A stretch of 64,000 nucleotides of DNA from Mytilus edulis (Eukaryota). The stretch spans positions 125,116,001-125,180,000 of the forward strand of contig NC_092344.1 of NCBI RefSeq assembly GCF_963676685.1, written 5' to 3'. Numbering within the stretch: position 1 is the first letter of the stretch; each line of letters opens with the position of its first letter. Positions 1 through 64,000 of the stretch are shown one piece after another. The translations under genes were made by a program, and so were the position numbers. The notes beneath the pieces were generated by a model. That model was not told the DNA's origin and ran no database searches. It saw nothing but the letters and a program-made list of their open reading frames with translations.

Positions 1-178
1 GTAGCCTTTTCCCTTTGTGAACCAAAGTCAAAGATTTGTCAAGATTATATAAATGTTTATGTTACATCCTTGTTCTTGTTTGCAATATGCATGTAATATT
101 TGCCACTGACCATTTTTAACAATAATTGATAAAATTTTCATTAATTTGTTAATAATAACACATACAATATAAACTTAC

Positions 179-1276
179 TCTTGCTGTTTTTTGTTTCATT
201 TCTTTCATGTACTGATGCTCAATATTATCGGGAAGGACTGGTGCAAATATCTTGAAATGTGGAATATGCTGACTCCATATTTTTGCTACTAGGAAAGTGA
301 AGTCACTAGCTATACTGTCCAATTCTAACTGATTCGGTATGAAAGTAGTGAAGGGCACTGTATTTGCATCTCCTTTGGCAACAGTGTTGTCTAGGTGGTT
401 CCCTGAAATCCTGTTTTCATAGGCACATATTTGGTACATATGATGGTCTTTGTGTTGGTTATAGATTGTCATATTCCTGACTTTTGTACGCATATCTACA
501 TTATCTCCTACAAAGTAAAAGCCAGGGTGCATTAAATCTCTGTACTGATGCAAATCATTTTCTGCATTAGAAAGTTCAAGAATTCGTTGTACCATTGTAT
601 CAGCATCTCCATTCACCAAATCAATGGACTCTTTGATCATCTGTATGTTCTGAAGTAACACTAATTCATGTGACGTTTCAGTTGTTACTAGTTCTTGCAT
701 GGCAACAAGATCCTTGTCCCAGTCATTCCCTAACTTGTCTGCCAAACTTAGCGTTGATTGGTAGCTTAAGCAGTCGTATGTGGCATTCAGTCGAGAAAAT
801 GCAGACTTTTTGCAACCACCTTTCCACAAAATATAGCTATTAAAATGTTGAAAAGCATTTAAATCTTTGCTGTAAAGGGTCAAAAGTTTACAGCCAGCAG
901 TCACTATGCCTGGTATTAAAGCTTCACCCTTTTTATACTTATTAAACTGATGTGCTGGGTTTGCTACCGCTGCCTCAAGTGATTTTAAAAAAGTAGGAGC
1001 CTTCTGTCTCCATTCATCTATAACTCTGGCAAATGTAAGAGACTTTATCTTGTCATGGTTACGTAAAATTGAGTTATTCTCTCTTAGTGCCAAAGTCTTA
1101 ATTTCTCCTTTGATGGTATCAAACACTGTTTCTTGGAAAACATCTAGTAAATCTGGAATTTTTGAAATTAATGAACCAACTGTAGGCATATCACCAGAGG
1201 TTAAGGCATCAAGAATTGGAAAGTGCTTCGCAGGCATGCACCGTATTTCATTTTTTAATCCACGGCATATTATAAC
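179..1276 (-). CDS. Exon 2 of a spliced, probably transposon-encoded protein (DUF6589-like region); the gene continues off the left edge
   Basis: The 362-aa ORF extends in frame to a T-rich tag| acceptor (exon starts 1276, VIICRGLKNEIRCM...) and ends at aga|GTAAGT (178). 1098 nt, phase 0-0. The motif GDNVDMRTKVRNMTIYNQHKDHH...ENRI resembles DUF6589-type invertebrate proteins (from memory). Confidence 0.7.
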
Positions 1277-1310
1277 CTAAAAAAAAAGAAGGTCTTTATT
1301 AAAAACAAAA

Positions 1311-1418
1311 AAAGAAGATGTGTTAGGATTGCAGATGAGACAACTTTCCACAAGAGACCAAAATGACACAGAAATTAACAACTTCAGGTTACCATACTGC
1401 CTTCAACAATGAGTAAAG
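1311..1418 (+). repeat. Abundant interspersed repeat fragment (gaagatgtg...gccaatgagacaact...agagaccaaaatgacacaga family)
   Basis: Related copies at about 4131-4405, 6436-6547 (-), 25369-25470, 35795-35850 and 36103-36195. Confidence 0.7.
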
Positions 1419-2264
1419 ATTATCATGTCTAAAAATTTGACATACAAGTAATATAATTTTCATATTTTGAAAATAAATCTAATGTTTTATTTAATTTAAC
1501 ATTAATATTGGTATTTCACACAAAGATAGCTTTCCATTGACTTAGTTAACAATTTTGGCATCAACTGTTCTTTTTGTGAGTGTGTTTCTTTTTTTTCTGG
1601 GGCTGGGGGGGGGGGGGGGTTAAAATTTGCCAGATTCTAGTTTTCCGGAGAGAAAATCATCTTTAATCGATAGGGGTCGTAAAATAAAACCAGTTTGTTT
1701 CCACTAAGAATTGGGACAAACACAAATTTGACACTTTGTTTTCCAAAAAAAAATATTGTTACTGTATGCTAAAATTAAATAATTGTTCCCAAAAGTTTTT
1801 TAAAAATAAATTACTTGTTCTTCAAAAAAATAACCATACTCACTATTTCCCCTCTCTAAAAATGATTGTTTCCTTATTAAACTAATGTTTTATATTAGTT
1901 ACTGTTTCATGTTTAATTTCATTATTTTATGTATGAATAAGTGTATAAAAAAGTAAATTAAACATATACATAAAGATATAATTAACAGCTTTTATAAATA
2001 TGCTATTCAAGAAATATGCTTTTTAAAAATTTTGTATTCAAAACTGAAAATAACTATGCTTGAATCATAATTCTAATCTAGAAACACATGAAATATTTGC
2101 CACTGGAGGAAAATAAATATAAAAAAAATCAATAAATCAAAAGGAGATTGTACACTTTCTTTGCTCATTTATGCTTGTTATAGGATGATGATACATGTTT
2201 CTTATGAAAGGACATTCCTTTCTTATTTTCTCTGTTTTTACAATAATGTACTTTACAAACATAC

Positions 2265-2723
2265 CTTCAGTTCTGAATCAGTTTCAGTGTCAATATTGAA
2301 TTCAGAGTCTTCTTCTTTTTCCTCATCTCTAGGAAACAACGATTTCCTACTATTAACAGTTGCACTACCATCCTCGGAAAATTGTCTTTTGAATGAAACC
2401 GAGTTATGTCCATGTGTTTCACGTAGTTTTGCCAAAGTATTCTGATATGACGATTTAAATGTTGTGAAAACACTGTCAATTTTTTGCAATTCTCTAACAC
2501 ATTTTCTACATGCAGTATCTGCATGTGTCTCTTCTGTAATATTTATTTCCAGATATTTTTCAATAAGAATACAGTATTCAGATTTGATGCTGCCATGAAA
2601 TAATTTTCTCCTGTAATCACTTTTTTCAATTCTGTTTCCACAAATTACACAAAGAGTTTTTTTAGTTGTTGGAGTAAATTTTATAAATCTAAAAAACTTT
2701 TTAGGAGTAGAACTTTCTGCCAT
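2265..2723 (-). CDS. Exon 1 of the same gene: N-terminal ZAD/zf-AD-like C4 zinc finger plus an acidic linker
   Basis: ATG at 2723. CVIC...CRKC followed by an amphipathic helix. Donor aag|GTATGT at 2264 is phase 0 and joins exon 1276-179 in frame. Confidence 0.7.
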
Positions 2724-3210
2724 TAGACACAACAGAAACTCTGACAATGATGTGATGTTTGATCATATGTATAAGTTCAGTGACCTTATCTTTCTAGTAA
2801 GTTATAAAATGAAAATAAATAAACAGTATTTGCACAACACTGGAATATCAAGTTTCACTTCCCAACTGTTATCTGAAATTCTTATCAATAAATGTCAATC
2901 TTAATTACTCTAAGATTAACAGTTTGGTCAAGCCTCAGACAAACTTTACAAGTCCCTTCCTCCTGCAGATGTCAGTATAATTGTAATCTCCTAGTTATAG
3001 CAGTAAAATTATTAAAGGGGCAAAATTGAAAAAATAATAATAATTAGGAAGGGACATGTAGCAAGTCTAAGTGGCACTGTGATGAGAGTATTAAAGCTGT
3101 CAAGTTTTTCTTTACAAAATCTATGTACATTTTGTAAATAAAGTTGATTGAAAAGTTGTGGGTTACCCCATGGTAAAAAAATTGAAAGAAAGATAAAAAG
3201 GAGAAAAAGG

Positions 3211-3808
3211 GTGAGACTTGTAGTTGTCATTTTGAGTGAGATTTTTAGTTGTCAGTTTGGATGAGACTTGTAGTTGTCAGTTTGGGTGAGACTTGTAGTT
3301 GTCAGTTTGAATGAGACTTTTAGTCGTCATTTTGAGTGAGATTTATAGTTGTAAGTTTGAGTGAGATTTTTAGTTGTCAGTTTGAGTGAGACTTTTAGTT
3401 GTCAGTTTGGGTGAGACTTGTAGTTGTGATTTTGAGTGAGATTTTTAGTTGTCAGTTTGAGTGAGATTGTTAGTTGTCAGTTTGAGTGAGATTTTTAGTT
3501 GTCAGTTTGGGTGAGACTTGTAGTTGTCATTTTGAGTGAGATTTGTAGTTGTCAGTTTGAATGAGACTTGTAGTTGTCAGTTTGAGTGAGACTTGTAGTA
3601 GTCAGTATAAGTGAGATTTTTAGTTGTCAGTTTGAGTGAGACTTGTATTTGTCAGTATGAGTGAGATTTTTATTGTCAGTTTGAGTGAGACTTGTAGTTG
3701 TCAGTTTGAATGAGACTTGTAGTTGTCAGTTTAAGTGAGATTTTTAGTTGTCATTTTGAGTGAGATTTTTAGTTGTCAGTTTGGGTGAGACTTGTAAATG
3801 TCAGTTTG
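3211..3808. repeat. 25-bp minisatellite (gagtgagacttgtagttgtcagttt), about 24 copies
   Basis: Direct tandem periodicity of 25 nt. Confidence 0.95.
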
Positions 3809-4130
3809 CGAATTTATCATTTTAATTCTGATGGATACATTTTTGTTACATCAATAAAGGTTTTAGGTGCTAACTGCTTTTATCATATTGGGACACACTG
3901 TACACATTACCATTTAATATAAAATCGATAAATATTCTGGCATCATCAGAGAGCCTGTGGTAAGGAATTTTTATTATAAAAAAGCTTGAAAAATAATATA
4001 ATTTACAAAGAACAATTTGTTGTCATCAGTTTTTTTTATCAGCAGATATAAACCTTGAAATGATATTCTGACATTCGTTTTAATTTAATCTCAATATGTT
4101 TTAAGACGTCTCTTTCATGTTACATATATA

Positions 4131-4405
4131 TAAGAAGATGTGCCAATGAGACAACTCTCCATCCAAGTCACAATTTATAAAGGTAAACCTTTATAGGTCA
4201 AGGTACGGTCTTCAACACGATGTCTTGGCTCACACCGAAAAGCAAGCTATAAAGAGCCCAAAAAATTACTAGTGTAAAAACCATTCAAACGGGAAAACCA
4301 GTGGTTTAACCTATATTTGAAAAAAGAGAAATGAGAAACACTTATGAACCACATCATCAAACGACAACTAATGAACATCAGATTCCTGACTTAGGACAGG
4401 TGCAT
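4131..4405 (+). repeat. Interspersed repeat related to the 1311 family
   Basis: Shares the gaagatgtgccaatgagacaactctcca head and the tataggtca...tacgg.cttcaaca core. Confidence 0.6.
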
Positions 4406-4554
4406 GTACTATCATAATCCGTCTGTGCTCACCTAGGTTCTAAAAAGAACAAATCCTATTGAAAAGACTCAAACACAATCCTAATATCTATCGTTTTTCT
4501 TCATCTCCTTTCCCGATGTAAGTATAGTTTAGTAGTGATATATGTTGTTTATAT

Positions 4555-6125
4555 GTCATTTTCATATGCTCAGAATGAACTGTATAAAAAGTCATTGAAA
4601 GCTTATTATAAATTGTACAAGAATTTATTATCACTTAATCCAAGCATAAGTACCTGCTTAATGCATGTATTTAATCTTACAATAAAACCAATACTCCTAT
4701 ATGGGTCTGAAATATTGGGACCTTTAATCCATTCTCAGCAATATTCAGAAATGGAACTTTACCATTTGAAAAAATCTATTCCAGTTTAAAAAGTGAGCGA
4801 CTACATATAAAATTTTGTAACTTATTTTAGGTGTTCATAAAAAATCCATGAATTTTGGAATTTTAGCCGAGCTAGGACGATTCCCATTATATTATGATAT
4901 GATTTAATCCATGTTAAATTACTGGTATTGCTTGGAAAATCTTGATTCCCAATTTTCTCTTCTTAAAGATGCTTATGTAACATTACATAATCTTTCTCAT
5001 TAAAAAAAAAACATCTTGATATGGCTCTATGAAGTCAATTCTTGAAATGATCCCAGACATCAATCATCTATATTTACCATTACCAAAAATCAATAGTTTC
5101 AAAGCTAATATGAAGAAAAAAAAGAAAAAAAATCATATTTTATAGACTTGTGGAACACTGAATTGGTAAAGCATTCAGATGGTAAACTTAAATCTTATGT
5201 TACATTTAAATCAGTTTTTGGAAGAGAAAATTATCTTTCCATTATATAGGGAATTTTGAACAGAGACGAAGCTTAACAAAGCTCAGAATTTCATCACACT
5301 ACTTAAGAATTGAGTCCGGAAGGTATCAGGGTACTCTCCTAAGTGACAGAACTTGTACTCGTTGTAACTCCGGAGATGTGGAGGTAAATATCATTTTCTA
5401 TTTCAATGTGTTAAATTTAAGGATGACCGCAATCATCTATTTCAAGAGATAACTAAAAGTTGCCCCAACTTTTTAACTCTTAACGCAAGAGACAAACTGA
5501 TATGGCTTGTGAACACAGAATATAAGTCTATTCTCACTGCTGCATGTAAATTTATTTCGAAAAATTGTTAATTATGTGGCTTTCTTGTCTGCTTCAGACA
5601 CGAGGAGGACTGTGTAAATAGCTCCTTGAGTACCGTCCCTTGGTGTCTGTTGAAGAAGGGAAACCTACACTATTCTCAATACCTGTTACTGCAGTATATT
5701 TTATTTGCTGTGAATATACATGAACTTTTTACGTTTGTGTTTGTTTTTCTGCATCAGATACGAGGATTGTTAGAGCTTTTAAGATCACAATCCTAGAGCA
5801 TCGTCCCTTGGTGTCTGTTGCAGCTAAACAATCATTTATATTTATACGTTTCCAGCAAATATAAAATCAAGTGAGAAAAAAAAATAAAAAAAAAATAAGC
5901 AAATAAATAAATAAAAAAGTTTGCCACATCTCTGGAGTAGCAACTCTTGAATACTTTTTTATTTGACAAATAATACCCATATGACTGTATATCAATAGAT
6001 TATTTTACAATGTTATGAAAAATACTGTATGTTGTATCAATCATATATGTTATGTGTATATGCCCCCCTGTGGACCTAATTTGGAAAATAAAATTTATCT
6101 TATCTTATCTTGTCTTATCTTATAT
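4555..6125 (+). mobile_element. Decayed, 5'-truncated non-LTR retrotransposon (RTEX-like ORF2 C-terminus)
   Basis: Frameshifted peptides HVFNLTIKPILLYGSEI, ILGVHKKSMNFGILAELGRFP and KLRISSHYLRIESGRY...RTCTRC...HFLFQC (C-terminal zinc knuckle). Ends in AATAAA plus a (TCTTA)n tail at about 6087-6125. Confidence 0.75.
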
Positions 6126-7676
6126 TATGAGAAGTCCATTGCTATAGGCTAGTGATGGACTTCTGATAATATATAATGCATGGTCACATTCAATTTGTAT
6201 TTATATTGTACTGTGAAGAGGATTTCATAAGTATCATAAAATTAAGAAAGAAAATGGGGAATGTGTCAAAGAGACAGCAACCTGACCAAAGAGCAAATAA
6301 CAGCCGAAGGTCGCCAATGGGTCTTCAATACAGCGAGTAAATCCCGCACCCGGAGGCTTGCATCAGCTGGCACCTAACTATCATGTTGTACACGTGTCTG
6401 ATCCTTTTTGCTTTGAGCACGAGCACATAGAATATGCTTAAACTATGTTGAAGGCCGTACGGTGACCTATAGTTGTTAATGTCTGTGTCATTTTGGTCTT
6501 TTGTGGATAGTTGGCTCATTGGCAATCATACAACATCTTCTTTTTTATGTACTCAGAAACAAGAGTAAGGGTACATCTATTATTTGGAAACGAAAGCGTG
6601 GTGAGTTCCTGTAGTCACGTAGAATAGGCTACCTATTATATCATTGCATTCTTATAGACAAACAGTAAAAGGTATAAAGAAAGGACAATAATGGATATGC
6701 TTTTTGATAAATCGATTGGATAGTTGTCTCATTGGCCATGTTCCTTAAGTTCAGTATTCTAAAGATTATATTGTACGATGACAGCGGACGAAGATGATAT
6801 TAAGCTGAAAATTTATAAAATTTCTAAATATACAAATAACGTGAATGTCTTGAAAATTGACATTGGAAATGTATTTATCAGCTTTATATTTCATAGAAAA
6901 TCGATTAGTCTGCATAAGTCAATCGAGTGAATGTCTCTCACTGTAAAAATACTTAGTTAAGATTACTAGTTTGGCTACTACTTCATTAAAAGTTCCTAGT
7001 AGATTAGCTCAGAAAAAGTAACATTAGCTGTTTCGTTGGTTGTTTTTTATGTTAGTATTTTTTGGGATTTATTAGATGCAGTTTTTTTTTCACAGTAAAT
7101 ACTGTTGGCACATTATATTGTTTATTATACAATAAACTTTTATAGTACTGAGCCTCAGCATAATGTTAGGCGTGACCAATTTTTTACTGGGCCTGACAGA
7201 TGTATATGTTACATTTCTAAATTTAGGCATTTTGTAAAATGCATTATAGCTATAGGGATACCAGAATGCCTGCAAGATCATCAGGCATTTTAAATTACAA
7301 AGATTTTTTCTAGGCATTTTGCAAAATGAAAATTGAAAGGCATTTTACAAAAAAACTAAAATTATTGTACATGCGTGGCATGAAATGTTAATTTTTTTGT
7401 AAAGCTCTGAACACTGACAGATCCATTTTATTTATGATAATTTGCAATTTAAGACTGACTTTTCATATTAAAGTTTTACTGAATTATTCTAAAATTCACA
7501 TAAGCACACAATTCAGTAAATATTTGTTATATCTCAAAATGTTTGGATGACAGAACTGTTACACAACATTTGTCCTTAGTTTTGCAATTACATTGTTTGC
7601 CGTAAAATCAGGTTTTAGCACTTCGGCAACATTTGAAGAAACCTTGATCATGACACTTTTTGTTCTTTCGTTACCT

Positions 7677-9060
7677 TTTTGTCGAGCTTGCGACTTTCGT
7701 CACAAAAGCGAGACAAGACGATCCTATATTCCGTCTGTGGGGGCGGCATCCACACATATTTACTATGTGGTTAAAGTTTTTGAAATTTTAATAACTTTCT
7801 TAAACAATCCTGGATTTGTACCAAACTTGGACAGAAGCTTGTTTATGATCATAAGATAGTATCCAGAAGTAGATTAAAAAAATCCTGTTGATCCCTATAT
7901 TACTTATAAAGGGACTAACTTAACATTACCAGATATATACATATTGATGCCTGACATTACATTCACGCTGTGTTTAAAGTTGAATACTTTTATAATAACT
8001 TTCTTAAACTATCTTTGAGTTGTACCAAACTTGGACAGAAGTTTGCTTATGATCAAAGGCTAGTATCTAGAAGGAAATTTTGTAAAAAATTATTCACTTT
8101 TAAGCTCACCTGTCCCGTAGGGCCAAGTGAGCTTTTCTCATCACTTTGCGTCCGTCGTCCGTCGTCGTTAGCTTTTACAAAAATCTTCTCCTCTGAAACT
8201 ACTGGGCCAAATTAAACCAAACTTAACCACAATCATCATTGGGGTATCTAGTTTAAAAAATGTGTAGCGTGACCCGGCCAACCAACCAAGATGGCCGCCA
8301 TGGCTAAAAATAGAACATAGGGGTACAATGTAGAATTTGGCTTATAACTCTGAAACCAAAGCATTTAAAGCAAATTTGACGCGGTAAAATTGTTTATCAG
8401 GTAAAGATCTATCTGCCCTGACATTTTCAGGCGAATCGGACAACCGGTTGTTGGGTTGCTGCCCCTGAATTGGCAATTTTAAGGAAATTATATCGTTTTT
8501 TGGTTATTATCTTGAATATTATTATAGATAGAGATAAACTGTCAACAGCAATAATGTTCAGCAAAGTAAGATCTACAAATAAGTCAACTTGACCAAAAAG
8601 GTCAGTTGACTCCTTAAGGAGTTAATGCCCTTTATAGTCAATTTTTAATAATTTTGTAAATTTTGTAAATTTTTGTAAATTTTAACAAAATATTTTCCTC
8701 TTTTACTAATGGGCCAAGTTCAATATAAATTGAGATAATTGTAAGAAGCAAGAATGTTCAGTTAAGTAAGATCTACAAACACATCACCATCACCAAAACA
8801 CAATTTTGTCATGAATCCATCTGTGTCTTTGTTTAATATGCACATAGACCAAGGTGAGCGACACAGGCTCTTAAGAGCCTCTAGTTTCGTATATTTATTA
8901 CTTATAGATGGACTTATTTTTTTCTTTCAGACGGTAAACATGCATTACATATCATACATGTACAGTCAGCAGTTTTAGTATTTTAAACATTTATGAGATA
9001 CAAAAACCATCCCGGATTTTTACCAAACTTGGACAGAAGCTTCTTACAATCAAAAGATCA
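7677..9060 (+). mobile_element. Helentron-like non-autonomous element with internal core repeats (accaaacttggacagaagctt), interrupted by a second element
   Basis: Core repeat at about 7820, 8025 and 9020. A related fragment lies at about 54550-54910. Confidence 0.55.
8099..8886 (+). mobile_element. Helentron-associated non-autonomous element (HINE-like), nested
   Basis: 5' gctcacct and 3' aggtgagc subterminal inverted repeats, a (GTC/GTCC)n microsatellite, 3' hairpin aggctcttaagagcct and T-rich junctions. Homologous to 58986-60885. Confidence 0.8.
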
Positions 9061-10456
9061 AAAAGCCAAAATTTGGTAAAGCATAAAGACAAATTATTGA
9101 ATAACTTTCAATCAATAAATACTATCGGAATACTTGTCGTGTTTTCTCCGGAAATTTTTGGGACTCTAATATTATTGTACTTCCCTGAGAACTGCAAGGT
9201 GCTTCGTAACTACACAATCAAAACAACTTATTAAACGGTAGATTACTTAAATATGAATGTCAGAATTGGATAATATGTGACATTGGTTCGTCTGAATAAA
9301 AATTCAAGATCAGATATACTTTGGATAGCAAGAAAACAACGAACATTCGGTTGCTAACCACGCGTTTCATCGACTGCTTCTCAACAACGGAAGTGCATAA
9401 AATTAATTGCTTTGGTTGTAATCAGGTTAGTACTATAATCCTTAACGCATTAAAAGATTAAAACGCAAATAATTACTTATAATACTGAAGCAAAAGTTTG
9501 AGAATAGATATTGACACAAATTTAATGTTATTTAATTCCAGTAGAGTCATAAATAAATAAAAATGATAAACAGAGGTTTATAAATTATATTCATTTATAC
9601 CTATCAAATATTAATATTTTCCTGCACTAGAGACATATATAACCTGTGTTGGCAGACCGCATTTATGACATATTTGTCAATTGTCAGCAGACTGCACTGA
9701 GGATATGGCCAAAAGTATTCTTCACCTGCAATTTACATGTACATGTGTACATGTATTTCAAATAAAAACAAATTTATTAAAAAAATATTTTTATAAGTCA
9801 TTTCTAGTCAGATTTTTTAAAAACAAAGCATTAAAAGACATAAATTGTGGAAAGAATATTTGGTCATAGTTTTGTCTTCAATTGTTTTTGTAATCTTTTG
9901 ATGTGAACACAAATTTTTGTGTTTATCTCTTGAGAAAATAAAAATGATCCACATCTAAGATACAACCAAATAAACCTGTGACAAATCTGCTTCTAATGGT
10001 ACCATGTTGCTAAAAATCAAACCAGAAATGCCCCCAAAACAATTTTTTGAAAAAATGTAGTTTTGTATGAAATATTTATAGTGAAAATCTCAAGTGAGGA
10101 ATACTTATGGCCACACTCTGTATATATATATATATATATGCCAATTTTTAGAATCCTGAAAAAAGTGTTTCTGCTTTTTGGTCAGGTTGTCTCTTTGACA
10201 TTTTCCCCAGTTCCATTCTCAATTTTATTTTTTTCATGTTTTTCTAAATTTTTCAGAACATTGAATTTATGTTTTGGGGGATATTTTTTTTTTTTTTTAC
10301 AGAACACACAATTTTTTGTAAAAGTTTATTTCATACTTATGCAACTGTACTATTACTGTGATGTGTTATATGGTTTATCAAGCTCTCCAAGCCCTTTATC
10401 AAAATCCAGACGTAAATGGAAAGGAAAGAGCATCAGTTTGGCTCGGAATATAATTA

Positions 10457-10750
10457 GGGGTCATCCATAATTGTCAACCATTTTCCTAAGTGTACAAAAC
10501 ACACACTTTTTCAGACCCCCAACCTCCCTCAAAAAGTGTACATCAACCAATTTCAGATTTCAAGACACGAATCAATCATTCTTAATAAAAAAAGATCCTG
10601 TCTATCATAGATAAGTTCAATATAGAAATTTGCATTGTTTTATGTGATGATAAAAAAAAGTGTAGGGAAAAAAGTTGAATTTTTAACCCCCTCCCCCCAA
10701 GTGTACGTTTTGTACACTTTGGAAAATGGTTGACAATTATGGATGACCCC
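10457..10750. mobile_element. PIF/Harbinger (Tourist-like) MITE, 294 bp
   Basis: Terminal inverted repeats (TIRs) ggggtcatccataattgtcaaccattttcc... and ...ggaaaatggttgacaattatggatgacccc. TTA duplicated at 10454-10456 and 10751-10753. Confidence 0.88.
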
Positions 10751-10910
10751 TTACTTTATTCTACTAATATTTTTTTAAATACAGCATTTAATCAAATCTT
10801 TATGGAGTAAAACATAAATTATAAAATTTCCATGTATCACAATGTCATGAATGTTCCACTGTAAGTGAAGAGTGAGTTCATTGGTTAACCTCAGCTGAAT
10901 CATTTTCCTT

Positions 10911-13233
10911 AAGCTATCATACTTACTGTAGTTGTAGCTATCATACTTACTGTAGTTGTAGCTATCATACTTACTGTAGTTGTAGCTATCATACTTACTG
11001 TAGTTGTAGCTATCATACTTACTGTAGTTGTAGCTATCATACTTACTGTAGTTGAAGCTATCATACTTACTGTAGTTGAAGCTATCATTGTAGCTATCAT
11101 ACTTACTGTAGTTGAAGCTATCATACTTACTGTAGTTGTAGCTATCATACTAACTAGTTGTAGCTATCATACTAACTGTAGTTGTAGCTATCATACTTAC
11201 TGTAGTTGTAGCTATCATACTTACTGTAATTGTAGCTATCATACTTACTGTAGTTGTAGCTATCATACTTACTGTAGTTGTAGCTATCATACTTACTGTA
11301 GTTGTAGCTATCATACTTACTGTAGTTGTAGCTATCATACTTACTGTAGTTGAAGCTATCATACTTACTGTAGTTGTAGCTATCATACTAACTGTAGTTG
11401 TAGCTATCATACTAACTGTAGTTGTAGCTATCATACTTACTGTAGTTGAAGCTATCATGCTTACTGTAGTTGTAGCTATCATACTAACTGTAGTTGTAGC
11501 TATCATACTAACTGTAGTTGTAGCTATCATACTTACTGTAGTTGTAGCTATCATACTTACTGTAGTTGTAGCTATCATACTTACTGTAGTTGTAGCTATC
11601 ATACTTACTGTAGTTGTAGCTATCATACTTACTGTAGTTGTAGCTATCATACTTACTGTAGTTGTAGCTATCATACTTACTGTAGTTGAAGCTATCATAC
11701 TTACTGTAGTTGTAGCAGTTGTAGCTATCATACTTACTGTAGTTGAAGCTATCATACTTACCATACTTACTGTAGTTGAAGCTATCATACTTACTGTAGT
11801 TGTAGCTATCATACTTACTGTAGTTGTAGCTATCATACTTACTGTAGTTGAAGCTATCATTGTAGCTATCATACTTACTGTAGTTGAAGCTATCATACTT
11901 ACTGTAGTTGTAGCTATCATACTAACTAGTTGTAGCTATCATACTAACTGTAGTTGTAGCTATCATACTTACTGTAGTTGTAGCTATCATACTTACTGTA
12001 GTTGTAGCTATCATACTTACTGTAGTTGTAGCTATCATACTTACTGTAGTTGTAGCTATCATACTTACTGTAGTTGTAGCTATCATACTTACTGTAGTTG
12101 TAGCTATCATACTTACTGTAGTTGAAGCTATCATACTTACTGTAGTTGTAGCTATCATACTAACTGTAGTTGTAGCTATCATACTAACTGTAGTTGTAGC
12201 TATCATACTTACTGTAGTTGAAGCTATCATGCTTACTGTAGTTGTAGCTATCATACTAACTGTAGTTGTAGCTATCATACTAACTGTAGTTGTAGCTATC
12301 ATACTTACTGTAGTTGTAGCTATCATACTTACTGTAGTTGTAGCTATCATACTTACTGTAGTTGTAGCTATCATACTTACTGTAGTTGTAGCTATCATAC
12401 TTACTGTAGTTGTAGCTATCATACTTACTGTAGTTGTAGCTATCATACTTACTGTAGTTGAAGCTATCATACTTACTGTAGTTGTAGCAGTTGTAGCTAT
12501 CATACTTACTGTAGTTGAAGCTATCATACTTACCATACTTACTGTAGTTGAAGCTATCATACTTACTGTAGTTGTAGCTATCATACTTACTGTAGTTGTA
12601 GCTATCATACTTACTGTAGTTGAAGCTATCATACTTACTGTAGTTGTAGGTATCATACTTACTGTAGTTGTAGCTATCATACTTACTGTAGTTGTAGCTA
12701 TCATACTTACTGTAATTGTAGCTATCATACTTACTGTAGTTGTAGCTATCATACTTACTGTAGTTGTAGCTATCATACTTACTGTAGTTGTAGCTATCAT
12801 ACTTACTGTAGTTGTAGCTATCATACTTACTGTAGTTGTAGCTATCATACTTACTGTAGTTGTAGCTATCATACTTACTGTAGTTGTAGCTAAAAATGTA
12901 TCATACTTACTGTAGTTGTAGCTATCATACTTACTGTAGTTGTAGCTATCATACTTACTGTAGTTGAAGCTATCATACTTACTGTAGTTGTAGCTATCAT
13001 ACTTACTGTAGTTGTAGCTATCATACTTACTGTAGTTGTAGCTATCATACTTACTGTAGTTGTAGCTATCATACTTACTGTAATTGTAGCTATCATACTT
13101 ACTGTAGTTGTAACTATCATACTTACTGTAGTTGTAGCTATCATACTTACTGTAGTTGTAGCTATCATACTTACTGTAGTTGTAGCTATCATACTTACTG
13201 TAGTTGTAGCTATCATACTTACTGTAGTTGTAG
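10911..13233. repeat. 24-bp satellite (agctatcatacttactgtagttgt), about 95 copies, with a 772-bp higher-order duplication
   Basis: Tandem period of 24. Variant units recur at an offset of exactly 772. This repeat is the source of the MIATTTVS and VVAIILT pseudo-ORFs. Confidence 0.97.
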
Positions 13234-13252
13234 ACTTGCTGTTGTCAATTGA

Positions 13253-13377
13253 ATATTTGACAGTCACAAATGCAGTTTTAATGGTGATGTGTAGCAGAGC
13301 CAGTGGAATAGATATTTGACAGTCACAAATGCAGTTTTAATGGTGATGTGTAGCAGAGCCAGTGGAATAGATATTTG
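13253..13377. repeat. 59-bp direct tandem duplication
   Basis: atatttgacagtcacaaatgcagttttaatggtgatgtgtagcagagccagtggaatag occurs twice. Confidence 0.9.
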
Positions 13378-13666
13378 CAGTTGTCAAATCTCAATTGATG
13401 GTGGCAACTCTTCAACTATAGTACTACAGTATAATATGAGTCCAAGTAAAATGAAACTGGTACAATCAGGGTTAATTTTGATATGCTATAATCTTAACTA
13501 TGATACATGTATGTGTATAGTTAGTGGCACTTATTGCTATCAATGGTTAAGCACCCATCCTTTTTTTCTTTATTTTGGTTCATACTTTAAGGCTTCTGAC
13601 CTACAAATGTATAAATCATCCCTATTTTTTTAAAAAGGTCTTTATTAATATATTTCAGAACATAAA

Positions 13667-13723
13667 ATGAGTACCATGGTAGATAATAGATGGGATCCTA
13701 TTCTTCAGAACCAACAAGGACCA
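13667..13723 (+). CDS. Probable first coding exon (exon 13659-13723): MSTMVDNRWDPILQNQQGP
   Basis: Acceptor tatttcag| at 13658, ATG at 13667 in aaaATG context, donor cca|GTAAGT in phase 0. Confidence 0.6.
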
Positions 13724-16700
13724 GTAAGTATAATTTTATGAGGTACTCGAGGGATATCTATTCTTTAGAACCAACAAGGACCAGTAAGTATAATTGTATG
13801 AGGTACTCAAGGGATATCTATTCTTCAGAACCAACAAGGACCAGTAAGTATAATTGTATGAGGTACTTGAGGGATATCTATTCTTTAGAACCAACAAGGA
13901 CCAGTAAGTATAATTGTATGAGGTACTCAAGGGATATCTATTCTTTAGAACCAACAAGGACCAGTAAGTATAATTGTATGAGGTACTTGAGGGATATCTA
14001 TTCTTCAGAACCAACAAGGACCAGTAAGTATAATTGTATGATGTACTCAAGGGATATCCTGATAATTTATGATGTCAAAATCTTGCAAGCATCAGTCTGA
14101 CTAACTTATGATTTTATGAAGTAATAAGGGATTCTAAAATCAATTTGGGGACATATAACACAATTTCTCTTTTTATGAATGTAAATTAAATAACTTCATG
14201 ACATAAAAAAAAAATTTCACATGTTATTCATGTTATTGGTTCTTAGGAATTTAAATATATGTCAATTTTTCTTGACATACTATATTTAATAGAAATAATA
14301 AAAATATCACTTTTGCTAAAGTTTGTTGAAAATTAATGAATTCTTCATTTAAATTTATTTATTGCTGGATTCTTTAAAAACTGTTTCCCTAAGTGACAAT
14401 CATTTCATAACCGTCAATGGATTCATTGCTTATTTCATTAATAATAATAATAATAATAATAATTCTTTATTTAAAGAGGGTTACACAGTTAGCTGTAAAG
14501 CTAATCTTCCCTGAGGCCCTCATAAAATACAATGAAATATAACAAACAATTACAAAATATCAAACAGACACACATACATGAATAATGAAATAAAAAATTG
14601 TTATGAAATATACAATTTTCAAAACAGGTAAAAGTTACAAATTCATATATGACATGTATAGTATTGGCATCAACAATATCATAAGTTTGAGTAAGTGTGT
14701 GAAACTTATTATGCATATAAAAAATGCACAGCTTTTTAATGTTCCATCAAGTAATTTTTTAAATCTTTTTTGAATGAGCTTGTACTTGAGGTTGATTTTT
14801 TCAGGGATATTGGTAAGTTATTCCATAAAATAGATCCTGAATATATAAAAGATTTCTTATAAAGCTCTGTTTTGGCTTTTGGAACTTGTAAATTTTTGCA
14901 AGAGGCATTTCTCAAACGATATTGGTTTATTTCTGGCATTTCTTTAAACTTTTCAGTGAGATATACAGGGGCTTCATTCTTAAGGCATTTATGCATCAAA
15001 ACATGTATATAATTAGAAAACACATTAATACAGCTGGTGTAAAAGTATTATTCAGACTTAACATTTAATTTGAAATCCATTTCAATTTTATAACAAATAA
15101 GTTAATAGTTTATTGCTTTGGTATTGAGGAAAGAATTGTATTATGATATTCACCATGGATGAGTGTTATAATAATTTCTATACAGTTAAAGGAAACGTGT
15201 AATGAAAGCTTCCCTGACTGATGAAATGTTTACTACTTCTTTTAAAAGATAAATTGTATAGTTGTAAGAGACCTATAAATAAGATACATAACATTGACTA
15301 CTAAATCATCAGATTTAAATGACCTCAATTATAAGTTGTACTGTGGTACAGTAGAATGGTAGTTAGCAACTATTGATATTACATTCTGTTTAGAATTATT
15401 ACATGATATTCAACAGAATTCTTTTCCATGCTAAAATGTCACACTCACCAAGGCTGTGCTGCATGACTGAGTACTCAGTAATTTTGTAGTTTGGCATGAA
15501 ACACTGCTTCTTTCAGTGGTAGATTAATGATGCTTTACTTTGATAAAGTAAGACAAATGCCAGAGTCTGTAATGTAGTGGAACAGTGGCACATGACAGAG
15601 TCTGTGTAGTAGTGGTACTGATGCCACACATGTCACATAATAGATAGTGGCACAAAACTAAAGTTACATAATTGCCCATGACATTAAAACTAATGCCACA
15701 CATTATGTGGTACATGACAGAGTATTGTGTTGAAAATATTGTTGTCATACTGTCACATTGTAACATATTACACCATCTGATAAGCAGTGCATATAATATG
15801 ATACATGTCACTTAGTGACACATGACAATGTCTTAAATATGATACATGTCACTTAGTGGCACATGACAGTGTCTTAAATATGATACATGTCACTTAGTGG
15901 CACACGACAGTGTCTTAAATATGACACATGTCACCTAGTGGCATATGACAGTGTCTTAAATATGATACATGTCACTTAGTGGCACATGACAGTGTCTTAA
16001 ATATGATACATGTCACTTAGTGGCACATGACAGTGTCTTAAATATGATACATGTCACTTAGTGGCACATGACAGTGTCTTAAATATGATACATGTCACTT
16101 AGTGGCACATGACAGTTTCTTAAATATGATACATGTCACTTAGTGGCACATGGCAGTGTCTAAAATATGATGCATGTCACTTAGTGGCACATGACAGTGT
16201 CTTAAATATGATACATGTAGTGGCACATGACAGTGTCTTACATATGACACATGTCACTTAGTGGCACATGACAGTGTCTTAAATATGACACATGCCACTT
16301 AGTGGCACATAACAGTGTCTTAAATATGAAACATGTCACTTAGTGGCACATGACAGTGTCTTAAATATGATACATGTCACTTAGTGGCACATTCGTGACA
16401 TTGTCAACGTATATTTGTTCCACCTAACAGAAGTTCCAATGGAAACTTTGTAATAAACATTGTCATAATATCTATTCCTGTTGGAACAAATATTCTATAC
16501 CATTTATCCCGTTAGGAACATATACTGTAATTTTTATTCTTGTGGAAATAATATTCCAGAACATTTTTTCCTTTCAGAACTTATATTATGAAGGAACTTA
16601 TATTCCGTGACAACATGACAGTGTCTTAAATATGATACATGTCACATAGTGGCACATGACAGTGACAATGTGTCATACATATCACAAAGTGAAACATGAC

Positions 16701-19700
16701 AGTGACAATGTGTCATACATATCACAAAGTGAAACATGACAGAAACTGAAAGGTGTTCTGATGTTATACATGTACATGTCACATAATTCACATGACAGAG
16801 TTTGAAATCAGTGGCACACATTCTACATGATGGCCAATGATATCAATACTGATACCACACCTTAAGTGTTACATGACAGAGTATTGATGTATGTGTCTCT
16901 GCTGACATGTCAGGGAATTTTTATGTGTCTCAGAGCTGATAATTTCAATGGTCAGACTTTTTTGTCTCAGATTTTAGATTCTTGATGTCAGGAAATTTTG
17001 GTCTTACAAAAAACAGCCCCCAACTTTCAATGCAAAGATGAGGATAGTGTATATAAATACTACTGTTGTATGGCAGCTCAAAATGTTAAAAGAAAGGTTC
17101 TTGTTGAAAACTATTTAATTTTAGATAAACCCTTAATAGTATGAACAGCAATGTAAGCATATAATTATGTTATTTTGAGGTTGTTATGTTTTTTGTAGAT
17201 TACATCTGGCTATGTTAGTAACAGTGATATCAGACAGAGAGAAAGAAAAGATCAAATTAAATGGGAAAGACAAAGAGAGTATGAAGACCTGATGAATAAG
17301 GTAAAATATTTACACAATTATCATAGGATCTCCTATTTTATAAGTGATGGGTACAATTTGTGGCACTTGAAAGTTATAACCCACATTTATATATTTAAAA
17401 GTTTTGAAATAAGCAATGATTTTTTTTAGATTTCAATTTGATAAAATTTCCTTTTAGTCTGATAAATACTTTTTTTGTTAATAATTTTTCTATAAAATCA
17501 AATTTAATTTTCATTTAGCCAGGGGAACCAGAGCAAGGCCAACAACAACAGGTATACAGTCACCATACTTCTGTTTGTCTCTCTGTCTCACAAGTGTTTT
17601 ATTTTTAACTTAATTACTTTGTAGCAAATCTAATCTTTAAAAGTTGATGAATTCTCAAATTTTGATTATTTCTTACTGATTTTTCACTAGAAAAACTCAA
17701 ACTTTTTTCTTTTGACAGCCCTATGCACTTGAGAGTTCTAATTGATATTTTATAAATAATAATTCAAGTTTTGGTTATGATACATGACTTTCTAATTATT
17801 TAACATTTTACATGATTTGGTGGAATTCTTATAGATGTATATTGTAATATTATTTAAACATTAATATATATTGTATTCAGTATTGTCATGTAGATGTTTA
17901 TTGGTTGTTGGTTGTCTGGTTCATCATTTTATATTATAATTGTCGACTACTTGAGCTGCTTGCTTTCAGAAATGAAGAGGCTCTTTCTCTAATATTGTTT
18001 AACAGAAAGTCTGTTCAGATACAATCTTGACAGAAAAAATATTTGAAAAGCTTAAAAATTTAACTATTTTGAGTGGAGAAATATTAAATCACACTTGAAG
18101 CATGATATATAGAATCTATCCACTTACTGACCAATTTCATGGTTTGTTATTATTAAGCAGGACAGGGAAATGTGTCATCCAGTAAACCAAACACATCTGC
18201 ATGTAACTAATGGTAACGGATCATGTGACAATATAATAACAAAGCACTAAAATGGGATGAATTTTTATTCATAGCACAAGTTCAAAATTTCAAAAATATG
18301 TAATTAAAACTCACTTCATTGATTGAATCAGCCCATAATATGATTAACAAGGAGTTAACTGTGTTGTAGTAAAAAATACAATTAATTCACCTACATGTTT
18401 TATTTTATTGATACCTTGTTTTAAATCTGTTTATTACAATTTATTTTATAATACCTAGGTAACATTGATAGATTGTTCCACTTTTCTACTTTTCAATAGA
18501 TGCTAAAATCCTATCTTAAGATTTTCTAATTAAGACAGTTGATATTGTGTCAAAATTTAAAAGTACATTAAAAACTTAATTCTTTGTCATATCTCCCAGA
18601 CTTAGCTTCTTGAAGCATACGACTACAAATTAATAGCAGCATCCATGCTTTAATCAGATACAAAGTTGAAGTCTAAGTAGTTTAAAGAATCTTCGTTGAA
18701 GCATTGAGATAGAATCTGTAGCAGATCAGGATGACGTTTTACATTTAATTGTTTTTAGCCAAACCCACCAGTATATTATAAAACTGGAGGAGCCGGAAAT
18801 AGCTTACCATTAGGGAGTTACGAGGAATCCCGTAAGACTTTAGACGATCAGCGCCAACAAGAGTACAATCGATTTGTAACCCAGGTATCACTGCTAGATG
18901 GCGCCATTCGTCAACCTTTTAGTAGACGCTAACATCTTATATTTATTTGCAGCAGTTTATTTAATGAACACTTTACATATTACATTTTTGACACACTTAT
19001 TTATATTTATATAATATTTGCACCATAATATTTCTCTTTTTTCAGTGAGTTCCTGCACAATACCTGTTTTATTTATATCCATGCAACATGTGTGTTTACC
19101 TTATTCTAAACCCATGCAGCATGTTTGTTTAACCTATTCATTATTAACATGTCTTTGGTTCTTTACTACAGTGAGTTCTCGGCTTTATTTCCAACTGCAT
19201 ATTATGATGAGGATGGCTTCAGTTTCTTGATATACTGCTGCTTAAGAAAGTTTGAGATACATTTACTGTTGTGAACTTGTCCATAAACAATTATTAATCT
19301 GCGTTCAATAAAAGAACAATGCTTAAACTGATGACTCTGCATTCCTAAGACCCTTTCAGAAAGTCTCAAAAAGCTAATGACAAACTGGCATTTTACACTT
19401 TGCAATTTAATTTATACATTTTAAATTAAATCTTTGAATTCTTGAATATTAACTGCTTCTTTGTTGGATATCTTGTTTATGAAACACGGAGATGTGGGGT
19501 ATATAAGACATTTTAGAAGTGAATAGAATTGGTACCAACATCATTTATATGTGACTTTATGTGTGTTTGTCAGAAAGTTATACATTAGATGACACATGTA
19601 TTTTTCAATCTTAACACTTTGTATGTGTTTGTCAAGAGGACTGATTATTAAGTTAAAGTATTGATGCCCAAATATTACCCATTAATAAATCCTATCAAAA

Positions 19701-22700
19701 GTGAAGTTGTTATTTGAATGTCACTGAATTCCATTTGGGTCTGTTTTTGTTCTGAGGTAATTCAATGAAGTCAAAAAGCTTGCTTTTAATTATACGTTAT
19801 TCATTGCAGCCTTTCATATATTTTTTATTACTGAATTCGTATTAGATTATTTGGGTATACTTCATTTAACCTCATTACTAATATTGATTGACATGTATAC
19901 AGGTGTATTTAAAACTTATATTTTCTATTTTGAATACTATGTTGGAGACCAATGAATGTGAATGGGTTCAGATAGGTTTTCATTGTTGACAGATTTAATT
20001 GCTTAAATAAAAGGCGGAATTTGTGTTCAACCGCATGTGTTCAGTTATGTCAGGTTTTACAGTGTAATTCGGGTATATTCCAGAAAAGGTTTGACTGTAC
20101 TTTCATTCATGAATTCTAATGCTAAGTATAATTTTCACCTGATAAGATTTATTTTCCTTCTATTTATTTTTGATAAGATTTCTCTGTAAACAATGTCTTT
20201 TGTTATGGGTTTAAGGTTTATTTAGTGAAGAAAATAGCAATTAAAAGGCATAAGATTAATCAGTGAACCAGAGCAATCAATTTGTTGACAAACTATATAA
20301 ATGTATTGAGTTCCGTCCTTTTGTCTCATTTAAAATAAAAAACAATACACCCGTATTTGTTGACGATTAAGGTTTGTTTGTTATTTATTGATAGCTACAC
20401 ATTGTGTTTATTGTTTTACATGTTTAGAAGTTTAAAGGATAATCTCAAAGGGCTATTATCATAATGATTTAGTATACACAATAGCCTGCTTTATTTGGCT
20501 TGTTTAATGCTTTTAAAGCTTATTCAAAATAACAAATATTTTTTTTAGGGTATAATTTGTAAGCTTTGATTTAAAAATAAATCTAGTTCCATTTTCATTT
20601 TTTTTACATTACAATTGAATGACTTTGAGATGTTCCTTAATTAGACACTGCAGTAAGGACCCGTGGTGACATTGAAAGTAATTGTTTGTAGCTAGAGGGT
20701 TTTGTTTTTGCAGTATATGTGATTTGGCTGTATGTTTTAGTGAAATGTGTTGGTACAGCTAAGTTTATCTCATCTTATCTGACACAAAAATAAGTGTCCT
20801 TGATTTATAGGTTTATATTACTTGTCAGATAAGTAAAGACTGGCTAAAAAGGTCTTATCTGGTGGTTAAGTATAAGTATTTTTTTTTACATTTAGGGATT
20901 CATTCATTAGAGTGTGTATAGGTGTATTTTTTAGTGTCTCTGTACTATAGAACTGGACCAACAAAACATGTTAATAGACCATTCTTAACAGTTATTTTAT
21001 TGTTCTTGAGAATTTGGTTTTAATGTCATTAACTTTGATAGTTTCTGTTAAATTCATTCACAATATATACATATACCTGTGAAGATTTAGAATTCGTGAC
21101 ATATAATTTAGACACCTATCTTTTGCTGAAGAATGTAGGTTGTCCTGAGTTGACTATTGTTTATTTTTGTTGTTTGGTTACTGTGACTATTTTATTCATT
21201 GGGCAAAGAAAGATAACTCTTGTTAAACTACCAAGGAAAGTAACTCTTCTGAATATAACAGTGTGATGCTAGTTTATCATATGCATTGTACTTATAGCAT
21301 TCATTAAATGTTTTATAGAAAAAAGACACAGAAAACAAAAGGAGAGAAGAATTGTACAGAAACTCTCAACAGAATTATAGACCTCCGCCTGAACCAGAAA
21401 TGTATGATCACGGTCAGATAGCAAAAGACCTCAGAGAAGAACGACAAAAGGAATATAATGATTATCTCGTAAGTTTTCTTACTTATTCACAATGTCACTT
21501 AGAATAAGTGGAATGATTTGTTGGGATAAGGAAAATATAAACACAATTGTTTCTGAGAAGACAAGATGGTTAAACATCTATTTTTCCTTATTTTATTTGT
21601 AACAGTTAAATTATTTTTTTATAAAATGTTACAAATGTGGTTAATATAAGTAAAATTTTAATACATATTTAGATATGAAATAGAGTTGTACCTGATCTAA
21701 AATGAATACATAAAGAAAAGTTGGTTTATTATTTTGTGCCTGTTATTTTTAGTACAGATATTTTAGTAGAAAAGTCTTTCAAGCAATCATGGGAAACATT
21801 GAAGGCAGCATTTCTAAACTGCTCTTCATCAATTTATTAAGCATTAAATATAAAGTGTTTGAAATTTTAGAATACCATAATAAGACAATAATAATACATC
21901 AGTTAAATTAATAATTAATAAAATTCTGAACAAATTTAATTAATATCAATAACAATTGACTGGAAAATTATATATCAACATTCTGAAACGCTATAAAAAC
22001 CATAGGAAAAGCTAAAGGGTGAAAATCAGAAAATAACAGTTGGGATGACATATTGAGTAAAGGGAATTCATATGTTATGTGCATGCAGTAGAATAGCATA
22101 TAAAGCTAGACAGCTGATTCAGCCTAATGTGCTTATTTATAGTGCAAGTATTTTTTTTACATTTAAACTTTTTCATTTAAAATACTTGTTAATATATTTT
22201 CTTTCATTCAACAAATTTAGTTTTCATGTTGATTTTAGTCACAGCATATTTGCTTGTATTTTCTTAGTGGTTCTATGATAACAAGATTTGCATTCTTCTA
22301 AAAATCTAGTATTGAAGGGGGAATATGAATTAAAAAGAGGAGATTTGAGGGTTTGCTGCTCTGATACAGCAATCAAACAATATACATTTGAAACATATTA
22401 AAGTACACCACAGAAATAGAATAGAAAGGCAGAAATTTGCTATGTATAAGATGTTGACCTGGAAAGAAGTTGTAATTGAGTTTAAATGACATAATCTGAA
22501 ATAAGGGAGATAATTTTAAATTTTTACAGAAAAACAAAGGTAACTTGCATGTGTCAGTCATGTTCTGTATGATGCTGCATGCATTCTGTCTGTTATCAAG
22601 TCTTAACAAAAGTTGACATATAATCACATCATAAATATACACATTTTCACATGAATGTTGCATGGTCACTCTGCAATAATTGAAATAGAATTTGAGTATT

Positions 22701-25700
22701 TAGGTATTAAGATAAACTTGTCATTCATAAAGGAAAAAAATATGAAGATTTTTTGTTATTTTTGATAAGTTCATGATATGGTATAAATTGATGTTTTCCT
22801 ACATTATTTAAAAGGAACCTCCCAGCAAGGGATTTACACACCATGAAGATAGAAAGAAAATGCTTTCTCAAGAGCGAAATAATGAATATAATGAATTTCT
22901 TGAGAAGAAGGTATAGACAAATGGTGTATTTTGACATGTGATGGTTTATTTGTTTCACTTTTTGGTATTGCACATTGTAGCATAAGTATGACTTGGTGAG
23001 AGTTATTCCAAGTTTTATTTAGTTATTGTAGCTGATGTAATTCAATGTTTGTAGACAGGTTGATATAAAAGTCATAACAATTATGTTGATGGGTAATCAA
23101 GAGGTACAGGGTTCTTTTTCATTGACAGTTAAGAAGGATTATTAACTTACCCAAAATAATCAACCTAGAAAATAAAGGCAGATTGTAGGGTTTTTAATGT
23201 GTATTCTTTTAGATGTTGTAAACAGCATTTTTTGTCTACAGGCATACTATGATTTGCATTTAAATTTTGTTACGCCTGTGGTATACCCTGTTGTGTAATA
23301 TAAATAATGACACATATTTTAACAAACATGTTTTGATATGAATTTGAACAAAAATATGAACATAGAACATAAGACATATCTCAATGCTCACTATTGTTTT
23401 TCACACCCAGATATAAAGCTCTCAACTACACACAAAATAATAAACAAATAGTCCTTTTATTTCAGCTGCACCATGTTATACACATCATGCTTTCAGTTTA
23501 AGTTTTTAGATTGTGTTAGACAAATATGCTTTAGTTAAAGTTGCAGATTGATATAGCGTTAAACAAGTTTTGCTACAGTTGTAGTTGTAGCTTGTGATTA
23601 AGGCAAACACATTTGGCATGATTTTGTGTTATAATCCTAGATCATTACATTTTGTGTTTTGGCTTCTGCTTCAAGTCATGTTTCAAACTTGGCATTATTT
23701 TAAGTTACAGTTGCTGCATGAAGTCATGTTTTAGTTTCAGCTTGTTGTCATTTATCACCATGTTTAAGCTGCAGCTTGTCATGTTTAAGCAGTTTGTATT
23801 TGTGTTTTTGAGTAGTATGGTGTAATGTATTAGATGCAAACTGTTTTCATTTTTTAGCTTCAGCTTATTGTCATTTGTCACCATGTTTTAGCCGCAGTTT
23901 GTCATGTTTAATCTTCAGTTTCTTGTCATGTTTTGACTGCAACATGCCATGTTTTAGCCACAGCTTGTCATGTATAGCAGCAGTTTGTTGACATGTTTTG
24001 ACTGCAACATGCCATGTTTTAGCCACAGCTTGTCATGTTTTAGCCGCAGCTTGTTATGTTTAAGCAGCAGTTTGTTGACATGTTTTTGTGAAGTATAATG
24101 GCATGTTTTGGATGCAAATGGTTGTCATGTTAAAGCTGTGGCTTGTTGCCATATTTTAGATTCAGCTTGCTATGTTTTAGATTCAGCTTGGTGTCATATT
24201 TCTGTTCCAGCTTGTAAATTATTGATTCAGTTTGTCCTCATATTTCAGCTTCAGTGTGTTCTAATGTTTTATCTGCAGCTTGTTGTTATGTTTTTTTGTC
24301 CAGGTTGTTTGTCATGTTTAAGCTGCAGCTTTGTTATTGTTTAAGGCAGCATGTTGTCATGATTAATGTACAAGTTGTTGTCATGTTTTGAACATCATCT
24401 TGTCTTATTAAGCTATAGCTTGTCATATTTCAGATGCAGCATGTGCCGGGTTTTATCATGCTGCTTGTTGTCATGTTTTATCTTCAGCTTGTTGTCATGA
24501 TTTATCTTTAGTTTGTTCTCATGTTTTATCTACAGCTTATTTTCATGTTTTAGCTTGAGCTTGTCATGTTTTTGCTGCAGCTTGTTTTCCTGTTTTATCT
24601 GCACCTTTGTTGTCATGTTTTAGCTGCCACTTTTCATATTATAAGCTACAGATGTGGTCATTATTATCATGCAGCTTGTCTTATTTTAGGAGCATCTTTT
24701 TAATGTTTTAAGCTGTATCATGTTAGCAAAATTTAGGTACAAGTTTTGATTGCAGTTTGTCGTCCTTTTAAGATGTAGCTAGTTGTAATTTTTTCCCTGT
24801 AGCTTGTTCTCATGTTTCAATTGTCATATTTAAGTGACAGCTTGTTGTCATGCTTATGCTGCAACTTGTAGTCATGTTGTTATCATATTTTAATTTCTGG
24901 TTGTTGTTATTTTTAGCTGCAATTTAAAGTGATGTTTTAGATGCAACTTTTATTTACGTTTTAGCTGCAGCTTGTTGCCATGTTTTAGCTTAAGCATATT
25001 GTCATGTTTAAGTCATAGCTTATGATGTTAAAGTTAGAGCTTGTTATGTTTATGTCAGAGCTTGTCATGTTTAAGTCGGGCTTATCATGTTTAAGTCAGA
25101 GCTTGTTAAGTTTAAGCTAAAGGATTTTGTCATGTTTTAATTGCAGCTTAATGTTCTGTTAAAGTTGTGGCTTTGGTAATGTTTTGTTTTATCTGCAGCT
25201 TGTTTCCATGTGTTAGCTGAAGTTTAGTGTCATGTTAAAGCTACAAGTAGTTGTCATGTTTAGAACAGTCTGTCAAGTTTTAGTCAGTCTGAGTGTCATG
25301 TTTGTCATATCTTAGCTGTTGATTTCATGTGTAAGAATTAGTTTGTCATTTTCAGGTTCATTTAAAAATAAGAAGATGCTGTGTGATTGCCAATGAGAAA
25401 AATCTCCACCAAAGACCAAATGACATAGAAGTTTACAACTATATGTCACCATAGGGCTTCAGCAATGTGCTTGTTTCATGTTTTACTTGCAGCTTGTTGT
25501 CACATTTCAGCAGCAACTTTTTGACAGTTTAAGTTTCAGCTTGTTGTTCTTATTAAACTGCAGCGTGTCAGGTTTTAGCTGCAACTTGACAGGTTTTTAT
25601 ACATTCATGTTGAAGACCATGCTTGGCGTTTTTTAAGCTGCAGCCTGCAGTTTCTTTGTTATGTTTTTTCAGCATGTTTTTCTGATGTAACTGCAGCTTG

Positions 25701-28700
25701 ATATGTTATACATGCATTTAGTAGTGCTATCATAGTAAATCATTTAATTTTGATTTTTTTATTAAACGTGTACTTTTATATAATACAGCTTGCTATAAGA
25801 CCATACAAGTCGTCTGTTCTAGACCATTTTAAGGACTAGGTCATCAAATTAATTTGTTTACCCTTTAATTATTATATTTCTTTTTTCATATTTGTCAGTA
25901 AGCAGATAAATAGCATTATGCCTGTTTTTCAAATACATCCATCATAAATAATGAGGGTCATTAGAACATAATGATAAGTTCTTCTGCTGAACAGAGCTTA
26001 TAATAGTACATTTTCAAATTAATTATTTCAAGTCATTTAAAAAATAAATTTTGTCATTATATTTTGCCATTGAATTTGGCTAGTTCAATTGTGTGTGTGT
26101 TGGTTTTATTCATTTGATGCTTGATGAATATAAATAAACTACTATGGTGTGAGATTAGGCTTTACTCTTTATTATTTTTTTTTAAGCCATTCAATAATAT
26201 AAGATCTTGACAAGACTGGGATGGCCAATGTTTTCTTGGGAATTGGTAAACTTTACAAAGTTTTAAAAGATCTATTAACAAAAAATTCCAAACTTGAAGG
26301 TAAATTCAAAAAGGGGGGAGTCGATAATACTTGACAAATCATGCAAACAGTGACTAAACTTTATTAGGCAATTTTTTTAGTAAAACAAGTAAAATTAAGA
26401 AATAATTCATGGGGGCTTGAATATATCGTGATTTTACCACGGGTTGGCCCTTTATGACAAATATTTTACCCCTGAGCGATAGCGAGGGGTAAAATATCGA
26501 CATAAAGGGACAACCCGTGGTAAAATCTAGATATATTCAAGCCCCCATGAATTATTTCGATTCTGATAGGACACATACGGCAATTCTTTTGGATTGAAGC
26601 GCTCTAGGTGTAGGCAAATATTTGCCGTTCCCATAAATAAACGCACTAATAAACTAGCGTAAAAGAACGGAGCAAACTGCATTAGTGACATGCTTAAACT
26701 ATTTAAAATAATGTATTTAGACAGTTTTGGATGAATTTGAATGATAATTTATTTATATGTCTTATATGATGTACAATAAGGGGCTTTTGCCACATTTTAG
26801 CATCATTTGCGTATGTTTCCTTGTGATGATTTTCGGATTCACAAGCGTGTATTTTCCCGTAAAATGCTTACATTCTAACGTCATTGTTCTATGACGTCGG
26901 GTATCTCATTCATAAAAAAGCATATGACGTGGGAGTACAATCGGAACAGCACTGGCAATATATTCATATTTTACCACGGGTGTGTACTCAAAGCGTTTGA
27001 AGGACGTCATGTTAGAATTCTGGATTTACCATATATGTAGCTCAATGAGGGGGACACTGGCCTCCTTGGCCTCCTAAATCCGACTCTGCTGATTGTTAAA
27101 TAATTTTTTAATTGTGCCTACTTTTTGGAATTGGAATTAAGATTTAAGAAATGAAAGGAATGTTCATAGGTTGAAAATATTTTTAATATCACTGTTGTTT
27201 GAATCTGTCCTTTTTAAATCAAATAAGTTATATTTATGTTATAACAAGAAAAGATGGAAATTTATGGTAGTTTCTTTTTTAAAAACTATCATGTAGTTTA
27301 CATTTTACTTTTAATACAATATACTGATGTAAGCTTAACAAATGCTATAGGTAGTCAATCTATAAATAGTGTAGACCAATTATAAACGAAGACCTACATT
27401 ACAAACATATAATCTTAAATTGAGGACTAATTTGTTAGAACTTTCCTAACAGAAACAGAAAATATCCGAGGAACACTCTCGTATCAAACACCGCCATCGA
27501 TACACACCAGCTGGTGGGCTAGCTATAGGGCAGTACGACCTTCAAAGGAAAAGACTTAGAGATGAGCTCAGTCGTGATTACAAACAGTCTTTACTCAAGG
27601 TAATTGCTGAATCAATGTAAATCATATAAAAAAAACAGCTAATTGATTTCAATTAATTACCTCGTTGTTTTCTAAAATTAAAAATGTTAATGACTTATTT
27701 TTCTGTTTTTTTAAAAATTCTAACCAAGTAGGATTTTTTTGCTCATTATTTCTATTTTGATCACTTTGAAGTCTTTTATTAACACAGTAGATCTTGTTTT
27801 TACATTTAGTTGTGTTAACCCTCTTGTTTTACAGTTAGATATTTTAACCCCCCTTTTTTACAGTTAGATATTTTAACCCCATTTTTTCACATTTTGTTCT
27901 CACACTTTTAGCAAAGACAGGATCAGTTGGTATTTAGGGCAAAGGAATTTCAACTGGATTCAGCCCCTGAATATCTGGGCAACTTAACCGAGGAGAGACC
28001 TCTTGTAGGCTCTCCACGACTCTCTTATGAGATTCCGAAATATCAGGTATTCATTGCATGAGTCTTTGTGATTCTTAGTCATTCTGCTATGGTCCTAGTT
28101 ATATGGTAGTTATAGACCTCCAGACTGGTCCCTTAGTCACATAATAGTGGTCTAGTGGGGATATATCATATAAAAATATATAACATATACAAATCCTAGG
28201 CAAACTGGTTTCCAGAAAGTCTAACTGTCTTAGTAGGGAGCTAAGTCTGAGCTCATTATAGTGGAACTATATATTCGTAGAGGTTTTTGGGCTTCAGTAA
28301 TTAAATAAGTTTTTATTAACATTAAAAAGCTAGGTCATTTTTTCGTACAACTAATTTTTGCTCCATGATTTGTCAATGAAAGAGTAAATTATTATATACT
28401 GTCTTTTATTTACTTAATTTAAAAAAAATTAACTAAGATATAAATTCTCAAACTACGTTGTAGAACACAAGTTTTCATGAAGCTGTGCATTTTCTATTCT
28501 TTGGGAGTAACTAAAAGAATAATGTCTTGATCTGTTCTGTTCTAATATAGTAAAGTTCATTATAACAGGGACCATCTGGAGTCTTGAGTTGTTGTAATTT
28601 CTAATAGTATCAACAAATTTAACCTTTATTTAGAACCTGTTTAAATTGTAGCAGTAGGTTAACTGTTAGTCCAGTTTAAATATTAGCTGTAGTTTTTTTA

Positions 28701-31700
28701 ACAAGATATTAATGCCATGGATACATACTGAATATAATGTTATTCATAATTTTAGAGTAACTGCTAAGAATAACTTTAGTAAAATATGTTAGTGTTAAGT
28801 GTATTTTGTAAGACAGTTTGATCTTATTTGAGATGTTGTCTGTAAATATGTGTAAATGAATGCATGTATAACATATCTATCTGCTGTATCTAGTTAACTC
28901 TGGTTTATATACATTGTATGTGTAAAAGTGTGATACTATTATATTATGAAATGCTTAGAAGCTTGTAACACATTTATATCTACACGCATGGAGTTTAGAA
29001 CACTATAGCACATTTTATGGACTAATTTGTTTGTATGAAGGTTCACTAACCTAATTTTTCAGATAGATTAAGAATATACACTGGATTTGCCTCAATCTCC
29101 AGGTTTATATGGGGGCAGCCATCTTGTATATTTTGCTAATTTTTATTCTGTATCAAATGATTTTAAATTGAAATAAGCATAATTATCCTTGAAAATACAT
29201 CTGAAACTTATTCTTTAAGATATATTAAGAATTTCATTACAAATTGCAATTTCATTCAAACTTCAAAGAAAATTTATGATGTAACAGGGGAGATAACTTT
29301 CATTGTTCAATAGACTTGGAATTTATTGATTAGTACATTTTGTTCTCCTTTCTATTTTGTAATTGATGGGGAAACTGTTTAACCTATTTAGTAGTATTCT
29401 AAAATTCAATGATCATGATAGCCCTGACATCTGATTACAAAGGGGGAACAGGGATAATAAGTGTCAGCCTGTAACACATACCATGAAAAGATAAGGACCA
29501 GAATTGTTCCAGAACAAAAACGAATATAGTCGTTTAGTTTTCTTCAGATACTTTGATGAATAAATGGTGTCTTGCTTAACAATGATTAATATCCAAGTTG
29601 CATGTTGAACAGAAGTTGGTTTTTTTCTAAATCTTTTCGAGTACTATGTATTTCTTTTCTCAACATCAAGAGAGAAAGATTGAATAATTAATGTTTGTCT
29701 GTTGTTAACTACTTATATCATTTTAACTCTACTAAATGTTGTGTCTATTTAACTGTTTGAAATTTAACATCTAATTTTACATTAGAGAGAACAGGAAATT
29801 CACACCAGACGACAAATGCCACCCACTCCACCTGGTGGTCTGAATATTGCCACAGAACAAGAAAGAAAAAGGGTGGAAGATATAAAGAAAACAATGTACA
29901 GAGATGAACTCTTAAAGGTTAATTTCTCGTTATAAATTTCAAGCTCATAATGACCATGACCTTGAGTAATCTAAGTTCATAATGTGACCTTGAGTAATCT
30001 AAGTTCATAATGAACTTGACCTTTAGTATTCTAAGTTCATAATGAACTTGACCTTTAGTATTCTAAGTTCATAATGAACTTGTCCTTTAGAAATCTAAGT
30101 TCATAATGAATATGACCTTCAGTTATCTAAGTTCATAATGAACATGACCCTGAACCTGATATGGTAAAGATGTGAGAAGCTGTGGCATTTGTTTTACAGT
30201 TTCATGTATACTTTCATACTTGTACTTTCATGTAGCAAGTTTTTCTAATTGTTTTCGCTATCAACTAATGTTGTGTAGTGAATGTTTTAATGAACAGATT
30301 TTGTAAATGTATATATGTGTGTTTGTTGATTTTTGTTAAAAAAAATAATAGCTTTGTGTTTTGCAGTGAATAGTAACAATTTAATTTTTTATTTATAATT
30401 GCATTATTATATCAGATAATTAATTCGTCCATTTTTAATCTTCATATTTGTAGCAACAAAAAGAACAGTTATATAACAGAGCAACACAGCAAGGGGAAGT
30501 CTCTGTAATCAACAGAACATCTCCCACTCAGGCTCCTCCTAACCAGATCTCTCCTAGAGGTAGACCACCTCCACATCCAGACTCAGGTAGACGGAGAGGA
30601 CCACCACCTCAGAATGACAGAATGCAGGTGGGTTTTATATCTTAGCTAATCATAGTTAATGTGACAAGGTTTAGAATGCTGTTACTTCAGTAATAAAAAA
30701 TATATATATACTAGAAGAGCTAGAGAGAAAAGAAACAGTTTTATATTTAAAACATAAAACTTGCAGTTGGGATGCTGCATTATAGAAATATTAAAATTAT
30801 CCAAGAATAGAGATAACAGGGTTATTTCCCTTGTCTGTACCTAACTTGATGGTCAGAGGTATCCAAGAATAGAGATAACAGGGTTATTTCCCTTGTCTGT
30901 ACCTAACTTGATGGTCAGATGTATCCAAGAATAGAGATAACAGGGTTATTTCCCTTGTCTGTACCTAACTTGATGGTCAGAGGTATCCAAGAATGGTGAT
31001 AACAGGGTTATTTCCCTTGTCTGTACCTAACTTGATGGTCAGAGGTATCCAAGAATAGAGATAACAGGGTTATTTCCCTTGTCTGTACCTAACTTGATGG
31101 TCAGAGGTATCCAAGAATAGAGATAACAGGGTTATTTCTCTTGTCTGTACCTAACTTGATGGTCAGATGTATCCAAGAATAGAGATAACAGGGTTATTTC
31201 CCTTGTCTGTACCTAACTTGATGGTCAGATGTATCCAAGAATAGAGATAACAGGGTTATTTCCCTTGTCTGTACCTAACTTGATGGTCAGATGTATCCAA
31301 GAATAGAGATAACAGGGTTATTTCCCTTGTCTGTACCTAACTTGATGGTCAGAGGTATCCAAGAATAGAGATAACAGGGTTATTTCCCTTGTCTGTACCT
31401 AACTTGATGGTCAGAGGTATCCAAGAATAGAGATAACAGGGTTATTTCCCTTGTCTGTACATAACTTGATGGTCAGAGGTATCCAAGAATAGAGATAACA
31501 GGGTTATTTCCCTTGTCTGTACATAACTTGATGGTCAGAGGTATCCAAGAATAGAGATAACAGGGTTATTTCCCTTGTCTGTACCTAACTTGATGGTCAG
31601 AGGTATCCAAGAATGGAGATAACATGGTTATTTCCCTTGTCTGTACCTAACTTGATGGTCAGAGGTATCCAAGAATAGAGATAACAGGGTTATTTCTCTT

Positions 31701-34700
31701 GTCTGTACCTAACTTGATGGTCAGAGGTATCCAAGAATAGAGATAACATGGTTATTTCTCTTGTCTGTACCTAACTTGATGGTCAGATGTATCCAAGAAT
31801 GGAGATAACAGGGTTATTTCCCTTGTCTGGACCTAACTTGATGGTCAGAGGTATCCAAGAATGGTGATAACAGGGTTATTTCCCTTGTCTGTACCTAACT
31901 TGATGGTCAGATGTATCCAAGAATGGAGATAACAGGGTTATTTCCCTTGTCTGTACCTAACTTGATGGTCAGAGGTATCCAAGAATAGAGATAACATGGT
32001 TATTTCTCTTGTCTGTACCTAACTTGATGGTCAGAGGTATCCAAGAATAGAGATAACATGGTTATTTCTCTTGTCTGTACCTAACTTGATGGTCAGATGT
32101 ATCCAAGAATGGAGATAACAGGGTTATTTCCCTTGTCTGGACCTAATTTGATGGTCAGAGGTATCCAAGAATAGAGATAACAGGGTTATTTCCCTTGTCT
32201 GGACCTAACTTGATGGTCAGAGGTATCCAAGAATAGAGATAACAGGGTTATTTCCCTTGTCTGTACCTAACTTGATGGTCAGAGGTATCCAAGAATAGAG
32301 ATAACAGGGTTATTTCCCTTGTCTGTACCTAACTTGATGGTCAGAGGTATCCAAGAATGGAGATAACAGGGTTATTTCCCTTGTCTGTACCTAACTTGAT
32401 GGTCAGAGGTATCCAAGAATAGAGATAACAGGGTTATTTCCCTTGTCTGTACATAACTTGATGGTCAGAGGTATCCAAGAATAGCATAGATGCCAACCAT
32501 TACGATTTTTCCGTAGTTTTTCCGATTTTGCGATAAAAACTACGCTATTACGGTCAAAGTAGTATAGTTACGGATTCCCAATCATCGACGTTCAATTTTG
32601 TAAAACGCGGATTTTTATCATTACTTTTCCATCCTGGTCCAGTATTTAGGAAACGCCAATGTAATGCTTCTGGTTTCTCGGGAGTTATCAACCTATTGTT
32701 GGGTAACTAACTGACTTCCGAAGAGGCAAACTTGCATTTTATTAAGTAGCTTTCCCCCTTTCTCTACTTCCCCTTTACAAAACAAAAATGTTTGAGTCGA
32801 GAACATCTGAACAATCAATGAATGGAATACATACTACAGACAACATGTTAAATGACAAATTTGAGTGTACATCACTGTGCAACCACTCGTCAGTAATTTT
32901 TATTGGTAAATGCACGTTTATGAATGATTACTGAAAATTTTCAAAAATACGGAAAATTTGATAGTTTGTTACTGATTGTGTCCAAAGGGGGTTGGCATCT
33001 ATGGAATAGAGATAACAGGGTTATTTCCCTTGTCTGTACCTAACTTGATGGTCAGAGGTATCCAAGAATAGAGATAACAGGGTTATTTCCCTTGTCTGTA
33101 CCTAACTTGATGGTCAGAGGTATCCAAGAATAGAGATAACAGGGTTATTTCCCTTGTCTGTACCTAACTTGATGGTCAGAGGTATCCAAGAATAGAGATA
33201 ACATGGTTATTTCCCTTGTCTGTACCTAACTTGATGGTCAGAGGTATCCAAGAATAGAGATAACAGGGTTATTTCCCTTGTCTGTACCTAACTTGATGGT
33301 CAGAGGTATCCAAGAATAGAGATAACAGGGTTATTTCCCTTGTCTGTACCTAACTTGATGGTCAGAGGTATCCAAGAATAGAGATAACAGGGTTATTTCC
33401 CTTGTCTGTACATAACTTGATGGTCAGAGGTATTTTAAAATGTTTTATATATGATATGATAAAGATGAAGACTGATAAAATTATTGTTAGGTTTTGAACA
33501 TTTGAGTCGTTTTTAGCTTAATTGAACTGTACATCCTTTATAAAATTAATACATACAGGTTACATAATGTTTGATTAAAAGATTGAAATTAAGATATACA
33601 TTGTCGTGTGTAACAGGAAAAATCCAGAGAGACTCCAAACTACTGGAATGAAGGGCGACAAGCTCCATCTCCGAAATCTGTAGAATCAGATAGTAAAAAT
33701 GTCAAACCTTTAAATGTTGAATCTGAAACAAAAACCAAACAGGTATACAGTGCATGTATAGAATGCAGAGAGTTAGATCTAAGTATTTTAAGCTTATTTT
33801 GCTTTTCCTAATAGGCATGTCTACTAGTGCATGTTTAATAGATAGAAATTTTTATTCCTTCTGACATTGATGTTTTCTACCCACTGTCATCCAGGCTATT
33901 CAACACTCATCATGCTTAAAATCTTGTCGATAACCATTGGGTTAGAAATCATTAACCATAGCAAAAATCAACCTCGGGAGTAAAAAAATTTTATGTGAAA
34001 ATGCCCCTGACAAACCAACATGGCCACCGTTACTATAAAAAGCTCATTTGAGGTAACAGAAATTCTGAGGTAAAATGGATATGAGGAACACTTGTGCATT
34101 GTGTTTCTTAATGGAATTCTATATTAAAGGAGTTTATTACATTATTGGAGCTCAAATATAAATGTTCAGGTCCTTTTTGTGAAGTTTTTGTGGAGAACTT
34201 TTATCACACTAGCTAGTTAGGTGGGAAAGTTTTGTCTAATTTTTTTTTGCAGGACTCTCAATGCAATTACATTTTGTCCTTTTGGGGTTCTCTATATATG
34301 CCATAATGAACTCTGGTAGAAACAATATTGTGCTTAGATGTTAGGTGCGTTAAGATGATAGGTGTTTTTAACTTACTACAGGTTTGATATAAAATCTTGA
34401 TGTAAAGTAAAAAAGTAAAACTTGCACTTGACAACAATCCCCTGCCTATCATTTAATTTCAGAACAAAACCAAAGCTATATGCTTTAGATAAAAATAGAA
34501 TGCAGCAGTTGAACATATTATACAGAATTTATTTATAAACATTTTGTAATCTTAATTGTAGATTCAGAAACTTATTTCCTAAAAGTGTTGATATGACTGA
34601 CTGCTGTTAGTTTAAACTGCTTTAACATACTCAGATTTGTTGTATGTCTAATTCTTTGCAACACTTATGTTTAATTTTCAAGGAATACTCACTATTAGGA

Positions 34701-37700
34701 TAGAGATATTAATCAAATTCATTATGATTGACATTCTTTATGCATAAGGAGTTATCTACCCCTTATTTGAGAGCAGAAAGCAAAGTTTTATAACAATGAA
34801 AAAACAAGAAAATGCATGTAGAGGCTATTTTTTTAAATTAAAATGAGAATGAGATTAATTTAAGATAGTATTCAACAGTCAAATATCTTAATAAATACTA
34901 AAGGAAATGTTTTGTTACCGTGTGTTACTAAGTCCTTTTTCCCAGATCATATTGTATAATTCATAGATAATCAAGTAAACATGCCTTATCTAATTAAATC
35001 AAGAAGATGCAAGGTGTATGATTTGATTGATGAGAGTTTTATTTTTAACCAAAATTTGTTTTATCAGAAGAAAAATGGTGAAAGCTAATTTCAGGATAAA
35101 TCTTAGCTTATAATTTTGCTCCAAGAATTTGACAGCCTTATAAACCATACAATCATTGATGAAATTCTTATTAAATTATTTGAGATACTGTGAACCAACT
35201 AATTTTCAACAGCAATTTATTTTCGTGACTTTCACATACGTGAAATAAAGTGAATTATATTATTGCAAATAAGTAAAACTTCAATCTTTCTAATTCAAAA
35301 CATCAAGAAAATGTGAAAATTTTGATTTACAAAAAAAAAGTTGGTTTACCATATTGCTGAGGAGGATTAAAGGTTTTAAAATGGATATTAAAACTCATAA
35401 GTCGATATATAATCTGACAATACCATGGCAAAAAACTATACAAAACAATAAAATTACCTTACCATGTGGTGACTGATAAACTGGTGTATTCTACAGCCTA
35501 TGGAAAGTCACAGACCCCAGGAAGGAGATCTGAGGACCGGATTCTTTGATGACAGAAGAGCCAGTCCATTAAACAGAGATGAAAGGCAACAGGATTATCA
35601 ACAGTTTTTAGCAAATGTAGGTATATAATAAGGATACTGTGTTAATAAGTCACTTTTAGCACTTTAATATAGTGTTGTCAAATCGTACACTTTTTCCTAA
35701 CCGGTTACTCGGATAATCGTTCGACCGATTAACCTGTTAACCGGTAGTTTAAGTTGGTGTTTGAAAGCGTTATCAATAGTACCCTACACATAGATAAGAT
35801 GAGGTATGAGAGTCAATTTGACAACCTTTCATCCAAGTCATAAATTTACGCTTATGGAATTAAAGTTTGTTCTTTGGCATTATAAGGCTTGTCTGTGAGG
35901 ATTCCTAGCGAAGTTTGACTTTTTAATAATTGAATACACCGTATCAACTATATAGCGGTTGTATCAACTTCAGATTGAAAAAGAAAAAAAAAACTTCTTG
36001 ATCTCGTAGAATCGAATATGTCTGAAACCGATTATTCTTTTCTTTCCTTTGTTGTCTCCGAAAATAATGTGGAGCGTTTCAATTTGAAATGATTAATCAT
36101 TAAAAAAAGAAGATGTGGTATGATTGCCAATGAGACAATTATCCACAAGAGACCAAAATGACACAGAAATGAACAACTATAGGTGACTGTACGACATGTT
36201 TCTTTGTTTACTTGTTTCTTTAAGTATGTTACTCGTACTATCATGTATACATTGAGTACATTCACATTGATTTGCATTTCTTAATTTTTGAGTTAGCATT
36301 TCGTTTAAAATAAGACTAAGCCTAGCACTACAGAGGTTGCACATTTAGATGTAGGTTTACACAATATTAGATTCAAAACGAAATAATGAAGTAATTAGTA
36401 AAATTTAATCGCATCACTGATTTAAAGTTACTGTTAAACACACATGTATACTAATTATGTTTTTTTAAGATCCTGCCCGAGCTCTAATTAATTTTATGTT
36501 TTTAGGATTAACAATAGCAATCAATATACTTGGACAATTGATCTGTCAAATTATTTCCATGACAACATTTTTTAAATAAAACATAACTATTTATAGATTT
36601 CAATACATATTTATATCAAATCTATCAAAATTGAAAAAAGTCCGGTTAACCGGTTAGCGTTTTTGGTATTCGATATTCGGTCGTTCGACCGGTTAACCGG
36701 TTAACCGGTTAATCGTTGACAACACTACTTTAATACTATGCTGAATTGTTTTCAGAAAATGTCTTATTTTCATTTATTGCCAAAAGTATGTAAAAGATTT
36801 GCAAATTAGCTTTACCCTGCTGCTGAAGCATATTGATTCCTTTAATTTTAAGGTAGGGAATCAATGAGCAGGGTTGTCAGTGTGAGGAGATGGGAAAGGA
36901 TGAGCCATAATTTGCCTCGAAGTTGGTCATCAGGTGCAAAAAGCATCAATTTTGATTATTTTTCATTCTATTTCTTGACCTCAAAGAACCAGTAATGCCG
37001 CTATAGGTCTCCAGCTGTGAACCCCAGTTAACAATTTGACCCCAACAGTTGTAAGTTGGGAGTGAAACTGGTCTTGGTTTAGCAGTCTAGAGAAGGTCAT
37101 TTGGACCAAAAATACAGAATTTCATGATTTTTTTTCATTTTTTGACTTCAACTGGACCTGAAACAGGAAGTAGTGGTTTTCTATGCATATTTCAATAATA
37201 ATTAGGATCAGTAATTATAATAATAATTATGATCAGTAATTATATTTCTTCGGGTTTACACTATTTTTGCAAGTTTTAATCCTATGATTGTCCTGTGTAA
37301 GACACCGAAGGGAAGCCCATCCCCTCAAGAAAACCGACTTTCATCCGATTTCAATTTTCCAAGTCTGTATTTGAGCTCAAACTGCAATTTATACATGAGA
37401 AACGTGACAAAAGATAGCCTCAGGTTGACGGAACATGCTTAACTTTCGAAATAAGTATCATAAAATTGACTTCTAAAAGTATGGAACGCTATTGTAGCCA
37501 AATAACGGTGGTCTGGGTAAGCCTGTCATATGACGGTCACAGCATGGTAAGGGTTGAGCAAATTTAAGATAGTTGGGTTTGAAGATGGGCCCTCAAGTTG
37601 CAAGTTTGCCTGCAATTTAACCACTTTTAAGCTTTTAATCAACTTCCGTCAATCTTCTGTCTAAATCAGACACAAGTGTAAGGACATACAATACAGAAAC

Positions 37701-40700
37701 GATCACTTGTTGATTTTTCCTCAAGATTTGACACAAAGTCAATTTTGGTATGCACTTTTAAAATATGTGATGCAAAAACATCACATTATATTTGGATACA
37801 TTATTATCAGCCTTAGCTTCTGTATCATAATCCCTTAAGATGTGAAATTTTGTCAGTGAACAATGACATGAAATATTTTCCCTCAAAAACATTTGATCTG
37901 TGTTGAAACTGCTGTATGTATTTATAGAAACAGCGAGAGGATGAAATGAAACATCAGAGATTAGAGGACCAACGACACGCACCACATCTGGATTTATCAA
38001 AGGGAGATTACTATGATGCTGAAACGTATGAACGAAAGAGAATGTCTTTAAACTCAGAGAGAAAGAATGATTACCAGAACTTCCTTTCAAAGGTTAGTTT
38101 TATTTGTCAAACCTCACAATGTAAAAATGGAAGTACATGTATATCAAATAATAAGATTTATTAATTGTGATTCAAAACTTGATTATTTGAAACATGCATT
38201 TTTAGATTTAAAACTTTTTGAAATGATTTTGGTTTTTAATTTGTAAGTTTATTCAATAAACCATTAGGTTCTTTCACAGTTTCATAGATAGTCACACAAA
38301 TGGTGATTAAAATCACTTCTGTAACCATGGATTCATTTGGTAAATGAAATTGAAGAAATTTTATAAAGAAAAATATAAAAATAACTAAAAGAATAAAGTG
38401 ACTGGAAAATCATATTAAAAAAAAAATAGAATTGTATGTCTTGGATCATATATCTGTGAACTGTTTGAACTTTACAATTGTCTTGCTGTTTATGTTATAA
38501 TGAAATTGTTCTTAAGAGAGTTAGAATAGAAATTATTAACAGATTTGAAACCTTTGCATGTAAACTTTCAAAATATTTAAAAAATCAGTCATATTTTGGT
38601 TAAGTCATTTTATTAGATATATTTTTAAGGAAAGATTTTTAAATAAATTTTTATGTTATGATAGTTATGAGAAAAAAACTAGTTTAAAAAAAATAACATA
38701 ATTGTTTCCTCTAAGTATTATGAACATTTCTGATGTGTATTGATGTAGATAAAAAATATAAACACTGATTAATAAACTAGCAATGCAGACATTTTATTTT
38801 TTAATGCTATCTTTCTGAATCTGATGTTTTTCTATGTTTTGTTTGACTCTTTTTACAATCTTTATTACTTCTACACAACTGTGTGTCTTATCGTGTATTG
38901 CATATAAGCAGACAAGCTGAAAATGTCACTTTTTCCAAAAACATCCAACTGTTACTTTTTCTGCTATATAAATTTGATCTTTATAGAAGTAGATATTAAT
39001 TTTTAACTTTTGTAAGAAAGAAAGTTTTACAAGTTTACGAAAAACTTTTGTTTGTATTATAACAGCCATATCGTTACCAAACACCTAAGTATGGTCTTCC
39101 TATAGGACAGTATAGGTATATACCATTAAGGAAAAGTCTTGAAAAACAGCGCAATCAACAATATAATGATTTTTTGGAAAAGGTATTATTGTTCGGACAA
39201 TCTTTTTTTCTTGTGCACTCCTGTATGTTTTGACCTGTGTATATTCATCAGATATCTGAACAATGTACATCGACTGATTTCTATCATGCTTTGTGTGATC
39301 TGTCTTTCTAACTACCATATAAAATATTAGAAAAGTATAAAAGTAAAACTTTGCAGTTTTTTAAGTAACTTATTTTAGATACCAGATTGAGATTAAGGAG
39401 ACAAATTTAATATTGGAGTCAAAGTTTTACTGACTCAAATAAAAGTAAATTCTGACCAGGTCTTATTTAGACCTCTTTTGGCAATTTTTTATTATATTCG
39501 TTTTTAACCAAATTTAATTATGACAGAAAGAAATATCTGTGTTTGATGAAACACACTCAATGTAAATTTTTCAGATTATTTCATTATTTTTATTTGTACT
39601 TTTTTGGTTATTGTTATAAACCATTGCAGTGGTTTGGTTTTACTCATGTGAGTTTGATATGTGTCAAGGGATTCTTTTATTGTTACAAGTCTGACAGTCA
39701 GATTGTTGATTGTATCATATGTACCAATCTTCACCCTTACCTTTACCATGTTTGTCAGGTGTGTAAACAGGTTTTCTGCAATTTTCTATTCCATATTCTA
39801 CCCATATTTATTTATTTTGAGAAACATTGAACATGTTTGATTAATTTTGAATGCAATGGTCTTGTTTTGTCCTGTAAAATCAAGTTTGCTTGTATTGAAA
39901 ATCTTCTTCAACTTTTTGAAATTTAATAATGAAATTTTATTTTGAATTTAAGACAAATATTTCCTATTGATTCTGCTTTATAGGAACCATACTGTCAATA
40001 TCACAAATAACCCTTGAGTTTTAAGAGTCCTTTACCATACTGTCATGTCAGTAATAATCATGGATCTGTGTTGAAGTCTGTACTTTGACCTATAACTGTT
40101 ATCTTTTTATACATTGTGACTATGATGGAGATTTTTCTTATTGGCACTCATACCACATCTTCTTAAATCTAATTAGTTGTTTTAGGTATAACATCTGTTT
40201 CCCATTGTCATTCATTTATATAGAAAATTACGTAGCCACTGTTATCACGTTTACTCATCATACATTTATATACCATATTGTCAAACATTTGGTATTCATA
40301 CAGTGGTAACATTAACTAGTCTGATCATTTTGTTTATAAAGTTAGTTCATTTGGTGGAGGGAATCAGTTTTCTAAGTTGTAATAAAGTATGATAACCTAG
40401 CTGTAGTATTATAAAGATTATCTATCTCAAATATTTGGGTGATTTGAAATTCAGCAAAAGGAGAACAAAATGTCTCAAGTTAAAGAAACAGAAGACTTTC
40501 AAACAGAAAGACACCATGTTTTAGCCAAAGAAAGAAACCGGGAATACAATGAGTTTTTAGAACAGGTTTGTTTGGATGCGTAAAGGTTGTGGGTACACTG
40601 GCACAGTGTAAATATATGACAAGCAATTAGTAGGAGATTTTTGTAGTCTTTAAAGTTAGGTATATGGAATTAAAAGTGGTGTGGACTTTTGAAACTGAAA

Positions 40701-43700
40701 CTGAGTATTGTGGATTAGTTTAGTTTGTCTTATCTTAACATTGGGACTTGGTTGTGGAATAATATTGTTGTAGAATGATTAATAAGGTCAGGTTCTGTTT
40801 TCTAAATATAAAATGGTAATTTCTGTTTGGTCTATAAATAAGTTGTATACAATGGTTAGAGTGTGTGTAAATAAAGCATTAGCATGGTAGCATAGTAAAA
40901 CAATGAATAATACTATTTGGAAGATTTAAAAAATAAAAATCATAACAGCAACATATTACACACTGTTGATTGCAACTCGATATTATAGCCATCTGGCATC
41001 CCTGAGAATTTTGAAAAGCATTATAGAATAAAACTTCTGAAGATGGATTTGATAAAAAAAAAAAAACGTTTAGAGAAATTACAACTTTCTGTTTTTCTCC
41101 TAAATAGAAACGAAAAATGAGACCTATAACAAGAGACATGGGCGGGATTACTTACGCATCTAATTACAAGACAGATACGCGACCTCATTCTGACAGAGTA
41201 TTGTCCCTTTATAAAGCTTTACCACCTGATCAGAGATCAGATATGAGGTTAAGACCAGTGACCCCTGACCATTGGTCAGCTAGTTTAAGTATCAATGAAG
41301 AAGCCAAGGCGGCCAGCAAAATGTCAATGAAAATGGAAAGGAAAAGAGAATATAACAATTACTTAAAAAACCAAACCACGAAAAAGGTATTAGATTAAAA
41401 TCAAGTCAAGTTTAAAGATATTGTTTGCTCAATTATATCGTAAGTTTTTATTGATACTCTTATGAGCAAAAAAATCATGTTAAATTTTATGTCAGTGCTA
41501 TCTCATATTGTATATTTACTGGAAAAAGTTTTCACGTTTTCATTTTTGAAAGCTAAAGATAAATAAACAAACACAAATAGAAAAGTAACTAAGATATGAA
41601 ATATATAAATTATATGTTTGTAAATTAGCCCCAAGGATTGACAAAGGAGAAAACTCCACAAGGCTATGGCAGTCTTTATTTCAATGAAGAATATAGTGAA
41701 AGAAGGGAGAAAGCACAGAAGCATGCTCTTAATGAGGAATATAACCAATACCTTACAAAGGTATATATTTCATGTGTTCTCTTTTCATACATTAAGCAAC
41801 CAACACTCAATCAATCAATCAATCAATCAATCATAATTTGAATGGATTCTCTTGTCAGTGAGACTAAATTATTATACACTTTTCAAAAGCTTTTATGTAA
41901 AAGTTAGATTAAACAGAAAAAAGTACTCTTTTTTATCATAAATAGGAAAAACTTGTGTCAAACTGAATGAAGTTGGAATTGATCAAACACGTAAGAGAAC
42001 TATTTAATGCTATCCAGGGTTAAACATGTTTAAGGGAAGATAAGATCAAGGAAGACTGGTCTTCTATCTCATTTCAATGTACTGATGAATTATTGGTTAA
42101 TTATTTAAAACTTGATGACATATCGATTGGGTTATAGGAAGGTTTGAAACAGGAAAAAGTTGAACCTCTGCAATTGGAGGAGGATTATCAGACTAGACGA
42201 CAAAAAGAACTAGCCATAGAAAGGCATCAGGATTTTATAGATTATTTGGAGAAGGTATTATCATGATGTGTAGGAGCTATGGTGGTTTTAGTCATTGTGT
42301 GTTATAAAACAACAAAGTTCATCTCATTCATACCTAACAGGGCTATGGAGAACAAATATTAATTTTATAATTGATAATCTGTTCAAGTTAGATATTTATG
42401 GAATAAGTGTAATTGGCTGAGAACTTTGGTTGTTGTTGCCATGTGACATTCATCTCTAACTATCATTACCAGTTGAAAACAGGATGGTAGCCATCTGAAA
42501 AGTTTTGTTATGGAATTGTTTCATGACAGTTGTCCTTCAAGCATTTAGCATTAGGTTTTCTGTTTTTCCCTTTTTATTTGTTTATATCACTTTATTTGAT
42601 TTGTAATGTTGATTCTGTCGTCCATTTTAATGTTGATTCTGTCGTCCATTTTAATGTTGATTCTGTCATCCATTTTAATGTTGATTCTGTCGTCCATTTT
42701 AATGTAGATTCTGTTGTCCATTTTAATGTTGATTCTGTCGTACATTTTAATGTTGATATTGTCGTCCATTTTAATGTAGTTTCATCTGGTATTCTTTGCT
42801 TTACTAAAATGGCAGTGACCCTCTGAATGGAAATATTTTGGAGTATAATACCTGGAATTATAGTATACTGTTCACTATATCAGCATATTGCTTCAATATC
42901 TTGTATGCTTCACAACTTGCTTGTCATAGATTTACACTGTGCTTCCAAAATCACTTTATATTTATTGGGGTTAGTTAAAAGAGGGAAAGTTCACAGAAAG
43001 TTTTGAATGTTTCACACAGATGGGCAATTGTTTCACAACAGTATTTTTTGTTTCTTTCTGAAGCTGAAAGCATTAAGAATTAGAATGAATAGAAAATAAG
43101 ATATGTACTAACAAAGTTATTTAATATATTATACATATCATTTTATTTCATTATCATAGTTCACCATTCATAGACAATATATTATAGCTTAGAGTTGGTC
43201 ATAGCCATGATGTGTGTCATAATATTATTGTTTTAAATTATATTTTTCTTCCATAAAGCAAACTATTGATTGCAGCATCTCTATTTTTAGTTTTATCTAA
43301 TGGCAACACTTGAAGGAGAGTCTTAAGATTTCCTTTAATTATTGTTCTTTTTTTTTTATTATTGACATTTTTATCCTCACAAAGTCTTGTTTAAAATAAT
43401 TTGTTAAATTGATTAGAAATGTAAGAGCTGTCATGTATTTTGGTTTCTTTTTAAAATCATTTTCTTTTTAAAACTTAAAAAAAAGGAAGGATTTTTGCTC
43501 AGTAAAATAAGATTGGTTATAGCTGTTAGGAACAAACTCATCATTTTATATACGGTATGAAACATGATGATAACTGCCCTGATTTGTAGCAAAATAGTGG
43601 AGTTACCTCTCAGAGAAATGGGCCCGTTGTTAATGTTGGCCTTCCATTATATCAAGAAAAATATGATGATCATTATAACAACCTGAAACAGAAACGAAAC

Positions 43701-46700
43701 AACGAATATAACGAGCTCCTAGAGCAGGTAAAAGTTGTCCTTGACTACAGTAATAACACAGTTTCCCACCTTTGCTGAATCAATAGAACCTCACCTACAA
43801 ATACAACTAATCATAATTAACTGATATTTAAAATTTTAGCTGATAATTATCATTTTTATTAGCAACACAGTCCTTCAAGTCAGTTTTATGTTCACTAAAG
43901 ATAAAATAATTTTCACTTCTTCACATAGATATTTATTTTCCTCACAGCAAGTTCACTGCCTTTATATTTATTTGTGGTGTCATTACTCAGTAGAATTTTT
44001 ACATGCCTGTCGATGTCATACATTACAGTATACCATTGTCCATGGAATCTTTTTTCATGAAAGCGTATGTCAAGAGTCATCATCCTTTGCAAACTTTGAT
44101 TTTTATTTAGATTTTTAAAGTTAAAATCTGTTGTTAATTTAGGGATGTACGGCTGGCGGGCAGCTGGGAGGGAGGGTGGTTGCTGCCATACAGTGTCCCT
44201 TTATTAACATGCAAACACTTTGAAGAAATTTTTTCATTTTTTTCTATGATTTTGTAATGTTAAATTTTTTGGCAGTCAATATTAAACTTTTACACTATCA
44301 GAAACAGTGGCAGATGAAACACAGAACCCTGTGAATCCTGTAATATTTTTATGTATATCATACTTCCACTGAAATTAATTAACCAGCAATCAATCAGAAA
44401 AGTTACGGTGTCATATACATGATGTATATCATTTTTGCATGAAAGTCAATTATTATCAAACTTTATGATCAAACATTCAGATTTTTTCCTGATTCCTTTT
44501 CTGTTTTTTTTTTGGTTTTTTTTATTTCCTTGTGATAGATTTTAACCAGTTTACATCTGCCCAAATATTAAGTTAAAAAAGCTCTTCAACATTTACATTT
44601 GTTTTCCTTCACTTTTCCACAAAGTTCAGCTTTTTATTCCAGGAATATTTATTCTGATATTTAAATATTTTTATGTATTGAGTTTTAAATTATTTTTTTC
44701 TTCAGATGAGTAACAGACAGAACATGAAAGCAGATAAATTATTTGTATGTTCTAATCCCAACACTTTTTATCTCATATATATCCTTCCCAACTTTGACAT
44801 TCTCATATATAATATCCTTCCCAAACATTTACTTTCAATGGTCATTAAATTATAGAAAAAAGGTCTTAGCAGTTGTACTTTTTTTAATAGAAAATAAACA
44901 AATGTCCATGGTTCTATATACAAGATATTTTAAGTACATGTCAACATAGCCAGTGAGGCATTTTTAAAACTTTTTATTGTAGTCAATTTAGTTTAAGAGT
45001 TATTCAAATACAATATGTGTTTGGTCAAATGAAATTTTGAAGCCAATAAGGGCAGCTGAAGAGAAAAAGTACATTTGAGGGGAAATGCTACTTAGGTCTG
45101 CATCTCAGTATAACAGATACCAGATTTGTATGGTTATTTTGTTTAGCATATTAGTTAGGGACAGAAAACAAGTATTTAAAGTGAAGTAATATTTCAGAAT
45201 CTGGAATTTAATGACCATGCTTTAGAATGACATATCAACATGCTCAGTTATTTAACATTGTGTTTTAATGTCATGGGTGATTGGTTTTATAACTTCATCT
45301 GATTTTAATATTTACACTCTGTAGTGTGTTCTGGGTGTGACTTGTGTTTAGAGGTTATTTTTTTGAGAAATTTACTTTTTTTAGAGGTTATATTTTCAGA
45401 ACTTTTACCTTTTTTATACCTGATTTTTAATCAGTTCAATTTTATAAACATTGACTGTTTTCTCTAGTCTTTATTAACTATTAACAAATAAACTTATATT
45501 TAAAAGTATAATTGCTTACAAATACTATATTCATGTAGTCTGATTTATAGCTTATATAATTTATCTTTACATACATAGTATTTTGAATATTGCTTGCTTT
45601 ATTTTATTATTATTATTGTTTGTTCTATTATTATGTTAAAGATTCAATAAGGGATGTTTAAGAAATACCTAGATATGGTGAAAGAGAGGGGGTTAGAAGG
45701 CATCTTTATCTTATCTAAATAAGTGTCAACTATTAGTTTAATATATAGTGTTATTTTAAGACAAATCTTCAGCAACAGAAATCCAACAAATCAAGTTCTG
45801 TTGCAATACTTGTAGTTAAATTCCTGATAATTTACATTAGTTATCTTTGGTTTTTTTGAAAAATAATATACAACATGAAATGGTACTTTGATCTTCAACC
45901 TTCACAATGGATTGTAAACTTACTTGTATTTCCCTTGAGTATTGAAGGATTAATAAATCTGTCCATTTTATATTAACCATATAAACAGTTTTAAGGATAA
46001 GGGCATACATTGTTTATATCATATGAAATCAAGGGTCTCTTTTTAATGACTTTTTTTTTATTAACTTTGAATTAGGGGGAAACAATATGTTGGCACTGCC
46101 CAAAAATAGATTATTGAAATTAAGACCATGTGTTTAAATATTTAATCTAATTTTTATTGATGTGAAGCATATTCCGCCATATTTTTTCAACATTAAAAAA
46201 TAAAGTCAGTATAGTTTACATATTTTGGATGTTATATATATTAGAAAACAAAGAAGTTCTCTTTTAATTGAAATCATTCTGAAGTCACTGAGAAAGTTAA
46301 TGTACAATAACACAAAGCTGATATTGAATGAAATGTCGAATTGTATTTTAGACAAGTCGTCCTTCATATAGACAGTATACACCAGAAAGTCTTCAGGGGT
46401 TACCTATAGGTCAGACACGATATGATCATCAGAAAAAACAACAAGAAGTACAACGAAACAGAGAATATAACGAACATTTAGCTAAGGTAGACACCAAGTG
46501 TGCTGGGATATTGGCTGTGTGCACATTAATACACTATTTTCTGACTTCTCCAATGCACATGTATCTTTTATTTCTTCCAGTTTTCACTAGAGTTATCTGT
46601 TCTTGATGGGCACAGGGTTAACTTTCTATTGTTTACACTTTTGCATTATTTCATTTCATCTTTCTTCTTTTTTGCGTTTATCCAGAATTGTACTTCTTTG

Positions 46701-49700
46701 CTTCATCTCTCATACTTTTATTTTCATTTTTGAGTATTTATTTATTTGTTTTGGAATTAAAAAAAAGAATAGATGGCACACTATGATAAAGGTCATTATT
46801 TGGCCAAATTTCTCACTTAAAATTATATCTTTTTGTTTAATAGTTGTAAATTTACAGCACTATTGTACTATTATAGTTTATTGTCCATTTATTGATCTCT
46901 GAGAATCTTGATCGACTGTTTGGTCATCTACATAAAAGTTTATGGATCAAAGTGAATCTGATGTTCTTACACTTTAGGACAACGGTCTAATTATTCCATT
47001 TGAAAAAAATGCCTTAAACGGTCTACTTATTTCACTTGATTAAACGCTCACCATATTCCATTTGATTAAAGAGTTCATTACATCCCAGCTCCTTTGTTCT
47101 AACAGGGGTGATCTGAGCCGGATCACCCCTACCAGATCACCCCAGTTTAAGTTTCTTTGTTATGCATGCTTTCCTTTGTTCTGTAACATTTTGGCGGGAA
47201 TGTCAAATCCAGTATAAAACTTATAATTAATTATACGGAGAAGACTATCTATCAAAATTCACGCAGAAAAAATCCAGTGTATATACTGGGATTCGAACTC
47301 AAGACCTTTAGCATATCAAGCCACGAAACATACCACTTTACCAGGTCAACTGGATACAAACTATTAGAAATTTAACATACTTAAAGGAAGCAAGATACTT
47401 TTATAACTGAGGCGAGTTGGCAGACCTTTACTCGTTGGGGTTTAAACCCTTTTCGTTAAATAAATGAGATGTCAGACTGATTGTTCAATTTTATTTTACA
47501 CTTTTTTATGTTGGGCGAGTCGGTTACAAGAGTGGGGCGATTTTTTCATAAAGTGGCGATATTGTGTGGGCCGATTGGCCAGCGGGGCGAGTTGACATTG
47601 TTTGATATCTACTCATCGTGTTAAGGGGTCATAAAGGGTATACATCATAAAGTAATATATAAAATATATAATAATGGTTGTGTGGCGTTCTAAACTAGAT
47701 TTTATGAATTATAAATGGTTTTTTGTGTAATCTAAAACAGCTGGGATGTAAAATAGTTATCCCATTCGGACTTAGTATGTCAGTGTAAGATCACCCTCTG
47801 GCCTCCGGCCATCGGGATGATCTTACACTGACACACCGCGTCCTTATGGGATAACTATTAATTATCTACCATTTGGCCTTAAATGACCAGGAAAATGTGT
47901 TTTATAATGTTTAACTTATTAGGACTGTGTTCATACAGTACTCCACGACTTGCTTGAAGTTTCCCAATCACTGATTTATGTGGAAGCAAACAAACAATGC
48001 AATTTTAAGAACAAAATTTAATTTGCACTTTCTTTCAACCATTACTTAATTCATAATAAAATTTCACAATATATAAAAACCTTTTAGTTCAAGCTTTGCT
48101 TATATCTATCAAGCAGCTCATGTGGTTTTCTAAGACCAAAGGAATTTCTCAATGCACCTTCTCTTGATAGAGGTTTTACCAAAACTAGTCTGTCATTGTG
48201 GTCAGTTATTTTTGGTGGAATGTATGTTGAAATTTTGTTTAATTATAATTCATATAATAATTCCGCATGAAATTCTAGTTAAATATAATAGATCAAAGAG
48301 GTTAATCTTTTAGTTTAAACATATTTTATATGCTAAGTTTATGAAGATAGATAATGCACAAGTAAAACTTAAACTTTACATAAAGTCTTCTCCGTAATAC
48401 AAGTACAATTGGAAAATATAGAAGAAAGTATTATGCATGTAAAGCAAGAAATTCTTTGGATATGACATGAATTATAAACAAGGCTCATTTAGCCCTATTT
48501 TAATGATCAATTTGGATATGACATCAATTATAAACAAGGCTCCTTTAGCCCTATTTTAATGGTCAATTTGCTTGTTTTGCTTATAGCATATTGTTTTACC
48601 ATAATAAATTGCGAAGCATATTCTATATTTTTATTTTTTCTTCTCAAATAACTTAATACATATTTTATGTCATGTGGTCCCCTGATACGTATGAAATGGC
48701 TTTTGTTGTCACAATTTATTTGTGGACTTTATAGAAAGGAGAGAAGATTGGAATGGAGGATGAATTACTGACAAGACGAGATATGACCTTGAAGAAATAC
48801 ATGGAAGATCAAGTCAGGAGTGAAATGCATGACAAGGTAAACAAGGGAGACAACTGAAGAAAAGAATAAATAATGCAAGGAATAAACTTGATAGGGTTTT
48901 GTAAACAACTATTTATCATTTTGGTATTCACCTGAGAATATCTCACAGACCTGATTTTCAATAAAATTTTAAAAGTTTCATAAACACTGAAAACGTTTTT
49001 TTTTTTATTTTCAATAGAAATGTCAGATAAAAGACTAAAAATGGTATTTAAGGTGGATATTCTATACATTGCTTGTGAGAGAGAAAGAAACTATTAAGTT
49101 TGGCGCATTGCATTTGCGCCAATTTTGAAAAAATCCAATCTTTCATTTGTGCCATTTCACAGGTAATACAGGTTACATGTAGCAGAAAAGTTAAATATTC
49201 ATTGCTGTATCATAAATAAGATTTGTTTCTACGTAGTGGTGCAAATGAATGGTTCTATTTTTTGACGCAATTGAAGTATGGTTTGTGGCGCAAATGAAAG
49301 ATTTTTTTGGCCATATGAAATGCCAATTGGCGCAAAAGCAAAGCACTGATTAAGTTATATCAAGTTTTTTTTTTTTTTTTTAAATAAATGTATCCTTTAT
49401 ATTTAAACTCGAAATTCATTTGAAAATACAGTTTCGGGATTTCACAAAACCTTCTGAGAAAGATGTTGGCCCAGATAAGTTTGGATTACCAATAGGTCAG
49501 TTTAGGTATGACGACTGGAGAAAACATCAAGTAGTGGAACGCTCTAAAGAATATCAAGACATGCAAGCTCAGGTATCTGACTTGTTGCTGTGGCAGCACT
49601 ACAGATGGGATTTTTGGTACTGGGATCACCATTTATGATATTTTTGGTACGGGATCACACCATTCATAATAATTTTGGTACATGATATTTTTGGTACGAA

Positions 49701-52700
49701 TCACATCATTTGTGATATTTTTGATTCGGGGAACACACCACTTATATTATTTTTGGTATGGGAATGACACCACTTATAATATTTTTGTAACAGTAATGGC
49801 ATCAATTATGATATTTTGGTTACTGGTGTTAACTCTGTTAGATTATTTGTTTATTTTATCTTTGTATGTCTCATGGTGAAGGTTTTATATGTTTTATAAA
49901 TCATTTTTAAGACATTTATGGTATGTAAAACTGGTTTATAGCTTTATATAGTATGTATATATTTTTATTTCATTCTTAAGTCCTCTCTATTTAACTTTTC
50001 ATTTTGGTGTCTATAGTTGTTGGGGTTTAAGTTATGAAAATTCCAGATCAACTCCATCAAACTAGGCTTAGGCAAATTTAACACATGAATGTTTGATTAA
50101 TCTGCTAAATTTTAAGTTTGCAAGAAGCTTTAATGTTTGGATGTAAATATTCATTCTACAAGTCTTATTTGTTTAGTAAATATTATTCAGAACACAAAGA
50201 AGTTTTGATGGATAGATAAATTGTTGGAATAATAATTTATATTTAGAACATCTTATTAGAGATAGCCTCTGAACAAATTTATTTTGTCATATAGATAAGG
50301 ATGGTCTTCCTTGAGTTGGCTGCTTTGGTGTGAATCACTGTATATCTAAGCTCTCCTCCATGTATTAAAATGATTAAATCATAATTCATTATCAGCTCAT
50401 CTCAATTTGTTGCAAGCACTTTTATAGAGTTTTATGAATATCAAGCATGGAATATAAATCTGAGTTCTTTATAAGGGTAAAATGTCCTGTATATTGTACT
50501 TTTATGGACAATTACCAGTTTAAAAAAACCCTGAAAATTTGTATTTTCTTTCATAAGGAAAGTTCATTTTAAACTATGTATAAAGCAATTTTGATTCTTA
50601 CAAAAAGCTCTTGATTCTTGATGGAATTTAGAGATATATTGTGTAGAGAAAGTGATAAATCAGATTCAGGGATTTTTCTTATAATATGAGGCAGGCATTA
50701 CCTGTAAATGGGGACGAAGTCTGTATGAATTATTTTTTTGTACCTTAAATATTTGTTTAAAAAAAAAGAAACGGAAATACCGTAACGTTTCCGATTTTGG
50801 TTCTGTTGTTAGGGATTTAGTTGTGACGTTATTTAAATTATGACGTCATATGCAATGTAAACAAAGAAACACTATCATCAGGTAACGTTTTTTCATATCA
50901 AGGAATTATTAAAAATGAAATTGGTATTGCGCGTTCCTTCCTATTTTATACTAGACTGATAAATATATATTTTACTCAAAGTTTCATACAAACGAGACCG
51001 GAAAAAGGAAGTACATTGTACATTTCTGCGCAGGTCCTGGATTTCAAAACACGACAAAAAAAATTTGAACGATTTTGAGTTCATTAGTACAATGAAAAAT
51101 TCGAGAAATTTTCCCGTATTTTGTTTTTATTGAATTTTCTACTGTTATTATGTAAGACTCTGCATAAATATTATCTTTTTTTTCTTGAATTATACTTAAC
51201 CCTTTCCTGCATGGATTTTTTTTTACATACTTGATTCACATAGGATTTTTCTATAAAATGCTGGAAATACACTTACTTTACTGAAATATAGTTAAGGAAC
51301 CTAAAATAGACCAGTTATTTTTGTATTATCATATTATTGTAAATGTTGTACTCTGGCAGACATTTGTAATGCACTTATATATAAATAGATATAGGTATAC
51401 ATCATGACATAACATGTCCTAGTATGTATCTTTAATTAATTTGTATATTTATGTTAATTTTTTCATATACATGTATACCCTAATAATTCTATTTTTTTTT
51501 TGGTCTGTGAAGAGAGCCTATTTTTTCTGGGAAAAAGGAAAAAACTATATGGCACTTGAAACAAAATTGAAATTGCCGTAATAAATCTGTATACTTTAGT
51601 TCAAGGGGAGTTCATTATGTATAATGAAAAAAAGTATGTGATCATTTTTTTTTCATATAACCATTAGATGCTTTTGGTTTTAAATTTATGATAAAAGAGT
51701 TGTAATTTTGCCATTTAAACAGCAGTCTTCAGGTCATCGTGCATGGGTTGATATGACAAGTCCTGTCGGAGCTCTGGGTGGGAGAGATACATACAGTGAT
51801 AATAATAAGAAAAAGTTCAACAATCAACGTCGTAAAGATTATAATGAAATTTTAGCCAAGGTATTTATCTGCTCTCTTTTGCTGCATTAATGCCAAATGC
51901 TTACACGGTAATGTTAGAAAAAAATTCATATCAAGCTCTTGTAACAAGAATAGTACATATTTTTAAACCAAAATTTACAAAAGAATAAAACTTAACTTTG
52001 GATATAAATCGTTGTTGTCATTATTTAATTTAAATTTGTGATTAAAGCATGATACATTTTATATACAACAAATGTATAATCTTTAAGTGTATGAAAGCAA
52101 AACATTAATCTTTAACTTTTAATGGTGACTTGCTGTATGAGAGTTTTGAAATTGACTTCTTGTCAGATTTTATCGACAAGTATCTCCATAGAGATGTTAA
52201 ATTCCCTGAATGTGCAAGAAACATTTAGGTTAAGACGTTTAAAAATGTATTATCATCAAGTAAAAAATATCCTACACTGATGTAAAGGGAGACAACTACC
52301 AGATATTATTTTCTATGTAGCAACCTAAAAGTAATCATGAATGGAAAGACTCTTCTGGTCTTAAAGGTGTCCTAGCAACAAAGGATTTATATTATGAAAA
52401 ATACGTAAAAAAATTAATGAAGAAAGACGTCAAGACTACAATAGAATATTATCATTTCTGCTTAAGATTTGTTATATTTTATTACATTTTATAATTTCTG
52501 TTAATTGGCTTACTCTGTAATTTGTGTATATAACATTAAAATTGAGAAAGGAAATGGTGAATATGTCAAAGCGACAACCACCCGACCATAGAGCAAACAA
52601 CAGCCGAAGGCAACCAACGGGTCTTCAATGTAGCGAGAATTCCCGCACCCGTAGGTGTCCTTCAGCTGGCCCCTAAAATATGCATAATAGTACAGTGATA

Positions 52701-55700
52701 ATGGACGTCATACTAAACTCCGAATTATACACAAGAAACTAAAATTTAAAATCATACAAGACTAACAAAGGCCAGAGGCTCCTGACTTGGGACAGGCGCA
52801 AAATTGCGGCGGGGTTAAACATGTTTATGAGATCTCAACCCTCCCCCTATACCTCTAGCCAATGTAGAAAAGTAAAACAATAACAATACGCACATTAAAA
52901 TTCAGTTCAAGAGAAGTCCGAGTCTGATGTCAAAAGATGTAACAAAAGAAAATAAATAAAATGACAATAATACATAAATAACAACAGACTACTAGCAGTT
53001 AACTGACATGCCAGCTCCAGACCTCAATTAAACTGATTGAAAGATTATGTCTTCATCATATGAATATCAGGTACAATCCCTCCCTTTAGGGGTTTAGTAT
53101 CATACTATCATAAAATATATGAGAAGAACATAACCCGTGTCATGCCAACAACTGTTTTTTTAGAAATAAATGTGTTTAGTTCCGATGCAAAGACCCTATC
53201 AGTGAATCAATGTTAAAGCCAAAATATGCAATCTTTAATTGTATATATTTAATAACTTTGTTGTTAACAGCATGACTATGTGTATGTATGTATTTTGTTG
53301 TATCTGCTTACATTGTAATTTTTATGTAACATTGAAAGTTTATATATACAAAGGCTGTTAATAGCAAGAATGTATTAATACTTATTCAATTTTTATGGAA
53401 TAATTTTCTAACAGCATGTCAGAATGCACAAGCTGCTGTTATGAACAGTGTAAATAAATATATATGCATGTTTTAATACAACTTACTTTTTTGTTATTTT
53501 AGTTTAGACTTTGATCTTAATTTATACATTTATATCTTGAGCGATTTTTCCTTACAGTTTATATATTGATACCTTGAGCAGTTATTTGATTTTAATACTA
53601 AATATACATTTATATTGTGAGTGATAAGGTTTTATTTTTTACTTTTTACATTTATAGCATATGATTTTATTCTTCAATTTATACATTTATACCTTGAGCG
53701 ATTAGTATTTATTTATCTACAGTGTATACATTTATACCTTGAGCGATTAGTATTTATTTATCTACAGTGTATACATTTATACCTTGAGCGATTAGTATTT
53801 TTTTTTTTAGTTTGTTCTGTTATATATATATGTGTAATTGTTCTGTTATATATATGTGTAATTGTTCTGTTATATATATGTGTAATTGTTCTGTTATATA
53901 TATGTGTAATTGTTCTGTTATATATATATGTGTAATTGTTCTGTTATATATATATGTGTAATTGTTCTGTTATATATATATGTGTAATTGTTCTGTTATA
54001 TATATGTGTTATTGTTCTGTTATATATATGTGTGTAATTGTTCTGTTATATATATGTGTGTAATTGTTCTGTTATATATATGTGTAATTGTTCTGTTATA
54101 TATATGTGTAATTGTTCTGTTATATATGTTACAGTAAATAGGTGAAATTAGGAATTACAGGTAATTACTAAACACTTCAGTAAATACCTGTAATTACTAG
54201 CCAATTTAGTAATTACATGTATTTACTAGATGTTTCAGTGATTACTGGTAATCACTGATTTTTTTTGTCATTTTTACAGCTATTTACTAACTGGATGTTT
54301 TTGTTTTAAAATTAAAAACATAATTCAAGATACCAAATAATAAAGTAAAGGGGTAGGGATTTTAAGGGCGCTAACTTAAGGATGTAGGAATATAATGCAC
54401 ATCCAAAGTGCATACTCTTTAGTGTTTGTGAATTGAAACTGGAAAATGGCTGTTTTATAGGTTTTGAAACTCCGTAAATATATGTATGCAAGACAATGAT
54501 ATCTATCCAAAATCAAACTAAAATTTCTATCATGCACTGTGGTTCAAAACTTTAAAAAAAACTTTCTCCAAATATCCTGGATTTGCACCAAACTTGGACA
54601 GAAGCTAAATGTTTATGATCATAAAATAATATCCAAAAGTAAAGTTTGAAAATTTTTTTTTTTCGTATATTACTTATAGATGGACTAGTTTTTTCCCAGT
54701 TAACATTACATACACTCTGTAGTATTTTTTAAAACATTAGATTGTATAAACCATCCTGGATTTTTACCCAATTTTGACTGAAGCTTCTTACAGTACTAGT
54801 CAAAAGATAGTATCTAGAGGAAAATTTTAATATTTTTTCCTCATTTTTGTTGAGCTTGCGATTAACAGCAAAAGTAGCCGAAAATATTTGTTCTGCAAAA
54901 CCTTTACAATTTTAATAGCTTAATACATCGATAACCCATCTCCAGCTAGGGGTTGATTTGAAGGTCACATGAATACGTATTCAATGAGGTCCAAATATTC
55001 ACTTGCAAGTGCACAACTCATCAACCTTGTTTCTCAGCTAATTTAACAAAATAAAACCAGAATGGCTGCTAACAGTGAATTATAATTTTACTATATCATT
55101 TTTATGCCCCACCTACGATAGTAGAGGGGCATTATGTTTTCTGGTCTGTGCGTCCGTCCGTCCGTCTGTTCGTTCGTTCGTCTGTCCCGCTTCAGGTTAA
55201 AGTTTTTGGTCGAGGTAGTTTTTGATGAAGTTGAAGTCCAATCGACTTCAAACTTAGTATACATGTTCCCTATGATATGATCTTTTAAATTTTAATGCCA
55301 AATTAGAGGGTTTACCCCAATTTCACGGTCCACTGAACATAGAAAATGATAGTGCGAGTGGGGCATTCGTGTACTGGGGACACATTCTTGTTATAAATGA
55401 TTTAACAACAAAAAAAAGATATTTTTTTATATATCTCGAAGCTAATGCACATAACAGTTCATTCCAGTTCTTAACCTACATAACATTATCTTATCTTTAT
55501 AAGGTAATAATATACAATTACTGTCTTTTGATAAGGTAAATATGCGGTTTTATTGACTTTTGAAAAATGATATTCAATGAGTCCGACGGCCGAAGTGAAT
55601 ATCATTTTTACAAAAGTCAATAAAACCCCATATTTACCGAAACAAAAGACAGTAATTGTTTTATTCCACATTCCGAGAGAAGAAAATGTATTTAATAACA

Positions 55701-58700
55701 AACATATATCTACCATTTTTTTTTACATGGAACATTTTACCATAACGTTGCATGTAAAAACGTGTGTTGTTTAGCGCGGTGAATAACACTTTCTCAGGTA
55801 AATATGCTTTTGTATTCAAAATCCAATTCATATAGAGAAACCTACTAAAATAATACCAATATGGAATAAGTCTAAATATTCTTCAAATTCAAAGAGTTCT
55901 TTAAAAAGTTAAGAAATAATGCTTTGGGAGAATTTTCCATTTCTGATTTCCATGTCTGCTGAAGTTGGTCAAAAATTATCTGTAGAATGCTCAACTTAAA
56001 CCATTTTGGATTAAAACTAAAGTTGCTCTGATTTAACCAAATATTTGAAAGTCCATATTTATTCAAGATATTTTTTATACATATCAACCATTCAAAATTT
56101 TAAGAGTACTAACTGATCTTCAAGTTAGTATTACACAGCTAAAACAATGTTGTATTATGGTCAGGTGATCAAAAGTTATGGTTGTTTTAGCAGTCAGTAA
56201 ATAGGTGTAAAAATTCATTTTAAATTTAGTAATTACTGGTAATAACTGGGCCGTTTAAGGAATTACTTGTATTAACTAAGTGCATCGGGAATTACCTGTA
56301 ATTCCTAAATTTTAGTAATTACATGTAATTCCTAATTTCACCTATTTACTGTAACATATATATGTGTAATTAATTGATCTTTTAATTCTAACTAATATGA
56401 TCTACACTCAAATGCACTTTTTAACATTATGATTTAAGAGCATATTAAAAATCCATGTTACAATTGTTAACTGATGCTATGATATAAAGAATTGTTGAAG
56501 TTTTTTCCTATTTAAGTACTAAGAAATGAGAATTTATAAGGTGAAAAATTCTTTTTTAAACTTTTGCATAATTAAGTATTGAACATAATTTAATTGGAAA
56601 AACTAACTAAGAAGCATTATTGTTATTTTACGATGCCACAATGTCAGTGTATGTTGAATGTGCTTTCATCTGAATGAAACTATCTCGGTACCCAAGTCAG
56701 GTAAGATAGTATATCATTTTCTGATACCCAAGTTATGTTATGACTTGATACTAATGTATGATTGCTCTTTATAACCACAGAAGACACCTGAACAGGGAAG
56801 GAGGGAATGGATAGATACGTCAGGCCCTAAAGGAATTATTGCTGGGGTCGATTCATATAACTATGATAAACGTAAAAACTTTGCTGAGGAACGGAAAAAA
56901 GAATATAAAGATATTATGGAAAAGGTACCAGTGTGCTTTGTATGCTAGGCTCTACTTTGTTATCTGGTTCCCTTTAGATTATATAACATGTCTGTTGCGT
57001 TATATGTTGTTTTGAATATACATGGCTTCAATACTTAATGAAAGTTACTCTATTTGCTTAGATAGATTATTTCAGTGCAATTTATGAGAGAGAATTTCTG
57101 TAAAAGTTGTAATATAATAGAGAATCCAGTTTAAAGTTGACCTCACTGAAATTTTCTGAAAACTTTCAGTGTGGTATATTAGAGATTTAGCTAAGCTAGT
57201 TTATACAGAACATTACTTTTGACATATAAAAGCTACTTGAAGAAAGTCCATGTATATTTACTGTTGTCATATAATATTTTCTACTCTCTAATAATTAATT
57301 AATTACCTTGTATGGTTTAGTTTAATTTAATAAAACATTTCTAAAACTGGATACCAAGTTTCATGTGGTAACTGGAACAACATTTTTGTTTAACCCTTTC
57401 ACCGATTGCTGCCCAGACAGAAGCTACTCTGAGACGATGGCTTCCCTGGCTACTTTTACTCAAGTGGGAGATCTTAATAATAAATGTCAATAAAAACTTG
57501 TTTGTAGTTATTTGTTTATTTATTTCATTCACTAACACCAAGTTCACAGGTTTTTTTATGTTTTGATAATTTTTTCCTCATAAAATATTCAAATTTTCAA
57601 TTTTTCGGCATTATTTCAGTGAAATTCTCAAAATTCTGCTTATTGACCCCAAATCGTAATTTTTTTAACCCAAAATGGCAAAATTTTGAAAAAAAATTAT
57701 GAGGCTGTACAAATTCCTCACACTGAACGATGTCCATTCCAAGTGTTTTGAACATAAAACGACATTTTATGTCAAAAAAGTATACTAGTTTGGCCTCAAT
57801 TCTTCCATATTCTTTCTAAAAAATTGTTCCCTCATTTCAAATTCTCGTAAATTCCGTAAATTTCCTCTGATTTTGACACGGTTTTCAACAAACTGAAGCG
57901 TCATGTTTACACTTTCATCCGGGTTATTCATCAAAGAAAGATAACTCATGTTTGCACTGTTTGAGCCGGAAATATAAAAGATGTATTCCGATCCCGGTAA
58001 AACGGGACTCGTCGTCAGCAGTCTGAAGCGTGAATCCCGGTAAACCGGGACTCATCGGCGAAAGGGTTAAGTTATATAAAATGTACTGCAGATTTTTGAA
58101 ATTATGCATAGGCATTTGTATCTTGTCTTAAAATTGAAAGGATTTTTTTTCAGAAATACCTCTATAGGGATAGAAAGACACTGATATTATATCAAATTTG
58201 ATAGGTGTTGCTTAGTTTTGAAAACAAAAGAAAGTAACAAACTTTTGATTTTCTTATTTCTTGAACAGTCCATATACAAAAAAGTAATTTGCAAAATGTC
58301 AAGAATCTGTTGAACAGGCTACATGCAAACTTGGTAATGATGAAATAGTAACAAACTCTTATCTTGCATGAAAAGTGATAGCCTTTATTAGTTATTAATA
58401 ATGTATGATATGGAAAAGGAATATGTACAGAATAATATTATTGTAGGGTAAATGTATACTGAGTTGTTTTAAGACTAAGGCCAAGGGTTTAACAGTGTCT
58501 GTTTTTAGACTAAGGCCAAGGGTTTAACAGTGTCTGTTTTTAGACTAAGGCCAAGGGTTTAACAGTTTCTGTTTTTAGACTATAAGGCCAAGGGTTTAAC
58601 ATTGTCTGGTGTTGGTTAATTATGCCCCACCTACGATAGTAAAGGGGCAATATGTTTTCTGGTCTGTGGGTCCGTTTGTTCGTACGTTTGTTTGTTCGTT

Positions 58701-61700
58701 CGTCCCGCTTCAGGTTAAAGTTTTTGGTCAAGGTAGTTTTTGATGAAGTTGAAGTCCAATCAACTTGAAACTTAGTACACATGTTCCCTATGATATGATC
58801 TTTCTAACTTTAATGCCAAATTAGAGTTTTTCTCCCAAATTCACAGACAACTGAATATGGAAAATGATAGTGCGAGTGAGGCATCCGTGTACTTTGGACA
58901 CATTCTTGTTTTTGAATTGTTATCTTATTTTTACCCTTATTCTGGGTTTAAGTATATATATCCTCTTTTATTCTATGAGTCTTTTTTTAGCTCACCTGGC
59001 CTAAAAGGCCATGTGAGCTTTTCTCATCACTTGGCGTCCGTTGTCGTCGTCGTCGACGTCGTCGTCGTCGTCGTCGTCGTTAACAATTTTTCAAACATCT
59101 TCTCCTCTGAAACTACTGAATGGATTTGAATGAAACTTAACATGATTGTTCCTTAGTATATCCTGCACAAAATGTGCGCTTCGATTTTTGATCCGTCAAA
59201 AAACATGGCCGCCGTTACTTAAAATAGAACATAGGGGTCAAATGCAGTTTTTGGCTTATATCTCAAAAACGAAAGCATTTAGAGCAAATCTGACATGGAG
59301 TAAAAATGTTCATTAGGTCAAGATCTATCAGCCCTGAAATTTTCAGATGAATCAAACAAACCATTGTTGGGTTGCTGCTACTTAATTGGTAATTTTAAGG
59401 AAATTTTGCAGTTTTTGGTCATTATCTTGAATATTATTATAGATAAAGATAAACTGTAAACAGCAAAAAAGATCAGCAAAGTAAGATCTACAAATAAGTT
59501 AATATGACCAAAATTGTCAATTGACCCCTTAAGGGGTTATTGTCCTTTAATGACAATTTTTCACAATTTGTTCATCATATTTGCTAACTTTAAAAAATCT
59601 TCTCCTCTGAAACTACTGAATGGATTTGGTTAAAACTTAGCATGATTGTTCCTTAGATTATCCTGCTCAAAGTGTGTGCTTTGATTTTTGATCCGTCAAA
59701 AAACATGGCCGCCGTTACTTAAAATAGAACATAGGGGTCAAATGCAGTTTTTGGCTTATATCTCAAAAACGAAAGCATCTAGAGCAAATCTGACATGGAG
59801 TAAAAATGTTCATTAGGTCAAGATCTATCAGCCCTGAAATTTTCAGATGAATCAAACAAACCATTGTTGGGTTGCTGCCACTTAATTGGTAATTTTAAGG
59901 AAATTTTGCAGTTTTTGGTCATTATCTTGAATATTATTATAGATAAAGATAAACTGTAAACAGCAAAAAAGATCAGCAAAGTAAGATCTACAAATAAGTT
60001 AATTTGACCAAAATTGTCAATTGACCCCTTAAGGGGTTATTGTCCTTTAATGACAATTTTTCACAATTTGTTCTTCATATTTGCTAACTTTAAAAAATCT
60101 TCTCCTCTGAAACTACTGAATGGATTTGGTTAAAACTTAGCATGGTTGTTCCTTAGATTATCCTGCACAAAGTGTGTGCTTTGATTTTTGATCCGTCAAA
60201 TAACATGGCCGCCGTTACTTAAAATAGAACATAGGGGTCAAATGCAGTTTTTGGCTTATATCTCAAAAACGAAAGCATTAAGAGCAAATCTGACATGGAG
60301 TAAAAATGTTCATTAGGTCAATATCTATCAGCCCTGAAATTTTCAGATGAATCAAACATCCAATTGTTGGGTTGCTGCCACTTAATTGGTAATTTTAAGG
60401 AAATTTTGCAGTTTTTGGTCATTATCTTGAATATTATTATAGATAAAGATAAACTGTAAACAGCAAATATGATCAGCAAAGTAAGATCTACAAATAAGTC
60501 AATTTGACCAAAATTGTCAATTGACCTCTTTAGGAGTTATTGCCCTTTAAAGACTTTTTTCACAATTTGTTCACCATGTTGACTTACTTTAAAAAATCTT
60601 CTCTTATGAAACTGCTGTATCAATTTCAGCCAAACTTAGGCTAAATGAGTTTCAGAGTTTCAGAGTATCTAGTATAAATTTTATATTTCATTTCCTTGTA
60701 TGTCAAGAAACATAGCTCCTATGGCTAAAATAGAACATAGGAGAAAATGATTTTTTTTTGCTTTTGAAGAAAATAGGACGATTCAAAGAACATTTAAATA
60801 AATTGAAAAGCCAAAATAATCATTGATGAGAGATTAAACCAAAAAAATTCAGGTGAGCGATTCAGGCTCTTGAGAGCCTCTTGTTTAAATTCAAGATAAT
60901 GTTATTAATTTAACTTAAGCCTTTTTGGTATTGGCCTTTTTTAATTTTTTGATTTAACAGATTTTAACTGTTAATTATATAATCATTATAGGTAATTTTA
61001 TGAGTTTTTGCCAAAGTTTGAATGTATAGTAAAGAATTCTATTGTAAATACCTATCGTTTTGGTTCCTTTTCTGATTTGCATATTGTAGTTGATTAACAT
61101 TTTTAAATTAATTTAATCAACTATAAAAAGAAAGCAGGTGTTTCTTCCACCAAAGTAGAGGTTGAGGAACCAGTTCAAGAAGAGGAGGTTTGTTATTTTG
61201 ATATTGTCAGTTTGTGGAGGTTATTTAAGATTATTTTTAAAACAAACAATATACCCATTCATAGAAGATATTGTAATAATTAGTTTGCCTTTTCATTTTC
61301 AAATGTTGATAATGTACCTACCTAAAGTTTTCTTGGTGGATCAGATTAAATAAAAAGATGCGATAAGACATTATTGAAGAACACTTCAGACTCATTGATT
61401 GTCACTTTAATCTACAAGTGTGTACAATAATTAGTGTAAAGATTGCATTCAATCCCTAATGGAACTTCTTTGATTTGTATGGGATTTTCCTGAAATAATC
61501 AATACTTTTTGGAAACACATTAATGTAGTGCATTGAGATGAACATCTTATACATCCTAAAAATATTTTATGGAAATATATACTCAGATACTCAAGTTACA
61601 AAATAAAGTGTATGTATAGAACCAACTTCTTCATGTTTTACAAATGGCATTTGAATGTACATTTTTGTGTAATATTAAAATTGGGTAATCTTCTTTTGTC

Positions 61701-63039
61701 CGTAATTGTAGTTGAGCCAACTTCACTTCTAGACAAGAGGAGATATACCTAAATTGAATATTGCCTTCCATTTATCAAACATTGCAATGTTTAATTTCGG
61801 TTTCCATTGCAAAATGAATGCAATCTTTACCCACAGTGCTCTCAAGCACTTTGATTTTATCAGAATGTTTGTATGTTGTAATTACTGAAATACATGCATG
61901 TTAAAAATTATTATTCAGATTTTGTATTAACATTTTTCATATAAGTATCAGTTTTGAAAGTAAAAGAAAATACATCAATTGTAAGAAAAGCAATGAAAAA
62001 AGGGAAATAAATCGCAGGGATCATGAATATGGTTAAAAAAAAATTCTTTTTGTTGCTTTTAATTGGTTCTTTTACATATAAAATTGATACTTGACTACTA
62101 ATTGTTGCATGTAGCCAGCTTTAGAACGGAAACCTACCACACCTATTAACCTTAATGCTGTGAAGATTTTCCCCGTCGGATCAGGTTATACCAGAAGACA
62201 GCGCGAATTACAAGCAGAAAGAAAGAAAAATTTTAAAGACTTTGCTGAAAAGGTTTGTCTGAAAACCAGAAAGAAGATAGATTTAGTGTGTAATGTCGAC
62301 ATTGTCATGTTCCTGTTATGTTATAATGGTATTGTTAGTGTAGTGTTATTTTATGTTATTTTATGTTATTGTTATACTTTGTATTTTATGAGAATTTTGT
62401 TAACCTATGTAGCAGAGGTACATTGAGAATTACTTTATTTCTTACTTAATAATACCACCATTTCCATCTCTAAGTTTGACTATTGGAGATGGTAGACTCT
62501 ATTTACACCTCTGTGGATGAAAAGAAATCCTGAAAAACAATAAATGAAATGATTATAACAGTTAATAAGTATAATCCGATTCTCCCTGAGCATGATTCCT
62601 TCTTGACCACCATCCGGTTTTGGATTAGAATATTTGATTTGTTTCTACAAATCAAATATTACATGCAAATTTAGTGGAAATTAGCTAAGGGATAATTTTC
62701 CAAAAAGCAGAATTACTGATATTCAGTTTATAGAACTTTTTGGTTGATTCAGGATCCTTTAGCTTCGCTAATTTTGAAAATTTATTATGAAAGCTACACC
62801 AAATATATAAATAGATTTTGATTATTATAAAGACATAATTATGTTGTTTATAAAATTCTTTCTTTGTTTAGAAAAATGAAATCTATAAAAAGCAGCAAGA
62901 AAACCGAGAGAGTTTCCGTGAAAGTTTAGACCGTGATCTAATGGAGTCGCCACCTATAATTCCTATTGGAGAATATGACACAAAGAAACGTCAGTTCAAA
63001 CAAGAGGCCCACCAAGAAATGGTCAATTTCCTTGAACGG
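13667..63039 (+). CDS. Large multi-exon gene encoding a CSPP1-like helical-repeat protein (about 27 coding exons, about 1,130 aa in this window, 3' end beyond the window)
   Basis: A chain of AG/GT-bounded, stop-free exons, all phase 0 with coding lengths divisible by 3. Most end in an ER..EYN.FL.K motif. Similarity to CSPP1 repeats is recalled, not searched. Confidence 0.85.
13692..14059. repeat. 60-bp minisatellite (6 copies) duplicating the exon 3' end and donor
   Basis: Unit gggatatctattcttYagaaccaacaaggaccagtaagtataattgtatgaggtactcaa. Confidence 0.95.
14439..15010 (-). mobile_element. 3' end of a CR1/L2-group LINE (ORF2 C-terminus, 3'UTR and (ATT)n tail)
   Basis: Peptide LMHKCLKNEAPVYL...YKKSFIYSGSILWNNLP...FKK, followed by a structured 3' end, AATAAA and an (ATT)n tail. 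Confidence 0.8.
15797..16665. repeat. 41-bp minisatellite (aaatatgatacatgtcacttagtggcacatgacagtgtctt), interrupted at 16402-16612
   Basis: Tandem period of 41, with degenerate copies on both flanks. Confidence 0.92.
16402..16612. mobile_element. Small TIR element inserted in the 41-bp repeat
   Basis: Imperfect TIRs tgtcaacgtatatttgttcc and ggaacttatattccgtgaca, with ACAT on both sides. Confidence 0.55.
17199..17300 (+). CDS. Repeat exon: ITSGYVSNSDIRQRERKDQIKWERQREYEDLMNK
   Basis: tttgtag| ... aag|gtaaaa, 102 nt, phase 0-0. Confidence 0.85.
17519..17551 (+). CDS. Micro linker exon: PGEPEQGQQQQ
   Basis: ttttcatttag| ... cag|gtatac, 33 nt, a GC-richer island. Confidence 0.65.
18759..18884 (+). 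CDS. Repeat exon: PNPPVYYKTGGAGNSLPLGSYEESRKTLDDQRQQEYNRFVTQ
   Basis: gtttttag| ... cag|gtatca, 126 nt. Closest to the recalled CSPP1 SLPLG..YE motif. Confidence 0.9.
21319..21468 (+). CDS. Repeat exon: KKDTENKRREELYRNSQQNYRPPPEPEMYDHGQIAKDLREERQKEYNDYL
   Basis: ttttatag| ... ctc|gtaagt, 150 nt. Confidence 0.9.
23560..25710. repeat. Old, degenerate ~21-24-bp tandem repeat (tgtcatgttttagctgcagct-like)
   Basis: The motif recurs dozens of times with high divergence and a strong T/G strand bias. Confidence 0.8.
26399..27018. mobile_element. Non-autonomous element with a ~160-bp terminal hairpin and a short inverted repeat pair
   Basis: Hairpin 26399-26558. Inverted repeat attctgataggac (26560-26572) pairs with gtcatgttagaat (27006-27018). 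Confidence 0.7.
27453..27599 (+). CDS. Repeat exon: KQKISEEHSRIKHRHRYTPAGGLAIGQYDLQRKRLRDELSRDYKQSLLK
   Basis: ctttcctaacag| ... aag|gtaatt, 147 nt. Confidence 0.9.
27912..28046 (+). CDS. Linker exon: QRQDQLVFRAKEFQLDSAPEYLGNLTEERPLVGSPRLSYEIPKYQ
   Basis: cttttag| ... cag|gtattc, 135 nt, stop-free in phase 0. Confidence 0.75.
29786..29917 (+). CDS. Repeat exon: REQEIHTRRQMPPTPPGGLNIATEQERKRVEDIKKTMYRDELLK
   Basis: ttttacattag| ... aag|gttaat, 132 nt. Confidence 0.88.
29940..30150. repeat. ~32-bp minisatellite (ctaagttcataatgaacttgacctttagtatt), about 6 copies
   Basis: Tandem periodicity. The unit contains the palindrome aagttcat-a-atgaactt. Confidence 0.85.
30454..30627 (+). CDS. Pro/Arg-rich linker exon: QQKEQLYNRATQQGEVSVINRTSPTQAPPNQISPRGRPPPHPDSGRRRGPPPQNDRMQ
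   Basis: atttgtag| ... cag|gtgggt, 174 nt. Confidence 0.85.
30799..33433. repeat. 62-bp intronic satellite (about 34 copies), split by a MITE
   Basis: Unit tatccaagaatagagataacagggttatttcccttgtctgtacctaacttgatggtcagagg. Confidence 0.97.
32485..33003. mobile_element. 519-bp MITE with hAT-like termini and a 6-bp TSD
   Basis: TIRs catagatgccaacc and ggttggcatctatg. GAATAG duplicated at 32479-32484 and 33004-33009. Confidence 0.9.
33617..33742 (+). CDS. Linker exon: EKSRETPNYWNEGRQAPSPKSVESDSKNVKPLNVESETKTKQ
   Basis: taacag| ... cag|gtatac, 126 nt, stop-free in phase 0. Confidence 0.78.
35497..35616 (+). CDS. Repeat exon: PMESHRPQEGDLRTGFFDDRRASPLNRDERQQDYQQFLAN
   Basis: ttctacag| ... aat|gtaggt, 120 nt. 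Confidence 0.87.
35670..36727. mobile_element. hAT non-autonomous element
   Basis: TIRs tagtgttgtcaa and ttgacaacacta. 8-bp TSD CTTTAATA at 35662-35669 and 36728-36735. Subterminal AACCGGTT motifs. Confidence 0.92.
36806..37556. mobile_element. Possible decayed piggyBac-like MITE
   Basis: Imperfect inverted ends ttagctttaccctgctg and cagcatggtaagggttga. The TTAA sites are degenerate. Confidence 0.35.
37928..38092 (+). CDS. Repeat exon: KQREDEMKHQRLEDQRHAPHLDLSKGDYYDAETYERKRMSLNSERKNDYQNFLSK
   Basis: tttatag| ... aag|gttagt, 165 nt. Confidence 0.9.
40455..40565 (+). CDS. Repeat exon: QKENKMSQVKETEDFQTERHHVLAKERNREYNEFLEQ
   Basis: attcag| ... cag|gtttgt, 111 nt. Confidence 0.87.
41108..41386 (+). 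CDS. Long repeat exon: KRKMRPITRDMGG...SLSINEEAKAASKMSMKMERKREYNNYLKNQTTKK
   Basis: Pyrimidine tract plus taaatag| ... aag|gtatta, 279 nt. Confidence 0.88.
41629..41760 (+). CDS. Repeat exon: PQGLTKEKTPQGYGSLYFNEEYSERREKAQKHALNEEYNQYLTK
   Basis: aattag| ... aag|gtatat, 132 nt. Confidence 0.87.
42138..42254 (+). CDS. Repeat exon: EGLKQEKVEPLQLEEDYQTRRQKELAIERHQDFIDYLEK
   Basis: ttatag| ... aag|gtatta, 117 nt. Confidence 0.83.
42604..42780. repeat. 24-bp minisatellite (aatgttgattctgtcgtccatttt), about 7 copies
   Basis: Tandem periodicity. Confidence 0.92.
43590..43727 (+). CDS. Repeat exon: QNSGVTSQRNGPVVNVGLPLYQEKYDDHYNNLKQKRNNEYNELLEQ
   Basis: atttgtag| ... cag|gtaaaa, 138 nt. Confidence 0.9.
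44706..44744 (+). CDS. Micro linker exon: MSNRQNMKADKLF
   Basis: Strong tttttttcttcag| acceptor and ttt|gtatgt donor, 39 nt, phase 0-0. Confidence 0.55.
46352..46486 (+). CDS. Repeat exon: TSRPSYRQYTPESLQGLPIGQTRYDHQKKQQEVQRNREYNEHLAK
   Basis: tattttag| ... aag|gtagac, 135 nt. Confidence 0.9.
47078..47859. mobile_element. Non-autonomous element with a 13-bp inverted repeat pair, a ~108-bp terminal hairpin and an internal tRNA-like segment
   Basis: ttacatcccagct (47078-47090) pairs with agctgggatgtaa (47739-47751). Hairpin 47752-47859. Confidence 0.72.
48735..48836 (+). CDS. Divergent repeat or linker exon: KGEKIGMEDELLTRRDMTLKKYMEDQVRSEMHDK
   Basis: ctttatag| ... aag|gtaaac, 102 nt. Confidence 0.75.
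49432..49572 (+). CDS. Repeat exon: FRDFTKPSEKDVGPDKFGLPIGQFRYDDWRKHQVVERSKEYQDMQAQ
   Basis: atacag| ... cag|gtatct, 141 nt. Confidence 0.88.
51723..51860 (+). CDS. Repeat exon: QSSGHRAWVDMTSPVGALGGRDTYSDNNKKKFNNQRRKDYNEILAK
   Basis: CAG|CAG (NAGNAG) acceptor ... aag|gtattt, 138 nt. Confidence 0.88.
52321..52474 (+). pseudogene. Decayed or frameshifted repeat exon (QPKSNHEWKDSSGLKGVLATKDLYYEK / RKKINEERRQDYNRILS); may survive as a truncated exon 52321-52404
   Basis: Good acceptor ttctatgtag|. The repeat helix lies in a shifted frame after an A5 run, and no GT occurs at the expected end. An in-frame tac|gtaaaa donor is present at 52405. Confidence 0.65.
52538..53237 (+). repeat. Interspersed repeat (aaaattgagaaaggaaatgg...tgtcaaag family)
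   Basis: The first ~140 bp are homologous to 6238-6380. Confidence 0.65.
53679..53800. repeat. 45-bp tandem repeat, about 3 copies
   Basis: tatacatttataccttgagcgattagtatttatttatctacagtg. Confidence 0.8.
53811..54126. repeat. 24-26-bp minisatellite ttgttctgt(ta)ntgtgtaa
   Basis: Tandem periodicity. The repeat resumes at 56357 after an insertion. Confidence 0.9.
55099..55392 (+). mobile_element. Short Helentron-like (HINE/pearl-type) element
   Basis: atgccccac and gtggggcat inverted repeats, a (GTCC/GTTC)n microsatellite and a short 3' hairpin. A second copy lies at 58620-58910. Confidence 0.8.
55514..55869. mobile_element. Element with a ~146-bp terminal hairpin and a 12-bp inverted repeat pair
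   Basis: Hairpin 55514-55659. ttattccacatt (55661-55672) pairs with aatatggaataa (55858-55869). Confidence 0.68.
55872..56100 (-). mobile_element. LINE ORF2 fragment (RTEX-like)
   Basis: IKNILNKYGLSNIWLNQ...DQLQQTW...SPK is typical of the region downstream of the RT domain. Confidence 0.55.
56781..56924 (+). CDS. Repeat exon: KTPEQGRREWIDTSGPKGIIAGVDSYNYDKRKNFAEERKKEYKDIMEK
   Basis: ccacag| ... aag|gtacca, 144 nt. Confidence 0.9.
57394..58066. mobile_element. piggyBac-type MITE
   Basis: TTAA at 57390-57393 and 58067-58070. TIRs ccctttcaccgat and atcggcgaaaggg. Confidence 0.85.
58466..58608. repeat. 35-bp tandem repeat, about 4 copies
   Basis: gtttttagactaaggccaagggtttaacagtgtct. Confidence 0.88.
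58620..58910 (+). mobile_element. Second copy of the short HINE-like element
   Basis: Highly similar to 55099-55392. Confidence 0.82.
58986..60885 (+). mobile_element. Helentron-associated non-autonomous element with three or more internal ~500-bp tandem repeats
   Basis: gctcacctg and caggtgagc subterminal IRs, (GTC)n and 3' hairpin aggctcttgagagcct. The unit tctcctctgaaactactgaatgg occurs at about 59101, 59601 and 60102. Confidence 0.9.
61131..61187 (+). CDS. Possible short linker exon: KAGVSSTKVEVEEPVQEEE
   Basis: 57 nt, phase 0-0, gag|gtttgt donor. The AAG acceptor is weak. Confidence 0.5.
62115..62252 (+). CDS. Repeat exon: PALERKPTTPINLNAVKIFPVGSGYTRRQRELQAERKKNFKDFAEK
   Basis: catgtag| ... 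aag|gtttgt, 138 nt. Confidence 0.88.
62872..63039 (+). CDS. Repeat exon: KNEIYKKQQENRESFRESLDRDLMESPPIIPIGEYDTKKRQFKQEAHQEMVNFLER
   Basis: ttctttctttgtttag| ... cgg|gtataa, 168 nt. Confidence 0.9.
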
Positions 63040-64000
63040 GTATAAACGATGTGCTTGGTTTTTAAAAAGCTTTTTCAAATCATATCAGTTAATAAGTAGA
63101 TTTCCATACTTTGGTGATGTAACAAACTTTTGAATTTGTTGTTAACTTCCTATAAGATATACCAGTAATGCCATAACTATCTGAATAAAGTTTGGAAATT
63201 TTAAAACATCTGATTTGAATCAAATTTGTTAAGATTTAATCATTTTAATCATATGACATCTACTGGTGACATAACTGTAACTTTAATTTTGTGCAATGGA
63301 ACTAACTGGCTACGAACTTATAACTGTCTTAATGGACTGCTTGTATGGTGTTCTGTGTGGTTTAATATGTTACCTGAATCAATTCATTACAACTGCCAGT
63401 TCTTTGTCCAGGTGGGACTGAGGGGAGAAATATAGCATTTTATCTCAGCCCAATAAAGAAAGCCACCATGTTTAGAAAAAAATATGTATTTATACACATT
63501 GGGCTTTGAGCATTCCATTTATATGTAATTCAAGTAAATTTCTTCTAAAAAAATAAGGTTGTCACTACAAGATCACCTTGAATATAACATGTTTAACATA
63601 AATATATACAATCAGTCATACAAAAATGCATCAAATTTCACCATACACAAGTCAATGAGAAGGTAACATATAAGATGGTTATATAGGGGTGAGAGGGTGG
63701 GGAATAGTTAACTAACTTCTTTGTCCTTTCTATCTTGTAAGGAATATGGCATTGGTCAAGTGCGCATTAATTTTTCTTCATATACTGACCGCCAAAAATA
63801 GTCTGTGCAAAAAGGAATTTAACAGGTACTACCCAGTGGCGGATCCAGAAAAAAATTTGGGGGTGGTCCCAAATGAATATTGAATTGTATGAAAAAGGTT
63901 AAAAAATACCTTCGACATTATGGAAGATCATGAATTTGGACAACACCATGCAATGCACATATTCCTAGGTAAACTGATTTTCATTTAATATGCAATATCT

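Follow-up and report, generated by a model that had tools for sequence, protein, structure and literature searches.

The locus described here is the Mytilus edulis copy of a mollusc-widespread paralogue of CSPP1 that is misnamed 'trichohyalin-like' in RefSeq. It lies in a window of 64,000 nucleotides (C1:125116001-125180000 in a 1.37-Gb assembly) of AT-rich eukaryotic DNA, with a GC fraction of about 0.31 and without N. As an earlier sequence-only reading of the window had proposed, it is one large gene that encodes one helical module per symmetric phase-0 exon, and 25 RefSeq isoforms agree with this layout. We regard the identity and architecture of the gene, as set out below, as very probably correct.

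CSPP1 (centrosome and spindle pole-associated protein 1) is a ciliary tip protein associated with Joubert syndrome, and its gene is a ciliopathy gene; to our knowledge, only the middle region of the protein (MTB, pausing domain) has been dissected so far. The repeated N-terminal motif of CSPP1, each copy of which is a separate phase-0 exon, is apparently undescribed, and a literature search returned no paper on the present gene or on the repeated CSPP1 motif. Searches on the oyster accession, on 'trichohyalin-like' together with Mytilus and on oyster sperm proteomes likewise returned nothing relevant. The gene itself is public annotation, and our analysis corrects a misleading database name that has spread across bivalve annotations. 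A mollusc paralogue that consists almost wholly of this motif, in 23 copies and with natural copy-number isoforms, also constitutes a system in which the function of the motif can be studied.

Module exons, extent of the gene and age of the array

All 18 module exons listed by the sequence-only reading lie on the plus strand, are free of stop codons and have lengths divisible by three, with an AG acceptor (..yag/ after a pyrimidine-rich tract, the slash marking the junction) and a phase-0 GT donor. The donors follow directly after the motif (..ER.KEYN.FL.K/GT), mostly as AAG/GTA or CAG/GTA, and that of exon 21319 stands two residues early (..EYNDYL/GT). Strict regular expressions of the originally proposed motif found few copies because the spacing of the motif varies, so a profile built from the 18 modules was run over the six reading frames instead. 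The LP[IL]G element of that motif occurs in only about eight modules, but its constant part, Y..(R/K)K....ER..EY..(F/L)L.K, is retained, in modules that range in length from 32 to 93 aa. Five further intact modules, none of them used in building the profile, were recovered, two in the window (22815-22910, E 2.4e-8; 39066-39182, E 3.4e-6) and three less than 5 kb past its end, bringing the intact genomic modules to 23. The minus strand yielded no match to the profile better than E 0.76; this strand specificity and the profile E-values indicate that the pattern is real and far beyond chance.

Searching 1.84 billion representative proteins with the module profile returned as best match XP_071151322.1 (E 3.9e-154, 18 matched stretches), the RefSeq protein Mytilus edulis 'trichohyalin-like isoform X24', which maps exon by exon with 100% identity onto the window and about 12 kb of downstream sequence. 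Another 24 M. edulis RefSeq isoforms map, also at 100%, onto the same exons. Database proteins were used for all full-length analyses, and the exons of the window were searched one by one. The gene, which had been presented as hidden, is therefore already annotated in RefSeq, for M. edulis and for several other bivalves. Its proposed span of 13659-63039 holds at the start and not at the end: 13659 is the acceptor side of the ATG exon (13659..13723, plus strand; ATG at 13667), which encodes 19 aa ending in NQQGP and has the donor CCA/GTAAGT, while at the other side the gene continues for about 13 kb past the window, with the last mapped coding exon at window+12108 (positions downstream of the window are given as window+n). 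The estimate of about 27 exons compares well with the 26 annotated coding exons within 13667-63039, to which exons 49432 and 51723 can be added. From 17199 to window+9106, 31 consecutive coding exons have AG/GT bounds and lengths divisible by three; the last three introns of the gene are in phase 2.

Other resources offered little on single modules. Pfam returned nothing for ten single exons, the module profile found no more than a chance match among PDB sequences (Csm5, E 0.43), and the ESM Atlas, queried with one module, provided only sub-threshold leads (RIB43A and CFAP141, 0.83). AlphaFold2, applied to the module of exon 46352 aligned with 17 sisters, predicts a coil of 20 aa that leads into a helix of 24 aa with pLDDT of 89-98, and for the full isoform X24, aligned with 23 homologues, it predicts about 20 separate helices (pLDDT 70-89) joined by low-confidence linkers, with a pTM of 0.21 and no globular fold. 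As modelled, about 13-18 short alpha-helices are strung together in the protein, with disordered Pro/Gly/Gln-rich linkers between them. Some of the predicted helices cross exon junctions, so that a skipped exon would also alter helix length.

The array is largely old. Of the 23 modules, 17 score higher against an oyster orthologue than against any sister mussel module, which places most duplications before the mussel-oyster split, with positional identity kept since, and bears out the suggestion of old exon duplications under constraint. The younger copies are 22815, the pair 40455/42138, 49432 (a sister of 46352 and 39066) and 51723/56781 with their decayed sister at 52321..52517 (plus strand); they are mostly cassette or seldom-used exons. 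The decayed module is a pseudo-exon that has kept its acceptor but not its donor and is frameshifted by 1 nt near 52397, and its M. coruscus orthologue reads intact in gene models.

Relation to CSPP1

In trichohyalin and proteins of the S100-fused type, Glu/Arg/Gln repeats come after an S100 EF-hand domain at the N-terminus. A Pfam search (E <= 0.01) of isoform X24 and its relatives detected neither an S100/EF-hand domain nor any other. We rejected a trichohyalin identity on the lack of the S100 EF-hand domain and on the different repeat; the likeness is confined to a helical composition rich in Glu, Arg, Gln and Lys, and the database name is a compositional artefact.

The proteins that do share the module belong to the CSPP1 family. 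The module profile matches proteins bearing the CSPP1_C domain (PF24578) in Mya, Haliotis, Batillaria and Nucella, with 8-12 modules each, and CSPP1_C was detected in gastropod and Mya proteins that have 9-13 modules; the same profile finds three modules in a Priapulus CSPP1-like protein and two weak ones in one fish CSPP1. The features of the family found at the locus are N-terminal modules of the form G.Y..K....ER.KEYN.FL.K and a box of the form P.YEE(M/I)L..KR.EE..YRR. The last exons of the gene, beyond the window, encode this CSPP1-type box (YEEIL..KRREE..YRR), which reads PSYEEIL.SKRREEASYRRFEDPEY at the C-terminus of the locus protein and also occurs mid-protein in CSPP1. BLASTP of the protein tail aligned it with residues 831-860 of a Haliotis CSPP1-like protein at 73% identity (E 4e-12), and with proteins of Batillaria (E 4e-9), Mya (CSPP1-like, E 3e-5), Priapulus (E 2e-3) and Nucella.

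The true CSPP1 gene of M. edulis is found on the same chromosome, 10 Mb from the locus, at C1:115255000-115309000. The mussel genome contains two matches to CSPP1_C, one at C1:115308635 and one on the small contig C935, which is probably an unplaced haplotig, and none at the locus. The sole module match outside the locus lies 48 kb upstream of the C1:115308635 match on the same strand, and at least seven module exons can be recognized in mussel CSPP1 (115255368-115264871), in each of which the motif runs straight into a phase-0 donor. Mussel CSPP1 and the locus have both the module and its exon boundary in common, probably through inheritance from a shared ancestor. A candidate microtubule-binding exon of mussel CSPP1 is located near 115288269.

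Two kinds of evidence define the relationship as paralogy within this family. On one side, the locus shares with CSPP1 a repeated N-terminal module (G.Y...K....ER.KEYN.FL.K), which mussel CSPP1 likewise encodes with a single copy on each phase-0 exon, and the YEE(I/M)L..KR.EE..YRR box; one of its units may correspond to the microtubule-binding helix region of CSPP1, and many isoforms (X28) are also listed for the CSPP1-like gene of Mya. On the other, Pfam detected no CSPP1_C (PF24578) in five products of the locus family (isoform X24 and relatives), so that the locus is not the CSPP1 orthologue and is instead a paralogue without the long C-terminal half, which would not be expected to reach the centrosome in the manner of CSPP1. 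The locus also has 23 genomic modules, as against two in fish, three in Priapulus and about 8-12 in mollusc CSPP1, its conserved box is C-terminal rather than mid-protein, and its microtubule-binding-like unit sits inside the array, whereas in CSPP1 the corresponding region follows the box.

CSPP1 is a luminal microtubule stabiliser that acts on damaged lattices and on ends that are growing; for binding it needs no more than a short helical MTB region (human residues 375-453), and the N-terminal 294 residues, which the short mammalian isoform lacks, add to microtubule binding (PMC9948759). Judging from fish and invertebrate sequences, we infer that the modules and the box fall within these N-terminal 294 residues. 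We also take a candidate region in fish CSPP1 to be the equivalent of human residues 375-453. Mollusc CSPP1 retains this candidate MTB region (E 1.7e-13 to 2e-7), and in the locus protein it matches exon 29786 and the start of exon 30454. In hhalign comparisons it aligned with the 29786+30454 unit with a probability of 86% (E 4.7e-6), against 6.5% for a generic module, these being compositionally biased helices. The alignment suggests a modest resemblance of this unit to the CSPP1 microtubule-binding helix. We give microtubule binding by the locus protein a little less than even credence.

Cassette splicing and its possible role

The mapped M. edulis sample comprises 25 gene-model isoforms of at least 50 in RefSeq, where isoform numbers run up to X50 in a word-based search. 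These 25 isoforms use 34 coding exons in 35 exon forms, one exon having an alternative donor, and display 25 different inclusion patterns in which 23 exons (24 exon forms) vary and between 13 and 18 modules are present, out of the 23 intact modules in the genome. Annotated isoforms thus differ by the in-frame inclusion of single exons or of exon blocks.

All exons are on the plus strand, and inclusion is given here as the fraction of mapped isoforms. The module exons 17199..17300 (25/25), 21319..21468, 35497..35616, 37928..38092 and 56781..56924 are constitutive, as is the Pro-rich linker exon 30454..30627. Inclusion is 23/25 for the module exon 46352..46486 and 24/25 for the non-module helical exon 48735..48836, the acidic linker exon 61131..61187 and the module exons 62115..62252 and 62872..63039, the last coding exon within the window. 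Cassettes are formed by a 33-nt linker exon encoding PGEPEQGQQQQ (17519..17551, 21/25), by the module exons 18759..18884 (LPLGSYE.., 21/25), 27453..27599 (19/25) and 29786..29917 (GLNIATEQERKR..YRDELLK, 21/25), by a non-module extension exon (27912..28046, 14/25) and by a further non-module exon (33617..33742, 15/25). Rare cassettes include the two module exons that the sequence-only reading did not list, 22815..22910 (3/25) and 39066..39182 (LPIGQYRY.., 2/25), the module exon 43590..43727 (3/25) and a 39-nt micro-exon, 44706..44744 (3/25). Two module exons with intact splice sites, 49432..49572 and 51723..51860, occur in 0/25 mapped M. edulis isoforms. The former recurs, with 100% identity, in two isoforms of M. 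galloprovincialis, and it also occurs in M. coruscus models; the latter, present only in M. coruscus models (91% identity), is a candidate exon in M. edulis. Eight further mapped coding exons, three of them modules, extend from window+1144 to window+12108, with an unmapped terminal piece beyond.

Inclusion follows a definite structure in these 25 isoforms. Four module exons, 40455..40565 (15/25), 41108..41386 (12/25; at 93 aa the longest module exon), 41629..41760 (13/25) and 42138..42254 (13/25; a young duplicate of 40455), form a block (40455-42254) that is in or out together, 41629 always accompanying 42138. Exons 39066, 43590 and 44706 are included only when this block is out, exon 22815 never co-occurs with 27453, 27912 or 33617, and one isoform drops the exons from 61131 to window+1284 together. 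Splice-site strength did not separate rare from constitutive exons. The expectation that any exon could be skipped without a frameshift is supported by the gene models, with at least 50 isoforms and recurrence in two other Mytilus species; its extension to free combinatorial inclusion finds no support, given the blocks and exclusions just described.

In M. californianus (at least 31 isoforms) and M. galloprovincialis (at least 39), the models that we sampled show variation in these same cassettes. C. gigas has at least 42 isoforms, and tens of orthologue isoforms also occur among M. trossulus, M. coruscus, oysters, scallops and clams. We consider it reasonably probable that the cassette splicing is functional, on the basis of Gnomon-type gene models whose combinations may be partly computational.

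The explanation that best accommodates these observations, and which we favour with some reserve, is that the protein is a CSPP1-paralogue module string in which splicing tunes microtubule contacts. As in the N-terminal part of CSPP1, the module helices would make weak contacts with tubulin or microtubules, and the unit of exons 29786 + 30454 bears some resemblance to the CSPP1 microtubule-binding helix; alternative splicing would tune the number and spacing of the contacts, which may suit different stable microtubule arrays, such as those of gill cilia, sperm flagella and centrioles. A bolder version, which we think rather unlikely, holds that the module is an undescribed tubulin-contacting helix of CSPP1 and its paralogue, expanded in molluscs into a splice-programmable, multivalent and possibly luminal stabiliser. 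If this were true, cell types would choose between 13 and about 20 contacts, and among positional modules, for gill cilia, sperm axonemes and centrioles.

The architecture could be as described and the isoform diversity nonetheless be mostly splicing noise or over-enumeration by the annotation pipeline, with one or two dominant isoforms doing the work and the rare exons (22815, 39066, 43590, 44706, 49432 and 51723) being young duplicates that near loss, as 52321 has done. The rarest exons are indeed mostly lineage-specific duplicates, for which the closest match is a sister module and no oyster sequence; one sister copy, 52321, is already frameshifted and without its donor, exon 51723 appears in no sampled RefSeq isoform, and the gene models are computational. 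We judge this account fairly unlikely, however, since the same cassettes vary across independent annotations of three Mytilus species and oysters, scallops and clams also have large numbers of isoforms, while the rare exons retain open frames and good splice sites and exon 49432 is 100% identical between two species. The favoured reading would also fail if the protein were a generic charged single-helix or coiled-coil scaffold (nuclear, cytoskeletal or matrix) unrelated to microtubules, its similarity to CSPP1 reflecting only an ancestral repeat. The absence of CSPP1_C, a RefSeq name resting on composition and a motif whose abundance of E, R, K and Q is shared by many single alpha-helix proteins fit such a scaffold, but the match to CSPP1 is specific, extending over the motif, the exon boundary and a second conserved box, and the microtubule-binding region of CSPP1 is matched far better by one unit than by a generic module, so that we deem the scaffold improbable.

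The suggestion that the array sets protein length as a molecular ruler finds no support. A ruler would consist of interchangeable modules on a periodic lattice, with exon number setting the measured length, and the symmetric exons, the variable number of modules (13-18) and the near-constant helix of each module (about 24-27 aa) are what such a device would display. Against this, the modules measure anywhere between 32 and 93 aa, the linkers are predicted to be disordered and are of unequal length, non-module exons are interspersed in the array, and individual module orthologues have been kept over the mussel-oyster split, which marks the modules as position-specific and not interchangeable. 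A ruler is in our estimation very improbable.

Nor does the mussel locus represent a genetic system of a new kind: repeat proteins encoded by arrays of symmetric cassette exons are well known. In tau, MAP2 and MAP4 each microtubule-binding repeat is encoded by one exon, and inclusion of tau exon 10 changes a 3R into a 4R protein. The mussel gene is similar in having a short repeat per exon and in-frame cassettes that change repeat number in an otherwise disordered protein, but its motif is unrelated, it has about five times more repeats and its microtubule binding is putative. Nebulin and the titin PEVK region are symmetric exon arrays with heavy cassette splicing that encode ruler or spring proteins. 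They resemble the locus as long arrays of symmetric exons, one module each, whose isoforms differ in module number; nebulin, however, has fixed modules of about 35 aa that match the actin period, in contrast with the threefold length variation in the mussel gene.

Tandem arrays and upstream features

A 60-bp minisatellite of six copies with 95% match occupies 13698-14058 and starts inside the ATG exon, the 3' end of which is its first copy. Each copy contains an acceptor, the sequence AACCAACAAGGACCA (NQQGP) and GTAAGT, and with an acceptor and a donor in every copy the array places five splice-ready copies of a 15-nt micro-exon after exon 1. Among 86 retrieved Mytilus proteins containing NQQGP, none has it more than once.

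Upstream of the gene, a 362-aa ORF on the minus strand (149-1237) has no Pfam match, and a second minus-strand ORF (2253-2747) has a sub-threshold match to zf-AD (E 2.9e-5, 24.7 bits against a cut-off of 28). A 24-bp minisatellite of about 96 copies (10912-13233) lies directly upstream of the ATG exon and generates long artefactual ORFs on both strands (11150-13267). Arrays of a 62-bp unit with 97-99% identity are found at 30798-32484 and 33004-33433 (27 and 7 copies), and further tandem arrays, intronic and upstream, at 59089-60617, 3211-3808 and 15795-16392, with units that include one of 500 bp (3 copies), one of 25 bp and one of 41 bp. Satellites of this sort seem to account for a considerable share of the intron sequence.

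What the first reader, a model, noticed from the sequence alone, without database searches (positions are those of the whole stretch)
18759..63039. The repeat module resembles CSPP1 repeats, expanded roughly ten-fold
From memory, vertebrate CSPP1 has about two N-terminal motifs of the form [24 protein letters not shown] and SLPIGER...ERLKLERNKEYNQFL. Examples here are SLPLGSYEESRKTLDDQRQQEYNRFV (18759), GLAIGQYDLQRKRLRDELSRDYKQSL (27453), GLPIGQTRYDHQKKQQEVQRNREYNEHL (46352) and IIPIGEYDTKKRQFKQE (62872). The junction KKTMYRDELLK|QQKEQ also resembles the K..Y..EL..Q..E helices of CSPP1/CCDC66. Established: CSPP1 is a centrosomal and ciliary microtubule-stabilising protein. Inference: this is either a CSPP1 with a greatly extended N-terminus or an undescribed paralogue made of the repeat, possibly a periodic microtubule-lattice binder in cilia or sperm. 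The predicted N-terminus (MSTMVDNRWD) does not match the CSPP1 start as I recall it.
Basis: partly seen in the sequence, partly recalled or inferred. Interest (0 to 1): 0.8.

Follow-up and report, generated by a model that had tools for sequence, protein, structure and literature searches.

The report
Repeat-only CSPP1 paralogue in mussel
A blue-mussel gene, labelled "trichohyalin-like" by automatic annotation, is really an old bivalve copy of the front half of the cilium/centrosome gene CSPP1, in which the short helical motif found twice in fish CSPP1 occurs 24 times, one per exon, and is mixed by alternative splicing.

Summary
On the + strand, 21 intact exons in the window and 3 more just downstream each encode one ~45-residue module. 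Each module is a loose linker, often a GLPIG-type turn, then a 24-residue helix ending ..ER..EYN.FL.K at a phase-0 GT donor. One further copy is decayed. Nothing similar lies on the − strand.

The CSPP1 reading holds in both directions:
- A profile built only from window modules recovers true CSPP1 proteins (gar, Nematostella, Priapulus, molluscs) out of 1.84 billion proteins.
- A profile built only from non-mollusc CSPP1 motifs recovers 18 window exons.

The gene is not CSPP1 itself. It ends 12 kb past the window and has no CSPP1_C or CCDC66 domain. The canonical Mytilus edulis CSPP1 lies 9.8 Mb upstream on the same chromosome. The two genes share a first exon, the one-module-per-exon layout and a TPSYEEILDxKRREEAxYRR motif, after which the window gene stops. 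This points to an ancient duplication of the 5' half of CSPP1.

I found orthologues only in bivalves, with up to 50 predicted isoforms. Spliced transcript contigs confirm exon skipping. The function, probably multivalent microtubule binding, is inferred and not shown.

A sibling note in this scan (s1-832271) flags the same stretch of this window.

The parts
13667..13723 (+). Exon 1 with the start codon (MSTMVDNRWDPILQNQQGP). It is homologous to the first exon of M. edulis CSPP1 (MTSMMESDIDQFIQNQK...).
   Evidence: Exact match to residues 1-19 of P0001; comparison with the CSPP1 locus.
17199..17300 (+). Module exon 1 (..RQREYEDLMNK|gt), constitutive in the isoforms seen.
17519..17551 (+). 11-codon linker micro-exon (PGEPEQGQQQQ), cassette.
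18759..18884 (+). Module exon 2 (SLPLGSYEESRKTLDDQRQQEYNRFVTQ), cassette.
   Evidence: best hit of the non-mollusc CSPP1 motif profile, E 3.6e-9.
21319..21468 (+). Module exon 3 (..REERQKEYNDYL|gt).
22815..22910 (+). Module exon 4 (..SQERNNEYNEFLEKK), cassette.
27453..27599 (+). Module exon 5 (GGLAIGQYDLQRKRLRDELSRDYKQSLLK), cassette.
27912..28046 (+). Non-module cassette exon (QRQDQLVFRAKEF...EIPKYQ).
   Evidence: Present in 7 of 15 RefSeq isoforms; splice sites checked.
29786..29917 (+).
30454..30627 (+). Pro/Arg-rich linker exon (QQKEQLYNRATQQ...), constitutive.
   Evidence: predicted disordered.
33617..33742 (+). Non-module cassette exon (..TPNYWNEGRQAPSPKS..), conserved in other Mytilus species (and, by eye, in the scallop and Mya orthologues).
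35497..35616 (+). Module exon (..RDERQQDYQQFLAN|gt).
37928..38092 (+). Module exon (..NSERKNDYQNFLSK|gt).
   Evidence: transcript contigs join it to 40455 (loose ends).
39066..39182 (+). Module exon with a strong GLPIGQYRY motif. The frame and splice sites are intact, but it is in none of the 15 isoforms examined, so its use is unproven.
40455..40565 (+). Module exon (..AKERNREYNEFLEQ|gt), cassette.
   Evidence: contig depth 48-173 and joins to 38092 and 46352.
41108..41386 (+). Long exon ending in a module (..KMERKREYNNYLKNQTTKK), cassette.
   Evidence: GT..AG joint 41386|41629 in contigs of 3 runs.
41629..41760 (+). Module exon (..HALNEEYNQYLTK|gt), cassette.
   Evidence: joint 41760|42138 in contigs of 3 runs.
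42138..42254 (+). Module exon (..AIERHQDFIDYLEK|gt), cassette.
43590..43727 (+). Module exon (VGLPLYQEKYDDHYNNLKQKRNNEYNELLEQ), a rarely used cassette.
   Evidence: 93% identical in a M. coruscus model.
44706..44744 (+). 13-codon cassette micro-exon (MSNRQNMKADKLF).
46352..46486 (+). Module exon (GLPIGQTRYDHQKKQQEVQRNREYNEHLAK).
   Evidence: AlphaFold2 of this module gives residues 1-20 as coil and 21-44 as helix, with block-mean pLDDT of 81-97 over the helix.
48735..48836 (+). Weak, divergent module exon (KGEKIGMEDELLTRRDMTLKKYMEDQVRSEMHDK).
   Evidence: E 0.0013.
49432..49572 (+). Module exon (GLPIGQFRYDDWRKHQVVERSKEYQDMQAQ). Not in the 15 isoforms seen, but conserved in M. coruscus.
51723..51860 (+). 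Module exon (..NNQRRKDYNEILAK|gt). Not in the 15 isoforms seen, but conserved in M. coruscus.
52321..52517 (+). Decayed module copy, a paralogue of 51723 and 56781. There is a frameshift between the linker and the helix, and no GT donor after ..DYNRILS.
56781..56924 (+). Module exon (..AEERKKEYKDIMEK|gt), constitutive.
61131..61187 (+). Acidic linker exon (KAGVSSTKVEVEEPVQEEE).
62115..62252 (+). Module exon (IFPVGSGYTRRQRELQAERKKNFKDFAEK), constitutive.
62872..63039 (+). Module exon (IIPIGEYDTKKRQFKQEAHQEMVNFLER), the last one in the window. The gene continues with 3 more modules and the tail up to about 12.4 kb beyond the window end.

Best explanation
Shown: the window holds most of a ~63-kb Mytilus edulis gene (RefSeq 'trichohyalin-like', e.g. 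XP_071151322.1). This gene is a bivalve paralogue of CSPP1 made from the 5' half of that gene. It keeps a CSPP1-like first exon and amplifies the CSPP1 N-terminal motif to 24 intact modules, one per symmetric phase-0 exon. It keeps the mollusc-CSPP1 motif TPSYEEILDxKRREEAxYRR and stops about 25 residues after it. It therefore lacks the CSPP1 regions that lie downstream of that motif: the mapped microtubule-binding helix region, the pausing/CCDC66-like region and the C-terminal domain that binds CEP104 and targets centrosomes. Because every module exon is phase 0/0, exons can be skipped freely. RefSeq models up to 50 isoforms, and transcript contigs show both inclusion and skipping.

Predicted: each module is a ~20-residue flexible linker followed by a 24-residue amphipathic, highly charged helix. 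The whole protein is predicted as helices on a flexible string with no globular domain.

Inferred, about 0.35-0.4 likely: like the CSPP-L-specific N-terminal region of CSPP1, which adds to microtubule affinity, the modules each make a weak contact with the tubulin lattice. The array would then act as a multivalent, length-adjustable microtubule stabiliser or spacer in cilia or flagella, without CSPP1's growth-pausing and tip-complex functions. My confidence in the identity as a CSPP1-derived paralogue is about 0.9. The confidence figure below covers identity and function together.
For: - Module array and strand specificity.
- Exon phases and splice sites.
- The window-only profile A1 against 1.84e9 proteins gave 99 hits. 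All 26 of the 30 looked-up hits that carry a source name are mollusc repeat proteins or CSPP1. They include gar W5MAN2 (E 4e-5), Nematostella CSPP1 (5e-5), Priapulus CSPP1-like (7e-9) and mollusc proteins carrying PF24578.
- The reciprocal profile, built from five gar, Nematostella and Priapulus motifs, hits 18 + strand exons at E<0.02, 3 downstream exons and none on the - strand.
- P0001 has no Pfam domain. PF24578 is found only at C1:115.31 Mb and on contig C935. PF15236 is found only at C1:98.03 Mb.
- The canonical CSPP1 locus has the same module-per-exon phase-0 layout and a similar exon 1.
- The shared tail motif lies 17-36 residues from the C-terminus in the paralogues and 850-1040 residues from it in full-length mollusc CSPP1.
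- The protein is colinear with oyster, scallop and Mya orthologues at 24-33% identity, E down to 3e-66, but matches Mya CSPP1 only at E 5e-8.
- All 98 full-length homologues are bivalve proteins, with isoform numbers up to X50.
- Exon-inclusion matrix. Spliced joints 41386|41629 and 41760|42138, and joins 38092>40455 and 40565>46352, in contigs of 3 runs.
- AlphaFold2: the module is a helix. The whole protein has 20 helical segments and disordered linkers, pTM 0.21.
Against: - No experiment shows that the N-terminal CSPP1 motif binds microtubules on its own. The mapped minimal binding domain is a different helix (human residues 375-453), and the module profile does not match that helix (iE 2-5).
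- No structure of CSPP1 exists to show a binding mode.
- The expressing tissue is unknown. The one raw RNA-seq run laid had no reads on these exons, and the runs with spliced contigs are only guessed to be RNA.
- Three strong-motif exons (39066, 49432, 51723) are in none of the 15 isoforms examined.
- Isoform counts come from automatic RefSeq models.
Confidence: 0.55

Rival explanations
1. The modules are a docking array for some non-tubulin partner of the CSPP1 N-terminus, or a decoy that competes with CSPP1 for that partner. The protein would then be a scaffold or regulator rather than a lattice binder.
For: The function of the CSPP1 N-terminal motifs has never been assayed alone. The module profile does not match the mapped microtubule-binding helix. 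Conserved charged and aromatic positions on one helix face would suit any partner.
Against: No partner is known. Loss of the N-terminal region in CSPP-S weakens the effect on microtubules in a purified system, which points to tubulin itself.
Confidence: 0.3
2. This is CSPP1 itself with a greatly extended N-terminus.
For: It has the same motif, a similar first exon and a shared tail motif.
Against: The RefSeq products end about 12 kb beyond the window. No CSPP1_C or CCDC66 domain was found on this gene's product or anywhere else on the chromosome apart from the 115.3 Mb and 98.0 Mb loci. A complete CSPP1 with about 11 modules and CSPP1_C sits at C1:115.25-115.31 Mb. The bivalve orthologues all end at the same place.
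Confidence: 0.02
3. The likeness to CSPP1 is only shared composition (Glu/Arg/Lys/Gln-rich helices), as the label 'trichohyalin-like' implies.
For: The protein is highly charged. RefSeq names it by composition. Language-model look-alikes all score below 0.9.
Against: There are position-specific matches (GLPxG cap, ER..EYN.FL) in both directions, with whole-library E-values. Hits are confined to CSPP1 and these paralogues among all the looked-up hits that carry a name. The first exon, tail motif and exon phase structure are shared. There is no S100/EF-hand domain.
Confidence: 0.03
4. It is a functionless leftover of a partial gene duplication.
For: One decayed module copy exists, and three exons are absent from the isoforms examined.
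Against: Orthologues are colinear in mussels, oysters, scallops, Mya and venerid clams, with invariant residues inside modules. The frames are intact over 28 exons. Spliced transcripts exist.
Confidence: 0.02

Closest known systems
CSPP1 (centrosome and spindle pole-associated protein 1), including the M. edulis copy at C1:115.25-115.31 Mb
   Same: Both have the N-terminal module (hydrophobic-Pro-hydrophobic-Gly turn plus helix ..ER..EYN.FL.K). There are 2 copies in gar, 1 in Nematostella, 3 in Priapulus and 5-11 in molluscs. Mussel CSPP1 also has one module per phase-0 exon, a similar first exon, and the mollusc motif TPSYEEILDxKRREEAxYRR.
   Different: The window gene has 24 modules. It has no CSPP1_C domain (PF24578), no CCDC66-like or pausing region and no significant match to the mapped microtubule-binding helix. 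It ends right after the shared tail motif. It forms its own bivalve-only orthologue group with dozens of splice forms.
CCDC66
   Same: Both are charged helical ciliary-type proteins. True CSPP1 of Nematostella also carries the CCDC66 Pfam domain.
   Different: No PF15236 match was found on any exon or on the RefSeq product. The only genomic PF15236 hit is 27 Mb away.
Trichohyalin (the RefSeq label)
   Same: Both are very rich in Glu, Arg, Lys and Gln and are predicted helical.
   Different: It has no S100/EF-hand head domain and no Pfam hit at all. The name reflects composition only.
Repeat-built microtubule inner or lattice proteins (MAP6/SAXO Mn-motif proteins, tau/MAP2 repeats)
   Same: The concept is shared: many short modules on a flexible chain, each thought to touch one lattice site.
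   Different: No sequence relationship was detected (Pfam and PDB searches were blank). Binding is untested here.

Membership tests
CSPP1 family (broad sense: homologue) | N-terminal GLPxG-turn plus helix motif ending ..ER..EYN.FL | tested here: met
   The window-module profile finds gar, Nematostella, Priapulus and mollusc CSPP1. The reciprocal profile from non-mollusc CSPP1 finds 18 window exons and 3 downstream exons, and none on the - strand.
CSPP1 (orthologue, full architecture) | C-terminal domain CSPP1_C (Pfam PF24578) | tested here: not met
   PF24578 is absent from P0001 and from the Mya, Ostrea and Argopecten orthologues, and present in the CSPP1 controls. In the genome it occurs only at C1:115308635 and on contig C935.
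CSPP1 (orthologue, full architecture) | Central microtubule-binding helix (human residues 375-453) and the pausing/CCDC66-like region | tested here: not met
   There is no PF15236 match. The protein ends about 25 residues after the tail motif, which in CSPP1 precedes these regions. The resemblance of exon 29786|30454 to that helix is not significant, so a diverged remnant cannot be fully excluded.
CSPP1 (mollusc lineage features) | First exon M-x-x-(A/M)-(M/V)-(D/E)...QNQ, and the motif TP(S/T)YEE(I/M)L(D/E)xKRREEAxYRR | tested here: met
   Exon 1 was compared with the M. edulis CSPP1 locus. The tail motif is found in Haliotis, Batillaria, Biomphalaria, Pinctada and Mya CSPP1 and in most of the retrieved bivalve paralogues (mussels, oysters).
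CCDC66 | CCDC66 domain (Pfam PF15236) | tested here: not met
Trichohyalin / S100 fused-type proteins | N-terminal S100 EF-hand domain | tested here: not met
   No Pfam family at E<=0.01 on P0001 or its orthologues.
Microtubule inner or lattice-binding proteins (functional class) | Direct binding to microtubules, or presence in axoneme preparations | not testable with these tools
   There is only indirect support from work on the human CSPP-L and CSPP-S isoforms (PMC9948759).

The most novel reading that the evidence does not exclude
The CSPP1 N-terminal module would be an autonomous tubulin-lattice (possibly luminal) binding unit of about one tubulin length. Bivalves would have turned it into a combinatorially spliced 'ruler' of up to 24 units, about 100-200 nm long, that sets or stabilises particular stretches of ciliary or flagellar microtubules. 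That would also reveal what the untested N-terminus of the human ciliopathy protein CSPP1 does.
Probability: 0.2. Interest if true: 0.75.

Novelty: new variant of a known kind. Interest (0 to 1): 0.5.

Why it matters
CSPP1 is a Joubert-syndrome ciliopathy protein that stabilises microtubules from the lumen, yet the role of its N-terminal motifs has never been tested on their own. Bivalves carry a natural construct that consists almost only of that motif. It is repeated 24 times, conserved across the sampled pteriomorph and heterodont bivalve lineages, and spliced into many length variants. This gives three things:
- a sequence definition of a module that Pfam does not model;
- a corrected identity for a whole set of "trichohyalin-like" gene models in mussels, oysters, scallops and clams;
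- an experimentally convenient way to ask what the motif binds.

It is also a clean example of exon-by-exon repeat growth, with symmetric phase-0 exons that allow free exon skipping.

Tried and rejected
- Pfam on ten single exons, and on the RefSeq product and its orthologues, gave no family.
- The module profile against all PDB sequences gave only chance hits (E>0.6). Gar CSPP1 against the PDB gave nothing, so no structural template exists.
- I tested whether the mapped CSPP1 microtubule-binding helix is itself a diverged module. By eye, GGLNVG...AEYRRELQ in Mya CSPP1 resembles GGLNIA...TMYRDELLK here. The profile score there is negative (iE 2.4-4.8), so I dropped this as unsupported.
- I looked for a CSPP1 C-terminal part downstream of the window. 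None exists within 60 kb or anywhere on the chromosome other than at the canonical locus.
- Gastropod "trichohyalin" proteins (Patella, Pomacea) might have been orthologues. They keep the CSPP1-type N-terminal helix, and the Lottia relative is named as a CCDC66-domain protein. They look like CSPP1 itself or short forms of it, and I did not count them.
- ESM Atlas look-alikes included a mollusc CSPP1_C cluster, CFAP141 and RIB43A. All scored below 0.9, so they carry no weight.
- The raw RNA-seq run X24 had no reads on the exons.
- Paper searches by gene identifiers and by CSPP1 plus mollusc found nothing on this gene.
- The long ORFs at 10.9-13.2 kb on both strands are an artefact of a 24-bp minisatellite.
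Full report
**Source and rules.** The window is Mytilus edulis chromosome-scale contig C1, bases 125,116,001-125,180,000, + strand. The species comes from the RefSeq protein that maps exactly to the window, on a contig of the same length, 126,317,657 bases. The sequence is 31% G+C and contains no N. I searched the exons one at a time and did not build or search a joined gene model of my own. All full-length comparisons used public proteins that the search tools returned.

**Observation.** Translating the + strand shows the quoted peptides at the stated places.
- An HMM of the modules finds 21 intact module exons and one decayed copy in the window, plus three more 1.1, 2.8 and 4.4 kb past its end. 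The best − strand hit is E 0.28.
- Each module exon starts after AG and ends at a GT donor directly after the last helix residue (usually ...EYN.FL.K|gt). Each is a multiple of three in length and phase 0/0.
- The consensus, anchored at the donor, is Y....K.L..ER..EY.DFL.K. Module exons are 32-93 codons long (median 46) and total 1,104 codons.
- The copies are old. The closest pairs are 61-69% identical in DNA, and their flanking introns show no similarity.
- Local sub-families exist: {39066, 46352, 49432} and {51723, decayed 52321, 56781}.

**The gene.** A profile of 22 window modules (A1) was scored against 1.84 billion proteins. The top hit (E 3e-141, 18 stretches) is XP_071151322.1, "trichohyalin-like isoform X24 [Mytilus edulis]".
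- That protein maps at 100% identity onto 28 exons from 13667 to about 12.1 kb beyond the window.
- Across 15 M. edulis isoforms (numbered X24-X50), about 15 exons are cassettes and the rest are constitutive.
- Three strong-motif exons (39066, 49432, 51723) are in none of those 15 isoforms. However, 43590, 49432 and 51723 are 91-93% conserved in a M. coruscus model.

**Transcripts.** Contigs of three public runs (guessed to be RNA) carry the GT..AG joints 41386|41629 and 41760|42138. Their loose ends join 38092 to 40455 and 40565 to 46352. So both inclusion and skipping of the 41108-43727 block occur. One true raw RNA-seq run showed no reads on these exons. The expressing tissue remains unknown.

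**Is the module the CSPP1 motif?** Yes, by two independent tests.
- Forward test. Among the 99 significant hits of the window-only profile, every one of the 26 looked-up hits that carries a source name (30 were looked up) is either a mollusc repeat protein or a CSPP1. These include spotted gar CSPP1 (two stretches...[31 protein letters not shown] and ...GLSLPIGERRSAKDRLRSERNKEYNQFL), Nematostella CSPP1, Priapulus CSPP1-like, and Haliotis, Mya, Batillaria, Biomphalaria, Nucella, Sinanodonta and Pinctada proteins. Most of these carry or are named for the Pfam domain CSPP1_C.
- Reverse test. A profile built only from the five motifs of gar, Nematostella and Priapulus hits 18 + strand window segments at E<0.02 and the three downstream exons. 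It hits nothing on the − strand.
- Significant module counts are 2 (gar), 1 (Nematostella), 3 (Priapulus), 5-11 (mollusc CSPP1) and 9-18 (bivalve paralogue isoforms). The window gene has 24 in the genome.

**Is the gene CSPP1?** No.
- Its product and its Mya, Ostrea and Argopecten counterparts have no Pfam domain, whereas the CSPP1 controls score 63-96 bits for CSPP1_C.
- In this genome CSPP1_C occurs only at C1:115,308,635 and on a small contig. The CCDC66 domain occurs only at C1:98.03 Mb.
- The 115.25-115.31 Mb locus is a complete CSPP1. Its exon 1 reads MTSMMESDIDQFIQNQKAKL. It has about 11 modules, mostly one per exon with the donor in the same phase-0 place, then ...SPSYDDVLDRKRQEEARYRR..., then the helical middle and the C-terminal domain.

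**Origin.** The window gene shares three things with that locus: the first exon (MSTMVDNRWDPILQNQQ versus MTSMMESDIDQFIQNQK), the exon/module layout, and the motif TPSYEEILDSKRREEASYRRFEDPEYSR.
- In mussel and oyster paralogues this motif lies 17-36 residues from the C-terminus. In full-length mollusc CSPP1 proteins 850-1040 residues follow it.
- The simplest history is a duplication of the 5' half of CSPP1, broken just after that exon, followed by further exon duplication.
- The paralogue is colinear with oyster (E 3e-66), scallop (3e-48) and Mya (4e-26) proteins, but matches Mya CSPP1 only at 5e-8.
- All 98 full-length homologues found are bivalve proteins: Mytilus species, Crassostrea/Magallana, Saccostrea, Ostrea, Mizuhopecten, Mercenaria and Ruditapes. 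Isoform numbers reach X50. Two oyster fragments are auto-named CSPP1 in UniProt.
- Gastropod "trichohyalin" proteins keep the CSPP1 N-terminal helix, and their Lottia relative is named as a CCDC66-domain protein. I take them for CSPP1 forms, not orthologues.

**Structure.** AlphaFold2 on the module alignment gives residues 1-20 as coil and 21-44 as a confident helix that starts right after GLPIG. On the 1,097-residue isoform, with 16 orthologues in the alignment, it gives 20 helical segments separated by low-confidence linkers. Most helices fall in 10-residue blocks of mean pLDDT about 70-88. pTM is 0.21, with no globular domain. Conserved positions (Y, L, Y, F/L with K, E-R, E, K) fall on one helix face. 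This follows from the consensus and is inference.

**Mechanism.** Published work maps the minimal lumen-binding domain of human CSPP1 to residues 375-453 and a pausing domain to 706-796. [quoted passage not shown] CEP104 and ARMC9 bind the C-terminal part (PMC6702141; PMC12170345).
- The window protein keeps only the N-terminal kind of element, multiplied.
- I therefore infer, at about 0.35-0.4, a multivalent, length-variable microtubule-associated protein without the pausing or tip-complex functions.
- The main rival, at about 0.3, is a docking or decoy array for another partner.

**Novelty.** I found no paper on this gene. Pfam has no model of the module. The gene is already annotated, though under a misleading name, and UniProt has automatically linked oyster fragments to CSPP1. 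I class it as a new variant of a known kind, with moderate interest. A sibling first-reader note on the same stretch (s1-832271) describes the phase-0 exon array, and my tests agree with it.

Noticed in passing
window 13698-14058: A 60-bp minisatellite (6 copies, 95% matches) lies directly after exon 1. It repeats the end of that exon (..NQQGP) together with its GT donor, so several in-frame look-alike donor sites follow the real one.
   Followed up: partly
window 52321-52517: A decayed copy of the 51723/56781 module type. The linker part is in one frame and the helix part (KIRKKINEERRQDYNRILS) in another, and there is no GT donor.
   Followed up: yes
window 10912-13233: A 24-bp minisatellite of about 96 copies creates long open frames on both strands (up to 316 codons). 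These have no Pfam match and are not genes.
   Followed up: yes
window 39966-40287: An intronic segment with enormous depth in all four runs laid (up to 35,000 summed contig depth, and the only place the raw RNA-seq run hits). It is probably a very high-copy transcribed mobile element or SINE.
   Followed up: no
window 30798-32484 and 33004-33433: Two arrays of the same 62-bp tandem repeat (27 and 7 copies, 97-99% matches) lie in the intron between the linker exon 30454-30627 and the cassette exon 33617-33742.
   Followed up: no
window 59089-60617: A 500-bp unit is repeated 3.1 times (95% matches) in the intron before exon 61131.
   Followed up: no
G000:C1:115251000-115309000 (L012-L017): The canonical M. 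edulis CSPP1 has about 11 N-terminal modules, far more than the 2 in gar. The expansion of the motif therefore began in mollusc CSPP1 itself, before or apart from the paralogue.
   Followed up: partly
G000:C935:30738-30842: A second CSPP1_C match lies on a small unplaced contig. It is probably an alternative haplotype of the CSPP1 3' end.
   Followed up: no
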